Both the position numbers and the translations under genes were made by a program. The notes beneath the pieces were generated by a model that saw nothing but the letters and a program-made list of their open reading frames with translations, was not told where the DNA came from and did no database searches. From NCBI GenBank assembly GCA_051294905.1, contig CM119384.1, positions 4,898,001 through 4,962,000 of the forward strand: a stretch of 64,000 bases of DNA, given 5' to 3'. Each line of letters starts with the position of its first letter. Position 1 is the stretch's first letter. Positions 1 through 64,000 of this stretch are shown here, one piece after another. This stretch comes from Botryllus schlosseri (taxonomy: Eukaryota).

Positions 1-787
1 CCGGTTTTAAATCAGCTTCTAGCGGCGTGATTTGTAAACACTCGCCGCTTCAAAGTGCCCGGGTGATTTATATGTTGTAGCGGAAAAACAAAAAAAACAA
101 CACGCGAGCGACGGAATCGATTCGAGTGTATAGGAAATTGCGATGGGCCGTGTGCGTCACGCGGAGCCATTTCGCCACTAAATTGATCGACAATGTTTAT
201 ATAGCGATTCGCATATATATATATGTTACGAATCTCATGCCTACAAAATTAACACGTCTTGTACTAGTATTATTATGTAGTGAATAACCATTCAGCACCA
301 CGGATAATATCTATCGAAATTACGAATAGGATCCTGGGTTGATGGGGTGCAAATGACGCTGATTCCAGAAGTAACGCTTTCTCCCGTTATCGCCACAAGA
401 CTTGGGCAGCTACATAATTCCTATGTTTAACTAGACTAATTAGAGCGAAATGCCGCTTATCCAATTTTAGTATAATTTGTGAAATGTTTCAATACTCTAG
501 TTTTAGAAATCAGAAACTACAAGTAGAACTACTACAAAATAACAGTGGTCAGCTCATCTTCAACTATAACTAGATTAGTAGTTAGTACAAATCTGAAATC
601 AGAGTATCGTGGGTTTGATGTTAACGGAACAGTCTGATTTGATACGAACTGAACTTGATTTTTGTTGTAATTCTGTTTATTTCAAGTGTTTGCGAATTCA
701 GAAATCCTAATTGAAATCTAATTCGGAAAACCTGAAATTTCCTAGAGAAATGAATCGCGGCTTCATGGTACCCAAAACAGCACGAAC

Positions 788-1052
788 CTGCAGATATCGG
801 CATCGTGTTCGAGTGTCGCCTTCGGGAAGACTGCTGTTGCATCATGGCGGCGTTTTCCCGCGCGTTCATGCTGTTGGACTGGAAGTGCGAAGCCATGCTA
901 GGCGGCGAGTGAGACATCGACCCGGGCAGCATAGAGGCGGGAAATCCGTTCGGGCTGGACGGGAGACTCATGCTGGAACCGGCCGCCGCGTTTAACATGC
1001 TGCCCGCCACGGAGTTGAACATGGGGCCCATTAGATGCGCTCCGGACTGCGT
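788..1052 (-). CDS. FOXP: FoxP exon preceding the forkhead domain (...[14 protein letters not shown])
   Basis: ttttttcag acceptor, G|GTTCGT phase-1 donor; RRRHS motif. Confidence 0.93.
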
Positions 1053-4000
1053 CTGAAAAAAATACAGTCTGATAACCACGCTATTCTATATATACATGGA
1101 TTTGGTAATACTACTGTTGATATACAATATTATTTCCAAATGTTCGGGTTTATTTCAATATGAATACATTATTCAATTGTATATTGAAGTTCTGTACGCC
1201 CAAAAAGTCTCTTTAAACATAGTTGCTTGTTTATGACTAGTACCTTGATACAACCAAATACTCCACTTATGCCTAAGACCAGAGGCAGTCAAATCATAAC
1301 CGCTGGAGCAAGCAGTACAATAGACAAAACATACTGAGCACATCAAAAAAGCACTACTAAGTTACTGACCACCTCCGTTAAGAACTCGGAAATGAGGTGA
1401 GGATCTATACAATCTCACAATACTAGGAAAACTTAACGACAATGATTTGCATGCAAAGCTAGCACACGCATGCTAACTCTAACAAGAACGCTCCAGGCCG
1501 CCTTGAAGTCTAATCAACGAAACCGAGTCGTCACCCGATATCTGTCCCGCAACATCGCTATGAATCATTTCGCGCCAGACAGGCAGCGGCATCGCAAACG
1601 CAAAAAGCAAGTAGTTCTGCACATTGACCCTGTGACTTCACTATTTCGAAAACAGGGCCTGTCGCTAACCGCGGTAATGATTGATGAGGTGAGGTCATGT
1701 ATGCGATAGCGAGATTTCTGCGCGACAAAATCTGTAGCCGCTGAGCAATTACTTTTTGGAAAACAAACCGGAGCTGTTGCGTATCATAATCCGCGCTACG
1801 AAAACACGGCCCGCGCGCTAAAAATAGTTTTTCTCACGCGGCCAGACCGTTGGAAAGCGAACTCCAGATCGCCTACTACGGAGGAAGTAAATAAGTTCAG
1901 AATTCAGCTATAAACGACATGCCATTATTCAAGTCCCCTGTGCTATTATGTTATCACGGTAGCGCCCCCTCCCATTTCCCGGGTCGTTTATATCCCGCTC
2001 TCTGGTCAGTAATGACCACGTATTAGCTTTGAAAACGTCGAGTAAACATTGTACATGGATCGGCTTCGGACTTGATATCAATGGGATTCTCATTTTTACT
2101 CATTTTCGGATTACTATTTTAAAGATTAGACCCGAAATAAGATTCCAACTCGTAAATAATAAATAGGTTCATCTTTTGAAATGCACTCCCGAAACGTATT
2201 GGGGGCCCTGGACTACCATCTACCAGCTTTCTAACTGCAAAATGAGCCCCATCGAATTAGTAGGCCGTGTTACGATAGTGTAGAGTTTTTTCGAGTACTG
2301 AACTTATCCGCTCCTTGCCACTGAGATGTTAATTTATCAAGGAGAATTATAGTTTTAATACTATTTTCCACCGTGGAAGCTGTAAACAAAGATTGGTCGA
2401 TTGTAGCATACGAAACATTGTGTGTGTGTCTTGGGCAGATGAAAATATAATCCGACGATTATTGATTATTGATTGATTATATGGTCGAAAAATACCAAAT
2501 AATCTTAAATGTGATGTAGAACTGGGATCATAATTTGTGATAGCATAAAAGGTACATATCTCAACCTGGCACGACATTCACAGTGTAGTGATATTCTAAT
2601 ATACTTTATTCAGAATGGAATCACACATGTACCCTTCTTAGAGCGATGCACATTATTGCGTAATAGCTGACAGAAAGGGAATTAAAGCATTTGTTTCTCG
2701 ATGTACATTGTACAATGTACACAGCGGCGAGAACGTCATGGTTTCATTTTCGGGAGCAATATCGCCGGTGTTACTGCTCCCATTGTGGCAGACTCACAGC
2801 ACAGCACGTATGCGTTCGCCTCTTGAAATTTTCCAGGCGTCGCACTCGGTATGTCGAGTGTTGTTGTCAATTTCGTACGACAACAGACTTTGCGATAAAG
2901 AGTACGCGTCGCCAACATACAGTCAACAAAATCCCCAAGCACTCCAGCCTTTCGAGGATATCTGCTGTAAGCCTTCGCGAACCGTTGTTTTTGTTTGCTA
3001 CTCGCGAAGACCGCGTTCGACACGAATGATTTGTCGGCGTGTGTTGACGGAAAGCGTTGACATTGCGCCATTGAATCGGGATATGGTTAGTTAACGGACT
3101 GAAAACACACTCGTACTCTATCACAACGCAAAATATTCCGCACATTCAAATACGAATAATAAGATTACAAGCGTTACTTGCTTCAAGCGATATTCACTCA
3201 ATGAAGACACTATCCATAGGCGGTCAGTAACGATGTACTTTGCCAGAGTTTAAGTAAGTAATTGTCACAAACCCTCATACTCAAACTCAGTCATAACGCA
3301 AAAAATCATTCCGTGGATTCAAATATCAGAGATTGCGAACGTTACGCGCTTTAAGCTATATTCACGAAATGGCGAAACTGCCGCACAGGTGGTCAGTACG
3401 AAATTACTTTTTGGACTACTCAAGTAGTTTCTGCCTAATTGCATTAATTTATTATTTCATTTATTTATTATAATTTTAGACTACTTCCACTTCTACTTCA
3501 CCGTTTTCAGTCGTTTAGGGAAAACAAGGATTACAAATTTACTTCTTTACTTTCAAATGACCATAAATTTACGTCAGCTCTACGTACTTCAGTATCAAGG
3601 ATGGCAACTAGGGTTGTTCACAAATCTAAAAAAAAATCCGGATTCCGGGGATTCACTGATCAAATTGGTAGGTTGCCTAAACAAAACGCTGCACACCAAA
3701 TTTGGCTCGAGTCCAACCAGTAGAAGCCTCCGCAGAGCTAATTGAAAATTTTGTCCCAAGCAAGATTCGCCCAAGCAAGTTTCACATCTGGATAAACCAT
3801 ACCAATGAAAAAGGCCAAACGTAATCAAGCACTGCGGCGCTAAGTCTCCCATTATTAATCACTCAATAAGCATCTGCGGCTCTCGTGCGGCCTGTTTGTT
3901 GGCGCAGCTTTTCATTACGCGGCTCGAGACGGAAGGTCACGTCTGAGAGGGCCGAGAACAATCGCGGACACGCAGTCCTCGCAGCTACAAAGTTGTTAAG

Positions 4001-7000
4001 CGCAAACAAACACACACAACAAAAGAAACTTGAATCAACAACTGGCGAAATTGACGCCCTCGACAAATCTTTACCACCGGAACGGCACAGCTGCCGCGTT
4101 GAATCCAGTATTATTACAAGGATTCAATATCGTTGCACATGTACACTGGGGCTGTTCGAAATATGGAAAATTTCAAAAATCCGGCGTTGTATAGTCTCAT
4201 TCTGTAGATTATTAGTAGCGATGTCCGAGTAAGTCAAAAAGTGAGCATTCTAGGCAGAGTTTTGCATTAAAAAAACTAACAGATGTCAAGTATACACATA
4301 ATGAGCAATTAGCAAGTTGTCAAAACATACTCGAGTGCTCCGAAAAAGTAGACTGACTTTTCGAGTAGTTCCAGTTCTAGCTGTGAATGCTGAAAAGTCA
4401 GTAGTTCTAATTCTAGTTACGGATTTCGAAAAGTCAGTAGTTCTAGTTCGAAATGTGAGTTTGAAAATTGAGTAGTTCTAGTTCTAGTTGTGCGTTTGAA
4501 AAATGAGTAGTTCTACTTCTAGTTATGGATTTTGAAAAGTGAGTAGTTCTAGTTCTATTTGTGAGTTTGAAAAATGAGTAGTTCTACTTCTAGTTGTGGA
4601 TTTTGAAAAGTGAGCAGTTCTACTTCTAGTTGTGGATTTTGAAAAGTGAGTAGTTTTAGTTCTAGTTGTGGATTTTGAAAAGCGAATAGTTCTAGTTGTG
4701 AGTTTGAAAAATGAGTAGTTCTAGTTCTAGTTGTGGATTTTGAAAAGCAAATAGTTCTAGTTCTAGTTGTGGATTTTGAAAAATGAGTAGTTCCAGTTCT
4801 AGTTCAAGATGCGAGTTTTGAAAAGTGAGTAGTTCTAGTTCTAGTTATAGTAGTGGATTTTAAAAAGTGAGTAGTTATAGTTCCAGTTCTAGTTGTGGAT
4901 TTCGAAAAATAAGAAGTTCTAGTTCTAGTAGTGGATTTTGAAAAATGGGTAGTACTAGTTTCTCATTATGAAAATCCAGCAGTTTGTACAAGCTTTAATG
5001 CGAGGCATGCCACATTTATTCACGCCTAAGCACTTCCCACGCGGGCCTTCCATTTTGGCATTTCCAACGCTGAAAACTCACGACATTACTAATTTCAAGC
5101 ACCTGTCTCGTAACTCATACCATCATAAATTAATGCGGTGACTGTTTGCGACGCGCTAAATAATTCCCAGCAGCGCTATTGCGTTTGACGAATTACATAG
5201 CGTCGGTGGTCCCTGTGTACAAGCAATTGGAGAAGAATCACTTCGCAGAAAAAAACGTATACTGCTGATCTTGCACGCGAGACGCAATTTGATTACATGC
5301 AAGTCTGCGACGGCCAGGATTATGTATGATGTCAAGACGCTAACACTACAAAAAGAAACGGCTTATATCGCGTGTGGCGCAGACTAATTACAGCAATGTT
5401 TTCTTCGCCAAATATGTATTATTCGCGGTCGGATGTCTCACGCTTGCGAACACCTGTTGGGCCTATGTCTAATCAAATGATCGGTGTACTTATAACTAAG
5501 GCTACCGAGAGGTTTCCGGGCTTCACGCGGTGCAAGCCGTCAGGTGTGTTACGGCTATACCCGGTTAATTCTCGTGTAGGACAAAGATCTGGTGGCATTA
5601 ACTTGTGACTCGTAAATCGGGTTAGCATCTACAGACCAAAACGATAAACTATATCCTTATGCTTTACGAGTGAAACTACAGCAGCTGGCCAAGATAGATG
5701 GGCTAATAATGGCTGGTATGCGGAGACAGTGTATACATAACGCACGACAGACAACTTTATGCAATTTCAAAGAAATATTGCGAGTTCTTAACAAACATCA
5801 TCCATCTTTAACCTTCTTGCTGTCAAAGCTGAATCCAATCCCAATAAACCATCGTATGTAAATGCATTTAACGTGTATTGCAAACACTGATCTTGACACT
5901 TCATCAGGAACATTATGTAATATAGTACGATGGTCTGTTGGTCGCTTCCGTAGCATTGTTGCATTTGTATGAGCGATAGACATCGAGAAACCTTGAATAT
6001 TCCACACAATGCGTTAGGTGGGTGAATACACGCGAATGCATTATGCTGACATCTAGGTCGCAATACTATATTAAAACTCCAACGTTACAAATTACAGGGT
6101 ATAAGCCACGGTCGTAATTAGTTGAGTCGCGATTTTTTTGGGATTCGACTTGAATCGAGTCATTTTATTAAAATACCGAAATGACTCGAATTGAGTCAAT
6201 TTGTGTATTGACTCAACTTGTACTAGATTCGTTGGGCATGACTCGTCCAAGTCAAATGACTCGATATTCGGACGGCCAAGGCAGGCATTTCATTGTAACT
6301 TCGAAGAATAATAAAATCACCACAACACTATGACTCGGACTCGACCCTCTACTCACTGACTTGGACTCGGACTTGACTCGGTGGTGAATTGAAAATGACT
6401 CGACTTGACTCGAGTCAAAACTATAAAAGTGAGGTTGACTTGTGACTCGGAACCTTGCGACTTGGTGACAACCCTGGTAAAAGCATTCATTTGGTTTCGT
6501 GTGTGTGATGTGACACTAGCCAATCTTTAAATCACGCTGCTAACTTGGTCATCACTTTTATACGAGTGTTCGCAATAGTAATCGTTATTGTGGACAAGTC
6601 CTATCATCATAATCCAACAGTCTTACGACTCATTATTGATCTCTGTGTAAGCCCATTTTTTAAAATAATGTAATCAGATCAACAACATGAATACTTACGA
6701 TAATTCCTTCCCAACACCCAAAGCGCGCGTTAACTATACCACAAATACACATTTCCCGAACTCGATCCAGATTGGATCGGATGTCAACCGCTTAGTGGTA
6801 GCGTAATTCAACAGATACAAAGAAAAATAAACACCGCCAAGTCCGAAACGTTACACAGTAATTAGTAAAACATAACGATCGCTTTTCCCGAAGTACTACT
6901 CGAAGACGCAGCCGCAAAGACTTGAAAATCACTCAAGAAATTGAACAAACAAACACATATCGGTAGAGCTGCAACTATCAGAGGCAGAGGCGGCCTTTAT

Positions 7001-10000
7001 CCGCCGCAAATCATTCTATTACAAATCTTTAAACTAATATCGCGTACTGTAAAATGATTGGATGGTCATCATATTTACGTAAGACACATAAATCCGACTG
7101 TGTGGTCTCGCCATACGTTATTATCACCAAATTATGAAGTCTTTCAGATTAGGTCCGATAATGCCAACACACTTCAAATCGTGGCTATCGTGGTCGGGAT
7201 GAAAATTACGGGTATCCCGATAACGATAAGTATCCATCACTTAGACCTGGACAACTAGAAAGATTTCAGTTTTTCTAAATTAGATTAGAATTATCATTAC
7301 AGTGATACATTTTTTGCCAAATTCGTCTAGAATTATAGCTACACGTTTTCCTTTTCAAATATTATTAGAATTAGAATTACTGAATTCCTGAAGATTTGGA
7401 AATCAGAGAGAAAAAACATCAAATCAGCGTCATTAGCATGATAATGGCAAATGTACGTACAGCAAGCTTGGCTCATTTTGCACCATGTAGTTCTCCTGTA
7501 GCATTGTCAGAAAACCCAAAATTGGATTAGAATTAAAATTAGGTCAAACATGGCCTACTAGTGGTAGGCCATGGGTCAAATAAACATTCCACAAATTAGA
7601 TTAGAATTAGATTACCGACATTTCGCTCCAATTAGTGAAATTAGGCAACTAGAATGATCTAGTAACTATTTGTTTATATTTTTGGTATTTCTGATACATT
7701 TAGGCCTAGCAGAAGCCAAATTATAGGACAATTCCAGCCGAGGCTCAATCAATAGCATAGTCAACGGTCATCCCATACCCCGTAAACATAATAATGCATA
7801 TGCGGACAGTGGTTACAGGCCAATTTGCATGGTACATCACTACACAAACACCGATATGGAAATAAATCAGATGATTTGTGTGCGGGATGGAATATGTCAC
7901 ACGCGTTATTCACATCTGTATAACTATTAACCAAGCCACTCTATCAGGCACCATCCCACAGAAATAATTGAGAAACTGAGGCGGAAAAGTTGAAATTCAA
8001 CAAGGTTTCTAGGTTTATCGCATCAAAAAACGTTTACGAACGTGGATATTCGTGTTACAAGTAGTATAATTGGAATAAAGATAGACTTAGGTATACATCA
8101 CGCGCATAACATAGATATCTTGTAATCTCATACGCCTTATAAAACGCAAGCGCGCGCATGATGATACAGCCTGTGTAGGCGCACACACCGACACAACATG
8201 CAAATAAATATTGCATGCCTTGTTTTTCTCAGTCGCGCGGCGACACGCCATTGTTTACCCGACGCGGAAAAACAACTTTGTGGGACGATATGCAAACTTG
8301 AGCAAGTCTCGACAACAAAAAAATGAAACGTCACCTCCGCATCGCGCGACTTCCTTTCCTAGATTTTGCATCGTGCTAGAAAGGCATAATTTGGCGCGAG
8401 GCTTTTCGGATAATACATTGTGTACAAGTCCGTATCGTACATTTCTGAGTTGCCTGTATACATCTGTGTTGCCAATGGCAGTACCAACTTAATTACTCAT
8501 AAAAGTATAAGTACTTTGTTACAGACCACATCTGTAACTAACTGTCTTGCCAATGACGCCTGTCATCAGAATGTGGGGCCAGTGTATCTAAAAAGCCTGC
8601 AGCAAAAGTCGCAATCTGCCAATCTGGTAAAACCAAAACAAAGGTATGGGGCTTGCTATGATTTTGATTACAGCAGTCCAAACACTATGCAGAAAAAACA
8701 CACCAGACATATTAGTGCACCAGCGTGAACTAGACGTGCACAAACTATTAATATAGTTAGTTGACGGTCAGCTACTATTTTTGGTGTAGTTTTACTTCTA
8801 GTTGCGGATTTTGAAAAGTGAATAGTTCCAGTTCTAGTTCTAGTTGCGGATTTTGAAGTGTGTAGTTCTAGTTCTATAGTTGCGGATTTTGAAAAGTGCA
8901 TAGTTCTAGTTTTAGTTCTAGTTGAGGATTTTGAAAAGTGAATAGTTTCAGTTCTAGTTGCGGATTTTGAAAATTGAATGGTTCCAGTTCGAGCTGTGAG
9001 TTTTAAAAAAATGAGTACAATTCCAGTTCTAGTTGCTAGTTTTGAAAAGTGAGTAGTTCTAGTTCTAGTTGCGGATTTTGAAATCCAGTAGGTTGTGAAC
9101 TCAACTGGCGAAATACCAATTCCCTCCAGTACCCATGACGTTTGAAATTAACCAAACAATCTATACTTCTACGGTAGGTTGTGATCTTTTCGCCTCTATT
9201 GATATTTTTGTTCAAGTGCCGCATCCCCGCGTTAATTAGCTGTATTTGAACCCGCATTCTTAAGAGTCGCGGCGATTTAATTCGACTTTACAAACCGTCA
9301 TTGTCGCTCGGGTAATTGCCCGAATCACAAAACCGTTAAGATCATAACTTGAAAACAATAACATTTCTGCCAAGCGCGGCACTTGATCGCAACGAAAGTC
9401 TTTTGAAGGCGGCCCGCGTAATAAAGGTAGACAAGCATTCATTGTCGCGACCGTTGCTAGGTTTAGAAAAATAATCATGCGCGCTAATTGCTTTCATCTT
9501 TCGTGAAAACACAACAAGCGGAAAACTAGCCTCCTTTGGGCGGCCTGTATTTTTTGGATGCCTCTCGAAAATGTAACTTCGAATAGCAGTTCTCAGCTAT
9601 TTGCTGAAGATTACCCTGACGAGTGTCAGCTAAAAATATTCGGGTTCATTTCAATAGTATTCAATTGCACATTGACGTTCTGTATCTGCGAGAAGCTCTT
9701 TATATAGCAAGAACAGTTTCTAAATTCAAATTCAAGTTTGCAAAGCATGTACCGTTTGCACTGATGCCTGTCGATAGTGATCAACAATACTGAGTACAAG
9801 ACGTTATGGAATGCAAATTCACTATAGCAGGCTCAATGCGATAAAACATCGACAGCGACAAGGAACTTATGAGAGCAAACAATTTCAGCGTGGCGCCACC
9901 CTGTGGTTACACAGCAGACTTGGTCTCAACGAGATGCAGGAAATCTAATTCTAATCTGGTTTCTGATTTTCCCGAAAATACTACTGGGGAACTGTATACC

Positions 10001-13000
10001 ATAGTGCGAAACGAGCCAAGCCTTGTCTGCAGGCTTTTCCCATTGTCGTGCTTATGAATATGAATTCCGATTTGATATGAACTTGAGTTTTGTTGTATGT
10101 CTTTCTAATTAGGAAGTTCATTCCATTGTGAAATGTGAGTTCAGTACTTCTAATTCCAATCTAATCTGGAAAAACTGTGTACTTGTGTAGCTATAAATAT
10201 AATTTTAATCCAGTTTGGAAAAGCTGAAATTTCCAACTCTGGAACGCAGCTTCCAAAGCGTGGCGACCCCACGGTATAATATCCGCCCTAACAGAAGAAG
10301 CTCACGAAATTATCATTTCCGACACAGTCGTAACCTACAAGCGTTACGAGCAGCGAGTCCTATTCGAACGAGAGAAGAAAACAACAAATATCTCCCGAGA
10401 CAAGATGTGCGCGCGATTTGAACAAGTCAACAAATCTCATTCAAGGCCTAAAGTACTTCCTCTTGTAATGATCGTGTAGTGGGTCCTTTCTTTCGCGGGA
10501 AATCGACGAAAAAAGATTTTACGCACTAATTCAAAATATTATCAAAGCCACGTTAATGCTCGCGGGCGCGAATCGAATTAGCCAAGACGCATCACCGACA
10601 TAGGCGTTTTATCGTTGAAGGATGAACCCACAGTAATCGCGTTAGCAACAGTACCTAACACGCAGCGCAAGAATGTTTGGAAACAGCTGATACGACCGTA
10701 AGACGCATATCCTCCAACACGCATTTTTTTGCTCGTTTACTCCGATCGGCGTGCTTTAAAGCGGTTTCAAATTGGCTATTAATAGCGTGTTGGGCGTAAA
10801 CAATGCGGTCGACGTCTATCCGGGTGAAACGGGTCCAAGCGAAAAAAACGACATTACAGCGGTCAGTCCGGTTATCAAAACGCCAAAAAAACGCGGTAAC
10901 ACGAGACCGGCTTTCGGTGTCTCATGCTGGGCGCGAACCGGTGAACTTTACAGTCAAGATTATGCATCAACACAAACACATCGACAAAAGACAGGCAGCT
11001 TCATTTGCTAAACACTCTTCCTGACTGACAAATGCCGAGACAAAGTCACGTTTGTTGATTTTAACACACGGTTCAACTCATCTCATTACGTCACGCTCCA
11101 AATCGCGCGCGCCCAGCCAGCTTTTTCAGCCCGAGATATTACCAGCAAAAAGGCGCACCCCACTAAAAGGGCGGGCTCAACAAGCGGATATAACAGAGCG
11201 TCATAATTCATAGCCCTGTATGATATCCAATTACGTGCGATATATGTTATGTTAACATTCAAAGTCATAAGTGGCGAGATACGGTAAACAAATTACGGTT
11301 GATACTGCTAGCTCTGCTAGCTGAGCATCGGTAGCATCCGGTTACTGTATTTATTATTGTTATTATATTTACATTGCTGACGTTACAGATACTGGCTGGG
11401 TCAGTTACGACACATATGATGAATCTTCTGTAAGCAACCAGCGTATTACCGTGGTGATAATACTTGTGCGAACAAAAAGCATATATCGGCTTTTATAACA
11501 AAAGGACCGGGCGGAAGTACACTCACAACTCATATTATATCCCAGAAAGCTATATTGTGACGTCATCTTTTATTTCACTAATTTGGAAACAACTGTGCAG
11601 CTCTAATTCTAATCTTCATCTAATCTGGGAAAAAATAAACTGTTTGAACAGCTTCTTGGAGGTACAGAACTTCAGTATACAATTGAATAGTGTCAGCCGA
11701 AAATATTCGGGTTTATTTCAATATGAATATCCTATTCGAAAAAACCTGTGTATTATAATTCTAATTTTCATCTAATCTGGCAAAAACTGTGTAGCGATAA
11801 TTCTAATTCTAGAATAATTTGGAAAAAAAGAGTGTAGCTTCAATTCTAATTCTAATTCAAATCTAATTTGTAAAATGTTCCTAGGCTCTAATTTTAATTC
11901 GAATCTAATTTCTGGCCATCCTGCAAATGCTACAGGAGAAATTCGTAGTACGAAACGAGCCAAGTTTGCTGAACAGACATTTGACATTCACGTGCTCGCG
12001 GGAATGAACTCTCTGATTTATACGAACTGATCCTGATTCAATTCCAAGTTTCCGCGGATTCAGCAATTCTAATTTGCGAGCAAGTGAAAAGTAATTACTC
12101 CAGGCGTATCTTTTCACAAAATACCGAATACTGTAACCGCTTGAGTACGCAACATAGTCAAGCGAAACCTACTTGATTACTTCGCAAACGTAAAAATACT
12201 TCCTTACACACAGCCTCATAAACAGGACTTAGCCCATTGAACACGATCTTAAAACGGGTTCTATACCAATACCGAGAAAACCATCACCGAGAATGGACAC
12301 CACCGAGAATGGACATTACCGAGAATGGCCAATGTCAAGAATATAGCTTACTGGGACTTTACGTTGTCGAGAAATTTATACCTGAGCATCGATACCGAAT
12401 GTGGCGACGCCGTGATGCGCACACACGACCTGTGCATATGCATAACATGCCTGCATTGCATATATTGCATTCTCGGTAATGCCCATTCTCGGTGGTGTCC
12501 ATTCTCGGTAATGTCCATTTTCGGTAATGTCCATTCTCGGTGGTGTCCATTCTCGGTAATGGCATTCTCGGTAATGGTTTTCTCGGTATTGACCGGACAC
12601 CCTTAAAACTACCGCTAACGAGCGCTCTAGCTACTATCAAAAATTTCACTCACCAAAGGATGCGACATGAGCGACAGTTCCGATTTCGGGAATGCCGGCG
12701 CGGACCGTTCCGATCGGGAGTTGTCGTCCGCGTCGTGGTTCCTGCCGGACTCCCGGTCCTGATGACTGTGAATCTCTTTCGCCTGGTCTTCCATACTGTG
12801 CAAGTGTGTCATCATGGAGCTTAATCGCTCCCGCTCTTGATTCAACTGTGAAGAGCAATTCAAGATATTGAACTTGGTATCGTGATAACATGGACGATCT
12901 GGTTGGCGATAGACAGCTACAAAATATTCAGTTTTTTCCAAGTTGGACTACAATTAGAATTATAGCTACACAGTGTTTCCAAATTATATAAGAATTACTG

Positions 13001-16000
13001 AATTCTCAAAAAATCATAAATTGAATTATATTCTGAGCTAAAAGGAAATACAAGAGAAATCATGTTCAGTTCATATCAATCCAAACTTCATTCGCATATG
13101 AGCACGAGAACGACAAATGTCTGTACAGCAAGCTTGGCTCTTTCCGCACTATTCAGTTCTAATGTAGCATTTTCGGGTACATCGGAAATTACATTAGAAC
13201 TAAAATTAGAGCATAGAAACGTTTCGAAAATTAGATTAGAATTATCGGCATTTTGCTCTACAACTACAGACAACTAGAATTATCTGGACCAAATTTACTT
13301 TCTGAAACTACTTACACTTTTCGTTTTCTGCTTTCCAAGTTCGCAACTATTATACTTGTAATTGACGGTGACGTCATATTTTTGGATACGATTGTTGATG
13401 TACAATGTTCTTTTCAATTATCTACTACTTGCTGACGATTACCCCTGACGTAAGCCGAAAATATTCAGATTTATTCCAATATCAATATATTATTTACTTG
13501 TTATTGAGTGAAAATTTACAGCGTTATACTTCTACTTGGGTAGCAATTCTGGCTGCTGTGAGTCAGCCTGTAGCATCCGTCGTTTATTACGAGTTTTATG
13601 CGCCGCGCGCAAACCGCCCCCTCGCCCACCACACGAATACACACCGATTTTGATACAGTGCCTTTGTCAAAATGAGTGATCATAACATAACGCCAGTGTA
13701 AATTTGCACGCGCTTGTCACCATGGCCATGTTGTCACTTATGTGGCCCGCAAACCGACGGCCCCAACCCACAGAAAAGGCGGAAAGTCGGCGACCCTGAT
13801 GCCACATGAGATAATCTACATTCAGATCTATTTCCATCATACCAAAGGAAACATCGCCAGAAAGTAACAAAGGCAGACAGTTCCCTCGCAACAGAATGCA
13901 GTTAAACGGTGACTTTTATGCGTAAATAAAAACGTTCAATTTCTACAATACACAGTAAGCGTCGTAGCAAGGGGGGCAAAAGGCACCTAAGCACACTTCA
14001 AATTTTATTGGGCCTTGTGACGTAATGCATATTAACCACCTCACATAAGATTTGAATGTTGAAGACATTGATGAAATATTTTCAGCCTGGCTACAACTGG
14101 GCCCACGGGCCCAAGTCCGTAACTATCTAGTTCGCTATAGAGTTGTTGATACCTAAATCCCGCTCGTTGGTTATCAGGTAGCAGTAGAAGGAAAGTCTCA
14201 GATTTCTACTCGAGTAGAAGTAAAAGTACAGATTTTAAACTGATTTCTACCAACTACGAGCAAAAGTAGCAGACTTGTACAAACTACTAAATTTTCAAAA
14301 TGCGACACTAGAACTAGAACCACTCATTTTTCAAAATCCGCAACTAGAACTACTCGCTTTTCCTATTTCAAAATCCGCAACTAGAACTGGAACTAGAACT
14401 ACTCACTTTTCAAAATCTGCAACTAGAACTAGAACTACTCACTTCTCAAAATCCGCAACTAGAACTAGAACTACACACTTCTAGAACTTCTAAAAAAAAA
14501 CATTAGTTAGTTAGTTGTCCGTCAACAATCTAAACGGGTAGTATGTGCAAGTCTGAAAAATAGCCATTTCAAACTATGTATTCTAGGACTATTTTGCCTA
14601 AAAAACTGTACACTGTTAATGAGAAGTAGTTAAAATTCATTACCAATTAGCAGTGCAAATCTATGTAAGTGATTGAAGAAAGTCGGTGTACTTCCGGTGT
14701 TAGTCAACAGAGTACCAGGCGCAATAAGTGTAGCGTAAGAAAGAGTCGAGTTCGAAAAAATGCGCTGTCAAGTGCACAAGGACCACACGCCAAGACTACA
14801 ACGTAGAAAGCCTGTTCGCATGGACATGGTACACATATTTGCATCCTAGAATTCATGGAAAACTATAGAAAAATCCCGGACAAGGTTGCTGCAGCATTGC
14901 CCATGATAGGATGACGAAATATGTTAGCTATGTACTTTCAAATGATATTAGAAACTGACACTTTATGAAACCCATTGAATCGGTGTGAAGTGTCATCGCT
15001 TAATGTACGCCATTTTCCCCGTACTAATGACACTCCGTGATACACAAAGCAGTTTGCTTTTGTAAATAACCAGATGTATAAGACCGGGACCCATTGTTGT
15101 CGAGAAGTGGTCCGGGATCAAGATCTCTAAGTACCACTGCGACACACAATGCGCCCGTGTTGATTCTGAATAAACAACCGAGGCGCAACGATTATCAATA
15201 TCGCGGGGGTCGAACAATAAGACAGGACATTACAATATCGCCATCTCGCCAAAAGTTAAACAGTCATCAAACAGCGCGTCACAAAAAGAAGTAATTTTCG
15301 CATGACATATCGCCGGGCGGAATTGTCGCTAAATAATCAATTGCGAGCGCTTTTGGGCGTGTGCGATCGATCGTTGCGCGGAAAACAGTTTGAAAAATAC
15401 GTTCGGCCTTTGTGATCGCACAGATGTACACACGATTTCGCCTTTTCAGAGATTTTCGACACAAAGGAAGCCACCTAGCCCTATATTTGTTTGTGAATTA
15501 TAAATATTTGACGGCGGATGCATCAAAGACAGACGGGCGAATGCTCGGAGGAAATTGAATGCTTTTTCCCGCTTCGTAATGTAGACAAGACAAAAATGAT
15601 TACTCTCTGTGTAGCCAACATCAGCAATAATAACGATTCGGGACTTCATACGCAGAAACAAGGCGGGCAAGGCGCGAAAAACGATGCCGCGCGCAGCGCG
15701 CAATGTTGCGAATTGCGATTTCACCGAACTAGCCGTGAAAGGGCCAGGTGTCGCGGCTGATAACCGGCATCCAAAATAAACAGTCAATAAAAGCAATCGT
15801 TGGTGTGAGTGGGGTATCGCGGATAAACAACGGCGAAATTCAAAAACCCTGGATATCAGACAATGATTTGTATTTATCCTCCGTAAAGGAAGGCTGTCTG
15901 ATCAAATTTCATCGAACGCATATTTTTGACGGCTTACACGATCGGTTGGTCAGCAGCAGACTTGAACAACTTCATAATTCTTGTTGCTAATTAGACTAAT

Positions 16001-19000
16001 TAGAGCGAATTGCCCGTAATGTAATTCTAATCTAATTTGTCAAATGTTTCTATGCTCTAATTATGCTTCTAATCTAATTTCAGGTTTTCCTGAAAATACT
16101 ACATGAAAACTGTATAGTGCGAAACGAGCATAGCTTGATGCTATTGCAATCATGTGTCCAAGTCCATGTCTATATCATACAAGCACTGGCGTAGCAGCAT
16201 GTGGTGCCTTGACGGCTATTTCGGAGTGGTTCCATCGCCATGTTAACAAATTAATTCGTGTTGTCGGAATCAGCGCGACAATAGCTTTCGATTGAGACCT
16301 GTTTGATTAAATTTTAGCTCACGGGGCGCCAGCTATAGGACTACCAATTACGCTTTTTTTGGCCGGCTGTGTACACTGTGCCGAGCGAGGTAGTGTAATG
16401 GTGATGCGTCCGGCTTTATTGATCGGTAGGTCGTGGGTTCGATCCCTGGCCGGGTCAGACCAAAGACTCGAAAACTGGTATCCGCGGTTATCCCGCTTGG
16501 TGCTCAGCAATCACGGAAGAGAAAAAACGGGGGTGCAGACTAGATGACGTTACTATGAAGTCCGTATCGCATCTCCGTCGTGAAAGCATGTGATGGTGCA
16601 GGCGAAAAATAATACCATCTCCCTCTCTCTCTCACTGTGCAGCCTAATTTTGCCGCCCTCTAGGAGCCTGCCGCCCCTGGCGCAGAGCCAGAACCGCCAA
16701 GTGGCTGCTACGCCACTGCATACAAGTCACACGATCTGGCAACCGAAATCGACTCTGTATCATTCTCGAAACGCCGCATTACGAAGAAAAAACAGTCTGG
16801 GATAGGTTTCTAGATCTATAGACAGACCATGTGATTTTTACCCATTCCAATAGCTTGATTCGAAATCGCTAATCTTGTTAAGGCACTAATAAACCTAATT
16901 ATAAAACGCCAAAGCAAAACGGTTGCTAAAAACTATACCCATTCATATCTCAACACGTAATTATAATGATAAGGTCACATCGCTACTTGGCGGTCAACCG
17001 ATTCATAAAGTCAAGAGAAGCGCAATTTGATCGCATTATTACCATTAAACAAACCGCGCGGCTTCACACAAACCAAGCGCGATCCCAAGAAGTAGCTGCA
17101 TATCAAAAAGGCATCATTATTTTACGATGAGGCACCGGCCCGAGCCGCAAATATAAACCAAAAGCGCCAAGGGTACCAAATCTGTTTACGAATCGACTTC
17201 TATCCGAAAATAAGGCGAATCTATAATCCCTCAAAGCGCTAACAAAATTACATTAACCCTCGCCAGGAAAAAGAGTTGATTCAAACTAGCGCGACACAAA
17301 CCCGTCTCGAGAGAGTTAACATAAAACGACGCACTCATCCTCATTAAAACCTCGCGCGAAAATAACTTGTTTATGATTATTTAGTTATTTGTTTCCATTC
17401 CAGGCATGCTATTTCGCGCGGCGGGCGCGCATAGGATATTATCATCCGCAGGATATTGCCTGTAATAGCGCAGCTGACAGATGTCTACCAGAGCCGGGCG
17501 CATAACTTTCGGATAAGCGAAGCCCCGGGAATCCATTACAGGCGCGTAGCAACAACACCGCTATCGGGCCGCGTTGGATAAAACAACCGTCAACAGATAA
17601 TGTACGCGTAGAGTCCGGATGACATGTTGCAATAATACACAAACATACGTTCTGACGCGCGTCAATCAAAATGCGAGAAATCCCGAGGGCTAGAGCTTCC
17701 GAAGAATTCCACACAAAAATTTCGACGACACGTATCAAAGCATCCGCAACCACAGTACAAGATGCATAATTACGACAGCATCGACTGATGATATTTGACA
17801 TTAACCACGATCCTGCGTAGTTTGATGCCACCTATACATCCAGAGGTATACCATACATATTGAAATGAACCCGAATATTTTCGGCTGACACTCGTCAGGG
17901 GTAATCGTCTGCAACTTGTACAGAATTGGAAAGAACATTGCATTTCCAGAAGTGGTCAAAAACGAAGTACTTTTAGTTTTTCGGAGTACTCAAGTAGGTT
18001 TTCTATACTTACACTATTACTCACCAGAGTAGTTATGACTTTACAATACTCCTACTTAACAGAATCGCTCGCTACTCCTACTTCGACTGTCTTGGAGTAC
18101 CCAAGTAGATTTTACTTCTACGTGATAACATGATGATATCGAAGGTACTCCGACCACAGTAAAGAAGTATAATTCCAAAACGATCGACTATTAACATTTG
18201 ACATTAACCACAGTCCTGCGTGATTTTGACCATACAGTAAAAGGAGCATAATTCCATAATTAGCGACCACTAATATTTCACATTAACCACAGCCCTGCAC
18301 ACATTAATTGCACCTGTATCGTTAGACTAACGAACCGTGCCGTAAATGAGAACGCGGCCCCATATAATTTTCGAAAATGCCATCGCCTGGCAACGTATAA
18401 TTTCGAAATTCATTAGCCCCTTTCCACACAATTAAACACGCAGCCGGATAATTGAGGGCGAAAATATAATCTCTCTGACGGATATCATAATCTCCCAGGC
18501 GTTGGTGGTAAAATGCCGCGCCCCGCGCGCATTTATGCGGGGGCCCGCCGCGTGGCATCGCGGTCACATCCCCGTGCGGTCAGAAATTTTCCCGAGGCGC
18601 GCGCATGAAATTAGTCATATTATTTTATCTCCGCGAGGGATTCTCTCACCCCGTTTGAACCCCGCTGTTTGGTTTCGGATTTTGTTGATTATTGGCAGTA
18701 TACAAAGTGAAGCGGTACAACAACTCTGCGCGCCGACACGTTGTAATTGGATTGCGATCAGCGCATCGCCATTTTGAGTCATCAACGGTTATTTTTAGTC
18801 GACAATCAGGTGGCTTCGGCGGGAGATATTTCTCTAACGCGTTTCAACGCGATTACGAAATTCAACAAACAACACGACATAAATGAATCCTCTGTCAAGA
18901 CCGGGACAACTACATAATTGTAGTGGTCTAATTAATCTAATTACACGAAATGCCGGTAATCAAATTCGAATCTATTTCATGCTGAAATTTTTATTCTAAT

Positions 19001-22000
19001 CTAATTTTTTGGTTTTCCTGACAATGCTACAGGAGAACTGTACAGTAGGGCTCTTCAAAAATGACTTTTTTTCTCAAATCGTACTGGCTACTTGATAAAA
19101 TTGTTAGGTTACCTAATTTAAGCCTACACACAAAATTCGGTTCAATTCCAGCCAGTAACCGCTTTGCTACAGGAGAAGAAAGTTTCTATTTATTATATAA
19201 AAATAAATCATAAAAAATTTGAAAATTTTCTGTTCACCCCATGAAAGTGTTAGGCAGTCTATAGAAACGATGCTCACCAAATTTGGTTCAATTCCAACCA
19301 GTGGAAGCGGAGTTATTGCCGTCGAAAATTTTTGATTTGAATAAAATAGTATTTACGGTGACCGATTCTTTGTTTATTTAATGTAGTTGTGCTCACCGTA
19401 AATACTATCTTATTCAAATCAAAATTTTTCGACGGCAATAACTCCGCTTCCACTGGTTGGAATTGAACCAAACTTTGTGTGTAGGCTTAAATTAGGTAAC
19501 CTAACAATTTTATCAAGTAGCCAGTACGATTTTAGAAAAAAAGTCATTTTTGAAGAGCCCTACTGTACACGTACAGTAGGCTACGTTACGAGCCAAACTT
19601 GGCGTAGGCCTACAGACATTTGCCGTTCCAGACATGGAGTACTCGATAATTCTAATAGTTTAATTACACTAATTAAAACGGAATGCAACAGTTTCTTTTC
19701 AATGCTCTAATTTTAATTCTAACCCAATTTCTGGTTTTCCTGAAAACGCTACAGAAGAACTGTGCAGCGCGAAACGAGCCAAGCTTGCTGTGCATACATT
19801 CGACATGCTCCTGCTTATGAAAATCAACTATGGTTTGACACGAATTGAACTTGATTTTCGTTGTGCTTCTTTCTAATCCGGAAAAGAATTCTATTTCGAA
19901 ATTTTCGCGGTTTCAGCAATCCTAATTCTGATATAATTTCGAATAAAAACTGCGTAGCCATCATTCTGATTTTATTGTAGGCTGAAGATTTTCCGGTTGT
20001 CAAACTCTGGTCCATTTACGCTGTAAAAAACGCGAACGTGACGTCACAGTATGTCCGTTACCTGTTTTTCGAGCTGCTCCACCACTTGCATCTGTACTCG
20101 ACACTGGGCCGTGCTTTTATCGTCCAGTCTGTGGTCTTGGTTCAAATGCCTGTGATAAAATTTCGATGTCGTGAATTTGCGGCCTCGTATGTGAATCATT
20201 TTCACTGCTTACAAACTAAGTACTGATATTATACTATATCTAATATCGCTGCTTCCCACTGAGGGATAATTTATCAACGTGATTTACAGTTTTAATGCTA
20301 TATTTCCCAGAGGGGTAGTTTTGAAACCTCGATTACTCTATGGCAGCAACGAAAAATGTAGTACGAAGCTAAGCACGCTAGTATAGTACCGGTGATGACA
20401 TTTCGGCGAAGTTATTATCAACCTATAACATTGTCACACAGCAGCGCAATAAAACAGGTATGGTGGAAAATGTCAAATCATCTTTAATGTCATGTAGAGC
20501 TAGTATTCTTTTCGTCGTGATCGCAGAAAAGGTACATATTTGAACTCTACACATCATTCCTACTGATGCCCGAGTTACACGGTACAGTAATACCTTTGTG
20601 TTGCTGTATGGAAAGGGCCAAATATATAATTAGTGTACAGATCGCGCTATTGGACGCTTCGCCTCCAATGAAAGTTCGGCATCAGAGTTCAACAACGGGC
20701 ATCAAAATGATGTCGTCAGCCCGGCAGTACTTAATCTTATGTCACGTTATACGGAAATTCTGCCCAGCGCAGCTTTTTACGTTGGATCCACCAGTATCCG
20801 CGCTAAAAGCATTGGTTTCGTCCGGATAAAAGGAAACCCGATGTCATTAAACATGATTGTTTATTTTCGCTACGAGGCCGGGGATTCGACAAAGCGCTGA
20901 CTCTTGTCGGATGCATTAGCGAGAGCGCGACCGGAATTAGGCCGCTGCAAAAATGCCTCTACCGGGGTTCATTTAAGCACGAGAGTCGCACGCCATGCTA
21001 TTGTATCAAAATGTTATTTAATGTAAAAAAAATGTCAACATTCTTAATCATTGGGTCAAACATTTTCGGTTTCTAGGTCACTAAATAATCGCCCTAGTCA
21101 TGACTTATCGTGACTTAACACAGAAACGGGAACGGCGACATAGGACATACACTGGCTATTCGCAGCTAACGCAATCATCCAAGGCCCCGTATAAAGTATT
21201 TTAGGACTAAAGCAAAGCTAACTGCATCCTCAGGTCGTGCGACATCAGTGGTTTTACGGTTGGAATTCAGAAGCAGTGGCGAGCTTTGCGTGGTTAAAAT
21301 CGCACGGAATCTGTGTCCAATAGTTCACATCGCCCGCGTCTAGTCGTAATTAATCACGCACGGGGTTAATTATTACCACGCGCCGTGGATTTAATACGGC
21401 AGCTCATGATGCATTTCGGAAAAAATAGCCAGATATCTTTACTCGCAAAATTTAGGCATTCAATTCATTGGCTGTATCTCTATCCGATACATAGCAATGC
21501 GAGAGTTTATGTCATCACTTGGTTTAGTTTGCGATTAGCAAATTGAAAAAAGCCGACCAGCACACGACCACGACCATCAAAGCCGAGCCCTATACGATGT
21601 CAGACTAGCAGGCGCGCGTCAACTTGTAATTATGAACTAAATGAGCTATCCTTGACGAAGCGGTCGATTATTACAGTTTCCTGTACGGGCGATAAAAGTT
21701 TACAATAGATGGATATGCAGCGCCGGGACGGATAACTTTCATACGTCTATTATTATAATAAACACTTTAAGGTGCGAGCGCGCGCGGCAGCAGCGGGAAA
21801 CGCCTTTGACGAGAGGGGACTCGGTCTCGAAAACGCGGCGATAAAAATACCTAATTACCGGATTTCATGAACCGTGTGCCTATTCCCGAGTGCGTTCATC
21901 ACAAATCGCAACTATGATATTCGCAACATTATACTTATCCCGGCGAGCGTCTCAAGTTTCGCAAGCTATAAACGGGCTGGGCCAAATCGGCAGGAGAAAA

Positions 22001-25000
22001 TATACCATACTGCCTTCGAAACCGGAGAATATATAACTCAAGTCTATAGCGCAAAGCGTAGGTCTTAATTAATGTATCGCGGTATATGCAGGGATGGCAA
22101 AAAGCGGTCGCCGCTGGTACTCCAGCAGAAATAGAAGTAACATCGTACATTTCAATTCCAGTAGAAGTAAAAGTAGCCATTTTCAAGCAAGTAAATATTC
22201 TAGGCCTAGTTTCGCATAAAACTCTGAAAACCTTTGTATAGAACTGGAATCGATCTAAAATCATAACTGTTTGAGTAATAAACACGGGCACGGCAATTAT
22301 TTTTGTCCTAAAAAACAGAAGATTTTGCACTAAAAAACTTAATTTTGACAAAATTTTGCCCTCGCGTATTAGGCGTTTTCGCACATAATGGTAGAATTGT
22401 GCTACTTTTATTCATTTTTTGTTGGTTTGGTTGGCTGTTCTTTTTAAACTTAAAAATGACAATTTTTTACATGAAAAAACTTTGTATCAACGAAATCTGG
22501 ACGTATGAAGAATTCCAGTGGTTACAGTTATGGCACAAATAGTTTACTGACTTCGCACAACACCATTGCAACCTATTTCTTTCATTTGACAGTTTATGAA
22601 TTACAATGTGCAGGCAATGAGCCGTCTACGACGGTAGTCCTGTAAAGTAGGCTACCAGCTGTAAAATATCAAACGATAAGCTCTCCGACATTACAAACAT
22701 CTACGATACAAACGAAATGCAGGTTGCAAAAAAATTTTGACTTTGTAAACAATTTGGATATTTTTTTCACCTAACGCTGCAAGTTTTTTTTGGCAGTGTA
22801 AGAAAATCGACCTTGTAATATCTAATGCTAAGTAGTCGCCGTTGGTACTCGAGTAGAAGTAGAAGTAACATAGTAAATTTATAATCCACTACAATTAGAA
22901 GTGGAGATTGCCAAGTAAGTAAAAAGTATTCTAGGCTTAGTTTTGCCTTAAAAATGAACTGTCAAGTAGAACTTGAATTTGAGAAAGAAGTGACCGTAGG
23001 CAAAAAAACGTCTTCAGCAATCGGAAAAGTAGAAGTAGACTATTACCTCTATAGCTAGATGTAGATATGTATCTACTCAGGTTTGTGGTTAATATCAAAT
23101 AGTATTGAGTGTATGAAATTGGCAGAGGAGGTGATATTTCGGTCTAGTTTTTTGTCTAAAAGGGGGAAACAGTGAAGTAAAAGTAGTCTAAAATCACGAC
23201 CATTCGAGAAAATAGTGCGAGTACGCACATTCTATTTGCATACTCCGAACAGTATAAGTATTTAGCTACCGACCAGTGACCGTGCCTGGATGTAGGCAGC
23301 ATCAAAGTAAGCAGGATTATAGGTAATATCGAATAGTATCGGGTATATGGTAGTGGCTCAGGTGATATGTCGGTAGGGAGTATGATCGCAAATGGCGACA
23401 TTGTATGAGCAGTACGTAGACTGACCTCAATTCACGTCAAACAAGTCCACGGACAAAGCGCGCGGACACTCTCGCAAGTGACAATTTCCGTTGGCATTAG
23501 CGGAGTGATCGTGTGGCGAGATAGCGTTGTGGTATAATCCACAGCTGCAACACCAATGGATTGCGGGTTCGAGTCGGACCGTGGTCGACTCCAGAATTCC
23601 TACAGAAGTTTTGGAGGTTTATAGGCTCCTACTCGCCATATCATCCGTGTAAGCGGAAAGCGGTGTCTTATAAAAGCCTAGAAGTGGGCCGTGATACTAC
23701 AAGTCGGCAGCTATGAAATAAAAATGAAGAAAATTTGCCTGGTGTAAATGACCATTGTAGTCGACAAACACCATGACTACCACAAACAACAACAGGCGGA
23801 GTGATAATTACGGTGCGTGCCGTATATGCGGGATACGTAAACAACTGACTTTTACACCGCTATCAGGCAATATATTTTATAATGAAACCACCGCGCACAA
23901 TACGAAATATCGCTAATTCGAGTCCCTTTCATGGAGCACGCACAGAAAACATCCCGTCCGCTATGTCCACACGCGCGCCACTATAGACGAACATCGGGAC
24001 GCTTGTAGGGACTAATATTGATTCAAAGTCTGTTGTTTCCGACTTTCGAGACTTTTGGGGCGATTGGCAATAATGGAGACTAATGGCTTTTCGCGGAATT
24101 CCGCCGTCGATGGCACCTTGTCACTCACCCTCGGTGTGTCGCGTCTGCGCAGTTTTGCGGGCCGCCGCCAGAGGTGGTAAGTAACGAAGCGCTCCTACTT
24201 TTCCGGAGTACTCAAGTAGATTTTGCTTACTCGCAATATTTACTTGAGTGATTATGGCTTCTAACTGACAGTTTTCAGGTTTTTAAGCAAAACTGGGCAC
24301 AAAATACTTACTCCTGGAAATCGTTACTTTTACTTCTATTTGTGATTGAGTAGAAATTTATGACGTCACTTCTAATTACACTTGAGTACCAACAATGCTT
24401 ACTTTTCACCCAAACTACTCATAACGTACTTATTTTATACTTACTTGCAAATCGCTTCTTCTACTGGTACTCTAGTAGAAATGTACTAGGTTACTTCCAC
24501 TTGCATTCGGGTACAAAAGATGACCACTTCGACCACCTATATATATATATGCAATGGAATAATATATTCTATTGAAAACAACCAGAATATTTTCGGCTTA
24601 CACTAGTTGCTGGCGATTACCCCTGACGAGTGCCAGCTTAAAGTAATAGGGTTGATCTCAATATGAATATATTATTCAATTGTATATCGAAGTTCTGTAC
24701 CTCTATGAATCTCGTGGCCACCTCCGTGTAAAATAAATATATCTTGTGTCCAAAGTGCAGATTCGAATGAGAACTTGTATTGGGCGGACGCAGTTAAAAT
24801 AAGGATTGAAGTTTCGGAGTAATTCTCGTTAATCACCGACCAAACCACAAACGGCTATCCTACGACACCCCGGCGCAACGGCAGGGATCCCATCCGTCCA
24901 AGTCCCGCATCGCGTTATCAACCAGAAATATCGCCGGTTTCGCTAGGCCTAACGCAATTACGCGCGAAGCGCACACCGTTTATCGCGCTGTTGGGGATAA

Positions 25001-28000
25001 TAACAAGGCCGCCCGTCCAATTTCCCTTCCCAATCAAGTCAAAAGCTACCAATACTCGGTGTCTAACCGGGGATTAAGCCTCTCGCGAAACCGCCCGTTG
25101 TTCCTCTCCGCATTAGAACGACACATCATCGGCATCGGACGGGCCTCTAATTACGAGTTGCTCGCGCTGAATTAAGAACCGCGCCAGGCTTTGATGTCGC
25201 TCCGTAATCGTCCATTAAAGCGGTTATTTACTACTCGCTAAATATGATAACTTTTAATGAGGGCATCGGTGTCGGATGCCTCGGTTATGGCTCGGTATGT
25301 TCACGCGAATCGATACAACAGTTTAGCGCGCGCGCTATATCTGGATCACATTTCGCGCGTAATAACCTGGACTTCCTAATTTACAAGGTTTACAAATATA
25401 TGATCACATGACTCGACAGAATGATTATTTCAATCGTGACGATCGAGTTGAACTGAACTTAAACTGTGCCGCTGCTTTTACATTAGTGTCAAGCTGGTCT
25501 TGCTGAATTCTGCCGTTACTATCTTTCACAAATGCAATTTCAACAATGAAGAGCTGGTTTGAGGTACGGAACTCCAATATACAATTGGATTATATATCCA
25601 TATTGAAGAAACACGACTATTTTTGGCGGAGATTCGTTAGGCTAATAGTCAGCAACTGATAGAGAATTTAAAAGAACTTTGAATATGTGTGTGTCAGAGA
25701 GTATATGTGATACGACTGTTGAATTGGCACCCCTAACGGGTGGCAGTCGAAAATATTCGGGTTTATTTCAATATGAGTATATTATTCAATTGTACTTTCA
25801 TCAATGTTCGTATTGCTGGTAAGTGTGGGCAGCTTTATATGGAAAGGTGGCTACAGCATGTCGGCCTCACAATTATTGTACACTGTACAGTGTTTTCTAC
25901 CTTTTTCGCACTTGGCGTACTAAACTAGTACAAAAATGAAGTTGGCCAATTAGACTTCGATGGGAACACACAAAATTTAAGCAGCACAGTAAATCAATAC
26001 TATTAAACGTTGCATTGAATCGTGTCTGAATGATAATTTGAATTCATTGAAATCTTGTAAATTATTTCTAAATTCACCCAACGAAATTCGATACGAAAGC
26101 ACGATTCCGAAAATAGCATACCCCTAACTAGCTGATAAGTGTCGATATTATTTCTTGCTAATAATTCACAGATTACCAACAAAAAATGATTGACAAACGT
26201 CATTGCTATACGAGCGTCAACACAAAAATATCAACTTCCACAAACTGTCTAGTACTGTAAGCAAAAATGATGTCACAAACCTAACCTTAAGTATTATCTT
26301 GACTGTCATTTCCCTGTCGAACTGTTATGTATTCACTGTTCATGACAACCTGATTTCTGGTATCAATCTACTCTACACCATACATGAACTATGGTACACT
26401 GACAACGGTGTGGCCCATAGGTTCAAAACCACTGCTGTGCAGTACAAAGTCAAAAAATATGCGGTACCTCCGGAATTCAGAAGTATCCGAGCACTCCAAG
26501 TCGCATCCGGGCCACTTGCAGACGCCGTGCGAGAATAAAGTTGAAGCTGCATTCGCCGCGCCGACTCTGGGGCCGTCAGGCGTGCTTTCCCGCGATCTCC
26601 TAAACGGAACAGAAATCGATTTGAATCTGTAAATTCACCACAATATTTCATAGGTGGTCAGTAACTGTTTGCATCTACATTTCGGAGCACACATCCGATT
26701 TTGGCGGATACCCACTTTCTCGCATGCTCGCCATTGGTGTCTGCCGCGACCCGATCGCTGTGTGGCGAAGAAAACCTTTTATTTCCGTCCGCGTGTTCTC
26801 CGGTGTCGCTCCGGTTTTTGCCGCCTCCGGAAGCCGCCGCAAACGCGGCCTGCAGAGCCGCGCTCTCAGCCATCTGCTTCCAAATCTGTTGCAACTCGGC
26901 TGCGAAAGACAGGCTTGTACTAACTACCAGTCTAGTTAGTTGACTGCTTTTTGAGTGGTTCTAGTTCTAGTTGCAGTGAGTAGTTCTAGCTCTAGTTCTA
27001 GTTACGTATTTAAAATAAATTCAGTTGTCGAACAACTCGAAAACATGCGTCGTCGTAAGGCGTGAATCGTGATACAGGTGTTCACAGTTTTATGATGTTA
27101 TTACGGCCATGACTAGCTCATAGTCATCGCTACTAACAGCGACGTAGCCCGGGGATGGGGGTTTAGGGGTTGAAACCCCTGCCATTTCAAACTCGAAACC
27201 CCGTCCTTTTGAAATACCGATTCTATCTCCAATATCTCTCATCTCATTTCCAATTCAGTTGAGAATCGAGTTAGTTGTGTTTAGTTAGTCAGTGAAGTAG
27301 CTCTAGTTCTAGTTCTAGTTGCTAGTTTTGAAAAGTGAGCGGTTCTAGTTCTAGTTCTAGTTAATTTTGAAAAGTGAGCAGTTCTAGTTGTGATTTTTAT
27401 AAATCCAGAAGTTTGCACAACCTGGCATACGAGCCTGGTAAATCTAGATGCGCATCCGAAAAGGTAACCAATCGCTGTCGACCTCACGCATCGCTGAACT
27501 CACGTGATGTCAATGGCGGCAACTGTCGTCCTTGAGCGAACGCTGCAGCTGCAGCCGCGGCCAGGCCCTGCTGCTGGTGAAGTGCGGCGGCCTGGTGGTG
27601 TTGCTGGTGCTGGGCTTGCATTTGCTGAAGTTGGACCAGCTGCTGTAGGGCTAACTGCTGCTGTAAGTGTGGCTCTGGTGTGTCGGTGGAGCTGTTACTG
27701 CAGTTGTTCGTGTCGTTTTGATTGTCGGAGTGCTTTCCCTGGCGGGATATCTGCAATTATGTCAAGCCGTGATGAAAAAGTCTTCATTCCGATGCAGTTT
27801 ACCAACAAAAAGTTACGCTGCATTGAGGTACCGGTAAGTCTATTTTGTCTAACTGCAAATTTGGTTAGTGAGAGAGTATGCTGTTAACCGTAATTGGACG
27901 ACAAAAGAATTTTCAGCTTCCAAATGATATTAGGATTCGAAGTGTAGCTAGACAGTTTTTTCAGAGTATTAGAATTACTGAAAACGCAAAAACTTCTAAA

Positions 28001-31000
28001 ATGAATCAGATTCCGAATTGAATGGAAATGCAACAAAAAATGAAGTTCAGTTCATATCAAATCAAGAAAGCATGAGAATAACAAATGTCTGTACACCAAG
28101 GCTGGCTCGTTTCAAACTGTACCGTTGTTCTGTAAGATTTTCAGGAAAACTATAAATTAAATTAGAATTACAATTAGAGCATAGAAACAGTTCACAAGTT
28201 AGATTAGAATTAGATTGTGGGCATTTCGCTGTAACTGGTCAATTAGACAACACAAACTATCTAGTCCAAGTCTGGTTAACACAGAACACTACCATCCGTT
28301 GTGATTCGAGTCGATCGAATTCCAAAGTTGTAATGTCATAACCCGCCTCCCCCAAGCAAACATATGAAACGAAACAATCATCCGCACGGTCTCTAAATGG
28401 CACGGAAAAGGTCACAGGCGCGATTCAAAATGGCCATGGCTGCATCAGTGCATCACGCACACTTTTTTAATAGGCAGTTACCAATCCGATGATTTTTTAC
28501 GTCATAAATTGGTTTCAAACATTGAGAAATTACAACCCCTAATTGTGGCCGTGCGAATGTCATTACAGCACGAAACAATCAGGATAACAGAAAGGTATTT
28601 CAATCTTTTGCATATTTCCACTAAAAATAACAGATTAGGTAGTCAGCGTTCAAGGAAAAACTACATCACACTGCATTATCGGAAGACGTTTACACAACAA
28701 CTGTGATGTCACCAACGTAAATACTTTGATGATAAAATCGCTCATGTATATATGTGGCGTCCAACAGCACAGTAACACTGCGTCCGTTAACAAATGAACA
28801 CACAAAAATCACTCAATCTCAATGCCACTGGTATATTTTTACAACGAAAGCAAAACTGCCAAGACCAGAAATACAGTTTATAAAGTATCGATGTCGTTAT
28901 TACAGGCAACGCTAAGAAGAAAAGAAATAAACAATATCCTCGCAATTATATCTCGTCTGACTTACTTAGACACGACTTACGCCAGAATCGATAGGCACAC
29001 GCCCCAAACATGCACCCTATTTCTATCTTTCACCGTCAGAGTATTCGGACTAGCATAGTTCAGAACCGCTCAAAATTAATTACTAGGATCCTGAGAGTAG
29101 ATGTGAAGGTAATTATGAAATGTAAATACACGAAGCCGCTAAACCGAATATGGCGCTAGTCCTTCCTTTGACGTTCACTGAGACCGATAACGCAAGGTAG
29201 CCTACGACTGGGCCAGTGGAACCCCTACGGTAGGGATACTCAATTGGCGGACCTTTCGAGTGTCGGATCCGGACCCCGGACCTTATCTGTTTTAGTATCC
29301 AAAGTAGAATGTCTGGATCTAGCAGACAGGCGCGTGAGTTGGTATTTATCATGTCAACAGCACAAGTATAACGTAAATCAACGTAAAATTCTCGGAGAAA
29401 CCCATTATCCACAGGTAGATTGTGCGGATTCGACAGATAGGCGAAACAGTTAGCTATTTTCACCACAAGTATAGTATAGACAGGTAGGGGAGATTCCTAG
29501 AGAATTTCAGACTTCTGAATATGGACCTTTGCTAAAAAATGGTTGAATATCCCTGCCCGACAGCCTACATCTACAATCACCAGCATATCCATGTCATGTG
29601 AATATGAAGACCCGGTTGCGTGCAGTACTTATTACAAATACATTCGCATTAATGACCAATTCATAATTAGGTTAGTAGAGTTCCAATTCGTAACTACAGC
29701 GCGGTACACTACAACTAAATCTGTGCGCATACTCTAAAAGCAACGGCGAAATACAGATCTACAGGCTAGGCAAACAAATTTGACATATCAAGACAAATAA
29801 CAGCAGTACAACCCACTTACTTGAAGTTGAAAGTCGTGAATTTGCTTCTGCTGTTGCCTGTACAATTCTTGCAGTTGCTGCGCCTGGTGCTGCGAAATAG
29901 ATTATGATTCGATACTCAAGTGTATGAGAAGCAATCGAGAAAACAACTACCACGCTGCATTTCCTGATAAACAACACTATACACCGCGCTGAGAACATGG
30001 CACACACACTCGCGAGAGATCGGTCAAAACTCGACGAGGAAATGTTTGTGATACGGTCATTCAAGCGCAGCGAGAGCATTCACATCGATCCGATAAACAA
30101 CGCAACAGGAAAGGCTTCAATAACACAAACAAACACAAACATATGTCCGCCTCGGCTGTGCGAACGCACATTCTCATTGGTTGAGTTGCGCTGCAGCTGC
30201 GAAGACCCGGAACTAACCAATTTATCATGCTTGCTACGCGTTCTACCGTACACATATGTTGGATATAACATAAGCTTGGCGCAATTGAATGCAACATTAA
30301 TGTAGATGGCGTAGATGCCGGGCTGACCATTGACAACACTCATTTAGCACCACCAGTAGCTTATTTCATTGATCTTTCGAGTACAACTCAATACAATTTG
30401 GATCCCAAAATATAAGTGCCAGATTCGACTATCATGAAAGCAGTGTCCGAAAAAGCATTCACGTATAAGTACAGGAAGAATGCGCAATGCGCATATCACA
30501 CTGCGCGCAGCCGCGAACTGGAAGTGTTGATATTGATAAACAACTTCCCGACGCTGTGAGCTCGAAGTCGGAACCCGAACATCAGTTCATGCCAGCAATA
30601 TGTTACAGTCCGAATGAACCTCGGACAGTACACCATATTTCAGTAATTGTGAGATTAAAATGATAAGAAATCAAGACTATAATCCAAATACCGATGGAGA
30701 GGTACGCCATAAATTTTGTTTCAAACATTGTGATGTCACGTAAGAAACTGTATTTTTTACTCGCATATGTTTTCTTAGTGTTCCATTCCAATAAAATACA
30801 TTTATTTTAAAGCAATATTTTTCTCTTTCTCGATTTGCAACAATAAGGTCGTCATGGGTAATAGAATTTTCGATTATAATCAAATATACAAATCCATTAC
30901 GTAAACATATGATATATTCATGAAATCAGATTCTAGGAAACTCTCAACAACAGTTTACCTACACCCAAAATGGCGCCGACGACAATCAAGTAAAGTTGAC

Positions 31001-34000
31001 AGACATAAACGTAAGTCGATATAATATTTTACAATTCACGATGTACCCGTATTTTCCAGAAATATGAAGCCTGGCTGCCGAATCGATGCACTTTAAGACA
31101 AAGTCACATCTGTGTTCCAACTAGGATTTAGTCTGTAACATTTCATACCACATCAATATTCACTATGGTGACGAATACATTTAATTGAACGCAGGATTTT
31201 GAGTCACGCTACCAAATTATTGCCGAGTACAGGGGTGTCATTATTGTATTCCCGGTTATTTATTTGTTAGATAGTTACTAATCCAAAATTACCCCTTTTC
31301 CTTCCACGATAAAAGCAGCATAGAGTTGAAATTACATTACATTCCCGTACTGCGAGCGAGATAGGATATAAGGAAATTGCTTGTTTGTTTTCGCCGCTAT
31401 TGAGTAACTAAACAAGATCTGTCCACTTGACAAGTCGGGGTCATTAAATAAAGATAAGACGGGCGATTGAGCGTGAAACTCTACATTCTGACAAGGGTCA
31501 TCCTGTTATCTGCGATAAGAACAAGGGCAATTTCCCACCGAAACGCCTATTGCCGCGACGCAGCGTTTGGCAGTGTTTACTCAGACGCACAGCTTCGGCG
31601 CCCGTAGGAAACAAGATGCAGATGTGAGATAGAGGACAAACAAACAGTCCGCTCTGGGATACAGAAGGCATCTGCCTTGCTTACTCATACCAACATAAAT
31701 AAATACACATCGCCCGTAATCGCGTTACTCAAGCGGCGGGGTTGTCTGTGACTAGGGCGGCCCCTCAGGTGTGTCTATGCTTGAAATACGACTTGATCAT
31801 TGTCAGACGTCTGGGTGTCGCGCGACAAGTATCGCTTTTCACGTTGAAAAAATGCGTTAGATCTAGACATGGCAACTAGATAATTTTAGTGGTCTAATTA
31901 GACTTATTAGAGCCAAAGTCTAATCAAATTTGTGAATTGTAATATTTTACGTCATATTTTATGATACGATGGCTGATATACGATGCTCTTTCCACTTCTC
32001 TACTAGTTGCTGACGATTACCCCTGACGAGTGTCAGCCGAAAATATTCGGGTTCATTCCAATATGAATATATATAACAGAAGTTCTGTGCTTCCGAAAGC
32101 CTATTCAAATGTGAATATACAATTCAGTTCATTTTAGCTCTAATTTGCTGTAAATGGCGCAGGACATACGTATATAGTGCGAAACGAGTCAAGCTCACGC
32201 ACGGACATTTGCTATTATCATGCTCGAGAGAATTAAGCATGATTTTACATGAATTGAATTTGATTCAAGGACCGAGTTTTCGCGAGTTCAGTAATTCTAA
32301 TTTGAAAAAATGTATAGTCATAGTTCTAATTTTAATCTAATCGGGAAAAAAGTGTGTGACCAGAATTCTAATTCTAGTCTAATTTGGATGCAAACTGTGC
32401 AGTTATAATTTTGATTCTAATTTAATGTGAAGAAGCTGAAACTGTTCTAGTTGTCCAAGTGCGGTTTGGTTGTTAGATAATCGCATATCGTTAACGATCG
32501 GTAATCAATCTAACCGTACTTCCCACGCAGTGAGAGCTCACAAAATATGATTCTCATTCATTAAAACAGCATTGCGGCAAACACGGATTAATACTTGAAA
32601 CCACATCGCGTATATAGTCCGCTACCAGCTCTTGGAAATGTTTGGAGTATGCGTCAAAGGTTGTAACAAAATATTGTCATACTAAAACAGTGCGTGCAAA
32701 TTTACAGTGCTCACAACGTCAGCACACACTTCAAGGCCCGTAACCTAAATACCGTGTCGCTTAAGGTTATTCGAATGATCTCGCTGTTACCATAAATACG
32801 TTACGAGTCGCGATAAAGAAATTAGACTACGAAATCCCACAACCTCTGGCGCGAATATTGTGATGGACTGTGAAATTAAATTGTTACCTGCTGCGCTGCG
32901 ATTGCTTGTTGTTGTTGCATAAAGGCTTGAAGCTGACCCGGCGAAGGAACTTGCTGGGAAAGTAACTGTTGAATCTGTACCACAGAAACACAATCTGTGC
33001 ATGAATATTTAAACAGTTCCATTGCATGTATGGTATACACCATTGAAAATTGAAGATTCGTTTGTATAACTCACGAGAAATAAACGTACCTGTTGTGAGT
33101 TTAAAAGCGATGTGGGTGAAAACGGAAGGCCGGAGCCTTGGGCGCCAGAGGCGGCGGCTGCTGCTGCGACCATGGCTGCTGCCAATGGGTTTTCAGACGC
33201 CGACTCCTTGACGCTGTCTCCCCTGCTACTGTTTGGGGAATCTGCAGTAGGCAATCCCGCCACGATTGTTGATACCGGGTTCGTGCTTTTGTCAAACTGC
33301 TTCAGATCTGACTGGCTATGCTGCTGTAGTAATGATAGCATTGCCTGCCAAAAGAGAATGACTTCAACAAAATATAAATATCTGAGCCTCTATCGAAACA
33401 CTATTCCAAGTCCTTCCTATCTTTACATTTTATCGCAATCTTGCGGTGTCAAGAACCGATGAAAGGATGAATAAACTGAACTGAACTAGTAAATTATTAT
33501 ACTTGGCCTAAGTTACCAGGAACACGGCACTTCGAATATGATTTATATCAGAGCATGGCCATGATCAGAGCTGCATATTACTGGAGCTATGCAATCAAAA
33601 TATGACTTTAGTTCGTAGCTTTATCATGCACCCCTCACTCGCGCTATAATCCACCTATAAATGGGCGGCGCATACATTCTTTTTCAACTTGAAATCAGTA
33701 CAATTTTACAGCACTCGAACCTTCCGATATCACTGTGAGTGTGAGAAGTCACTTTTGTGACGCTATTAATCAATGACATAGCCGGCCTCATCTCGTTCGT
33801 TTCAGAGATTATACGAATATATTCAACAGCAATACATGCGCTCAATCACTTTGGCAGGGCTAATTTATCATTTAGAGCTTGCATGCTCGTCTCATTGCTT
33901 GTAAACGTCCGTCACAAGTAAAACAAACCGTGATCGCCTCGTCAAGAGTTTGGCATTTCCTATGTAATATTGACACTTTAAAACCGTTGCGTCATGGCGC

Positions 34001-36444
34001 ACGATGCTTGGAAATAACGCTTTTTCAATCATTTCCACACTAAATTGATTACGCCACCAACAAACATCGTTCCGCAGCGCGATCGGTTGGATCATCTCTT
34101 CGATCGGCGCGAAACGACAGAATTTATTGATGTACTTCCGAACGCAAGGCGCTCAACGTGACGTTGACATGCAATCTAAGAATTTTCATTGGCGTACGAG
34201 TGCCTTTGAGACGCAATTCGTTCTGCAAACAATATGACACTCGGAATAGACTGATTTTCGAATGGGGATTACGGGCTATGCATCAAACGCAGGACTTGCG
34301 ATACATCGACAATCTATGATATTAAATGGTGCAATGATCTATTAATACTACGGTTGTAATGAGTCGTATCCACAAAAATTAGCGGTGTTTCGAATAATCA
34401 TTGGTAGGGATTCAGCAAGTATCCATTTTACTTATTGCTGACGATTATCCCTGAACAGTTTCTGCCGAAAATTGTCTGGTTTATTTCTACATGAATACAT
34501 CATTCCATTGTATCCGTATTACGAAAAAATATCATGAAATATCCTAGGATGTTAAAAAATTGCGATTTCTTTCAAGCATGATAATACTTTCAAGTTCCCC
34601 TTCATCGACTAAACTATAGAACGTACGCAAGCAATTTCCAATACGAAATTGTGACACCTTGTTCCCTTAAAAATCAACTTATTATCACGGATGTTGCACT
34701 ATTACAAGCGTTGAGCTGAGCACCTTCACTGCATCTTCGCGATATAGTCATCATTTTCGCCAATAACCAGAATATAACATCAGTAACAATTTCAGAAAAG
34801 GGCACCGACTTCCAATTTCACTACCGATCACTATATCCCTAGACAGGCCGCAGCATGCAAAGGTGCGGGTGCGGGGCTAACACGATGTTTGCCGAATGGT
34901 TGTATTAAAATTTGCTTCTCAATAACAATGGTGGGTTGATTTTTGTGGAATCCCTCACCAGGTGCCGTGAGATCATTTCATTTACACGATGGCTAGCACC
35001 TTTCTCGTTACACGCGTCGAGAATCGAGATCGTATCGACTGCTTATTTATATGGCGCGAATGTCGATTACGAAGCGAATGACACATAAACCTTCGGCTGC
35101 AAACATTTATGTAAGTCATCGGTGAGACATAAATTCTCGCCTAGTTTTCGAGCTGGCACGGTTTACTTGAAGGCAGATTATAAACTTTAATCCGCGTACA
35201 TTTATTTATTTATTTACCACACACGAGCCCGGTCTAGATTTGGTTCCCATCGCAATGATGCACAATGAAGAGAAAATGCGTATTGTAAAATACCAAATCT
35301 GCATAGTGCAGTAACTAATTGTTTCGATCTACCACAGTCAAATGGAGTAACCTGAACCCTTCCTGTCGTTAACCACACAGTGATTAATGTATTCCCGGTG
35401 CTAAATAATCAAATGGTGGGATATTTCAGGAATTTAGTCGCGTATTTTAATAATATCCGATGCTCGAGGCACACATGGATGTAGCAAACTCGTGAAACAT
35501 GATCTAACAAACTTTTCTCTGTATGACAACAGCATTTGATAGGTTAAGAATCAGAACCCTATCTCAATCTCGTATATTTAATTGTCTTCGATACACGAAT
35601 CCTGTAGCTTAGACATTGCCGACAACTGCGCTATATAAGCTAAGCTAACGAGAAGTACTGGTCACATACATGACAGAAAATCAATGTTTCAAACACATTT
35701 TTTTATCATTTAGTAACTTTTTTGTCCGATATTTTGGTAATTGTCTTTTTCTGAGTATACCAAACAGTCATACATGAAAAATTAACGCCCAGTGGATTTG
35801 AGAGAGAAAGACGAAGCAAGAAAAAATATCACCTTTGTCAGCATGAGCATGACTGATAATAATAATCACCATATTCGTACCGTCTGCAGTAATATCAAAG
35901 AGTTATTACAACTTGACCTTCTCACAAATATTGAGTCATCAACGATGCGAGACTTAAGCTAGGCTGAATGCCGAAAATATAGCTATTGCATGTCAGTTGT
36001 ACATTCGAGTGAGAAATTTACTATGTATGCCCCTCCTTCGTTTAATACATACAGTATATATACTGAACACTGTCCACAGCAATTAAACCAACACAAACAT
36101 TTATGCAAGCATCAAATAGTTTCAGTAAAGAATGACTATCAAACATCTTACCGAACACGGATAAAAGATATTACATACTCTTCTTGTGCTCCATCTAGAA
36201 GCAGGCCTATATAACTAAGAACCAACAAAATGCCATTTACCTTATGAGCAGACAACCGTGTCTGTAGGTCGCGGGTTGTTGCAAAGTCGGGACTCCGTGA
36301 GTAGTTTCGCTCGTGGGCCGGACTTCGTCTCGGCTCGTTAAACGATGATTTCCGATCAATAAAACTGTCTTCTTGGTGTAATTTATGAGATGGAGATGCC
36401 GTCAGAGTAGATTCCTTCGTTAATGCCAAACCAGACTTTCGCAT
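788..36444 (-). CDS. FOXP: FoxP (FOXP1/2/4 orthologue-like) transcription factor, spliced CDS, 3'-truncated by window edge
   Basis: Exons joined by hand with GT..AG and compatible phases: 36444-36241, 33344-33090, 32974-32888, 29889-29821, 27750-27504, 26899-26716, 26626-26468, 20149-20062, 12845-12654, 1052-788. Product contains FoxP-diagnostic [12 protein letters not shown]...[45 protein letters not shown] and [11 protein letters not shown]. Confidence 0.95.
4375..4965. repeat. Minisatellite array, ~30-36-bp unit (GTAGTTCTAGTTCTAGTTGTGGATTTTGAAAA)
   Basis: Directly visible; related arrays 8770-9090, 14290-14480 (opposite strand), 26935-27010, 27290-27410. Confidence 0.93.
6100..6478. mobile_element. 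GACTCGAGTC-rich hAT-like MITE remnant
   Basis: Dense GACTC/GAGTC motifs, end TTGGTGACAACCCTG; no TSD found. Confidence 0.65.
7549..7573. mobile_element. P-element-like excision footprint (25 bp), TSD GGTCAAA
   Basis: GGTCAAA-CATGGCCTACTAGTGGTAGGCCATG-GGTCAAA. Confidence 0.8.
12256..12602. mobile_element. Foldback-type MITE with subterminal ~17-bp repeats, 7-bp TSD TTAAAAC
   Basis: Ends GGGT...CAATACCGAGAAAACCAT inverted; arrays of CCGAGAATGGACA(C/T)(C/T)A on both arms; TSD 12249-55 and 12603-09. Superfamily uncertain (MuDR/Foldback-like). Confidence 0.88.
12654..12845 (-). CDS. FOXP: FoxP leucine-zipper exon ([16 protein letters not shown]...)
   Basis: ttcacag acceptor, TTG|GTGAGT donor, 192 bp, phases 0/0. 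Confidence 0.96.
13721..13730. mobile_element. P-element-like excision footprint (10 bp), TSD TTGTCAC
   Basis: TTGTCAC-CATGGCCATG-TTGTCAC. Confidence 0.75.
16184..16718. mobile_element. hAT-type MITE, TSD CATACAAG, containing a SINE
   Basis: TIR CACTGGCGTAGCAGC / GCTGCTACGCCACTG; perfect 8-bp TSD. Confidence 0.85.
16382..16632 (+). mobile_element. tRNA-derived SINE with (CT)n tail, TSD CACTGTGC
   Basis: A box TAGTGTAATGG, B box GGTTCGATCC, core GGGTCAGACCAAAGACT..AAAACTGGTA; second copy at 56979-57236. Confidence 0.88.
17869..17912 (-). ncRNA. Minimal type-I hammerhead ribozyme motif, intact core, sense in FoxP intron
   Basis: Reverse complement reads GCAGACGATTACCCCTGACGAGTGTCAGCCGAAAATATTCGGGT. 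Confidence 0.78.
19046..19562. mobile_element. hAT-type palindromic MITE inserted into another MITE
   Basis: TIR TAGGGCTCTTCAAAAATGACTTTTTT; flanks CTGTACAG/CTGTACAC; related partial copy 60340-60657. Confidence 0.9.
20062..20149 (-). CDS. FOXP: FoxP zinc-finger/zipper exon ([29 protein letters not shown])
   Basis: 88 bp, tatcacag acceptor, CAG|GTAACG donor, near-identical to vertebrate FOXP motif. Confidence 0.97.
23515..23590 (+). repeat. tRNA-like SINE head fragment
   Basis: A-box-like TAGCGTTGTGG and B box GGTTCGAGTC without a complete cloverleaf; similar decayed heads near 47465-47545 and 51410-51470. Confidence 0.4.
24168..24535 (+). mobile_element. MITE family with CAGAGGTGGTC(A)GTAACGAAG end and ACTCAAGTAG motifs
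   Basis: Related pieces near 1280-1380, 3220-3510, 17950-18150, 22165-22230, 22830-23050, 52480-52620, 54700-54930. Confidence 0.7.
24578..24710 (+). mobile_element. Hammerhead-bearing short retroelement copy (Penelope pLTR/retrozyme-like), degenerate core, with inverted partial copy at its 5' side
   Basis: Same ~150-bp family as ~1136-1197, 9596-9690, 11658-11740, 13400-13490, 17840-17942, 25741-25800, 31978-32095, 34430-34515, 40335-40445. Confidence 0.7.
26468..26626 (-). CDS. FOXP: FoxP zinc-finger exon ([23 protein letters not shown])
   Basis: Conserved HGVCKWPGC motif in a frame the ORF track did not list; phases 2/2. Confidence 0.96.
26716..26899 (-). CDS. FOXP: FoxP exon (ELQQIWKQ...)
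   Basis: tttcgcag acceptor, AA|GTGGGT donor, phases 1/2. Confidence 0.9.
27504..27750 (-). CDS. FOXP: FoxP Gln/Ala-rich exon
   Basis: ttgcag acceptor, C|GTGAGT phase-1 donor; the join gives [12 protein letters not shown] (cf. LSPAEIQQLWKE). Confidence 0.92.
29821..29889 (-). CDS. FOXP: FoxP exon [23 protein letters not shown] (frame not in ORF track)
   Basis: 69 bp, tttcgcag acceptor, CAA|GTAAGT donor, resembles QQLQEFYKKQQEQLHLQ. Confidence 0.9.
31862..32460 (+). mobile_element. Abundant AATTCTAATCTAATT-rich MITE family (probable hAT; GGACAACTAG termini)
   Basis: Shared GCTACAGGAGAACTGTACAGTGCGAAACGAGCCAAGCTTG core; other copies approx. 395-745(+), 7240-7665(-), 9930-10250(+), 11560-11990(+), 12940-13290(-), 15980-16145(+), 18897-19635(+, split), 19640-19980(+), 27890-28275(-). 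Confidence 0.8.
32009..32052 (+). ncRNA. Minimal type-I hammerhead ribozyme motif, intact core (antisense to FoxP)
   Basis: GCTGACG-att-ACCC-CTGACGA-G-TGTCAGC-C-GAAA-ATAT-TC-GGGT: stem I ACCC/GGGT, CUGANGA and GAAA core, palindromic stem III, UUC cleavage site, 7-bp pseudoknot. Activity untested. Confidence 0.8.
32888..32974 (-). CDS. FOXP: FoxP exon [29 protein letters not shown] (frame not in ORF track)
   Basis: 87 bp, AG/GT flanks, resembles vertebrate FOXP [22 protein letters not shown]. Confidence 0.9.
33090..33344 (-). CDS. FOXP: FoxP exon ([10 protein letters not shown]...SLLNSQQ)
   Basis: ttttggcag acceptor, CAG|GTACGT donor, 255 bp open frame, Ala/Ser-rich. Confidence 0.85.
33554..33563. 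mobile_element. P-element-like excision footprint (10 bp), TSD ATCAGAG
   Basis: ATCAGAG-CATGGCCATG-ATCAGAG. Confidence 0.75.
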
Positions 36445-36538
36445 TACTACACATCCACAGATCCTCTCGACATTACCGGGGCTACTATCGGCAGAGGTGT
36501 CGCAGGCTATGCTTAGAAACAGTACGCCGAAAACTCTT
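36241..36538 (-). CDS. FOXP: Probable first coding exon of FoxP (ATG at 36444; [10 protein letters not shown]...RLSAHK)
   Basis: ttgcag acceptor at 36539-40, open frame, phase-0 donor AAG|GTAAAT at 36241 matching the phase-0 next exon. No homology motif, so the assignment is positional. Confidence 0.6.
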
Positions 36539-37260
36539 CTGCAATTTGATATATTATGTTATAGACATTAACAATGACGCAATCGTGAATAACGCATAAC
36601 TCGGAGAAATCCTATACGCAGCGTGGCTAACATCTCAAAAAAGCCAGCAATAGAGGTTTGAATCACGTTTGTTATTCTGCGTGGCGCTCAGGAACGGCAA
36701 CGTTGCGAGAATTGCTTCAATCTCTTTGTAATTGATCCTCCTCAGCTAACTACGTGGTACCTGGTGCGATTGAAAATACTATATCTGCCAGATATGACAT
36801 GGCCACCGACAATACATAGTAATATGTATTTAGTAATAAGTTTTTGATACCATATTCCTAAATATGACACCACACGTGCTGATAAGCTCGGCTCAACACA
36901 TCGGCGAGATGACGAATTGAAAATTTTACAGTATAATAGGGTTTTCCACAACTATATGCCGTGCGACACAGCCCGCCCCCGTAAATATCAGCTACCTGCC
37001 CTAAAGGAATTCTGTAAATAACGACTATATTCCGTCTGACAGACAGTAGATTTCGCGCCACAATAGCCCAGTAAAAAATACAACTAAGCTGCGGTCTCAA
37101 CTACTAAATTAACTCTACAGAAAATCATCTTCCTTAACCGCCATCTATATTTCCGTTGGATAAGTGACATCGTTGTAGTAATTGCTAGCGTTAACAGATA
37201 TACCACTGCGATAATCTTGAATACAATACCTTCCATAAAATCAAAAATACAGCCTATACC

Positions 37261-37800
37261 TGTCACAACCTTCCCGCCGAATAAAAATGTTTTCTACTAC
37301 ACAAACTGTAACATTACAAGGATACAACATCCATAAATCTGAGATCGGGGCTCGCGAGTCACAAACACCAGAGATACGGTCCGGATGACCGGCAGACTCC
37401 GTCGGCGCTGTCGGTAAACACACTGTTCATAACTTCACGCGGACGATATGATCCAAAGCCGACGAATTAACCCTAAACTCTGCACTGCAGTCTGAGACGA
37501 TGACGATTCCCGTGGCTTCCTTCAACGTTACGCCGAGAAGTGATAATTGCTTTCCAATCCAGAATGTCGCTACTTCGGGGCCAGGACGCAAAAATTACTA
37601 CACACGAGTCAGCGCGCTGCGCGCTCTCTCGAAATGGGTACGAACCGGAAATGCTAGAAGGAGAATCTGCGGTGATCGCCCGATAGTTCACTCCACTTGC
37701 ACTTGTTAAAGTTTCTCGCCTCAACAAAGCACCGCGATTGGAATTAGGCGATGCTTAGTTACCAATTACTGAAGAACGGAGGGCATTATTTAGCCTATTA
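37261..37800 (-). promoter_or_regulatory. Candidate FoxP promoter/5' non-coding exon
   Basis: CpG-rich, repeat-free stretch, possible donor CAG|GTATAG near 37260, two CCAAT boxes near 37737 and 37763; positional inference only. Confidence 0.3.
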
Positions 37801-39031
37801 CACCCACACGACGCCAATCCCGTGAAAATGACTTTATTTCGAGAGCGCTGACCACATCCTAGGACCTAGAATACTTTCGATGCTATCTATATTCGCAAGG
37901 ACATAGTAGAACCTGTCTGGCATTGTTTTTTTTTTTCTCTTTTACGACAATAATCTCGCTGTACACGCACGCACTGGTGCGTTCAAGAGTCGTATAAACC
38001 CCATATAAAACTAATACCGACAAAGGGCTTGAACTGTCAAAGATATAGGACGTGACGTACTCCGCTCATGCATATTACACACCGTTACATACGCAACATA
38101 ACAAATTAGGCGCGGTAATTCGTTTGAAAGACGGTACTAATTCTGTTGAACAAGGGGAATTAATTACGCATCGGAGCCGGTTCCTACCCGTAAGCTCTTC
38201 GGTACATACTCGAGCGAGTTCGTGATTTTAAGGCCTGCGCGCGTATTTACTGTTATGGCCCAATTACTATAAACACAGAATCATGGTTGGAGAGCTATTA
38301 CTAAACAATTTTAATCGCGCGGTTTCGCGTGTAATTCGAAGGTTTGGACAGATTGGGACTGCACACTGCACAATGTGTGTGCACAGTGAACCCAGAAATT
38401 GGGTAGTTATCGGGACCAACATGACAAGAAATCAGTTCTATTTCAAAATTATAAGGTTACAATAAAAATTGCTAACGTGTCAACTGTCAATCCCGACTTA
38501 TCAAACAGAGGCATTCAGACTCGCAAGTTAATTTATCGGAAAATGGACTGGAAAATACATTTTGCAGGCATGAGAAAGATATAATAAAGGTTCTCTTGTG
38601 CCTAAATTTTGAATGGTGGGCATTGGGCAATGAAGGTATGGAACCGGGACAATATCTCACTGTTGGAAATTCTCGCCATTTACAATTATGGTTTCGGCTA
38701 CGTCAGTGTCAACAGTTGTTTTAGATTGCATACCAATGGATCATGTCACACGCACTCGCTCATTACTCCACTCTAAATATTAGAAACGTATCTTGCGATT
38801 GTACTTATGGAAATTTAAGTTGTTGTGACCCATAACGGACGATGCTTCCATTCGGTCATCAATTCGCGTTGTAAATATATCTATCACCGACATAGACTAA
38901 TAAGATTCTTTGAAGCTCCATTCCAATGATGATGAATACTATATTGGAGCGATAGCGCTTAGCCGGTATGTAGCTTATTATCTCTCGGCACTCTGGTGCG
39001 TCTTGTGGCATTTATCAAGCGTAGTCCATAC

Positions 39032-39060
39032 CATGGCCTACTAGTTTTTAGTAGGCCATG
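39032..39060. mobile_element. P-element-like excision footprint (29 bp), TSD TCCATAC
   Basis: TCCATAC-CATGGCCTACTAGTTTTTAGTAGGCCATG-TCCATAC. Confidence 0.8.
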
Positions 39061-40534
39061 TCCATACCGAAAATTGTCAAAGAAAGGTTTCGGAATTGCA
39101 GCTCTCTCATTTCGACTAAGCAGCCTTATGACAGTCAATTTGGAATCGTTTCTCAATGCGAGCTGATACATATGACCGCTTTGCTTCGTTATCTGCTACG
39201 GTAGCGTCGGGTTGCAACGGCTATCTCTGCATATTGCGCGACTATCATCTGACTCCACTATGTACTTAATGAACCCTGCCTGAGTGGGAATGCTAGTTTT
39301 GTAGCGGAACGTTATCAGTAGATCAGCTCTGATTTGAATTCTACTATAATTCGTTATTAGAAATGGAATTGTGTTGTAGATTTTCGAATATCAGAACTAG
39401 CTCACTAACGAGGCATTACAACTTGTGTCATGGATAACGTTTTGGATAACTAAGGTCCCTGATATCCATCAAATTGATACAGCGCTTTAAAATCTACACC
39501 TGAGCTACTATGAAGAGTCCGTATGAATATTAATATCGGTATAGTTTGCTCTACGAATTTCACATTATAGCTTTTCATATCATTTTCGCCCAATATTCTG
39601 ATTCCCTACATGGTGGCGTCATCAATCTCACGCGACATAGACTACACGTGTTGCAAACGCTGTATCAGACAACTTAACCAGCTTCGGCTGACGCGATACG
39701 GACTCATATGATTCGGCAAGTTTTGCAGCTTTAAACATTCACGTTTTGCATAGCACCGAGTCATCGAAGTCGCAGCGTACAAACAACGTTGCGATTCACA
39801 ATGCATACAAGGAAGAACGTTTACAAATTGGGAAATATGATAGCCGTTCACGGGTTGAAAAACAATGACATGTCAGCCATCGTCTTGACATCGACGAATT
39901 CCCATATTAGCGGAAGCTATTATAATCAAATGATGGATTGCGGCAGAACTTCCCGGGACATTCGCATCGCGAAAATATCGAGGCTGCGCTCAAAAACCGG
40001 TCGTGTATGAGTTTTGACAAGGGCTAATTTATTGTTCCCGATGTTTCACGTTTTTTTTTTTGAGCTAACGTTAGCGGTGGCGTATTACGTCATGTATTAA
40101 GCGGTGTGAGGTATAATCAAGTCACATAGCTTGCGCACCGATTATAAACATTGAATAGTACATTGATGGGTTGCATATTCGCGCACCGTGACTAATTAGT
40201 CCTAGTTGGGGTTAAGACTTGAAGATGCAACTGTGCATTGCTTTGCTGATCCTCGCAGTAGGACATAATATCAGTAGATTTCATTTGCTGGAGAGCTGAT
40301 GAAAATTTACTCGGACTACGCTATTGTTGACAAATACTGCGACAATTGAATAGTATATTCAGATTGAAATAGACTCGCATATTTTCGGCTGCCACTCGTC
40401 AAGGGGTCATCGTCAGCAACTAGTAGAGAATCGGAAAGAACGTAGCATGTCAACAATCGTATCGCCAAAAATACTGGTACACATAAAAAACAAGATTCCG
40501 TAATTCAGGGGGTTGGGATAAACACGGCGGTGAC

Positions 40535-40908
40535 TAGGATTGCATTTAAAACAAAGATGTTTTAAACAAATGCCGTTTAAAAAAAATAATGTTTATTTTA
40601 AATTCGTATAATTGTGTAAATACTTTCCAAAAATATGCTGTATGAGCCTATGGACGATTACCACCCGATATAGCCAACGTATACCATATGGGATTTTTGA
40701 AACCCTCAAAATAGTCGGTTTTACAACTATGGTACGTAGATATTTCGTCAACGGAGCTATATTTGCCCTATATTTTCAATTGTCAAAGCCAATCCATTAT
40801 GACGTCACAATTGAACATTCGTGACGTCATGGCTTTAAAAAAATGTTTTAAAAAAGGGCCTTGTTTTGAACATGCTTGTTTTAAATTGATTTTTTAAATG
40901 CAACCCTA
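40535..40908. mobile_element. hAT-type MITE, TSD GCGGTGAC
   Basis: TIR TAGGATTGCATTTAAAA / TTTTAAATGCAACCCTA; perfect 8-bp TSD. Confidence 0.88.
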
Positions 40909-41979
40909 GCGGTGACGCTCTTAAATTGTGAACGTTTGTAGCATTGCAATTTAATCGTGACATCATGTTTTTGTTAAAAACTCTTTTTTTTTTTTTTTTT
41001 TATGACTACACAACTGGACAGTGGACACAAGGGACCAGACTCGCTCCTCGGCACTTTATAATTATTTACACCCGTAGCAGAAAGTCTATACACACGGATT
41101 TTATGCGCCTTAAAATTAGTCACGATCAAGGAAAAATCCGCGTCCCATTTGGCTGCTGCCAATCACCCGCAATGCCTCTGTACATTTCAAAACACAAATG
41201 AGAGAAGCGTCTTTAAAAACGTCATTAAAAGTCAACACAAATTCGCAGCCGCTGCATAGGTCAATCAAAAATCCCCCTGCTTATTTGTCAGGCAGTAAAT
41301 CGCATTTTCTGGCAAATACCAAAAAGTTTACAAATCGATGAAGGAAAGCCGAATTTGTGACAAGCCGAGAAACGATTCAATTCCCTAGTGGCTAACTGAG
41401 ATTTCGCTACAGCGAACTATTACAAAATCGCGACATTGTCTCGCGTGTAAATTTTCCTGGGGCTTCGCGTCGGCGTATGCAAATCATTTTCCATCTCCTC
41501 GTAAAATATCGATTTTCCACTAACTGGCAACAAAACATGACAGGATCATCAAAATGACTCGGATAAGCACTTGAAGCGTGAAAAATCGCGCTGTTTTGTC
41601 ACATTAGAGTTATATTCGTTCCGGATCGAAGTCCGTGATTGATATTCTCAAGCGAGGCCATTACCGCAAAAGTCCTAGTCGGCGTCTGCCCGACATCTAG
41701 CGATCGTAGTAAAACACGTGGTCCGTTAAATACCGATCTGACCGGCATACTTCAGCCGGCAATATAAACTGAATAGTGGATATGTTTACTAGATTTCATT
41801 GCCATAAAATGAGAAACATAATCATAAAAACTTGCAATACTGTTATTAAATGATTAGATATAAGTACAAAACACACAAATATCGAGCTAACATTTGATTT
41901 CTGAGTTTCAGTTTTTTGTTTGTTTGTAATTTTATTCCTTCAAAACGCCACAAGATTGAAGTCAGACACCCACCTGGGC

Positions 41980-42220
41980 CTATGGGTTCTTAACCAGGGG
42001 TTCGTGGACCCCTTTGGGGTACGAAGCGCCATATTAGGGGGTACGAGATGCATTGCGGAATTAGGCCTATATATGTTATCTAATCGCTACCCGCTATCTC
42101 ATGTCAATGGTATTTTTTATTGTGATATCGGTACCATCAGAAGTTGAATATGGACAGGGAGTACCATAAATTTTATTGAAAGCTCAAGGGGTATGAGCAC
42201 TAAAAGGGTTAAGAAACACT
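41980..42220. mobile_element. Degenerate Charlie-like MITE
   Basis: Ends GGTTCTTAACC... / ...GGTTAAGAAACACTG with GGGGTAC subterminal motifs; no TSD found. Confidence 0.6.
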
Positions 42221-43349
42221 GACCTCGACGACGTAAATAGAAAGCATGTACATGTACATTGTACAGTGCACACAAGCACAATTTATCAAGTTCCATTGGA
42301 AACTATACGATTTAATCGCAAAAAAAATCGATTTACCGGAGCTACACTTCGTCACCATCTGCTGCGAACTATCCACAAAAACACGAAAATAGCAAAACCT
42401 GCCTATGCGCTGCCAGATCTATCGGTGCTTACAGCACGACAATGTCAGCATTGTAAGGAATAACGGACAGCATCTCATCACAAACATTTCAAACGAGAGT
42501 ATGCGACGCAAGGGGTATGTTGTGTTTGCATTACACACTCGCCATAATATGAAGACAACTGACAACAGCGACAGCGGCGCGTCTACACCTTTCATCCGTT
42601 CCACTGTCTTCGCCGCGAATAAAATCCCGCTGTTTACCGTGGCAATAAAGACGGCTGTGCGCAATAAAATGAGAAAGGAAGTCGGCCAAGATAGGACGCT
42701 GTTTCCCTTAAATAATACAAAGCAGTCCAACGAAACAAACAAATGCATGTAAACACACTGCGCTATTAACTGTGTTGGCATCCTATTGAGTAACTGGCAA
42801 CAGCCGCGGGTCGGCAAAATGCCATTTGCCACCGTAACCTTCCACATGGTTCGTTCGATAAGTAAATGGTGAAGTCATTGTGTCTTTCACGTACGCGCAA
42901 GTATCGCTAATCGCTCTTTAAGATATGTATTCAACCTACCACATTATTATCATACTCGTCGAATTAAATGTATTATCCATCACATATTTACTCGTGACTG
43001 CGTTAATGTTTGCTTAGAGAGCTGACAAATTCAGAAAGTCGGTCAGCGCTTTTGATAGCGATCCATTTTCTATATGGCGGACCCTACTGGCCATACAGGA
43101 TCATACTTTTATATGTGGAGAAATGTCACACGTACAAAGAGAGATCGTTGAATCAATACCGCGTAGAGATGGAAGTTTGTCGTAGGAAAGCTTCCATTGT
43201 GCCCGCGATGACATTATTTATTTATAAACACTTATTTGGTAAAAGAAGAACGTTGTCTCTTTGTGTAAACGCGCCATAATCTTATGAGAAAGTTATGGTT
43301 CACGGAATGCTTCAGGAGTGAACCCTTCGACACTGGAAATTACGGGTAG

Positions 43350-44420
43350 ATCATTATCTAATTCGTAAAGCGTCCTAAAATCAAAATGTCCTGATTGCTT
43401 TGTACCATTTCGTGTCACAATTTCGAAATTAATTATCCCAGAATATCTTCATTGTAGCTTTTTATACTGCTGAAACAAGCCTATGTGCAGCATTAAATGC
43501 TGCGGTTTGATAAACATCAAATTTAGAAGCGGGTATATGTTTACTTCCTTACTACATATCGACATTATTTTCCAACATGCGGTACAAACCCAGTCTTGAC
43601 AAGCTGCCAAGCTTTAAATTACCCATAGACGGGCGATCATTCCGAACAATCGGGTGAAAGGCGTTTAAACGGATCAGTGCAAGTCCAAAATCACTCCGCG
43701 GTAATACCAAGGCAACGTTTTGTCCCGTACAACGCCTAGTTCGCAAACAATTCGATAAACATACAACCCGCTAATATCAACAACGTCAGGGATATGCTTC
43801 TGTCAGCGCAGCGTGTCGTATGCCTCACTGGTGTTCTTCAAATTTTGAATTGCAATAAAACTCTCCCACCACTTCCGTTATACAGCGATATACTAATGGG
43901 ACCAAGTAGGTCTTCTTGTAACACAACTCCACTTCAACTTATGTAATTAATATGGGGAGATCTGGACCATCAACCCACATGCCCCAAAGCCACCGTGTGA
44001 TATGACCAGATTGACCACTCGGCACCACAAATTGGAGGGCGCACGTTGCACAATTTAATCAGAAATGAGCAATGCATGCGTCATTCGAAAATTATAATGT
44101 CACCCGTATACGAATGTAGATTTATAAATGAGGAGATCTCTGCGACTCGACGATCGAAGCAACAATTCGTGCGAAATAAACTCCAAGGTATCCAAACATT
44201 ATTTTCCGAACTCTTTGTATGTACTTATGTCCTCCACTGTGAGGAGCATTGCATTCATAAACAGCAGTGAAGCCGAGGAGTATTCGGTAAACCGCTCTCA
44301 TTCATAACCTTAATTTCGTCAATAACGAGCTGACATACTCCATAATGCAATCATACATACCGTACTTTCCTAAGCTTCCCGTTTGCGCATATAACGTGAT
44401 GATACGTGGTGGTTAAGTGT
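43350..44420 (-). mobile_element. Highly decayed L2/CR1-like LINE reverse-transcriptase fragment
   Basis: Ordered, frame-broken RT-like motifs SGVVLQEDLLGPISISLYN (~43933-43878), CLGITAE (~43714-43694), FNAAHRLV (~43497-43474). Confidence 0.35.
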
Positions 44421-45296
44421 CGCCTTGCTTACATTCAGATGCTATTCTTCCAAGTTCGACGGCAATTTCGTACAGATATAATATAAATAAGATTGCTGAT
44501 GCTTAACTAATCTTTTCAGGCATTCGTAGGGTGGCAATAACTAAAGTTCCGAAACGTGAAATCTACACTGGGCGCAACCGCATTTACAAAATACGAGACA
44601 CCAATAACTCATCCCATAGAAGCACGAGTACGGCTCGCTATCATATATACAGCATGTTCGGTATGGTGATCAGTTGACAAACAAATATCCTCACCAAACA
44701 CTCGGTCGACTACTTGAACCCCGTGTTTATTTTTGCGGTCTCTCGACGACGCATGGTCAACAAATGCTAAGATAGAAAGAAATGAGATTGTCACTGAGGA
44801 GTGCTCGGGAGAGTGCCCCAATTATCAACACTCGAGCAATGCTATGAATATACGCATCCACATAGAAGCAGGCATATATTCACATAAACATATTACAGGT
44901 ATAGTGGCTGCATTACATAAACCGTGAACTGAGTAAATTGCATTGGAGTTCGCCGCAGTGAATGCGACTCAGAGATAGAAGCGGGGCTTCTTTATTGGCC
45001 CCAAACGTAACGGTTGATATTGACCTTATTTGAGGATTTCATTTGACATTCAGCCCGGAAATGCCATAGACGTGACCGTGTGTCTGTATACGTATATGAG
45101 CCACATTAACCGGGTACTACATATATATCTTTGAACAATTCCGTTCATCCCCATCAGAAGCAACCGAACAAATATATACGCTGTATATTTTACAATTTAC
45201 CTGAACCAAATGGTAAAACCGTGAACACTGAACATGACGCCGGTAGAATAAGCTGAGGTATAATTAGCTGCACAGCGCCACATGGCCAAGTAGAAA

Positions 45297-45300
<4 letters not shown>

Positions 45301-45328
<28 letters not shown>

Positions 45329-45340
45329 TCTCTCTCTCTC
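45301..45340. repeat. (CT)n microsatellite
   Basis: Directly visible. Confidence 0.95.
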
Positions 45341-45857
45341 ACGGAAAATAACTATAATTGCTAAAACAGGTGAACAGTAAAATAATGTGCCTCTTTCTAT
45401 ATGAGATATGGAAGCACTCGACAACTAACTTAATCGCGTATTAAAATCTGTGTCACAATAATGTTCAGCCTCAGCCGTCGTTACTGCCTCTGCCTGAACA
45501 GTACTGCCACTACATATGGTCACTACTCATTGTCTGGGACAATTGCATTATACTTGACGACTGTGTCGACAACAGTTACGAATAAACAGTTCAGCGCAGA
45601 CTACACAATGGTCATTACAGCTGCACTCCATGTATGGAGAGAATCAATAATGGTGGAAAATCAATGAATTCATCTTGCACAAAATTTGTATCGTCGATTA
45701 GCCCATCACGGGATTCGACCCGGTTGAAGTCCGAAACAATTTCCAACGTTGTGCTTTCCGTTCTCCGACACAACATTTACAACAAATCTCCACATCGTGG
45801 ATAGGCTACATATAGGCTGCGCTAGAATAAGTACGTGTAGCTCTGTAGCATATAGAA

Positions 45858-46666
45858 CAGGGGTGTCAAACTCAAATTTTGATCGCTCACGGGCCGCACC
45901 AGCCAAATGATGCAAAAATGTAACCTCCAAATCCAGACGTTTTTTTTGGGGGGGGGATGACTCAGTATGAAGGCTAATAAATAGTATATAATATCACGGA
46001 TTATAGGGCCACTATTCTGGCAGCATCTGTATTCGCAAATAACGGAAGTGCCAGAAAATGCGGTTAGAGAGCGATTGCGTACAATACGCAGGTATAAACC
46101 GCTAAAACAGTAGCTCCAACGTGCCTGTCACGACGACATAAACTGACATATTTGCATGCCCCCACACTACCCAAACCCTCGTTTTGGTCGTGCCCCGGCG
46201 TTGTCCCCGAGTATGTGTTGCGACTAAGACAAGAGACTAACTGTAAATGCGAACGCTGGAATTTCGTGCGTTATTATTTCATCCTCGTCCGGGATTCTAC
46301 AGAAGCATAAATATTTCCATTGTATTCTTTGTGTAACCATCATATTATCCACGTAACTTGCTTAGAACGGCTTTTCATTGCCGTTTTAACCCCTATTAAT
46401 TATGCGTTTTCGTCCATTTTCGAGGAGACTCAGAACTGAGTGTGGACTTTTTTCATCTTCCGAGAGTTTCGTGACGATTTCACCGACTTGGTACTAATGG
46501 TGATTCACAGTGAAAACGCAACGTTGGCAATAGTTCCAATGTGACAAATATGACATTATTAACAAAAATGTCCTAAAATGTTATAGAAATACAAGTATTC
46601 TTTCATTTACTTCGAATTGCTTCGCGGGTCGGATGCGGCCCGCGTGCCGTATGTATGACACCGCTG
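45858..46666. mobile_element. hAT-Charlie-type non-autonomous element
   Basis: TIR CAGGGGTGTCAAAC / GTATGACACCGCTG; flanks ATATAGAA/ATATAAAA; GCGGCCCGC subterminal motifs. Confidence 0.82.
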
Positions 46667-49310
46667 ATATAAAACGATAATAGCTGGTCCGTTTTTCTAC
46701 ATCTCACAAAGACACAGGTCGAACAGTTTTTGCGGTCATGTCAACGCACTTAGGCTAACAACGACCTCCAAGCAGCATCTTGGCATTTCAGTGAGAGCTC
46801 ATTGGTCAGAAATAAAGTAAATTCCATGAACTTACACTAATTACTCGGGTCATCTTGTTTCGTGGCTGTTCCGACTTGTATTTCAATAGATCTTGGAGTC
46901 GAATTTGTAACTTTTTACATTTCAAATTAGTAGATTATAGAATCAAATGTGTGGCTTCATTAGTAATTCGCCATATATGCCATGCAGTAATATTATCGAC
47001 CTCCAATATTATCATAACCGAGTGATATGGACATGGACTATAGAAAATGCAAGTATATGCTACTGTAGCCTACATTGTACAACAGCTCTTCTATTCATTA
47101 TGCGTATATCAGGATTATGCTCTTGCAATTGTGATGTCTGTGGCGGGCTATACATTGACGAATAAGTATCAGTGATGCATTGTTCTGACTTCTCAGTATC
47201 GAGTTTTTCAAGCATCTTAGTCTTCTACTTGCAAGAGCTCTCGGAAGTTATGGAATAATTCCAGTATTGCAATACTTTCGTGGTCAATGATCCTTGGTTC
47301 TGGTTGGTTTATTTGTGATACGCTTTTGATCATGTCTGTTCCGCTGTACAGCCCATATAGCCATTCGAGATAGTAGCCAAGATTTGGGTCTTCTTGTTCT
47401 TTGCACCTGACATGCATGATAAACTCTAGCAGTACGCAACGTTTGAAACACCCCGCGGGCACAGGGAAGCGAGTGGCGCAGTTGGTTAAACACTGCAGTC
47501 ACGACATCGATGGTTGATGTTTCGAGCCTCGGCTCTGCCATGTTTCTATGTGTCGGAGATTAATCTGGGCACCTCATCGCCGATCCCGCTGTAAATACAG
47601 CGCCTCGAAAGAAGGGAGAGCCTAACTCTGGAAATATGACAGCTAAAGACCAGGAAAACGAAGCAAGCACGCGAAAGACCTTGTATTAATGCAAGTCATG
47701 TGCTGGGCGCAAATATGTTGTGAATAAAACAAACAAAACCCCGTGGGCATTTTCACGATAACGTACATCCGTCGTAACATGGACTACATTGCAAGCGTAA
47801 TGTCTCAACCACCGTATAACCGGCGAATAGCAAACATCAGTCAACGAGTTTTATGCCGTTGTCAAATGCCTTCACTACCAAGCACTCGCATAAATAAGAG
47901 AACACCTATGGAGCTGGACACCGCCCCATCTACTCCCTCGCGATCAGAGATGTTTTTAGATGTTGAAGCTAATACGCGCACCAGTAAATTCGAATTAGCA
48001 TACCTACGAAACAAATGAAATGATGCTTGTGGTAAAATTTATATATAGACCTAGATCTAATCTTTGTATACTTTCTGACTTGTGCATTAGGCCTATAGGA
48101 TTAATCGACTCGATCATGACAACTCAATTCCGCGTTGTTCCGCCCTTGAATGCTAACAATCCAATCCAACCTCTTTTGAGGTAGGTACACAGGTCTCAAT
48201 GTCATAGCAAATCCCAATAGCTTGCTCTTTGTCAAGTGTCATCATTGTTCCAGACCACACCGGATGCGTATCTCCACAAATTTTGTTTTCTCACAACATT
48301 ACCGCATAGCGTGTGTATACATGGTAAATGGTGACGAGTGACTGGTTCTACGCTATCATCGCTACAAAAACAACAATAAAAACAACAACTATGAAAATTA
48401 ATTGAACAATAATACCATGAACCAACATAGAATCGGCTGTTGCCCCAACGAAAATATTTTGTTTATTAATGACAATAGAAAGAAGGAAGGAATACGTGCA
48501 CTACCAGAGATACGCTGATAACATGGTTATGTTTACACAGCGTACACCAATAGCATCATTTTGTTCTCTTTTGCAAATAAATATATTGATCAATGGTGGA
48601 CCTTTGACGCCTTCACGTGAACCCGCGGTGATGTATCTTTCAGCGCCTGCTTAATCAATAGCCACATAAAGTGATCGCAAAATGCATTGGAGCTTAGCGT
48701 AGGTCCAGGACGTGGATTTGAAAACAGGTTTCACCATGTTTGCCGTATACGCGATTACGCATAGGATTTGGATTCGCGATGTTTGCGTAGTGTGTACTAT
48801 ACACGGATTAAAGGATTTGGAATTGGCTCAAATGTCCGAGCTGTACTTTAAAATGAGTTTGAGTCATCACCGGATACAATCCATCTATCCGATTGATGGA
48901 CGTGAGACTGTGGGAGTTACAATATAGGGTTGCCATACGTCCGGAATTTCCCGGACATGTCCGGAATTTCACTGTTCAAACTATCGTCCGGGAGGAATTT
49001 CTAAAATATGCCAAATGTCCGGAATTTTGAAGACTTGACGTAGGTTCCTAATTTTTTCGTAAATCAGCATACAAACAATATTTTTTGGGAATATTTGTGC
49101 TTATGCATGATATTTTTCTTCGCGCTGCGCGCGATTTACTATAACATTCATTGATTTTATTATGGAGACTACCACCCTCGCAAGAACCGCAATAAAATAT
49201 AAATAAAAACAACCTTCATTTACTGGAATAAGCCTAATTGTAACCGCAATTATAGGAGAACGGTATATTCCTAGAGATCGTTAAAACCGTTTAGATGCTT
49301 TATTCAAAGA

Positions 49311-49518
49311 TAGTGGTTCCAAACGGAGGGGGGCGTCCGCCTTTATTCTAGGGTTTGCGAATATGTTGAATGTAATCAGCTTCCAAAATAGCCCGTGAGT
49401 AAGTCTGGGCAAAGGTGCTGACTTCTTTTAGTAATCAGCTCGTTAAATTTTGATCAGGGCCACGGAACATTTTCAAATTGGAGATGGAGTCGCGACCATA
49501 AAAGGTTTGAAACCACTG
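49311..49518. mobile_element. Short Charlie-like MITE nested in 48925-51240
   Basis: TAGTGGTTCCAAAC / GTTTGAAACCACTG ends; TSD not evident. Confidence 0.6.
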
Positions 49519-49841
49519 GATGTTGGGTGTTTATAAAGCTCCGTGGTGCGCACCGGCATAAAGCTGATAAACAATGTTATAGGTGGGACATGAACGTGAC
49601 TTAACCATGTGCAATTACGCTCCCTGTATTTTCGAACTCATCAAGTCATCATCCTCCACCAGTTCTAACGCTAACTCTGATCATGTGGGCGGAGAGCAGT
49701 AGCTATATATTAATATATGTAACGACCAATATTATTGACATAATTCATTCAAATAATTTAACGACCAGATGCATATATGAACCAGATTCATATAGCAAGC
49801 CCCCCCCCCCTCCTCCAGAAGTTGCATCGATTACTCTATAG

Positions 49842-51027
49842 CAGGGGTTCTCAACCCGCGGCCCGCAGACGCTTTTTCTGTGGCCCGCGAGATCTTTCAA
49901 TATGATCGCAATTACTACCGGCCCAGTATTGTCGCATACGGTATCAATTTAGCTACTAAAGCTCTCTTATCGCTCCGTCTCTGTTTCGTTTGATTTATTC
50001 TCATTCTTCAATGTTTTCTGGTTTATTGATATATGGTTGAGTTTGGATTCTTATTGTTCTGAATAGGTCTTCGGACAGCTCCATCTCGAGTTACACATAT
50101 CACCTGATCTTAGCAAAAAGCGTTGCTAGCTAGGTCTTAGGCTAAGCAATCCATATTTTGAGGCATTGTTGAGATTGCCGGCGACGTTAAAAACGCATGG
50201 TTCAAAATTGCTTGATATATCGCTAATCCCATGAAATCTTAGACAAAGGTGTTTCTCCAACAAAACGTTACTATACTGTGCGAATCTCCGCTGTTTCCGG
50301 AATTTAGCAGCAAGTAAAACTTCCCCTAACAAATTTCGAAGCTGCAGTTGTCTGATTCAGCTGTGACAAGAAGATTAACAGCAATGTCAGTTAATCTTTT
50401 GTTGAATGTTTTGCCCCGTTGACTACTTTAACCTAGCATTGGACGAAATCTACGGACATTGCAACGCTAATTGTATTGGGTTATTCTATCAGAGTGGATA
50501 TATTTGTACAAGTAATGCTGGCTGGGCAAACGTGGGGAGAGGGGACTAGCAAACAACATCAACTTATCAAAGCTGACTTCTGTACTTATTGGTGTCGGGC
50601 ATCAGCCATGGAAGGAAAGGAGAATGGTTTATTGGTTTGCTCAGAAATTACCCCGGACATGAGTCTTCTTCTCATATCACTGAGAGCCCAAAGTTACCGT
50701 AGTTTTATACTTGCTCGCTCACGCATTGAAACAGAGAGTTCAGTTCTCTGGTGCAAGGGTTTGAAGGTGCACATACCGATTTGGGAACGAATGGAATGCA
50801 CGCTTCATGAAGGGATTTGCTTGTTCCGTCGGAAGATGACACAATCTCACTAGAAACAGCAACTGAAAGCTTACGAACGCTGTCCATTATGCTGTAGAAT
50901 GCATACAAACTATTAGCCTAGATATAATAGTATACTCCAAAAATATACGGTAATAATGTTCTGCGGCCCGCAGCGCTTTTTGCTGTTAAAATGCGGCCCG
51001 TTACGCAAGGAAAGTTGAGAACCCCTG
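49842..51027. mobile_element. hAT-Charlie-type internally deleted element, TSD CTCTATAG
   Basis: TIR CAGGGGTTCTCAAC / GTTGAGAACCCCTG; perfect 8-bp TSD; no intact transposase ORF. Confidence 0.92.
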
Positions 51028-52326
51028 CTCTATAGTGTGGGAGGAGGCTGTAAACATGTGCTTTCGGTCCCAGTTACACAACACACAGCCACACACTCCT
51101 GAACCGGATCGTGAGTCGTGACCAGCACCTCTGGTCTCTCATCAAAGCTTTGCTAGTGTGACGTCATAACTCATTTTGAAATTCACTAGTGGGCGCTTAA
51201 GAGTGTCCGGAATTGGGGTTTCTGAAATATGGTAACCCTAAGTTAGAATAACCATGTCGTACTTTTTATAACACGATTAAAGACTGTTAGGCCCCCGATG
51301 GTCTAAAAGAGTGTTATCACCGGACAGCCGGGCTGAGTACTCGAATCTGAATCGATCCTTGCTACCAACAAATAATAATGACTCTCTCTCTCTCTTTCGT
51401 CAATGAATAGGGGCAGAGCGACAAGCGCCTGCTGACCGCGCGGCCCGGGTTCGATTCCGCGTCCTGGCTCCTCTTACCCCCCGTCGCTGTACTTACGGCG
51501 ACAGTAGAAGTCTAAAAAAAGATCCGATGAAAGAGCGCACTCACAAGGAATTGAAAGAGCCGCGGGATAGAGATCAACATAAAAAAAAACTGACATCAGG
51601 CACTAGGTCGATATGGATGTCAGTTCAGGAGACCGCAAATGGTCGTTCGGTAGCATCCTTCTGTCTGTTCATTGCACATTGCGTTCGTCTTGATCAGATC
51701 AAAATACAATCTGACGATTGCTACCAATCCAAATTAATAACATCAAAGTACAGTTTCTATAGTGGTAGCCTTGAAAACTCGATTGGTCGTATCCTGACAT
51801 ACGAAACATGTAGGCTAGTTCGAAGTCGCGGACGATAGTGGAAATATCTGTGAAGTGCAATGTAGGGTGGTAGGCCCTACCTACAGGCATAGTCAAAACA
51901 AATACCCGATTATCGGTAATGTGATGTAGAGCAGGCACGGGACCTACGATACCTAGCATAGAGGGTACATATTTGAACTTTACACGCCTTTCATAGTCAT
52001 TCAGAGTCGAATCGATTTTGTCCATCCCTATAAATTACTTGACAGTCCGCCCATCACACCTCCCGAGAAATCTATCTATTGCTTTCACAGTATTCACACA
52101 CGTTGAACTACAGCTGTACAACAACTTCAGTAGAGCAAGACAACTCAAACGATGAATTTCAGAAAATAATTTAATAGACCACTTCGATTAAATATGTAAT
52201 CTCCAACACTGCAGCTGCGACATCAATCGGCAGAATAGATTTCTGTCCCTAGTGCGCATTTCCACACGCGCGGCCTTTATCGGGGACTTCGCTTGGATGA
52301 GCCAGTATTATGCTCCACAATTCGGC

Positions 52327-52463
52327 TCAATCCTGTTTATTTGTCTCGCTGTTGAAAAGCGGACGATCGCACATTGGACAAGTGTCCTGAATGAAAATCC
52401 ACTTCCGCAAGCAGTGAGTGTGGAACATATGCCTGCATCGCGTTTTCCTTATCTCGCCGTGTT
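52327..52463 (-). CDS. RNF139: RNF139 last exon, second half of RING-H2 and stop (frame not in ORF track)
   Basis: attttag acceptor; CRHMFHTHCLRKWIFIQDTCPMC; TGA at 52329-52327. Confidence 0.95.
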
Positions 52464-55400
52464 CTAAAATACACAAGTACGGTCAGCGGTGAAGTTATTT
52501 CTACTTTTTTCAATACTCAAGTAGCTTATGTCTACTTCCACTACTTACTAATGCTGCCATACGTCAAACTTTGTATATTATTGTCAAGTAGAAAGTATTT
52601 GGACCACTTGTCAGAGCTAGAACGTGACCAGTGTCCGCCATTAGAGTAAAGATATCTGCAATTATCACGACGCCACAATACGATAGTGGGGAGTTGGAAA
52701 ATCTGCCATTGCTAGACTGAAAATTTCGATATGCTTCTTATAGCTTACAGGCTTACATTTTCATGTTCAAGAATAGCAACGGCTGTAAATTTGGTAAAAA
52801 GTTCTGGAAACAAACACCTTTGAAAAGAACTCTAGGACGGAAGAATATACCGAAACATTTTTATAAACAGCGAAGGGTCACAAGACACATCTCCACTATG
52901 AATACTAGCCTTGACAATGAAGTACCAATCAATATACGTTCAATAGTTTAGTAGTAACTTAATATCTTCGTGGACTCAAGCCGAAGTCATACCCATCCGT
53001 CCAGGTTCTACACCACAGTATAAAGACTGCGTGGAGTATGTGGATCTGTGAGCAAAGAGTGGGAATGGGTAAAACAATGACTGCAATGCCTATTTTATAC
53101 CTAGAAACTATGCTGTAGGATAGGATGGCCGAGATTAACATATGATAGACTTCTACTCACCCATGGCCTACTAAAAACATGGCCATGACTCACCTAAGAT
53201 AAAATCTTGATAGCATATGCTACACACGTCCCTGTCTTGTTCTGGGATGTCATCCACATCCACAACAGCAAGACTCGATATCTTTGAGTTGACAAATCTT
53301 CTGTTATTGAAAGTCTTAATTCCCTCTCGAAACGTTCTGGAAAACATGATTAACTTCTGTATCTTCTGTATCAAAAGTACGACAATCTTGGACGTTCATT
53401 GAGTTCAAATTGCTCGAGTCAAATTCATCCAAGTTCAGTGGCATTGAGATGAAAAGGTGGGTTGCTAGAATGGTGCATCATGTTTTTTTTTCTTACATAA
53501 GAGCAGCACGAATAATTTTTGAGAGGATCTAATTTCAAATAATTTATGACGATGTATCTCTTATACAAGCATCCAATATTGAAAGATGTATGAACTCACC
53601 GGTAGATATTTACGTAGGCATGCATCGTCATCATGACAGCCCGCAGCCAGTTGCTCGATTCAAACATCAGTATGTAAGCCCCATTGATGAACATCACCAG
53701 GCCGCATATGAACTCGATCACGTGACTTATGGAACGTATCCAGAAGACGTAATCGTCCAAATTGATGATACCGTTGGCGTGGTACCTCGAATCCATAACA
53801 TAAAGTGCATACACCATCAACGTTGATAAAACCTATAATTACATGAGAAAATATTAAAGATTTCCAATCGGATATCAGAAATATGAAGCGGACATCTGAA
53901 GCAAGAAGATTTCACGGACTCATTACTAGCACCAGGCACAACGATGTGAATACTCGAATCCGAATCAAGTGGTCGGAGACAATTTTTTCCAATATAGAGT
54001 TATATTATACCTTAGATACCTTCTTGAAACCAAGCAAGTATATCACGGTATCTAAAACACAGCATGAAGCTACAAAAAGACGTGGATATGACATTTCTCA
54101 CGTAGGGTTACCATATTCTGAGATCGGGGAAAGAGGGCACTTTTTACAAATCACAAAACTTATACTAGCGAGGTCATTACGCCAACAGGACTCCCCCGAA
54201 GACCCACTTTAATGTAGTTTTCTAGTCATTCTTGCCGTCAAAATCTGGTATGAGCGTCATTTACAGCGTTTTTTTAGTTGTGCCTGTACTATCACCTGGC
54301 TGTCAGTGCTATAAAGCAGGACGAAGTGTAAAAAAAGAGGATATTTGGGCGTCCTCGGATGGCATTTTCGATTTCTTCAAAAAGGAGGACAATACCTCTT
54401 CGGGGAGGACGTATGCTATGCCTACACTTCTGTGAGGTTGTGATCAACCCTGCAGCATTCTGACCGAGCGCAATGAAATAGGTACCGTACTAAATTATGT
54501 CTAATGTCTTGAATAACTGGCATAATTGCGTCACGATTGCAAAAAATGAAACATATTTGAACTCAAGTTGACTAGTCCTACTCATTACAAGAGCAAAAAT
54601 CACAACAGTAATAGAAAATGCATAGCCTAATAACCAGAGCTTTATTGGCGTCAGACGACATAGCACAGTTTTGGAGTCATTATTATTGATCAGCTAAAAT
54701 CAGAGGCGGTCAGTAACGAAGTATTATACTTTTTCAGAGTAGGCCTACTCAAGTAGGTAATACTATTCACTTAAGCGGTTATGATATTTGACTACTTTTA
54801 GACTTCTTCTTTACAGTAGGCCTATATTGTGCAAAACTAGGCAATACTTGCTTTTAGTCGTACTTGAGTTGAAATTTATGCGTCAATTCTACTTGAGTAC
54901 TAAGAATAACTACTTGACCATATCCGGTCAAAAAACTCCATCTTAATCTCTCACCTTGACCACCAACTCCAGATTAAACGCAGTGAGAGCGATCATCCAT
55001 GTAGACAGACGCTTTGTAGTTAGCAGCCAATAGCACATCCCACTTGGTAACGCCAAAAGAATCAAACATATCAACAACGGGTTCACGTGCTTCCGTAACG
55101 GTATATGACTTTGCGGACTGATAGTCATCAGGACAGGGTGAACGATATCCAGACAAAAGTGAAGAATTGCGGACAGCAACAAAAATGAATTCCTGTACAA
55201 CCGCACGATTCGTTTCCATGGCGGTAGCACACTCAAACGTGTTTGTATCGCTAGAAGGCAAAACAATATGGAGGACATCATTCCCAAAGCCTCTCCTTGA
55301 GCGAGATCATTTCCTCCTATAAACTCGTGTAGCACAGTCCCGGCATAAAATCCAATCACAGACATCGCAGCTCCCACGGAAAACGAGGACAATAATGATT

Positions 55401-57562
55401 CGGTCAGCATAGCGCACATGCCTTCCAATAGAGTTAAATTTTTAGAGTCCTTCCTACTGTCAAAATAACCTTCGATACCGTCCCAATCTTCCCAATATTG
55501 ACTCTGTATCGGTTTGGGATGGTCCGAGCTGAAGAAAAAGTAATATAGTCCACTGTTCGCCGATGGATCATACTCGTCTGTCGTGAAAGACCTATCCTGG
55601 CCGTACAGACTTAGCATTCCCAGTATACAACGGTATATAAAAAAAAGTCTCAACACTGAAGGTACACGGCATTCAACCCACGTATCTTGAATAGCGGTTA
55701 TGAAATCGTCCAACACGGCTTCATATCCGTTCCTTCTGAGAAAGAACAGGTGAGCCAGACCTGGCCGTATCTCGTCTGCTTTCTTCACGAATAAAATCAA
55801 CACCGGTAGCTCCGATATTAAAATTACGAAGTTCAATATCCACGTGGAATCGGTCAGCATGAGCGACCACGCGGGACTTGTGTATAAGATTGCTGACAGC
55901 GGCGACAACGCTTCGTCCAAAAGCACCAAAATCAGCCAGTGACACACTTGTAGCGCGGCGAAGCACAAGGCTACTTTTGCGGTAAAATCGAGCTGAAGAG
56001 AAATATTTATGAGGTTTTAAAGCGGATAAACCATACAGTATCAAATTCATCCTGTAGGATAAAAATCTCTAATTTAAAAACTATAATCCCCCCTCAACGT
56101 TCAAATTTCAAGTTTACTAACACCGATGCCTGGGTATTTGTTTTATACCAAATATGGTCAATTTGATCAGACATTCAAGTAGGCACCACAGTACTTTTCA
56201 TTCTGAATGCTAATAGGATGGCATACTACATAGGCAAATACTATACCGACAATATAGTATAGAGGTAGAGGTAGATCATCTGGCTTCTTGTTTGATAAGT
56301 AACATATTCGAAACCCAGCCAAAGACTCCAGAATTGGTATTCCCTGTTCATTACTTCCCCACTACGTGGTAGACAATCTAGGATAGTGTGGTGCGGGTAA
56401 ACGATGGTGCTGACTCGAATATGCTCCTTCGAATCTCCATCATCCAAACAACTTCGACTCGTGCAGTTATCAGTATTTTTATGATAGTTTAAGTTACTGC
56501 TTTTAAACACTCCTAATTGAATGAATGGGGAAAAAAATAAGCCACAGCAAACTTTGGTAGTAGACCAATGTAAATAGAGCCTATCATTCGAAAAATCTCC
56601 CTGCGTCAAATCTACACAAGGAAAGTTTGAGTAAATACATGCAGACATCAAACGATGGAATATTTTTCAACCCACCTCACTGGGCACCAACATCTCATTG
56701 TTCCACATATTTTTCATAATAATGGATATCGCAGGTTGAGTATGATTCTGTTCACCGTAGTAATGTCCATGTATTACGTTGATTGTCGAGAAGTTCCATC
56801 CTATTGCTGCTAGGCTCAAAGTCACCGCTGCAAGGAGCCGGTATAGCTTCGAAATTATACCAGGCTCACAGGTGAAGACGCAAATGCAAAGAATTCCAAC
56901 TGTTGACAAATGAAGTACATTTAAACTAAGTTAGGGACCAGCATGTTCCATCAAAATACAAGTGGAGAATAATCATGCGAGATAGTGTAATGGTTATGCG
57001 TCCAGCTTCTCGATCGGTAGGTCGTGGGTTCAATCCCCGTCCGGGTCAGACCAAAGACTCTAAAACTGGTATCCGCGGCTATCCAGCTAGGCGCTCAGCA
57101 TCCATGGGTAGCGTGGAGGAGAAAAATACGGTGGTGCAGACTAGATGACCTTGCTTAAAGGTCGTATCGCATCTCCATCGTCAAAGCATCTCGATGGTGC
57201 CGGCGAAAATAAATCTGATCTCTCTCTCTCTCTCTCTCATGCAGCAGTTGAATTGGCGAAATTAGTAAGCCCTATGAGAGCTGCCTGTAATTTCCCAAGT
57301 TTGTTATTTTTGTTACTTGCTCGCCTTGCTATAATCCTATAGTTTTTATGATGGCGATGAATTACGTTCTAGCTGATAAGTGTATTTTTTAGCTACACAC
57401 ACACCTTTTAATATTCTACTTACGTATAACATTGATCATATATCCGGTGTAGCCATCAGGTTCCCAAACGCCCACATATTGTATCGAGATTCTATCGGAT
57501 AGGATTCCATCAAAAGCCACCAAGATCGGCAGGCGCAGCAGATCAGCCTTTATAAACCCCAT
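52327..57562 (-). CDS. RNF139: RNF139/TRC8-family (RNF139/RNF145) multi-pass ER membrane RING-H2 E3 ubiquitin ligase, 637 aa, 6 coding exons
   Basis: Exons 57562-57424, 56899-56676, 55992-54955, 53832-53600, 53336-53194, 52463-52327 (1914 bp, all GT..AG, phases compatible). Motifs LLRLPILVAFDGIL, QDTWVECRVPSVLRLF, LDDYVFWIRS, MHAYVNIY, RING-H2 CSIC...CRHMFHTHCLRKWIFIQDTCPMC. RNF139 versus RNF145 not formally resolved. Confidence 0.93.
53162..53187. mobile_element. P-element-like excision footprint (26 bp), TSD ACTCACC = duplicated RNF139 splice donor
   Basis: ACTCACC-CATGGCCTACTAAAAACATGGCCATG-ACTCACC. Confidence 0.8.
54955..55992 (-). CDS. RNF139: RNF139 large exon, TRC8 N-terminal transmembrane (sterol-sensing-like) domain
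   Basis: 1038 bp open frame, many hydrophobic segments, ctcttcag acceptor, AAG|GTGAGA donor. Confidence 0.95.
56979..57236 (+). mobile_element. tRNA-derived SINE in RNF139 intron 1 (antisense), TSD TCATGC
   Basis: Collinear with the 16382-16632 copy; A/B boxes; (CT)n tail. Confidence 0.88.
57424..57562 (-). CDS. RNF139: RNF139 coding exon 1 (MGFIKADLLRLP...; not in ORF track)
   Basis: ATG at 57562, C|GTAAGT donor, resembles TRC8 N-terminal ALRVPCLYIIDAIF. Confidence 0.85.
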
Positions 57563-58878
57563 TTTAGATACCAACGGCTTGATACCGGGGGGGCTTAAAT
57601 GTAAATTATCTTCCTATTACCATGCTTCATTGAGATAATTCCGTTGAGATTCACAATTTCTTGAATATTCTTAAAATTTGCAGGAAGAAGATGACTGATT
57701 GGCGATTATGCATATGGATAAGTGTACTGTTTCGCTTGGCTGCTCATCGAAAAAAATATCATTGACATTCGTCCTTAAGATAAAATTGTTCTGTCAGTTC
57801 CACGTTCGATTTATTAGTAATTTTGATCAGTTCAATACACCACAAAAATTGCGATGCAATGAAATGATAGGAAGATGTCAAAACGACTTGGAGTAGTATT
57901 TGAAATCAAACACCCACCTTAGCCTAGTCTAGGCGATGTGGAGAAGAGGCATGCACTGCACACTGAATGAAAAATAAAAGAAGAAATATAGAAAAGCAAG
58001 AGACAAAAATGAGGTAGCATGTCACGGAAGGCGAGATCGATAGGTCAGGTTGCGGTCCGGTAATCCCAATGATATATCATATCATATATCATTGGGTAAT
58101 CCTGAGGAGGGACTAGTATTCATTTTGGTAGAAATTGCTTGTATTTCGACTTGAATGTGGACAACTGGACATGCGATCGTCGACTATCGGATAGCCGACC
58201 AGTGTGCCAAAACTGATCCGCAAATCCTAATACGCACGTTGGTATTTAATAAATTATTCACCGCCATCGACGCGGGACAATCCTGCTTGAATCTCGACAG
58301 GAGCACGTTTCGGCGTGTGGAGTGTTTATCTGGGGTGGTCCGCACCTACATCGCTGTTCTTGCGACATCTTTACAGGACAAAAAGAAGAATACAAGGAAA
58401 GCGAATGAGATTTGCAACTAATAGCGTTTGAAAATAGAGACATGCGAAAGATCGAGGTGGGTCAGCACTCGAGATTACCTACAATCTTTTCATCGTCAAC
58501 CAACCAATCAGTTTTATAAATATTTTCATCATTTCTAAACACCACAATACTCCGATTCAATGAAAAGATAGCTAGGTGTCTAAACGACTTGTAGTAGTCT
58601 TCGAGATCAAACACCCAAATCGGGTGGTGTTTTGAAAGGATGAAATGATTAAAAACAAACTCAACTGACTGCACTTTCATAAATAGGGCCTACTCGTCAG
58701 CGCTCGAACGTGGCATCATATTTTTCTCAATTGTTCTTTTATGTTATCTTCAAATTCTATTCATTCAGTGTACACTGTGCAGTGCATGCTTCTTCTATGC
58801 TTGTACCAGAGTGTACTCTGCTCTCAGTGTACACTCTTGCTTCAACACTATTAATATCATCCTGATCGATATATCCGA

Positions 58879-58889
58879 TGCGCATGCGC
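58879..58889. promoter_or_regulatory. NRF1-like palindrome TGCGCATGCGC in CpG-rich patch upstream of RNF139
   Basis: Motif match 1.3 kb upstream of the ATG; function not shown. Confidence 0.3.
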
Positions 58890-59025
58890 GGCGCGTATAT
58901 TCATGTCATCATCCCGGCTTTTCAGCTAGACCCGCTCGACCGGCCGACAAGACTCATGCATGGGTTGAAAAGTATAGCCTAGTAGCTTTAAAATATAGTT
59001 TGGGACTGCACTGCACATTTTAGAC

Positions 59026-60730
59026 CAGTGCTCTTCAACCGGGGTGGTCGTACACCCTAGGGTGTACCGGAATTTGCAAAGGGTGTACCACTCGGATGGG
59101 GTGTACAGGGGTGTACCAGATCCGAGTAACAATGAGCCGATGGCTAGCTATCACAAATGCAGGTTTATAGGTCAGTACAGACGGGTTGACGCACAGGTTA
59201 ACGAGCAATATGGTACAATGTTATCTCAAGTGTAATACTGTACACCGCTTGATTGTGATGTCATAAGCAAATATTTCTTCTCTTCATTTAGCCGTCGGCA
59301 ATAGACCAATGGTTCCGTTTGGTGTTGCAAAGTATGCAGTTAACAAACATGTTTTCAGCTAGTCATTTGTATTTTAGGGATTTTTGAGGAAACCGCCGCG
59401 ATTGCTCAGACTTTTTGAATCTGTGCTTCCTACCCGACGCTAATAAATACCGCAATGCACATAAATGAAGTGACGTAGCCAGCCAGGGTCGAAACAGCTT
59501 CCATATTGAAATCGAAACCCTTTTGTTTTAAAATGCCGACTGTATGTCCAATCTTTCGCCACACATTTGCAATTTAGTATTTTGTTATAAGTGATGTAAA
59601 TTAACGATAATGGACTGTGTATAGCGGCATACGATCTGAGGTTACTGACATCTCTTGCAGCCCATGTGCTACTATCGACTCTGTGTGGTGTGTGGCAGGC
59701 ATGATGCGCAGTAGGCTGGTGCGCCTGCTATCATCGCTGATCTGAATTACCGCTTCTGCAGCACTAGCTTTACCTACTCTCCCCCCAATACTGTTACATT
59801 TAGGTTGATTATCGTTCGTTATATCATGCTGTTTTTGCTCTGACACGAAATAAATTCCAATTTGCGTAGGGTTACCATACGTCCTCTTTTAAGAGGATTT
59901 GTCTTCTTTTTTGACTTCTTTGAAAGTGTCCTCGGAGGACGCCCTTTTGTCCCCTTTTTTTGAGATTTTGTCCTCTTTTTTGAAAATTCAGGTCAGATTT
60001 AGTGCAAATTGCGAGTGATATGCCGTAAATCAGCACAGAAGTGACGCTCCGGCGGGTATTTCGGAGTGAAAAACTGTGATTTTAGCTCTGAGTGAAACGT
60101 TGACCTTTTTTTAGTCATGCACCTAGCAATGCGGAGAGAAAAACGGTATTTTGAGCTCTGAGCGGAAAGACGACCTTTTATTTCAGTCAACCGATCACCA
60201 AGTGGGAAAAATTCACCGGTTTTTTAGAATTCTTTTCCGGTTTTGCAAGTCTCAAATTTCCGAAAAAGTGTCCTCTTTTTAGATTTCCAAAATATGGTAA
60301 GCCTAAATTTGCGTGGCGGGCTGCCTAACTGGCTGCAACTCTGTGACCAAATACTATTTTATTCAAACCCAATTTTTTTGACGGCAATAACTCCGCTTCT
60401 ATTGGTCGGAATTGAACCAAATTTTAAGAACATAGTTTTTATAGACAACCTAATACTTTCATGGGGTGAACAGAAAAATTTCAAATTTTTCGGTATTTAT
60501 TTTTGTATAGTAAATAGAAACTTTCCTCTCCCGTAGCGAGGCGGCTACTAGTTGGAGTTGAACCAAATTTGGTGTGTAGGCTTAAGTTAGGTAACCTAAC
60601 AATTTTATCAAGTAGCCAGTACGATTTGAGAAAAATAGTCATGTTTGAAGACCCCTAATGAACAGGGGTGTACGAGTTTTGAGCAAACGTTAAAAGGGTG
60701 TACCACGTCGAAAAAGGTTGAAGAGCACTG
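59026..60730. mobile_element. hAT-Charlie-type element, TSD TTTTAGAC, hosting two nested MITEs
   Basis: TIR CAGTGCTCTTCAACC / GGTTGAAGAGCACTG; perfect 8-bp TSD; GGGTGTAC subterminal repeats. Confidence 0.93.
59867..60305. mobile_element. hAT-type MITE, TSD AATTTGCG
   Basis: TAGGGTTACCATA / TATGGTAAGCCTA; perfect 8-bp TSD; TGTCCTCTTTTT subterminal repeats. Confidence 0.92.
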
Positions 60731-61450
60731 TTTTAGACTTTTCAAGGCTAATAACTATATAGAGCCCGAGGGATACCGAATGCTACATCTTCACTGACAA
60801 CCCGGATATATTCAGTAGATATGGCATCTAACAGTTCCGAAAAATACTACATAGCACTTATTGAACCAGCTTTACTGCTGCAGGTATTTCGATGCTTGTA
60901 CAATGTACATGAAATAAACTAGAATGGTTGCATCTATTCTGAACACTAAAGAGATAGATCAATATTCCTAGTCTAGCAGTCACAGATTATCTCAGACTCT
61001 CCCTACGCCATGTTGTTTAGTCACAAAATTTGACGATATTTTTTACCTCTAACAGCCGATACTGATATTGTTTTCAAAGTTTGATATCAACCTGACATTA
61101 CCAGCAAACGGATAAATTGGCCGGGCTGTTTGAGTCAGTGTACCAGTTTGACTCGAGTGCGATCAGACTAGTTGACCTTCACGGTCGTATCGATCATTCC
61201 TATTTGATACCGAATACTGTGCATGCATATTTTCTGTACCACCATCATTGCCGTCTGTTTTCTATGTCTTTGGGTGTAAATAAAGACTCTCTCTCTATTG
61301 TAACACCCACCCCATCCGGAAAGCTAAAAATCGCCAGAAGCAGTTCACTTGCTCACCAGCTCGCAAAATTTAATATATGGTAACAAAAACGAATCTGAAA
61401 CATGATTTGAACCACAACGAATGAGGAAAAACTTGAAAATATGCCCAAAA

Positions 61451-63907
61451 TTAGTCGAAATAGTCGTGCACGCCGGCGTTTTTAAGTATATTATCTAAAA
61501 CTTGCTTTTCCAGTTTTAAAAAGTGTCCCATGTCTATGCCTTCCGCTGCCAACTTTCGAGAAACAGTGCAGAGTGCATCAAGAACCTTCACATTGGGAGG
61601 AAGCATGTCCGAGGTCTCACGATCGATGACCTTGGGTTTATTATCATCGAAATTACATAATGTAGATTTGGGAGTATGGACATTTGTTTGAACATCATAT
61701 TTTCGTTGAGGGGCCTTCTCAATCTTATGATTTTCAGAGGTATTTTGAGAGCCTAGCACCTCTCCAGCATCTGTGATAACATCTGGACAGGGAGTATTTG
61801 TTCCTACTGATTTGGAGCGGACATGGTTTGCTTTGAATCTCTGGGACGTTTCTTCAGAAGTATTTTGAGAGCCTGGCACCTCTGCGGTAACATCTCGACA
61901 GGGAGTATTTGTTCTTACTGATTTGGAGCGGACATGGTTTGCTTTGAATCCCTGGGACGTTTCTTCAGAAGTATTTTGAGAGCCTGGCACCTCTGAGGTA
62001 ACATCTCGACAGGGAGTATTTGTTCTTACTGATTTGGAGCGGACATGGTTTGCTTTGAATCCCTGGGACGTTTCTTCAGAAGTATTTTGAGAGCCTGGCA
62101 CCTCTGCGGTAACATCTCGACAGGGAGTATTTGTTCTTACTGATTTGGAGCGGACATGGTTTGCTTTGAATCCCTGGGACGTTCGACGCGTCAAAACCAC
62201 TGTATTTACGCCTGTAGGTGAACGTGGCGAGAGTTTGATGCGTTTTGCCGGCGGTCCTGTATGTCGCCATTTTTCAAAATCAGGTACTTCGACCCGTAGG
62301 TTTTTCTTGCAGGCGTGCAAACCGCAGCGTGTTCTCCATTGCTTCACCCAATCCAGACTTAGATGTGTACCCTTGAAACCTTTTGCAAAATATTGTGCTT
62401 TCTCCAATAAAGTGTGATTATCCACATCAGATTTTTCAAGTCTAGATATATTGTACCAAGTGAGTAAATACACATCCAAATTGTCATATCTGTTCGCTGC
62501 CAGTAAATTCAACCGGTGTTCCCAAATACCTGCGACTGTCTCTTGAGAAATTCCGTAAAACAGAGCGATTTCAGAGTATGTTTTCTCTTTCTTGTAAAGT
62601 TCCTTTAGAACATGAGTGCATTCGTACAGCGACGTCATTTGTAAAGTCTGTAGTGTTTTCCGCGTCATTCTTTCTCTTTTAGCGATGCGAGCCACATCTG
62701 ACCTTCGAATTTTAAAATTACTGGCAATGTCATTAAAGTTAACTTTTTTTTCCATCTCTTCCTTAATAACAGCCAGGTCAGATGGCGACAAAATTACTGT
62801 GTCCTGCAAACCAAACTTTTCCTTCCAACAATTTGGGAAATCGTCAGGTGGTTCGTAATCGTCATAACATAGTATTTCCGCAAAATGACGCGCCATTTCC
62901 AGTAGAGCTCCAGCACAAACGACCTGTCCCGCAGATGCGGGACCGTTGTACCACGCCAACAGCGCGCGATCGAGATCGGAAATTTGTTGTTTGCTATGGA
63001 TTTTAGTCCCAAAATTGCAAAGTTCAAGTTTCTCCTGCAAAAGCATCCTGGCGCATTCTCCGTTTTTCAAATTGGCACCGACTGAGGATGGAACGATAGG
63101 ATTACTGTCTTGTGACGTATATTTGGTCGATATAACTTTGAGTGTCTCACTTTTCGTATTCTTGGACTTGTTGGTTTTCGTTTTAGGACTAACTACAACC
63201 TTGCCATGAAAAAGTCCGTATTTAATTGTCGGGCCGCCCACAATTGAAGGAATTTTGTGACGTTTCCGCCAAATATTGAACCACTTCTTTGGAGGATAAA
63301 AATCACCGTAATTTAAATATCCTACGAATTCACTCACTTTTTCTTCAAGTCGTGTGTGGTCAATGCAAACTTGTGTGCGTTTTATTTTATTAAACCAAGT
63401 CAATAACGCATCGTCGATTATCGCAAGCCGTTTCTCTGATCTGAGTTTGTCACGGACGTTCCATTCGCAAGTTTTCTGACGATCTTTTGTCAAGCAAGCG
63501 GCACAGCTCAAATCGCTATCGGAGATTTCGAGAAAGGAAGAATTTGGTTTCTCGCTCTCAATTACTTCTGTCATTTGAGACGGTCGAGGACAGGCTAAAC
63601 TGATTCCGTGGCGTTTGCGCCAACGTTGATACCAACCCTTTTTCAGATTCAACCCATCCAACTTCATATCTTTGATGAGTTTCTCTGTCTCAAGCTTCAA
63701 CGTTTTGATATCAGGACGAATGTTTTTGCCATGCTTGGCGCCATTGTACCATGACCATAAAGCATCACCGAGCTGTTTATGATGATCGCTCGAAATGTGA
63801 GAGTTTGATGCCATTTTTTTTTTCGACTTCAACTTGCATACCGGTCTTTTTTTTCTTGAGACTTTGTCGGGCGGTTTCTTGGAGGGCATCTCGCGCTTAA
63901 CAGCCAT
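61451..63907 (-). CDS. Intronless CENP-B/Tigger(pogo)-derived DNA-binding protein, 818 aa: four CENP-B/Tc5-type HTH domains, two psq-like HTH, no DDE domain
   Basis: Four repeats of LDxALLxWYN...L.EKA..F......W...W..RHGI-like motif; psq-like NFNDIASNFKIRRSDVARI and TYSEIALFYGISQETVAGI; C-terminal VKVLDALCTV...LKLEKQV resembles the Tigger/CENP-B tail; no DETG/DN/QPLDQG catalytic motifs seen. Confidence 0.85.
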   Translation of the reverse strand: MAVKREMPSKKPPDKVSRKKRPVCKLKSKKKMASNSHISSDHHKQLGDALWSWYNGAKHGKNIRPDIKTLKLETEKLIKDMKLDGLNLKKGWYQRWRKRHGISLACPRPSQMTEVIESEKPNSSFLEISDSDLSCAACLTKDRQKTCEWNVRDKLRSEKRLAIIDDALLTWFNKIKRTQVCIDHTRLEEKVSEFVGYLNYGDFYPPKKWFNIWRKRHKIPSIVGGPTIKYGLFHGKVVVSPKTKTNKSKNTKSETLKVISTKYTSQDSNPIVPSSVGANLKNGECARMLLQEKLELCNFGTKIHSKQQISDLDRALLAWYNGPASAGQVVCAGALLEMARHFAEILCYDDYEPPDDFPNCWKEKFGLQDTVILSPSDLAVIKEEMEKKVNFNDIASNFKIRRSDVARIAKRERMTRKTLQTLQMTSLYECTHVLKELYKKEKTYSEIALFYGISQETVAGIWEHRLNLLAANRYDNLDVYLLTWYNISRLEKSDVDNHTLLEKAQYFAKGFKGTHLSLDWVKQWRTRCGLHACKKNLRVEVPDFEKWRHTGPPAKRIKLSPRSPTGVNTVVLTRRTSQGFKANHVRSKSVRTNTPCRDVTAEVPGSQNTSEETSQGFKANHVRSKSVRTNTPCRDVTSEVPGSQNTSEETSQGFKANHVRSKSVRTNTPCRDVTAEVPGSQNTSEETSQRFKANHVRSKSVGTNTPCPDVITDAGEVLGSQNTSENHKIEKAPQRKYDVQTNVHTPKSTLCNFDDNKPKVIDRETSDMLPPNVKVLDALCTVSRKLAAEGIDMGHFLKLEKQVLDNILKNAGVHDYFD
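61733..62182 (-). repeat. Coding tandem repeat, 111-bp (37-aa) unit x4
   Basis: Units 62182-62072, 62071-61961 and 61960-61850 nearly identical; fourth unit diverged with a 6-bp insertion. Confidence 0.97.
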
Positions 63908-64000
63908 AGATATTATCCAAACGTAAACGAATACTTGATAAGGTATCTTACAATGTCAAATATATATTACCATTTCCGGCAGCTGACCTGATAGAAAAAA

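What the first reader, a model, noticed from the sequence alone, without database searches (positions are those of the whole stretch)
7542..53194. Five P-element-like excision footprints in 46 kb reveal an unseen cut-and-paste family
Seen: five palindromes starting CATGGCC and ending GGCCATG (10, 10, 25, 26, 29 bp), each between a different perfect 7-bp duplication (GGTCAAA, TTGTCAC, ATCAGAG, TCCATAC, ACTCACC). Two copies retain the same 16 nt of one end (CATGGCCTACTAAAAA); two show the other end as CATGGCCTACTAG. Established: P-element transposase leaves 17-nt overhangs, so repair keeps about 16 nt or less of each end between the TSDs; P termini begin CAT; TSDs are 7-8 bp. Inference: scars of a P/THAP9-type transposon with a ~12-bp TIR. 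No full element is in the window. This density would extrapolate to very many scars genome-wide.
Basis: partly seen in the sequence, partly recalled or inferred. Interest (0 to 1): 0.88.

Follow-up and report, generated by a model that had tools for sequence, protein, structure and literature searches.

The report
Transposon excision scars in sea-squirt DNA
Five tiny palindromes in this sea-squirt (ascidian) region are most likely the scars left when a P-element-like jumping gene cut itself out and the break was rejoined; this is an ordinary process, but the scars are unusually easy to read.

Summary
Five inserts that start CATGG and end CCATG (25, 10, 10, 29 and 26 bp) each sit between a different, exact 7-bp direct repeat. 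No shuffled sequence gave even one.

The window comes from a styelid-like ascidian, judged from RNF139 exon identities.

The best reading is excision footprints of a cut-and-paste family with a 12-bp shared terminus, CATGGCCTACTA.
- The retained arms are 5-16 nt here. In relatives and marine metagenome contigs with the same terminus and a 7-bp duplication they reach 17-18 nt.
- In about 110 kb scanned, no such insert is 37-5000 bp long.
- The junctions fall into the classes known from Drosophila P-element breaks. One class keeps both long tails, with or without filler. The other is a microhomology product: pairing of GGCC at positions 4-7 of both tails gives exactly CATGGCCATG.

That assignment is inferred. 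I could reach no full element, no transposase and no empty or filled allele.

First-stage notes on other parts of this genome report 17+17 and 18+18 palindromes with 7-bp duplications, so the scan has met this before.

Verdict: a new member of a known kind, of moderate interest.

The parts
7542..7580 (.). Footprint 1. A 7-bp duplication (GGTCAAA) flanks a 25-bp insert at 7549-7573: the 13-nt arm CATGGCCTACTAG, 2 nt of filler (TG), then a 10-nt arm (GTAGGCCATG).
13714..13737 (.). Footprint 2. A 7-bp duplication (TTGTCAC) flanks the 10-bp insert CATGGCCATG at 13721-13730. This is the product expected from GGCC microhomology joining of two identical tails.
33547..33570 (.). Footprint 3. A 7-bp duplication (ATCAGAG) flanks the same 10-bp insert, CATGGCCATG, at 33554-33563.
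39025..39067 (.). Footprint 4. A 7-bp duplication (TCCATAC) flanks a 29-bp insert at 39032-39060: the 13-nt 'G' arm CATGGCCTACTAG joined directly to the 16-nt 'A' arm (TTTTTAGTAGGCCATG). It is not a perfect palindrome, as expected from two slightly different element ends.
53155..53194 (.). Footprint 5. A 7-bp duplication (ACTCACC) flanks a 26-bp insert at 53162-53187: the 16-nt 'A' arm, CAT, then a 7-nt arm (GGCCATG). On the minus strand the duplication reads GGTGAGT, which is the splice donor of the RNF139 exon ending at 53195.

Best explanation
These are excision footprints of a cut-and-paste DNA transposon family, most likely of the P superfamily, in an ascidian genome.

Proposed sequence of events:
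1. An element with the termini CATGGCCTACTA(G.../AAAA...) inserted at each site and duplicated 7 bp of target. The duplications are seen directly; the insertion event is inferred from them.
2. The transposase later cut the element out with a long staggered cut. This left about 17-18 nt of each element end as a 3' tail on the flanking DNA. The step is inferred from the cap on arm length and by analogy with Drosophila P transposase.
3. End joining then sealed the two tails in one of two ways. Either most of both tails were kept, with or without a few filler bases (25, 26 and 29 bp here; 34-36 bp in relatives). Or the self-complementary GGCC at positions 4-7 of both tails annealed and the flaps were trimmed, which gives exactly CATGGCCATG (10 bp, seen twice).

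Both copies of the target duplication survive, as expected. The scars have no function of their own.
For: 1. Exact 7-bp duplications, different at each site and never 8 bp in register, flank all five inserts. Chance expectation is about 0.

2. Each insert is made of prefixes of one terminus in inverted orientation, with variable end points and 0-3 filler bases. This is repair heterogeneity, not copies of one unit.

3. Enumerating the microhomologies shows that GGCC pairing yields exactly the recurrent 10-mer.

4. The same architecture occurs elsewhere.
- Three of four metagenome contigs that share the 12-nt terminus have 7-bp duplications, with inserts of 36, 34 and 29 bp.
- The RNF139 contig of a related ascidian carries two more scars, of 36 and 22 bp.
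- One further scar, CATATG between 7-bp duplications, lies in L004.

5. In about 110 kb, every CAT...ATG insert with a 7-bp duplication is 6-36 bp long. None is 37-5000 bp.

6. Experimental Drosophila P{wa} junctions have the same anatomy: duplication, up to 17 nt of CATGATGAAATAACATA, filler or microhomology, up to 17 nt of the other end, duplication. They also include a long-microhomology class (PMC2895639). The 17-nt stagger is described as atypical and as distinguishing P from other characterised transposases (PMC7776569; PMC10983969).

7. The P-superfamily families 1360 and Galileo make 7-bp duplications, and P-like elements are known in the ascidian Ciona (PMC3698922). P and zebrafish Pdre2 termini start CATG and CATA.

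8. The pooled target sites show a weak palindromic motif, as is usual for a DDE transposase acting as a symmetric dimer (n=11).
Against: - I found no full-length or non-autonomous element with these termini in the window, the relatives' contigs or the public scans.
- No P-transposase or THAP9 ORF was found in the window.
- I could obtain no empty, filled or polymorphic allele, so the insertion-then-excision history is inferred.
- Two inserts are 18+18 nt, one more per side than the Drosophila 17-nt tail. The stagger may differ, or a base may have been added.
- The 4-bp CATG product, also predicted by microhomology, is not seen in the window.
- The Styela clava RNF139 locus (25 kb) carries no such scar.
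- Donor cleavage has not been characterised for several other eukaryotic superfamilies (my own knowledge), so a long stagger need not be unique to P.
Confidence: 0.72

Rival explanations
1. The scars are excision footprints, but of a cut-and-paste superfamily other than P whose donor cleavage has not been characterised. Examples are another family with 6-8-bp duplications such as Dada, or an undescribed superfamily that also makes long staggered cuts.
For: No transposase is linked to these termini. The superfamily rests only on the duplication length, the CATG terminus and the cap on arm length. Arms of 18 nt exceed the 17 nt of Drosophila P.
Against: The reviews read here describe the long stagger as distinguishing P from the other characterised cut-and-paste transposons (PMC7776569). 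From my own knowledge, hAT, Mutator and Transib leave hairpinned flanks with no element sequence, Tc1/mariner leave 2-3 nt, and piggyBac excises precisely. A 7-bp duplication with a CATG terminus matches P, 1360 and Galileo.
Confidence: 0.12
2. The 25-36-bp units are themselves tiny mobile elements made only of inverted repeats (micro-MITEs). A transposase acting in trans inserts them directly, and the 10-bp forms are decay or excision products of these units.
For: Only short forms are seen anywhere. Units of 17+17 and 18+18 nt recur in several contigs and, according to unchecked first-stage notes, elsewhere in this genome.
Against: Five copies show four different internal structures, with different deletion end points and fillers. 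A 10-bp unit has no room for transposase binding sites. Footprint 4 joins two different ends rather than forming a perfect palindrome. The 10-mer is fully explained by microhomology joining. Experimental P excision gives the same spectrum.
Confidence: 0.07
3. The inserts are internally deleted elements made by interrupted copying from the sister chromatid or homologue after excision (aborted synthesis-dependent strand annealing followed by end joining), rather than by direct joining of the cleaved tails.
For: In Drosophila most recovered repair products come from incomplete synthesis followed by end joining (PMC2895639).
Against: That route gives arms of any length, often well over 17 nt. Here no arm exceeds 18 nt and no insert of 37-5000 bp is seen in about 110 kb.
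Confidence: 0.07
4. The structures are chance matches or an artefact of sequencing or assembly, such as adapter remnants.
For: None.
Against: None of 200 shuffles gave any such structure. The same structure is present in independent short-read metagenome and Logan assemblies. No paper in the literature library gives the 12-mer as a transposon terminus; the few hits were unrelated, apparently primer sequences.
Confidence: 0.01

Closest known systems
Drosophila melanogaster P-element excision footprints (P{wa} end-joining junctions; Chan, Yu and McVey 2010, PMC2895639)
   Same: Both target duplications are kept. Up to about 17 nt of each inverted terminus is retained. Short fillers occur. There is a separate class joined at microhomology inside the tails. 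The terminus starts CATG.
   Different: The duplication here is 7 bp, not 8. The terminal sequence is different (CATGGCCTACTA...). The maximum arm is 17-18 nt. These are natural scars fixed in an ascidian assembly, not laboratory events. The transposase is unknown.
1360 (Hoppel/ProtoP) and Galileo, the P-superfamily families with 7-bp duplications (PMC3698922)
   Same: A 7-bp target site duplication.
   Different: Those are insect elements with known transposases. Here there is no sequence similarity and no full element to compare.
Chordate P-like elements: zebrafish Pdre2/THAP9 (PMC10983969) and Ciona P homologues (Kimbacher et al. 2009, cited in PMC7776569 and PMC3698922; not read)
   Same: Short inverted terminal repeats (13 bp in Pdre2, about 12 bp inferred here) that start CAT. 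P-like elements are present in tunicates.
   Different: Pdre2 makes 8-bp duplications and has a different terminus (CATACCTGTCAAC). The papers I read do not describe natural footprints for those elements.
Tc1/mariner excision footprints (TA, 2-3 nt of each end, TA)
   Same: The same principle: terminal nucleotides are left between the duplicated target after a staggered cut.
   Different: Only 2-3 nt per side and a TA duplication. Here it is up to 16-18 nt per side and 7 bp.

Membership tests
P superfamily of DNA transposons (P / 1360 / Galileo / THAP9-related) | Target site duplication of 7-8 bp | tested here: met
   Exactly 7 bp at all five sites, and at six more sites in L001, L003, L004 and L032. 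Reference values come from PMC3698922.
P superfamily of DNA transposons (P / 1360 / Galileo / THAP9-related) | Unusually long (17-nt) staggered donor cleavage, so that up to about 17 nt of each end stays at the donor site | tested here: inconclusive
   Arms are at most 16 nt in the window and at most 17-18 nt in relatives. No insert of 37-5000 bp occurs in about 110 kb. This is consistent with the feature, but it is indirect and the sample is small (11 scars). Cleavage was not measured.
P superfamily of DNA transposons (P / 1360 / Galileo / THAP9-related) | Autonomous copies encode a THAP-domain transposase with an RNase H-like fold and a GTP-binding insertion | not testable with these tools
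   No such ORF was found in the window. No query protein was available to search relatives. Unchecked first-stage notes report P-like remnants elsewhere in this genome.
P superfamily of DNA transposons (P / 1360 / Galileo / THAP9-related) | Terminal inverted repeats on full-length or non-autonomous copies, starting CA(T) | tested here: inconclusive
   The terminus CATGGCCTACTA is shared by both arms and starts CATG, like P. No full or MITE-sized copy was found in the sequence available.
Transposon excision footprint (end-joining scar) | Both copies of the duplication are kept and flank residual terminal nucleotides of both ends in inverted orientation | tested here: met
Transposon excision footprint (end-joining scar) | Junction heterogeneity: variable end points, filler bases and use of microhomology | tested here: met
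   Four structures occur in five copies, and GGCC microhomology gives the 10-mer.
Transposon excision footprint (end-joining scar) | An allelic or orthologous site that is filled by the element, or is empty | tested here: inconclusive
   Look-ups returned only the same contig. Introns do not align between the window and the relative. The orthologous splice donor in L032 has no insert, but the surrounding sequence is too diverged to count as an empty site.
MITE / independently mobile micro-element | Copies share one length and one internal sequence | tested here: not met
   Lengths are 10, 10, 25, 26 and 29 bp, with different junctions.

The most novel reading that the evidence does not exclude
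The 34-36-bp palindromes made only of the two terminal repeats, seen in relatives and noted elsewhere in this genome, are themselves mobilised by a P-like transposase. That would make them the smallest eukaryotic transposons known. The shorter forms in this window would be their own excision scars. This would explain why only short forms, and no long element, turn up in every sample.
Probability: 0.07. Interest if true: 0.8.

Novelty: new member of a known kind. Interest (0 to 1): 0.5.

Why it matters
If the P assignment holds, these scars are natural evidence from a chordate. They would show that the unusually long staggered cut, so far shown biochemically for Drosophila P transposase, is a conserved trait of the superfamily.

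Each scar keeps up to 17-18 nt of each end, so it can be recognised by a simple pattern search. This gives three things:
- a genome-wide record of past insertions and excisions of one family, which is rare for DNA transposons;
- a natural catalogue of end-joining outcomes (microhomology versus filler) in a tunicate;
- a way to find the still-unseen source element.

One scar sits exactly on the splice donor of an RNF139 exon. This shows that such events touch gene structure.

The process itself, excision followed by end joining, is well known.

Tried and rejected
**Identifying the species**
- An exact look-up and a homologue search with the 818-aa pogo-derived ORF found nothing.
- A literature search for the four SRA run numbers found nothing.

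**Public sequence scans**
- The paired-terminus pattern gave no hits in viral contigs or in prokaryotic genomes.
- The single 16-nt end gave 26 hits in viral contigs. None had a second end, so they are chance hits.
- A full-text search for the terminal sequence found nothing relevant to transposons; the few hits were in unrelated papers and look like primer sequences.

**Allele and orthologue comparison**
- Exact look-ups of two ORFs next to the scars in L032 returned only the same contig.
- Between the window and L032, blastn aligns exons only.
- The Styela clava RNF139 locus (25 kb) has no scar of this kind.

**Candidates set aside**
- A 4.4-kb candidate element at 34491-38938 has the duplication ATGAATA and ends matching at 9 of 12 positions. 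I rejected it as chance: the duplication is AT-rich and there is no ORF of 100 aa or more.
- L002 carries the paired terminus without a direct duplication, inside a longer hairpin. It is not a member.

**Failed prediction**
- The predicted 4-bp CATG scar was not found in the window.
Full report
**Observation**

CATGGCC occurs 15 times in the window against 4.9 expected, and 11 of these lie in five small structures. Reading the sequence and running an unbiased scan give the following:

| Footprint | Coordinates | 7-bp duplication | Insert |
|---|---|---|---|
| 1 | 7542-7580 | GGTCAAA | 25 bp |
| 2 | 13714-13737 | TTGTCAC | CATGGCCATG (10 bp) |
| 3 | 33547-33570 | ATCAGAG | CATGGCCATG (10 bp) |
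| 4 | 39025-39067 | TCCATAC | 29 bp |
| 5 | 53155-53194 | ACTCACC | 26 bp |

In the scan anchored on CATGG...CCATG, only a 7-bp duplication gave hits; 5, 6, 8 and 9 bp gave none. None of 200 shuffles produced a single case. Allowing one mismatch adds no further copies, and none of 20 shuffles gave any. The five are therefore all perfect and probably young.

A 16-nt arm, CATGGCCTACTAAAAA, occurs in footprints 4 and 5. A 13-nt arm, CATGGCCTACTAG, occurs in footprints 1 and 4. The two ends therefore share 12 nt and then differ.

**Context**

The window is animal DNA with 41% G+C and no Rfam match. It carries an RNF139/TRC8 gene on the minus strand. Its exons lie at about 57562-57425, 56891-56688, 55998-54952, 53832-53599, 53374-53195 and 52464-52324. 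It also carries a FoxP coiled-coil ORF and an 818-aa pogo-derived ORF.

The RNF139 exons are:
- 72-86% identical to unnamed relatives in Logan assemblies, apart from two poorly conserved short exons;
- 58-82% identical to Styela clava;
- 45-62% identical to Phallusia.

The organism is therefore a stolidobranch, styelid-like ascidian whose own reads are not in the collections.

**No source element in reach**

The window has no other copy of the 12-nt terminus beyond chance. It has no longer element with a 7-bp duplication and these ends. No ORF of 90 aa or more matched a P-transposase family; six ORFs of 90-95 aa that overlap longer ones were not scanned.

**The same thing elsewhere**

I scanned metagenome contigs for the two 12-nt termini facing each other with 0-30 nt between them. 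Four contigs came back.

Three have the same anatomy:
- L001: a 36-bp perfect 18+18 palindrome between GTCTAAT repeats;
- L003: 34 bp between GGTTGAT repeats, later copied inside a 188-bp tandem duplication;
- L004: 29 bp between CGTGGCC repeats.

The fourth, L002, has no direct duplication and lies in a longer hairpin, so I do not count it.

The 8.3-kb RNF139 contig of a related ascidian (L032) carries two more scars:
- 36 bp, with arms CATGGCCAACTAAATTAT and CATGGCGAACTAAAATAA, between GTGGTAC repeats;
- 22 bp (CATAGCCTTTACAAAGGCTATG) between GCAACAG repeats.

L004 also has CATATG between ATGTCAC repeats.

I pooled the window, these contigs and the Styela clava locus, about 110 kb in all. 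Every CAT...ATG insert with a 7-bp duplication is 6-36 bp long, and none is 37-5000 bp. One caveat applies: the three metagenome cases were found with a pattern that allowed inserts only up to 54 bp.

**Mechanism**

The anatomy matches experimentally recovered P-element donor-site junctions in Drosophila. Those have both 8-bp duplications, up to 17 nt of CATGATGAAATAACATA from each side, short fillers, and a separate class annealed at longer microhomology within the tails (PMC2895639). P transposase cuts with a 17-nt stagger, which is described as atypical and as distinguishing P from other characterised transposases (PMC7776569; PMC10983969).

In this family the first seven bases, CATGGCC, contain the self-complementary GGCC. 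I enumerated all microhomologies between two tails. GGCC pairing at positions 4-7 gives exactly CATGGCCATG. This explains why the 10-mer recurs at two independent sites and appears again inside footprint 5.

The other three footprints break down as follows:
- Footprint 4 is the 13-nt 'G' tail joined directly to the 16-nt 'A' tail.
- Footprint 1 is 13 nt, then TG, then 10 nt.
- Footprint 5 is 16 nt, then CAT, then 7 nt.

The other 4-nt microhomology, CATG, would give a 4-bp scar. None is present in the window.

The steps that are shown directly are the duplications, the arm composition and the junction structures. The steps that are inferred are the former presence of a long element, the length of the stagger and the repair pathway.

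**Superfamily**

A 7-bp duplication is the value for 1360 and Galileo within the P superfamily, and P itself makes 8 bp (PMC3698922). P and zebrafish Pdre2 termini start CATG and CATA, and Pdre2 has 13-bp terminal repeats. P-like elements are reported in the ascidian Ciona (Kimbacher et al. 2009, cited; the paper itself is not held).

The pooled target sites show a weak palindromic preference: T at -2, G1, T2, A6, C7 and A at +10. Five of 11 sites have GT at positions 1-2 or AC at positions 6-7, against 12% expected (p about 0.006). This motif was chosen after looking at the data and the sample is small.

Together these points make a P-like family the best candidate. Membership is not proven, because no transposase is linked to these ends.

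**Rivals**

- *A mobile micro-element.* This is disfavoured by the four different junction structures in five copies, by the 10-bp size and by the non-palindromic footprint 4.
- *An uncharacterised superfamily with a long stagger.* This cannot be excluded.
- *Chance or artefact.* This is excluded.

**Earlier notes of this scan**

These are unchecked leads. They report 17+17 and 18+18 palindromes with 7-bp duplications on other parts of the same genome. They also report P-like remnants, including a Galileo-like foldback with a 7-bp duplication. I could not read those sequences, so they are leads for locating the source element and not evidence.

**Side result**

Footprint 5 sits exactly on a splice donor of RNF139. 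The minus strand reads ...ATCTTAG|GTGAGT[26-bp insert]GGTGAGTAGAAG. The relative's orthologous exon ends ...AATGACG|GTATGG, with no insert. The original donor is intact. If the duplicated donor 33 nt downstream were used, it would add GESWPCF and then a TAG stop.

**Novelty**

I found no paper that describes natural P-type scars in a tunicate or gives this terminal sequence. The process is textbook. The family, its host and the clear natural record are new. I rate it a new member of a known kind, with moderate interest (0.5).

Noticed in passing
window 58059-58102: An 8-bp direct repeat (GGTAATCC) flanks a 28-bp near-palindrome, CAATGATATATCAT/ATCATATATCATTG (14+14 nt with one mismatch). It looks like a scar of a second family, with the 8-bp duplication of canonical P.
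   Followed up: partly
window 53155-53195: The duplication of footprint 5 is the RNF139 splice donor (GGTGAGT on the minus strand). The first donor is intact. The duplicated donor 33 nt downstream would add GESWPCF and then an in-frame TAG. The relative's exon (L032, ends at 4030) stops at the same codon position and has no insert.
   Followed up: partly
window 12551-12573: TCTCGGTA, ATGGCAT, TCTCGGTA: an 8-bp repeat around a 7-bp palindrome-like insert. It could be a scar of another family or a 15-bp tandem duplication.
   Followed up: no
window 19241-19513: A 273-bp foldback with 121-nt arms that are 84% complementary and a 31-nt loop.
   Followed up: no
window 16176-16726, 40527-40916, 49834-51035, 59018-60738 (with 59859-60313 nested): Five short elements with perfect 8-bp duplications and inverted terminal repeats starting CAG/CAC or TAGG (for example CAGGGGTTCTCAACC and CAGTGCTCTTCAACC). 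They look like hAT-like non-autonomous elements, one nested in another. A CATGGCC pair flanked by GGTTCTCAACC / GGTTGAGAACC in the Styela clava locus L034 (about 22850-23110) may be a related element.
   Followed up: no
L002 470-640: The same paired 12-nt terminus, 51 bp from end to end, sits at the centre of a hairpin of about 165 bp with no direct duplication. I cannot explain it. It could be a foldback that captured the ends.
   Followed up: partly
L003 1-306: A 34-bp scar with its 7-bp duplication was copied as part of a 188-bp tandem duplication rich in 11-bp GGGTTGTACGA repeats.
   Followed up: no
window 61451-63907 (minus strand): An 818-aa intact ORF with Tc5/pogo-type DNA-binding domains. 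It is not on record by exact look-up, and a word-based homologue search found nothing at E <= 0.001.
   Followed up: partly
11 pooled target sites (window, L001, L003, L004, L032): A weak palindromic target motif centred on the 7-bp duplication (T at -2, G1 T2 ... A6 C7, A at +10). The sample is small and the motif was chosen after looking at the data.
   Followed up: partly

What the first reader, a model, noticed from the sequence alone, without database searches (positions are those of the whole stretch)
53155..53194. Transposon scar duplicated the RNF139 splice donor inside the RING domain, creating a poison alternative donor
Seen: the TSD is G|GTGAGT on the minus strand, the donor of the exon ending CSICYQDFIL. 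Two identical donors now lie 33 nt apart. The proximal donor gives an intact RING-H2. The distal donor adds GESWPCF then TAG, removing the last six zinc ligands. Inference: a potential NMD-sensitive or RING-less dominant-negative TRC8 isoform, and an example of a TSD rescuing a splice site after insertion.
Basis: partly seen in the sequence, partly recalled or inferred. Interest (0 to 1): 0.78.

Follow-up and report, generated by a model that had tools for sequence, protein, structure and literature searches.

The report
Transposon scar duplicating a splice donor
A P-type jumping gene once landed exactly on a splice donor inside the RING finger of a tunicate TRC8-like ubiquitin ligase gene and later left, leaving a 33-base scar that carries a second copy of the donor. 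The transcripts seen so far use only the original donor, so the scar is real but probably harmless.

Summary
On the minus strand the exon ending CSICYQDFIL stops at G|GTGAGT (53194|53193). A 26-bp unit with 7-nt inverted ends follows (53187-53162), then a second GGTGAGT (53161-53155).

The transposon-scar reading is strongly supported.
- The 26-mer is 7 nt of one end, one filler A and 18 nt of the other end of a young P-superfamily element present in this genome.
- All 18 fetched copies have perfect 7-bp target duplications and near-identical inverted repeats of at least 50 bp.
- One 3.6-kb copy carries an intact 852-aa THAP plus P-type RNase H transposase.
- Well over a hundred such short scars exist genome-wide, and none of the 60 sampled keeps more than 18 nt of an end.
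- This scan had already flagged P-type scars elsewhere in this genome.

The "poison donor" reading is not supported so far.
- One assembled transcript and the single spanning raw read use the upstream donor. Nothing uses the downstream one, though coverage is very thin.
- The in-frame TAG lies only 10 nt before the would-be last junction, so classical junction-dependent NMD is not expected.
- By U1 pairing the duplicate donor is as strong as the original, so minor use remains possible.

The intron is ancestral, at the same codon phase in two related tunicates. Three haplotypes carry the scar.

Verdict: an ordinary but clean example.

The parts
53188..53194 (-). Upstream copy of the 7-bp target-site duplication GGTGAGT. 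It is the working 5' splice site: G(53194)|GT(53193-53192).
   Evidence: Searches give the sequence. The joint 52463|53194 appears in transcript contig X6 (depth 53) and in one X23 read. U1 duplex energy is -10.6 kcal/mol.
53181..53187 (-). First 7 nt (CATGGCC) of one terminal inverted repeat of the P-type element.
   Evidence: Matches TIR positions 1-7 of all 18 fetched copies. Retention analysis.
53180..53180 (-). A single filler nucleotide (A) at the repair joint. It matches neither TIR at this position.
   Evidence: reads the scar as left 7, right 18, filler 1. At sister loci the same position varies: A, T or G.
53162..53179 (-). Last 18 nt (TGTTTTTAGTAGGCCATG) of the other terminal inverted repeat. 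This is the maximum amount retained in any scar of the family.
   Evidence: Of the 60 sampled scars plus this one, 13 retain exactly 18 nt and none retains more.
53155..53161 (-). Downstream copy of the duplication GGTGAGT. It is a duplicate, so far unused, 5' splice site: G(53161)|GT.
   Evidence: U1 duplex energy is -12.0 kcal/mol. No joint at 53161 appears.
53171..53173 (-). In-frame TAG that would end the protein after GESWPCF if the downstream donor were used. It lies 10 nt before that donor.
   Evidence: ORF 53171..53374. Alternative splice product.
53194..53336 (-). Penultimate coding exon, ending with the first Cys pair of the RING-H2 (CSIC).
   Evidence: Pieces of transcript contig X6 record 11. 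Translation.
52464..53193 (-). Last intron, 730 nt, GT..AG, phase 1. Its first 39 nt are 6 nt of the upstream duplicate, the 26-nt remnant and the 7-nt downstream duplicate.
   Evidence: Joint 'skips 730, CT..AC'. The same intron position and phase occur in relatives L036 and L097.
52327..52463 (-). Coding part of the last exon. It carries the remaining six zinc ligands of the RING-H2 and the stop codon.
   Evidence: Pfam zf-rbx1 and zf-RING_2 hits. Translation.
53600..53830 (-). Exon encoding the end of the TRC8_N membrane domain.
   Evidence: X6 record 11. PF13705, E 2.1e-23.
54953..55994 (-). Large exon encoding most of the TRC8_N domain. Further 5' exon(s) lie upstream and were not mapped.
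   Evidence: X6 record 11, with a loose end beyond 55994. PF13705, E 1.1e-39.

Best explanation
A cut-and-paste transposon of the P superfamily (THAP plus P-type RNase H transposase, 7-bp target duplication) inserted into the germline at the first bases of the last intron of a TRC8-family RING-H2 ubiquitin ligase gene. It duplicated the 7 bp G|GTGAGT.

The copy next to the exon kept the 5' splice site intact, so the gene went on splicing with the element inside the intron. The element later excised.

As in the Drosophila P element, the transposase cuts one strand well inside each inverted repeat, here about 17-18 nt in. Each flank therefore kept a single-stranded tail of element sequence. End joining fused a tail trimmed to 7 nt with a full 18-nt tail plus one filler A. 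The result is 26 bp of element sequence between the two target-site copies, a 33-bp net gain.

Today the scar sits at the start of the intron. The upstream donor is the one used and gives the conserved RING-H2. The downstream twin is a strong donor by sequence but is at most a minor site. The scar is most likely neutral or nearly so.

Shown: the scar anatomy, the family, its transposase, the target-site motif, the 18-nt ceiling, use of the upstream donor and the ancestral intron. Inferred: the order of insertion and excision, the repair route and neutrality.
For: - **Family ends.** The 26-mer differs from the family's right end only at the joint. About 70 genomic hits of the end sequence occur in minus/plus pairs 1.3-11 kb apart.
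- **Target duplications.** All 18 fetched copies have perfect 7-bp duplications and near-identical inverted repeats of at least 50 bp starting CATGGCCTACTAAAAACACGGCC.
- **Transposase.** Copy L012 has an intact 852-aa ORF with THAP (PF05485, E 1.6e-13) and the TNP-like RNase H N domain (PF21787, E 3.5e-12). It also hits the P transposase structure 6p5a at E 1.4e-4.
- **Scars genome-wide.** There are 240 strand matches to short CATGGCC...AGTAGGCCATG remnants and none in the reversed-pattern control. Of 60 sampled, 36 have perfect and 13 one-mismatch 7-bp duplications.
- **Retention ceiling.** Retention never exceeds 18 nt. The published P element stagger is 17 nt (PMC7776569).
- **Recurrence.** The identical 26-mer sits at three other loci, each with its own 7-bp duplication.
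- **Target site.** The rebuilt empty site fits the family's palindromic target motif. It scores 5.1 bits, against a family median of 4.7, and ranks at the 99.6th percentile of random window sites.
- **Transcripts.** The transcript contig and one read use 53194|52463.
- **Conserved product.** The upstream-donor product keeps the 15-residue C2-C3 spacing seen in the Ciona savignyi homologue.
- **Ancestral intron.** The intron lies at the same codon and phase in two related tunicate contigs that lack any remnant.
- **Not recent.** Two further haplotypes, 3-5% divergent, from another sample also carry the scar (X5 records 4 and 5).
Against: - No empty-site allele or close sister species was available, so 'insertion then excision' rests on anatomy and family statistics, not on a before/after pair.
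- The single A at the joint is not explained by either end.
- Neutrality is not shown. The downstream donor pairs with U1 at least as well as the upstream one (-12.0 versus -10.6 kcal/mol).
- From memory of splice-site competition studies, when two strong donors compete the one nearer the acceptor often wins, so some use would not be surprising.
- RNA coverage was one spanning raw read plus one assembly, and assemblies drop rare variants.
Confidence: 0.8

Rival explanations
1. The duplicated downstream donor is really used in a meaningful share of transcripts. It yields either an unproductive (decayed) mRNA or a RING-less TRC8 protein ending in GESWPCF, so the scar lowers or regulates ligase output.
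For: - The downstream site is a full-consensus donor (UGG|GUGAGUAG) with U1 duplex energy -12.0 kcal/mol, against -10.6 for the upstream site.
- It lies only 33 nt away in the same intron.
- The frame and stop are as claimed.
- Efficient decay could hide the isoform.
- RNA sampling was thin.
Against: - No junction 53161|52463 appears in a transcript assembly in which the gene's spliced contig has depth 53, nor in two raw RNA runs.
- The stop is 10 nt from the would-be last junction, so classical junction-dependent NMD should not act. The isoform should then be visible if it were made.
- The scar is carried by three divergent haplotypes, so it is not obviously harmful.
- The remnant can fold into a 7-8-bp stem that ties up positions -3/-2 of the downstream donor (prediction only).
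Confidence: 0.15
2. The 26-bp unit is not an excision scar. It is a very small internally deleted element, made once by abortive gap repair and then inserted here as such by the family's transposase.
For: - The identical 26-mer occurs at four loci, each with its own 7-bp duplication.
- It has 7-nt inverted ends.
Against: - Recurrent identical remnants are the rule for this family. The 19-, 22- and 25-bp classes were seen 7, 6 and 5 times among 60 loci.
- Remnants form a continuous length series of 19-39 bp with a hard 18-nt ceiling per end, as expected of repair products.
- One end of the 26-mer has only 7 nt of the repeat.
- P-type transposases need internal binding sites beyond the terminal repeat (PMC7776569).
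Confidence: 0.04
3. Chance, or a local slippage duplication unrelated to any transposon.
For: A 7-bp repeat 33 nt apart is short. At genome scale such repeats do arise by chance.
Against: - The interior is 25 of 26 nt accounted for by the two ends of a resident active family.
- 0 of 20 shuffled windows show the anatomy, against 3 in the real window, all of this family.
- The site fits the family's target motif.
Confidence: 0.01

Closest known systems
Drosophila P element excision footprints (staggered 17-nt cleavage; target duplication plus remnants of both 31-bp inverted repeats)
   Same: - THAP plus P-type RNase H transposase.
- Termini begin with CATG.
- Palindromic target-site preference.
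- Scars consist of the target duplication plus up to about 17-18 nt of each end, joined with microhomology or filler.
Supported, and by PMC7776569.
   Different: - The target duplication is 7 bp, not 8 bp.
- The inverted repeats are at least 50 bp, not 31 bp.
- The ceiling is 18 nt rather than the published 17.
- The host is a tunicate.
- The transposase is only about 21-23% identical to other P-family transposases of the same genome.
P-homologous elements and THAP9 genes of Ciona and zebrafish (Kimbacher et al. 2009; Pdre elements; both as cited in PMC7776569 and PMC10983969)
   Same: P-superfamily elements in chordates outside insects. The nearest named homologues of the host gene are from Ciona.
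   Different: The family here is young, with an intact single-ORF autonomous copy and many scars. Its relation to the published Ciona elements was not tested.
Splice-site changes caused by plant transposon insertions and their footprints (maize Ds, dSpm and Mu alleles), recalled from memory
   Same: A cut-and-paste element in or next to a splice site. The target duplication or footprint supplies extra splice-site sequence.
   Different: In those cases altered splicing was demonstrated genetically. Here only the original donor has been seen in RNA.
Tandem alternative 5' splice sites and unproductive splicing coupled to NMD ('poison' isoforms)
   Same: Two consensus donors a short distance apart. 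The downstream one brings in an in-frame stop.
   Different: No use of the second donor was observed. The stop is 10 nt from the last junction, so the defining NMD geometry is not met. The duplicated donor is absent from both relatives examined.

Membership tests
P-superfamily excision footprint | Flanked by a direct repeat of the family's target-duplication length | tested here: met
   A perfect 7-bp repeat. The family makes 7-bp duplications in 18 of 18 full copies. Of 60 sampled scars, 49 have at most one mismatch.
P-superfamily excision footprint | Interior made of the outermost bases of both inverted repeats of an identifiable resident element | tested here: met
   7 nt plus 18 nt of the CATGGCCTACTAAAAACAC... 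ends, with 1 filler nt.
P-superfamily excision footprint | The element family encodes a THAP plus P-type (RNase H-like) transposase | tested here: met
   L012 has an 852-aa ORF with PF05485 (E 1.6e-13) and PF21787 (E 3.5e-12). It hits PDB 6p5a at E 1.4e-4.
P-superfamily excision footprint | Retained end sequence no longer than the staggered cut (about 17 nt in Drosophila) | tested here: met
   The maximum retention is 18 nt in the 60 sampled scars plus this one, and none is longer. This scar retains 18 and 7.
P-superfamily excision footprint | An empty or occupied site in an allele or sister species showing the before or after state | tested here: inconclusive
   The other sample (X5) carries the scar on both haplotypes. 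The relatives found are too distant (67% and 58% residue identity in this exon); they have the same intron without a remnant. Exact-ORF look-ups for both alleles were blank.
Alternative 5' splice site with NMD-coupled (poison) outcome | Consensus donor sequence able to pair with U1 | tested here: met
   UGG|GUGAGUAG, duplex energy -12.0 kcal/mol against -10.6 for the used donor.
Alternative 5' splice site with NMD-coupled (poison) outcome | Junction reads or transcripts that use the site | tested here: not met
   No joint at 53161 in two raw RNA runs or in one transcript assembly. Only 53194|52463 was seen. Coverage was very thin, so this is weak negative evidence.
Alternative 5' splice site with NMD-coupled (poison) outcome | Premature stop more than 50-55 nt upstream of the last exon junction | tested here: not met
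   The TAG at 53173-53171 is 10 nt from the 53161 junction. Junction-independent NMD cannot be assessed with these tools.
TRC8 (RNF139/RNF145) family of membrane RING-H2 ubiquitin ligases | TRC8_N multi-pass membrane domain | tested here: met
   PF13705, E 1.1e-39 and 2.1e-23 on two exons.
TRC8 (RNF139/RNF145) family of membrane RING-H2 ubiquitin ligases | C-terminal RING-H2 (C3H2C3) with family spacing | tested here: met
   The spliced product reads CSIC-x15-CRH-x2-H-x2-C-x10-CPMC, with the same C2-C3 spacing as the Ciona savignyi homologue. Pfam RING-H2 hits on the last exon.
TRC8 (RNF139/RNF145) family of membrane RING-H2 ubiquitin ligases | Orthology to RNF139 rather than RNF145 | not tested
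   No tree was built. The nearest named proteins are unnamed 'RING-type domain-containing' Ciona entries.

The most novel reading that the evidence does not exclude
The scar's second donor is used in a regulated way, for instance tissue-specific or stress-specific. It would produce a stable RING-less TRC8 protein that escapes NMD because its stop lies 10 nt from the last junction. A transposon footprint would then have created a new, lineage-specific regulatory isoform of an ER ubiquitin ligase.
Probability: 0.07. Interest if true: 0.55.

Novelty: new member of a known kind. Interest (0 to 1): 0.3.

Why it matters
- It is a clean, fully dissected example of how a target-site duplication lets a transposon land on an essential splice signal without destroying it, and of what remains after the element leaves.
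- The wider value lies in the family rather than in this locus. It is a young, probably still active P-type element in a tunicate, with an intact transposase, a clear palindromic target motif and very many scars.
- The 18-nt ceiling on those scars reads out the enzyme's staggered cut without any biochemistry.
- For the gene itself the likely consequence is nil. If the second donor were used it would remove six of the eight zinc ligands of the RING.

Tried and rejected
- **Chance or slippage origin.** Rejected.
- **CpG decay as the source of the joint A.** The idea was that the A arose from a CATGGCCGTG joint. I consider it unlikely: the mirror product CATGGCTGTG was not among the hits with up to 3 mismatches, while A recurs at five loci.
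- **A subfamily whose repeat has CATGGCC at positions 17-23.** No such copy was found.
- **A target preference that mimics 5' splice sites.** The motif is T-N2-GTTSAAC-N2-A. It is not donor-like, and no other sampled site looked like a donor.
- **Pfam on fragments of non-autonomous copies.** No hits. The transposase was found only after tblastn against other P copies led to L012.
- **Search by the exon ORF for an empty-site allele.** It returned only one distant relative.
- **The closest relative.** Its contig gave no DNA and ends before the RING exon.
- **ESM Atlas search of the large exon.** No usable hit; one search failed on a frame error of mine.
- **Read laying.** It could be done only once. 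The bulk RNA runs gave one spanning read, so minor use of the second donor could not be measured.

Full report
**1. What is in the sequence**

Read on the minus strand, 53220-53150 runs as follows:
- ...TGT AGC ATA TGC TAT CAA GAT TTT ATC TTA G|GTGAGT
- CATGGCC A TGTTTTTAGTAGGCCATG
- G GTGAGT AGAAG...

The repeat finder gives ACTCACC at 53155-53161 and at 53188-53194, 33 nt start to start. It also gives a perfect 7-nt inverted repeat CATGGCC/GGCCATG at the two ends of the 26 bp in between.

The ORF list shows the frame ...DRDVCSICYQDFIL GESWPCF stop, ending at 53171.

A scan of the whole window for this anatomy found three cases: 7542-7580, 39025-39067 and this one. The anatomy was a 7-bp direct repeat abutting a 14-60-bp unit with 7-nt inverted ends. 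All three begin CATGGCCTAC or CATGGCC. Twenty Markov-shuffled windows gave none.

**2. The gene and its splicing**

The minus-strand exons carry a TRC8_N domain (PF13705, E 1.1e-39 and 2.1e-23). The last exon carries RING-H2 matches.

Laying one transcript assembly (X6) on the region gives these exons:
- 54953-55994
- 53600-53830
- 53194-53336
- an exon ending at 52463

All introns are GT..AG, and more 5' sequence lies upstream.

Joining these exons gives a 516-residue open frame ending ...CSICYQDFILEHGEIRKTRCRHMFHTHCLRKWIFIQDTCPMC..., a complete C3H2C3 RING-H2. Its C2-C3 spacing of 15 residues equals that of the Ciona savignyi homologue.

The nearest named proteins are from Ciona, so the genome is a tunicate. 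I cannot name the species.

Two related tunicate contigs have an intron at the same codon and phase. L036 reads GAC G|GTATGG and L097 reads TTA G|GTAAGC. Neither carries a remnant or a duplicated donor. The intron is therefore old and the 33 bp are lineage-specific.

**3. The 26 bp come from a resident P-type transposon**

A search of the window's own 495-Mb genome with the 26-mer, allowing three mismatches, gave two kinds of hit:
- four exact copies;
- about 70 hits of TAAGGCCGTGTTTTTAGTAGGCCATG, lying in minus/plus pairs 1.3-11 kb apart.

I fetched eighteen such pairs. Every one is an element with near-identical inverted repeats of at least 50 bp, starting CATGGCCTACTAAAAACACGGCCTTACAG, and a perfect 7-bp target duplication.

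Most copies are non-autonomous. tblastn with other P transposases of the genome pointed to L012 (G000:C4:15356301-15359902, 3.6 kb). L012 holds one intact 852-residue ORF with these matches:
- a THAP domain (E 1.6e-13);
- the TNP-like RNase H N-terminal domain (E 3.5e-12);
- a weak but specific sequence match to the Drosophila P transposase structure 6p5a (E 1.4e-4).

The family is therefore a P-superfamily element. Judging by identical ends and an intact gene, it is young.

**4. It is a scar, one of very many**

The pattern CATGGCC-N(0-30)-AGTAGGCCATG has 240 strand matches in the genome. The reversed control has none.

I fetched 60 of these loci. Thirty-six have perfect and 13 one-mismatch 7-bp duplications.

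The remnants are 19-39 bp long. Measured against the repeat, the longer retained end is 11-18 nt. Thirteen of the 61 scars examined (the 60 sampled plus this one) retain exactly 18 nt and none exceeds 18.

That ceiling is what a staggered cut about 17-18 nt inside each end would produce. The Drosophila enzyme cuts 17 nt inside (PMC7776569).

The scar at 53162-53187 is 7 nt of one end, one filler A and the full 18 nt of the other end.

The same 26-mer lies at three other loci, each with its own duplication: GTAGGAG, AGGGTTC/ACGGTTC and GGTGTAT. Such recurrence is normal here. The 19-, 22- and 25-bp classes recur 7, 6 and 5 times among the 60 loci.

From 57 sites with perfect duplications I derived a palindromic target motif. 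T stands three bases before the duplication and A three bases after it, each in 80% of sites, around a GTTSAAC-like core. The rebuilt empty site of this locus, TTATCTTA-GGTGAGT-AGAAGTCT, scores 5.1 bits. That is above the family median of 4.7 and at the 99.6th percentile of random window positions.

The motif is not donor-like. The hit on a splice donor is a coincidence that selection could tolerate, not a targeting preference.

**5. How it most likely happened**

The element inserted with its staggered 7-bp target cut spanning G|GTGAGT. After gap filling, the exon was still followed by GTGAGT, and positions -3 to +6 of the donor were unchanged. The element, then part of the intron, was followed by a second GGTGAGT.

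Excision left two 3' tails of element sequence. End joining kept 7 nt and 18 nt and added one base.

The anatomy and the family statistics are shown. The order of events and the repair route are inferred.

**6. Is the second donor used?**

By sequence it could be. Pairing of positions -3 to +8 with the U1 5' end gives -10.6 kcal/mol for the upstream site (UAG|GUGAGUCA) and -12.0 for the downstream site (UGG|GUGAGUAG).

From memory of work on competing 5' splice sites, when two strong donors compete the one nearer the acceptor is often chosen. Use of the downstream site would therefore not be odd.

The data show otherwise, as far as they go:
- The joint 52463|53194 is in the X6 transcript contig (depth 53) and in one raw read of X23.
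- No joint at 53161 appears in X6, X23 or X37.
- The raw runs gave only one spanning read, and assemblies drop rare forms. A minor isoform cannot be excluded.

The 'NMD-sensitive' inference is weak. The TAG at 53173-53171 is 10 nt upstream of the would-be last junction, and the classical rule needs more than 50-55 nt. If the isoform were made in quantity it should be stable and visible. Junction-independent NMD is a caveat I cannot test.

The remnant is predicted to fold into a 7-8-bp stem that includes positions -3 and -2 of the downstream donor. This might handicap that donor, but it is only a prediction.

**7. Age and frequency**

Contigs of another sample (X5) give two haplotypes across 53003-53213. 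They differ from the window at 6 and 11 of about 211 positions, and one has an extra C inside the scar. Neither has a 33-bp gap. Three distinct haplotypes therefore carry the scar. It is not a private or very recent event and is not obviously harmful.

**8. Verdict**

'Transposon scar whose target duplication is the splice donor' is supported with strong, independent, genome-wide evidence. 'Poison alternative donor' is unsupported and partly contradicted.

The scan had already noted P-type scars with 7-bp duplications elsewhere in this genome (s1-246863, s1-291514), and several in this window (s1-240488). My analysis of this particular family agrees with the roughly 18-nt cut proposed there.

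This is a new member of a known kind. It is a neat textbook case and of modest interest by itself.

Noticed in passing
window 7542-7580 and 39025-39067: Two more scars of the same CATGGCC family in this window, each with a perfect 7-bp duplication (GGTCAAA and TCCATAC). Their remnants are 25 bp and 29 bp.
   Followed up: partly
L012 (G000:C4:15356301-15359902), ORF L012:839-3397:+: An apparently autonomous 3.6-kb P-type element with one uninterrupted 852-aa THAP plus RNase H-like transposase ORF, perfect ends and a 7-bp duplication (GTCCCAT). About 34 copies in the genome share almost identical ends, so the family may still be active.
   Followed up: partly
57 insertion sites of the family (loci L001-L096): A clear palindromic target motif. 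T stands 3 bases before the 7-bp duplication and A 3 bases after it, each in 80% of sites, around a GTTSAAC-like core. It is reminiscent of the palindromic target model for the Drosophila P element.
   Followed up: yes
genome-wide: At least 120 further matches to the P transposase family PF12017, several within open frames of 792-813 codons. They belong to other P families only about 21-23% identical to the L012 protein. This genome is unusually rich in P-type elements.
   Followed up: no
L015:3086-5665 (minus strand): One copy of the family carries a foreign 859-aa ORF whose only weak hit is a helix-turn-helix domain. It is probably a nested element or a captured gene.
   Followed up: no
window 54110-54511 and 54646-54779: A high-copy repeat inside the gene's large intron. 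Summed contig depth in the DNA-like run reaches about 6000 against about 80 nearby. The repeat also attracts RNA reads, most of which continue into unrelated sequence.
   Followed up: no
window 53166 (+ strand), inside the scar: One haplotype of another sample has an extra C in the scar (CATGGCC read as CATGGCCC on the + strand). This is either a small polymorphism within the remnant or an assembly error.
   Followed up: no
L036:4031-4045: In a related tunicate the same intron begins GTATGGCCACAC. It shares the 7-mer ATGGCCA with the scar region. This is probably coincidence and was not examined further.
   Followed up: no
window 52433: Ten reads of bulk RNA run X23 end here and continue into template-switch oligo and adapter sequence. 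This is a library artefact that inflates depth in the last exon.
   Followed up: no

What the first reader, a model, noticed from the sequence alone, without database searches (positions are those of the whole stretch)
61451..63907. Domesticated pogo/Tigger-derived protein with multiplied DNA-binding domains and no catalytic core
Seen: an intact 2.46-kb ORF with four CENP-B-type HTH domains, two psq-like HTH, a basic PPAKRIKL segment and a Tigger-like C-terminus, but no DDE/DDD domain. No TIR was noticed downstream; only 93 bp upstream are visible. Established: CENP-B, JRK and TIGD genes are recurrent pogo domestications that normally have one HTH pair plus a DDE-like domain. Inference: a lineage-specific chromatin, centromere or transposon-repressor protein with unusual architecture.
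Basis: partly seen in the sequence, partly recalled or inferred. Interest (0 to 1): 0.7.

Follow-up and report, generated by a model that had tools for sequence, protein, structure and literature searches.

The report
Pogo transposase relic with multiplied DNA-binding domains
This intact 818-residue gene is what is left of a pogo-type "jumping gene" enzyme after it lost its cutting core, kept both ends and multiplied its DNA-gripping modules; it belongs to a four-copy family that selection has kept open, but whether it is expressed and what DNA it binds are still unknown.

Summary
Window 61451-63907 (minus strand) is an intact 818-aa intronless ORF with:
- four Tc5/CENP-B-type HTH domains and two psq-like HTHs;
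- a conserved PPAKRIKL motif;
- no DDE domain and no terminal inverted repeats (TIRs).

A 111-bp tandem repeat (3.7 copies, 97% identical) encodes 37-aa units. The basic N-terminus is a frameshifted relic of a further psq HTH.

The "Tigger-like C-terminus" is real. Residues 754-817 are 42% identical to the C-terminus of a TIR-flanked, multi-copy pogo transposase from another organism (P0078). That match includes a degenerate copy of its terminal PCNA-binding (PIP) box. So this is a pogo transposase with the catalytic core deleted and the DNA-binding part multiplied.

The genome holds only four copies: three intact and one broken, 53-74% identical. Evidence of constraint:
- dN/dS is about 0.5 (bootstrap 95% intervals 0.38-0.64).
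- ORF survival under neutrality is at most 0.002.
- Polymorphism pN/pS is about 0.3.

Two RNA runs gave no convincing reads, no orthologue is available, and function is untested.

DBD-only pogo domestication is already known (Drosophila cag). DDE-less proteins with several such HTH units also exist as uncharacterised predictions in shrimp, oyster and fish. I rate this a new variant of a known kind, of moderate interest.

The parts
61451..63907 (-). Intact intronless ORF, 818 aa (stop codon included)
   Evidence: It is present with substitutions only in another individual's contigs.
63776..63907 (-). Basic, lysine-rich N-terminal segment (aa 1-44). It is a frameshifted relic of a first psq-type HTH.
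   Evidence: The DNA aligns with the psq-coding part of paralogue B, but the psq-like reading lies in another frame. A-runs are present. pI 10.7.
63596..63775 (-). Tc5/CENP-B-type HTH 1 (aa 45-104)
   Evidence: Pfam PF03221, 27.6 bits.
63434..63532 (-). Conserved inter-domain block (aa 126-158): ISDSDLSCAACL plus a third invariant Cys and W.VRD. Function unknown.
   Evidence: These columns are invariant across the three intact paralogues.
63245..63421 (-). Tc5/CENP-B-type HTH 2 (aa 163-221)
   Evidence: Pfam PF03221, 26.9 bits. 36% identical to the P0078 Tc5 domain.
62807..62980 (-). Tc5/CENP-B-type HTH 3 (aa 310-367), divergent, with its recognition-helix motif changed
   Evidence: Self-alignment; alignment to P0078. 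Lowest regional dN/dS, 0.26.
62648..62788 (-). psq-like HTH 1 (aa 374-420)
   Evidence: Predicted three-helix unit; aligns with psq-like HTH 2. Pfam support is sub-threshold only.
62495..62647 (-). psq-like HTH 2 (aa 421-471), paired with HTH 4 as a CENP-B-type bipartite DNA-binding unit
   Evidence: The unit aa 409-527 is 28% identical to P0078 aa 6-132.
62315..62482 (-). Tc5/CENP-B-type HTH 4 (aa 476-531)
   Evidence: Pfam PF03221, 17.6 bits on a clipped piece. Model pLDDT 82.5, top match 1HLV.
62231..62254 (-). PPAKRIKL motif (aa 552-559), NLS-like
   Evidence: Conserved in the paralogues as PPAKRIK / PPSKRIR. The nuclear-localisation function is inferred.
61770..62183 (-). 111-bp tandem repeat, 3.7 copies, 97% identical. 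It encodes 37-aa Ser/Thr/Gln-rich units (aa 576-712) where the DDE core would sit. Predicted disordered.
   Evidence: The paralogues carry a single unit.
61481..61648 (-). C-terminal two-helix domain (aa 754-809), inherited from the transposase C-terminus
   Evidence: 42% identical to P0078 aa 439-504, pairwise E 4e-10. Helices at 771-788 and 793-810. Found only in the four paralogues of this genome.
61457..61480 (-). PIP-box-like tail NAGVHDYF (aa 810-817)
   Evidence: It aligns with the canonical terminal PIP box QTTISQYF of P0078. PCNA binding was not tested.
61367..61450 (-). Conserved 3' untranslated stretch ending at an ATTAAA signal (61369-61374)
   Evidence: Homology with paralogue B ends here. 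B has ATTAAA and C has AATAAA at the same place.
63943..64000 (-). Start of a ~350-bp upstream region shared with paralogue B. It runs about 290 bp beyond the window's end.
   Evidence: 69-77% identity, A versus B, with a sharp outer boundary and no TIR.

Best explanation
This is a stationary, low-copy gene family descended from a pogo-superfamily transposase.

Shown:
- The central DDE catalytic core has been lost and both ends of the transposase kept.
- The N-terminal CENP-B-type DNA-binding module has been multiplied. This copy has four Tc5-type and two psq-type HTHs, plus a further psq HTH destroyed by a frameshift.
- The C-terminal two-helix domain and a degenerate PIP-box tail remain.
- The protein has no catalytic domain and no terminal repeats, so it cannot move itself.

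Inferred:
- It works as a multivalent, sequence-specific DNA-binding protein whose HTH array reads a long or reiterated site.
- The most plausible targets are the termini of the related pogo element family still present in this genome, or other repeats.
- The disordered repeat linker and the C-terminal domain would serve partner binding or self-association.
- The protein would act as a transposon repressor or a chromatin tether.

Selection has kept the frame open, but constraint is only moderate and expression is unproven.
For: Origin and architecture:
- Pfam and alignment show 4 Tc5 HTHs and 2 psq-like HTHs, with no DDE_1 hit.
- psq2+H4 folds confidently. Its best structural match is the CENP-B DNA-binding domain 1HLV.
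- The family profile hits 1HLV at 1.7e-27.
- The C-terminus is 42% identical to that of P0078. P0078 is a 505-aa CENP-B_N+Tc5+DDE_1 transposase with 141 member sequences, sitting in a 2.2-kb element with 33-nt TIRs.

Not a mobile element:
- Four loci only in 495 Mb.
- No TIRs at the ORF or at the edges of the unit shared by the paralogues.
- The window copy is only about 20-24% identical to the sampled resident DDE-bearing pogo ORFs.

Constraint:
- dN/dS is 0.47-0.50, with bootstrap 95% intervals 0.38-0.64.
- Probability that the frame stays open under neutral substitution is <=0.002.
- Against another individual there are 7 synonymous and 8 non-synonymous differences and no indel. pN/pS is 0.31, binomial p=0.026.
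- The paralogues share an upstream region and a 3' end with a poly(A) signal.

Possible targets:
- At least 72 sites of the type TA|CAGTCGACTCCGCTTAATTC occur in the genome (reversed-pattern control: 0). In five sampled copies, homology starts exactly at TA|CAGT.
- One such locus carries a fragment of the related resident transposase.

Precedent:
- Drosophila cag is a pogo derivative that lost the DDE by internal deletion (PMC4231638).
- A recently domesticated DDE-less Tc1/mariner gene has dN/dS 0.7 (PMC13548663).
Against: - Two bulk RNA runs gave no convincing reads. Only about 700 aligned bases fell on the ORF in one run and none in the other, and every laid read fitted only in part.
- dN/dS near 0.5 is weak constraint.
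- One paralogue is broken. This copy has lost its first psq HTH by frameshift. Paralogues B and C have a degenerate first Tc5 recognition helix and have lost the PIP-like tail.
- The 97%-identical tandem repeat shows the linker is in flux.
- No orthologue was found in 1.84 billion representative proteins, so neither age nor synteny can be shown.
- No TIR-like site lies in the window or near the paralogues.
- The DNA-binding unit is only 28% identical to that of P0078, so its target may be quite different.
- DNA binding, nuclear localisation, self-association and PCNA binding are all untested.
Confidence: 0.55

Rival explanations
1. A dying relic. The four copies are old internal-deletion derivatives of a pogo element, or duplicates of one. 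They no longer serve the host or a transposon and are on the way to becoming pseudogenes.
For: - No convincing RNA reads in two runs.
- One copy already carries stops.
- Domains have decayed differently in each copy: frameshifted psq in A, degenerate helix in B and C, lost tail in B and C.
- The tandem repeat expanded recently.
- The surroundings are repeat-rich.
- Internal deletion of the DDE is common in pogo elements (PMC4231638).
Against: - Three ORFs of 738-1048 aa remain open at dS 0.3-0.7. Simulated neutral survival is <=0.002.
- dN/dS intervals exclude 1.
- Polymorphism shows an excess of synonymous change.
- The non-coding upstream and 3' ends are conserved between paralogues.
Confidence: 0.25
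2. Still part of a selfish unit. It would be a DDE-less regulator or repressor encoded by a non-autonomous element. That element would be copied by RNA-mediated retroposition or moved in trans by a resident pogo transposase.
For: - Paralogue homology is confined to a discrete unit: about 385 bp upstream, the ORF, and about 85 bp downstream ending at a poly(A) signal, with sharp edges.
- The copies are intronless and lie on two chromosomes.
- DDE-bearing pogo elements and their termini are present in the genome.
Against: - No TIRs or TA-flanked ends at the unit's edges.
- Only four copies, 26-47% divergent in protein.
- No poly(A) tail or target duplication is recognisable.
- No TIR motif within the loci fetched around the copies.
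Confidence: 0.08
3. A CENP-B analogue. The HTH array binds a satellite or centromeric repeat and organises centromeric or heterochromatic chromatin.
For: - The DNA-binding fold is of the CENP-B type.
- CENP-B-related proteins have arisen repeatedly from pogo (PMC4231638).
- A ~225-bp interspersed repeat clusters around three of the paralogues.
Against: - No CENP-B_dimeris or DDE-like domain.
- No data on centromeres in this genome.
- The clustered repeat is dispersed (>=3901 candidate sites), not a satellite.
- Very low or absent expression in the runs sampled does not fit a constitutive centromere protein.
Confidence: 0.07

Closest known systems
Drosophila CAG (CG12346), a pogo-derived CENP-B-related protein
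   Same: - Pogo-derived, with a CENP-B_N/psq plus HTH_Tnp_Tc5 DNA-binding module.
- The DDE domain was lost by internal deletion and the transposase C-terminal region retained.
- No TIRs (PMC4231638; PMC13548663).
   Different: - CAG has one DNA-binding unit in 225 aa. Here there are four Tc5 and two psq HTHs in 818 aa, plus a tandem-repeat linker.
- CAG has orthologues, synteny, expression, dN/dS 0.08 and lethal alleles. None of these is shown here, and dN/dS is about 0.5.
P0078-type pogo transposase (505 aa; CENP-B_N + HTH_Tnp_Tc5 + DDE_1; TIR-flanked 2.2-kb element in another organism)
   Same: - The psq+Tc5 unit is 28% identical.
- The C-terminal two-helix domain with terminal (Y)F tail is 42% identical.
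   Different: - P0078 has an intact DDE_1 domain, a canonical PIP box (QTTISQYF), 33-nt TIRs and many copies.
- The window gene has none of these.
Mammalian CENP-B and the TIGD/JRK genes
   Same: - Pogo-derived host genes with the same bipartite DNA-binding fold.
   Different: - All twelve vertebrate pogo-derived genes keep the DDE domain and one DNA-binding module (PMC7386202).
- CENP-B also has a CENP-B_dimeris domain, which is not detected here.
Uncharacterised predicted DDE-less multi-HTH proteins: Penaeus LOC113825437 (818 aa, 3 Tc5 stretches plus CENP-B_N), Saccostrea XP_061180799, Myxocyprinus LOC127419445 (5 Tc5 HTHs)
   Same: - Several Tc5-type HTH domains, in shrimp and oyster with CENP-B_N as well, and no DDE_1 hit.
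- The shrimp protein also ends in a loosely similar C-terminal segment.
   Different: - Only distant similarity (E 1e-13 or weaker to the family profile).
- These are probably independent multiplications, and none has a known function.
Pipsqueak, Pax paired domain and Myb-type tandem HTH arrays
   Same: - Working principle: several HTH units in a row read an extended or repeated DNA site.
- The Pax paired domain, the Tc3 DNA-binding domain and the Brinker DNA-binding domain appear among the structural neighbours.
   Different: - Different families. This is a resemblance in mode of action only.

Membership tests
Autonomous pogo-superfamily transposon | CENP-B_N/psq plus HTH_Tnp_Tc5 DNA-binding module | tested here: met
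   PF03221 scores 63.9 bits. The psq part is weak by sequence but supported by fold and by alignment to P0078.
Autonomous pogo-superfamily transposon | DDE_1 catalytic domain | tested here: not met
   No DDE_1 hit at E<=10 on the whole protein or on pieces. Nothing aligns to the DDE region of P0078.
Autonomous pogo-superfamily transposon | Terminal inverted repeats with TA target duplication | tested here: not met
   No credible inverted repeat flanks the ORF or the unit shared with paralogue B. The family's TIR motif is absent from the window and from the paralogue loci.
Autonomous pogo-superfamily transposon | Many dispersed, similar copies | tested here: not met
   Four loci only, 53-74% identical in protein.
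Domesticated transposase gene (criteria of Feschotte & Pritham as listed in PMC4231638) | No transposon hallmarks, and similarity to a transposase | tested here: met
Domesticated transposase gene (criteria of Feschotte & Pritham as listed in PMC4231638) | Intact coding capacity under functional constraint | tested here: met
   Between paralogues only. dN/dS is 0.47-0.50 with intervals below 1, neutral ORF survival is <=0.002, and pN/pS is 0.31. The constraint is moderate.
Domesticated transposase gene (criteria of Feschotte & Pritham as listed in PMC4231638) | Orthologues at syntenic positions in related species | not testable with these tools
   No relative's genome is reachable. There is no orthologue in the protein collections.
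Domesticated transposase gene (criteria of Feschotte & Pritham as listed in PMC4231638) | Expression | tested here: inconclusive
   Two RNA runs, sampled at 6% and 13%, gave no convincing reads. Contigs of a small run of unrecorded kind cover parts of the ORF.
CENP-B proper | Bipartite CENP-B DNA-binding fold | tested here: met
   1HLV is the top structural match for aa 415-540. The family profile hits 1HLV at 1.7e-27.
CENP-B proper | DDE-like central domain and CENP-B_dimeris C-terminal domain | tested here: not met
   Neither Pfam family is hit.
CENP-B proper | Binding to a centromeric satellite box | not testable with these tools
   Needs ChIP or DAP-seq and a centromere map.
CAG-type DBD-only pogo derivative | DNA-binding module and C-terminal region kept, DDE lost by internal deletion | tested here: met
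   Both ends align to P0078, the middle does not.
CAG-type DBD-only pogo derivative | PCNA-binding C-terminus | tested here: inconclusive
   NAGVHDYF keeps PIP-box positions 4, 7 and 8 but has N for Q at position 1. About a third of confirmed PCNA-binding motifs lack Q (PMC6881253). Binding was not tested. Paralogues B and C lack the tail.
CAG-type DBD-only pogo derivative | Single DNA-binding unit | tested here: not met
   Six HTHs in this copy and up to ten in paralogue B.

The most novel reading that the evidence does not exclude
The multiplied HTH array is a purpose-built reader of the termini of the resident pogo/MITE family (TA|CAGTCGACTCCGCTTAATTC, at least 72 sites) or of another dispersed repeat. 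The retained transposase tail would tether it to PCNA. The family would then be a replication-coupled, host-encoded transposon repressor or repeat-chromatin organiser, and each paralogue would have a different working set of HTHs, giving different target specificity.
Probability: 0.15. Interest if true: 0.65.

Novelty: new variant of a known kind. Interest (0 to 1): 0.42.

Why it matters
Domestication of the DNA-binding part of pogo and Tc1/mariner transposases is known, but the described cases keep one binding module. Here the module has been multiplied. Both ends of the parent transposase can still be recognised, and three paralogues carry different sets of intact HTHs. That makes a small natural series for asking how a transposase DNA-binding domain is rebuilt into a multivalent DNA reader. 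It also allows a test of whether such proteins still recognise the ends of their parent elements. Similar multi-HTH, DDE-less proteins in shrimp, oyster and fish suggest the route is recurrent and unstudied. Without expression or binding data it remains a candidate, not a demonstrated host function.

Tried and rejected
- **Whole-protein word-index search and C-terminal-region search:** no hits. The tool only sees proteins of similar length, so these blanks say little.
- **ESM Atlas search of the C-terminal 84 aa:** best score 0.78, uninformative.
- **Whole-protein AlphaFold2 with a 3-sequence alignment:** mean pLDDT 39.9. I used it only for secondary structure.
- **Homodimer prediction of the C-terminal 62 aa:** no verdict (score 0.01, fold pLDDT about 42, controls not run). 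This is neither for nor against self-association.
- **Direct PDB sequence search with the whole protein:** only marginal (1HLV, E 0.77). A family profile was needed.
- **Inverted copies of a ~225-bp repeat as termini of a larger element:** they flank both copy A and copy B, and I considered this reading. I rejected it because the spacing differs, nothing between the repeats and the gene unit is homologous, and the repeat has >=3901 candidate sites genome-wide.
- **Error in my first flank comparison:** it used a region of copy A that lacked 999 bases. I rebuilt the region and repeated the comparison. Only the corrected coordinates are used in this report.
- **Possible splice acceptor about 80 bp upstream of the ATG:** it is conserved in paralogue B, but no spliced read or contig was seen. 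It stays a lead only.
- **Partner TIRs:** I searched within 1.5 kb of four genomic TIR-like sites and found none. The full structure of those elements is unresolved.
Full report
**1. The observation**

Window 61451-63907 holds an intact 818-aa ORF on the minus strand with an ATG start. The rest of the window has only one other ORF of 200 aa or more. That ORF is an exon-like piece of an RNF139/TRC8 gene. The genome is 495 Mb in 219 contigs, and the window is C14:4898001-4962000.

*Tc5-type HTH domains.* Pfam finds HTH_Tnp_Tc5 at 63.9 bits in three stretches, and no DDE family even at E<=10.
- Cut into pieces, H1 (aa 45-104) and H2 (163-221) each pass the curated cut-off.
- H4 (476-531) scores 17.6 bits on a piece that I clipped.
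- H3 (310-367) gets no Pfam hit. It aligns with the other three on a common pattern and aligns to the Tc5 domain of a bona fide transposase. Tc5-bearing proteins also match it in the profile search.

*psq-like HTHs.* The two units (374-420 and 421-471) are weak by sequence. Both are predicted as three-helix units.
- With a 22-sequence alignment, aa 415-540 folds at mean pLDDT 82.5.
- Its best match in the PDB is the CENP-B DNA-binding domain bound to DNA, 1HLV. Foldseek gives E 3.6e-3, probability 1.00, 121 columns. VIA gives Z 7.8 over 111 residues, rmsd 9.7.
- The next neighbours are the Brinker, Tc3 and Pax bipartite domains.
- The global TM-score is low because the two subdomains are placed differently without DNA. 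The structural scores are middling on their own.
- The profile of the same alignment hits 1HLV at 1.7e-27 by sequence.

- A 111-bp tandem repeat of 3.7 copies, 97% identical, lies at 61770-62183. It encodes 37-aa Ser/Thr/Gln-rich units, sits where a DDE core would be, and is predicted disordered.
- The lysine-rich N-terminus is a wreck of a further psq HTH. The DNA aligns with the psq-coding part of a paralogue, but the psq-like reading is in another frame, next to runs of A.

**2. Copy number and paralogues**

A six-frame search of the whole genome finds the protein at four loci only:
- this one (A);
- an intact 1048-aa ORF on C11 at 28.37 Mb (B), in which the first ~330 aa are duplicated internally;
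- an intact 738-aa ORF on C11 at 28.466 Mb (C);
- a broken copy with stops directly upstream of C (D).

A is 53% identical to B and C. C and the matching part of B are 74% identical. The paralogues differ in which HTHs look intact:
- B and C keep the first psq that A lost.
- B and C have a degenerate recognition helix in their first Tc5 domain, which A keeps.
- B and C have lost the last few residues through a frame change.

**3. Is it a transposon?**

No inverted repeat flanks the ORF. After I corrected an error in my first flank comparison (see Tried and rejected), A and B share a discrete unit:
- about 350-385 bp upstream of the start codon, at 69-77% identity;
- the ORF;
- about 85 bp downstream, ending at an ATTAAA signal. 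C has AATAAA at the same place.

The edges of this unit are sharp and carry no TIR. A discrete unit running from an upstream boundary to a poly(A) signal, with no introns, would fit RNA-mediated copying. It would equally fit conservation of promoter and UTR after DNA duplication. I cannot tell which.

The genome does hold many DDE-bearing pogo elements: 72 DDE_1 matches, many with open frames of 500-640 aa. The window protein is only about 20-24% identical to the ones sampled.

**4. Where it came from**

The profile of the three paralogues, run against 1.84 billion representative proteins, found only 48 hits. The best was 5.6e-19 and none looked like an orthologue. The exact sequences are not in the 15-billion-protein collection.

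Two short hits (P0002, P0006) share the C-terminal motif. Searching with P0002 led to P0078 and P0079, which are 505-aa proteins with CENP-B_N, HTH_Tnp_Tc5 and DDE_1. P0078 stands for 141 sequences. It lies in a 2.2-kb element with 33-nt TIRs that begin TACAGT.

Comparison of the window protein with P0078:
- Window aa 754-817 align with the last 66 residues of P0078 at 42% identity (pairwise E 4e-10).
- P0078 ends in a canonical PIP box, QTTISQYF. The window protein ends NAGVHDYF followed by one residue.
- The psq2+H4 unit aligns with the N-terminus of P0078 at 28% identity.
- Each of the four Tc5 domains aligns with the single Tc5 domain of P0078.
- Nothing aligns with the DDE part of P0078.

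So the gene is a pogo transposase with its core removed, both ends kept and the HTHs multiplied. The four Tc5 units are 21-32% identical to each other and 25-34% to P0078. The order of duplications therefore cannot be resolved.

Within this genome the C-terminal domain profile hits only the four paralogues. The one resident P0078-like ORF (C4:18.7 Mb, 38% identical) has a recognisable but divergent version of the domain.

**5. Selection**

- Pairwise dN/dS is 0.47-0.50 by NG86 and 0.56-0.73 by YN00, at dS 0.3-0.7.
- Bootstrap 95% intervals on the NG86 values are 0.38-0.64.
- In substitution-only simulations at half the observed divergence, the frame stayed open in 0 of 1000 runs (A-C) and 2 of 1000 runs (C-B).
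- Contigs of a DNA run from another individual cover most of the ORF with substitutions only. Of the 15 listed differences, 7 are synonymous and 8 are not. That gives pN/pS 0.31 and a one-sided binomial p of 0.026. The list is partial.
- This is moderate purifying selection. [quoted passage not shown] Drosophila cag has 0.08 (PMC4231638).

**6. Expression**

I laid two bulk RNA runs of the same species label on the locus, reading 6% and 13% of each.
- One run gave about 700 aligned bases on the ORF and the other gave none.
- Every laid read fitted only in part.
- The deep coverage lies on the flanking repeats.
- Contigs of a small run whose kind is not on record cover parts of the ORF. I do not count them as RNA.

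Expression is therefore unproven. It is not excluded for tissues or stages that were not sampled.

**7. Possible targets**

The TIR of the P0078 family suggested a pattern to search for.
- The genome has 72 matches, against 0 for the reversed control. Their consensus is CAGTCGACTCCGCTTAATTC.
- In five sampled copies at four loci, homology begins exactly at TA|CAGT, as expected for pogo ends.
- One such locus carries a fragment of the resident P0078-like transposase.
- I found no partner ends within 1.5 kb.
- No such site lies in the window or near the paralogues.

That these sites are the protein's targets is inference only.

**8. Comparison with what is known**

- All twelve vertebrate pogo-derived genes keep the DDE domain and one DNA-binding module (PMC7386202).
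- Drosophila cag is the described DBD-only case, explained by internal deletion (PMC4231638).
- A 2026 screen treats DBD-only co-option as one of two routes of Tc1/mariner domestication (PMC13548663).
- CENPB-type factors are reported as expanded in molluscs and other invertebrates (PMC10027918).
- I found no paper describing tandem arrays of CENP-B-type domains without a DDE.
- Such proteins do exist as uncharacterised predictions in Penaeus, Saccostrea and Myxocyprinus. Of the 48 profile hits, 42 lack DDE_1, although many of these are short fragments.

**9. Verdict**

The architecture and the pogo origin are secure. The gene is not a mobile element by any test available here, and it has been kept open by selection. 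Whether it is a working host gene is likely but not shown (0.55). The main rival is a slowly decaying relic (0.25). It is a new variant of a known kind of domestication and is of moderate interest.

Noticed in passing
window 57798-58030 and 58513-58617; also C14:4963518-4964658; L015/L018 (C11 28.366 and 28.375 Mb); L016 (C11 28.465 Mb): A ~225-bp interspersed repeat, about 84% identical between copies, has >=3901 candidate sites genome-wide. It occurs 6, 3 and 1 times within about 20 kb of paralogues A, B and C, but not in the first 57 kb of the window. This is either local repeat richness or a real association.
   Followed up: partly
genome-wide, e.g. L037 1508, L038 1507, L039 1560, L040 1569: At least 72 pogo-type termini TA|CAGTCGACTCCGCTTAATTC (control 0). 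They share the motif with the TIRs of the P0078 element and with MITEs around P0006 in other organisms. No partner ends were found within 1.5 kb.
   Followed up: partly
G000:C4:18717603-18719063 (L024/L030): An intact 526-550-aa P0078-like ORF with DDE_1 (149.7 bits), 38% identical to P0078. It is apparently single-copy and has no TIR motif within 1.5 kb. It may be a second, DDE-retaining domestication.
   Followed up: no
L003 385-3531 (C11:28370577-28373723): Paralogue B has an internal duplication of the first ~330 aa (psq-Tc5-Tc5-linker). That gives up to six Tc5-type and four psq-type HTHs in one 1048-aa ORF.
   Followed up: partly
window 63434-63532 (aa 126-158): An invariant ISDSDLSCAACL block, with a third invariant cysteine and W.VRD, lies between HTH 1 and HTH 2. 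It recalls a phospho-regulated SUMO-interaction motif or a small metal-binding site (my recollection, not tested).
   Followed up: no
window 61770-62183: Each 37-aa repeat unit carries two SQ dipeptides, giving about eight in 150 aa. This is an SQ/TQ-cluster-like composition (my reading, not tested). Short-read contigs of another individual break at this repeat, so copy-number variation could not be read.
   Followed up: no
window 54943-55968 (-): A 341-aa ORF with a TRC8_N domain (E 1.1e-39) is a large exon of an RNF139/TRC8 gene, the nearest ordinary host gene downstream.
   Followed up: partly
L014 1672-2201, 5092-5621, 7851-8537 (another organism's contig): Three ~510-690-bp MITE-like inverted-repeat pairs with the same TIR motif surround the DDE-less single-unit protein P0006, which itself has no flanking TIRs.
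   Followed up: partly
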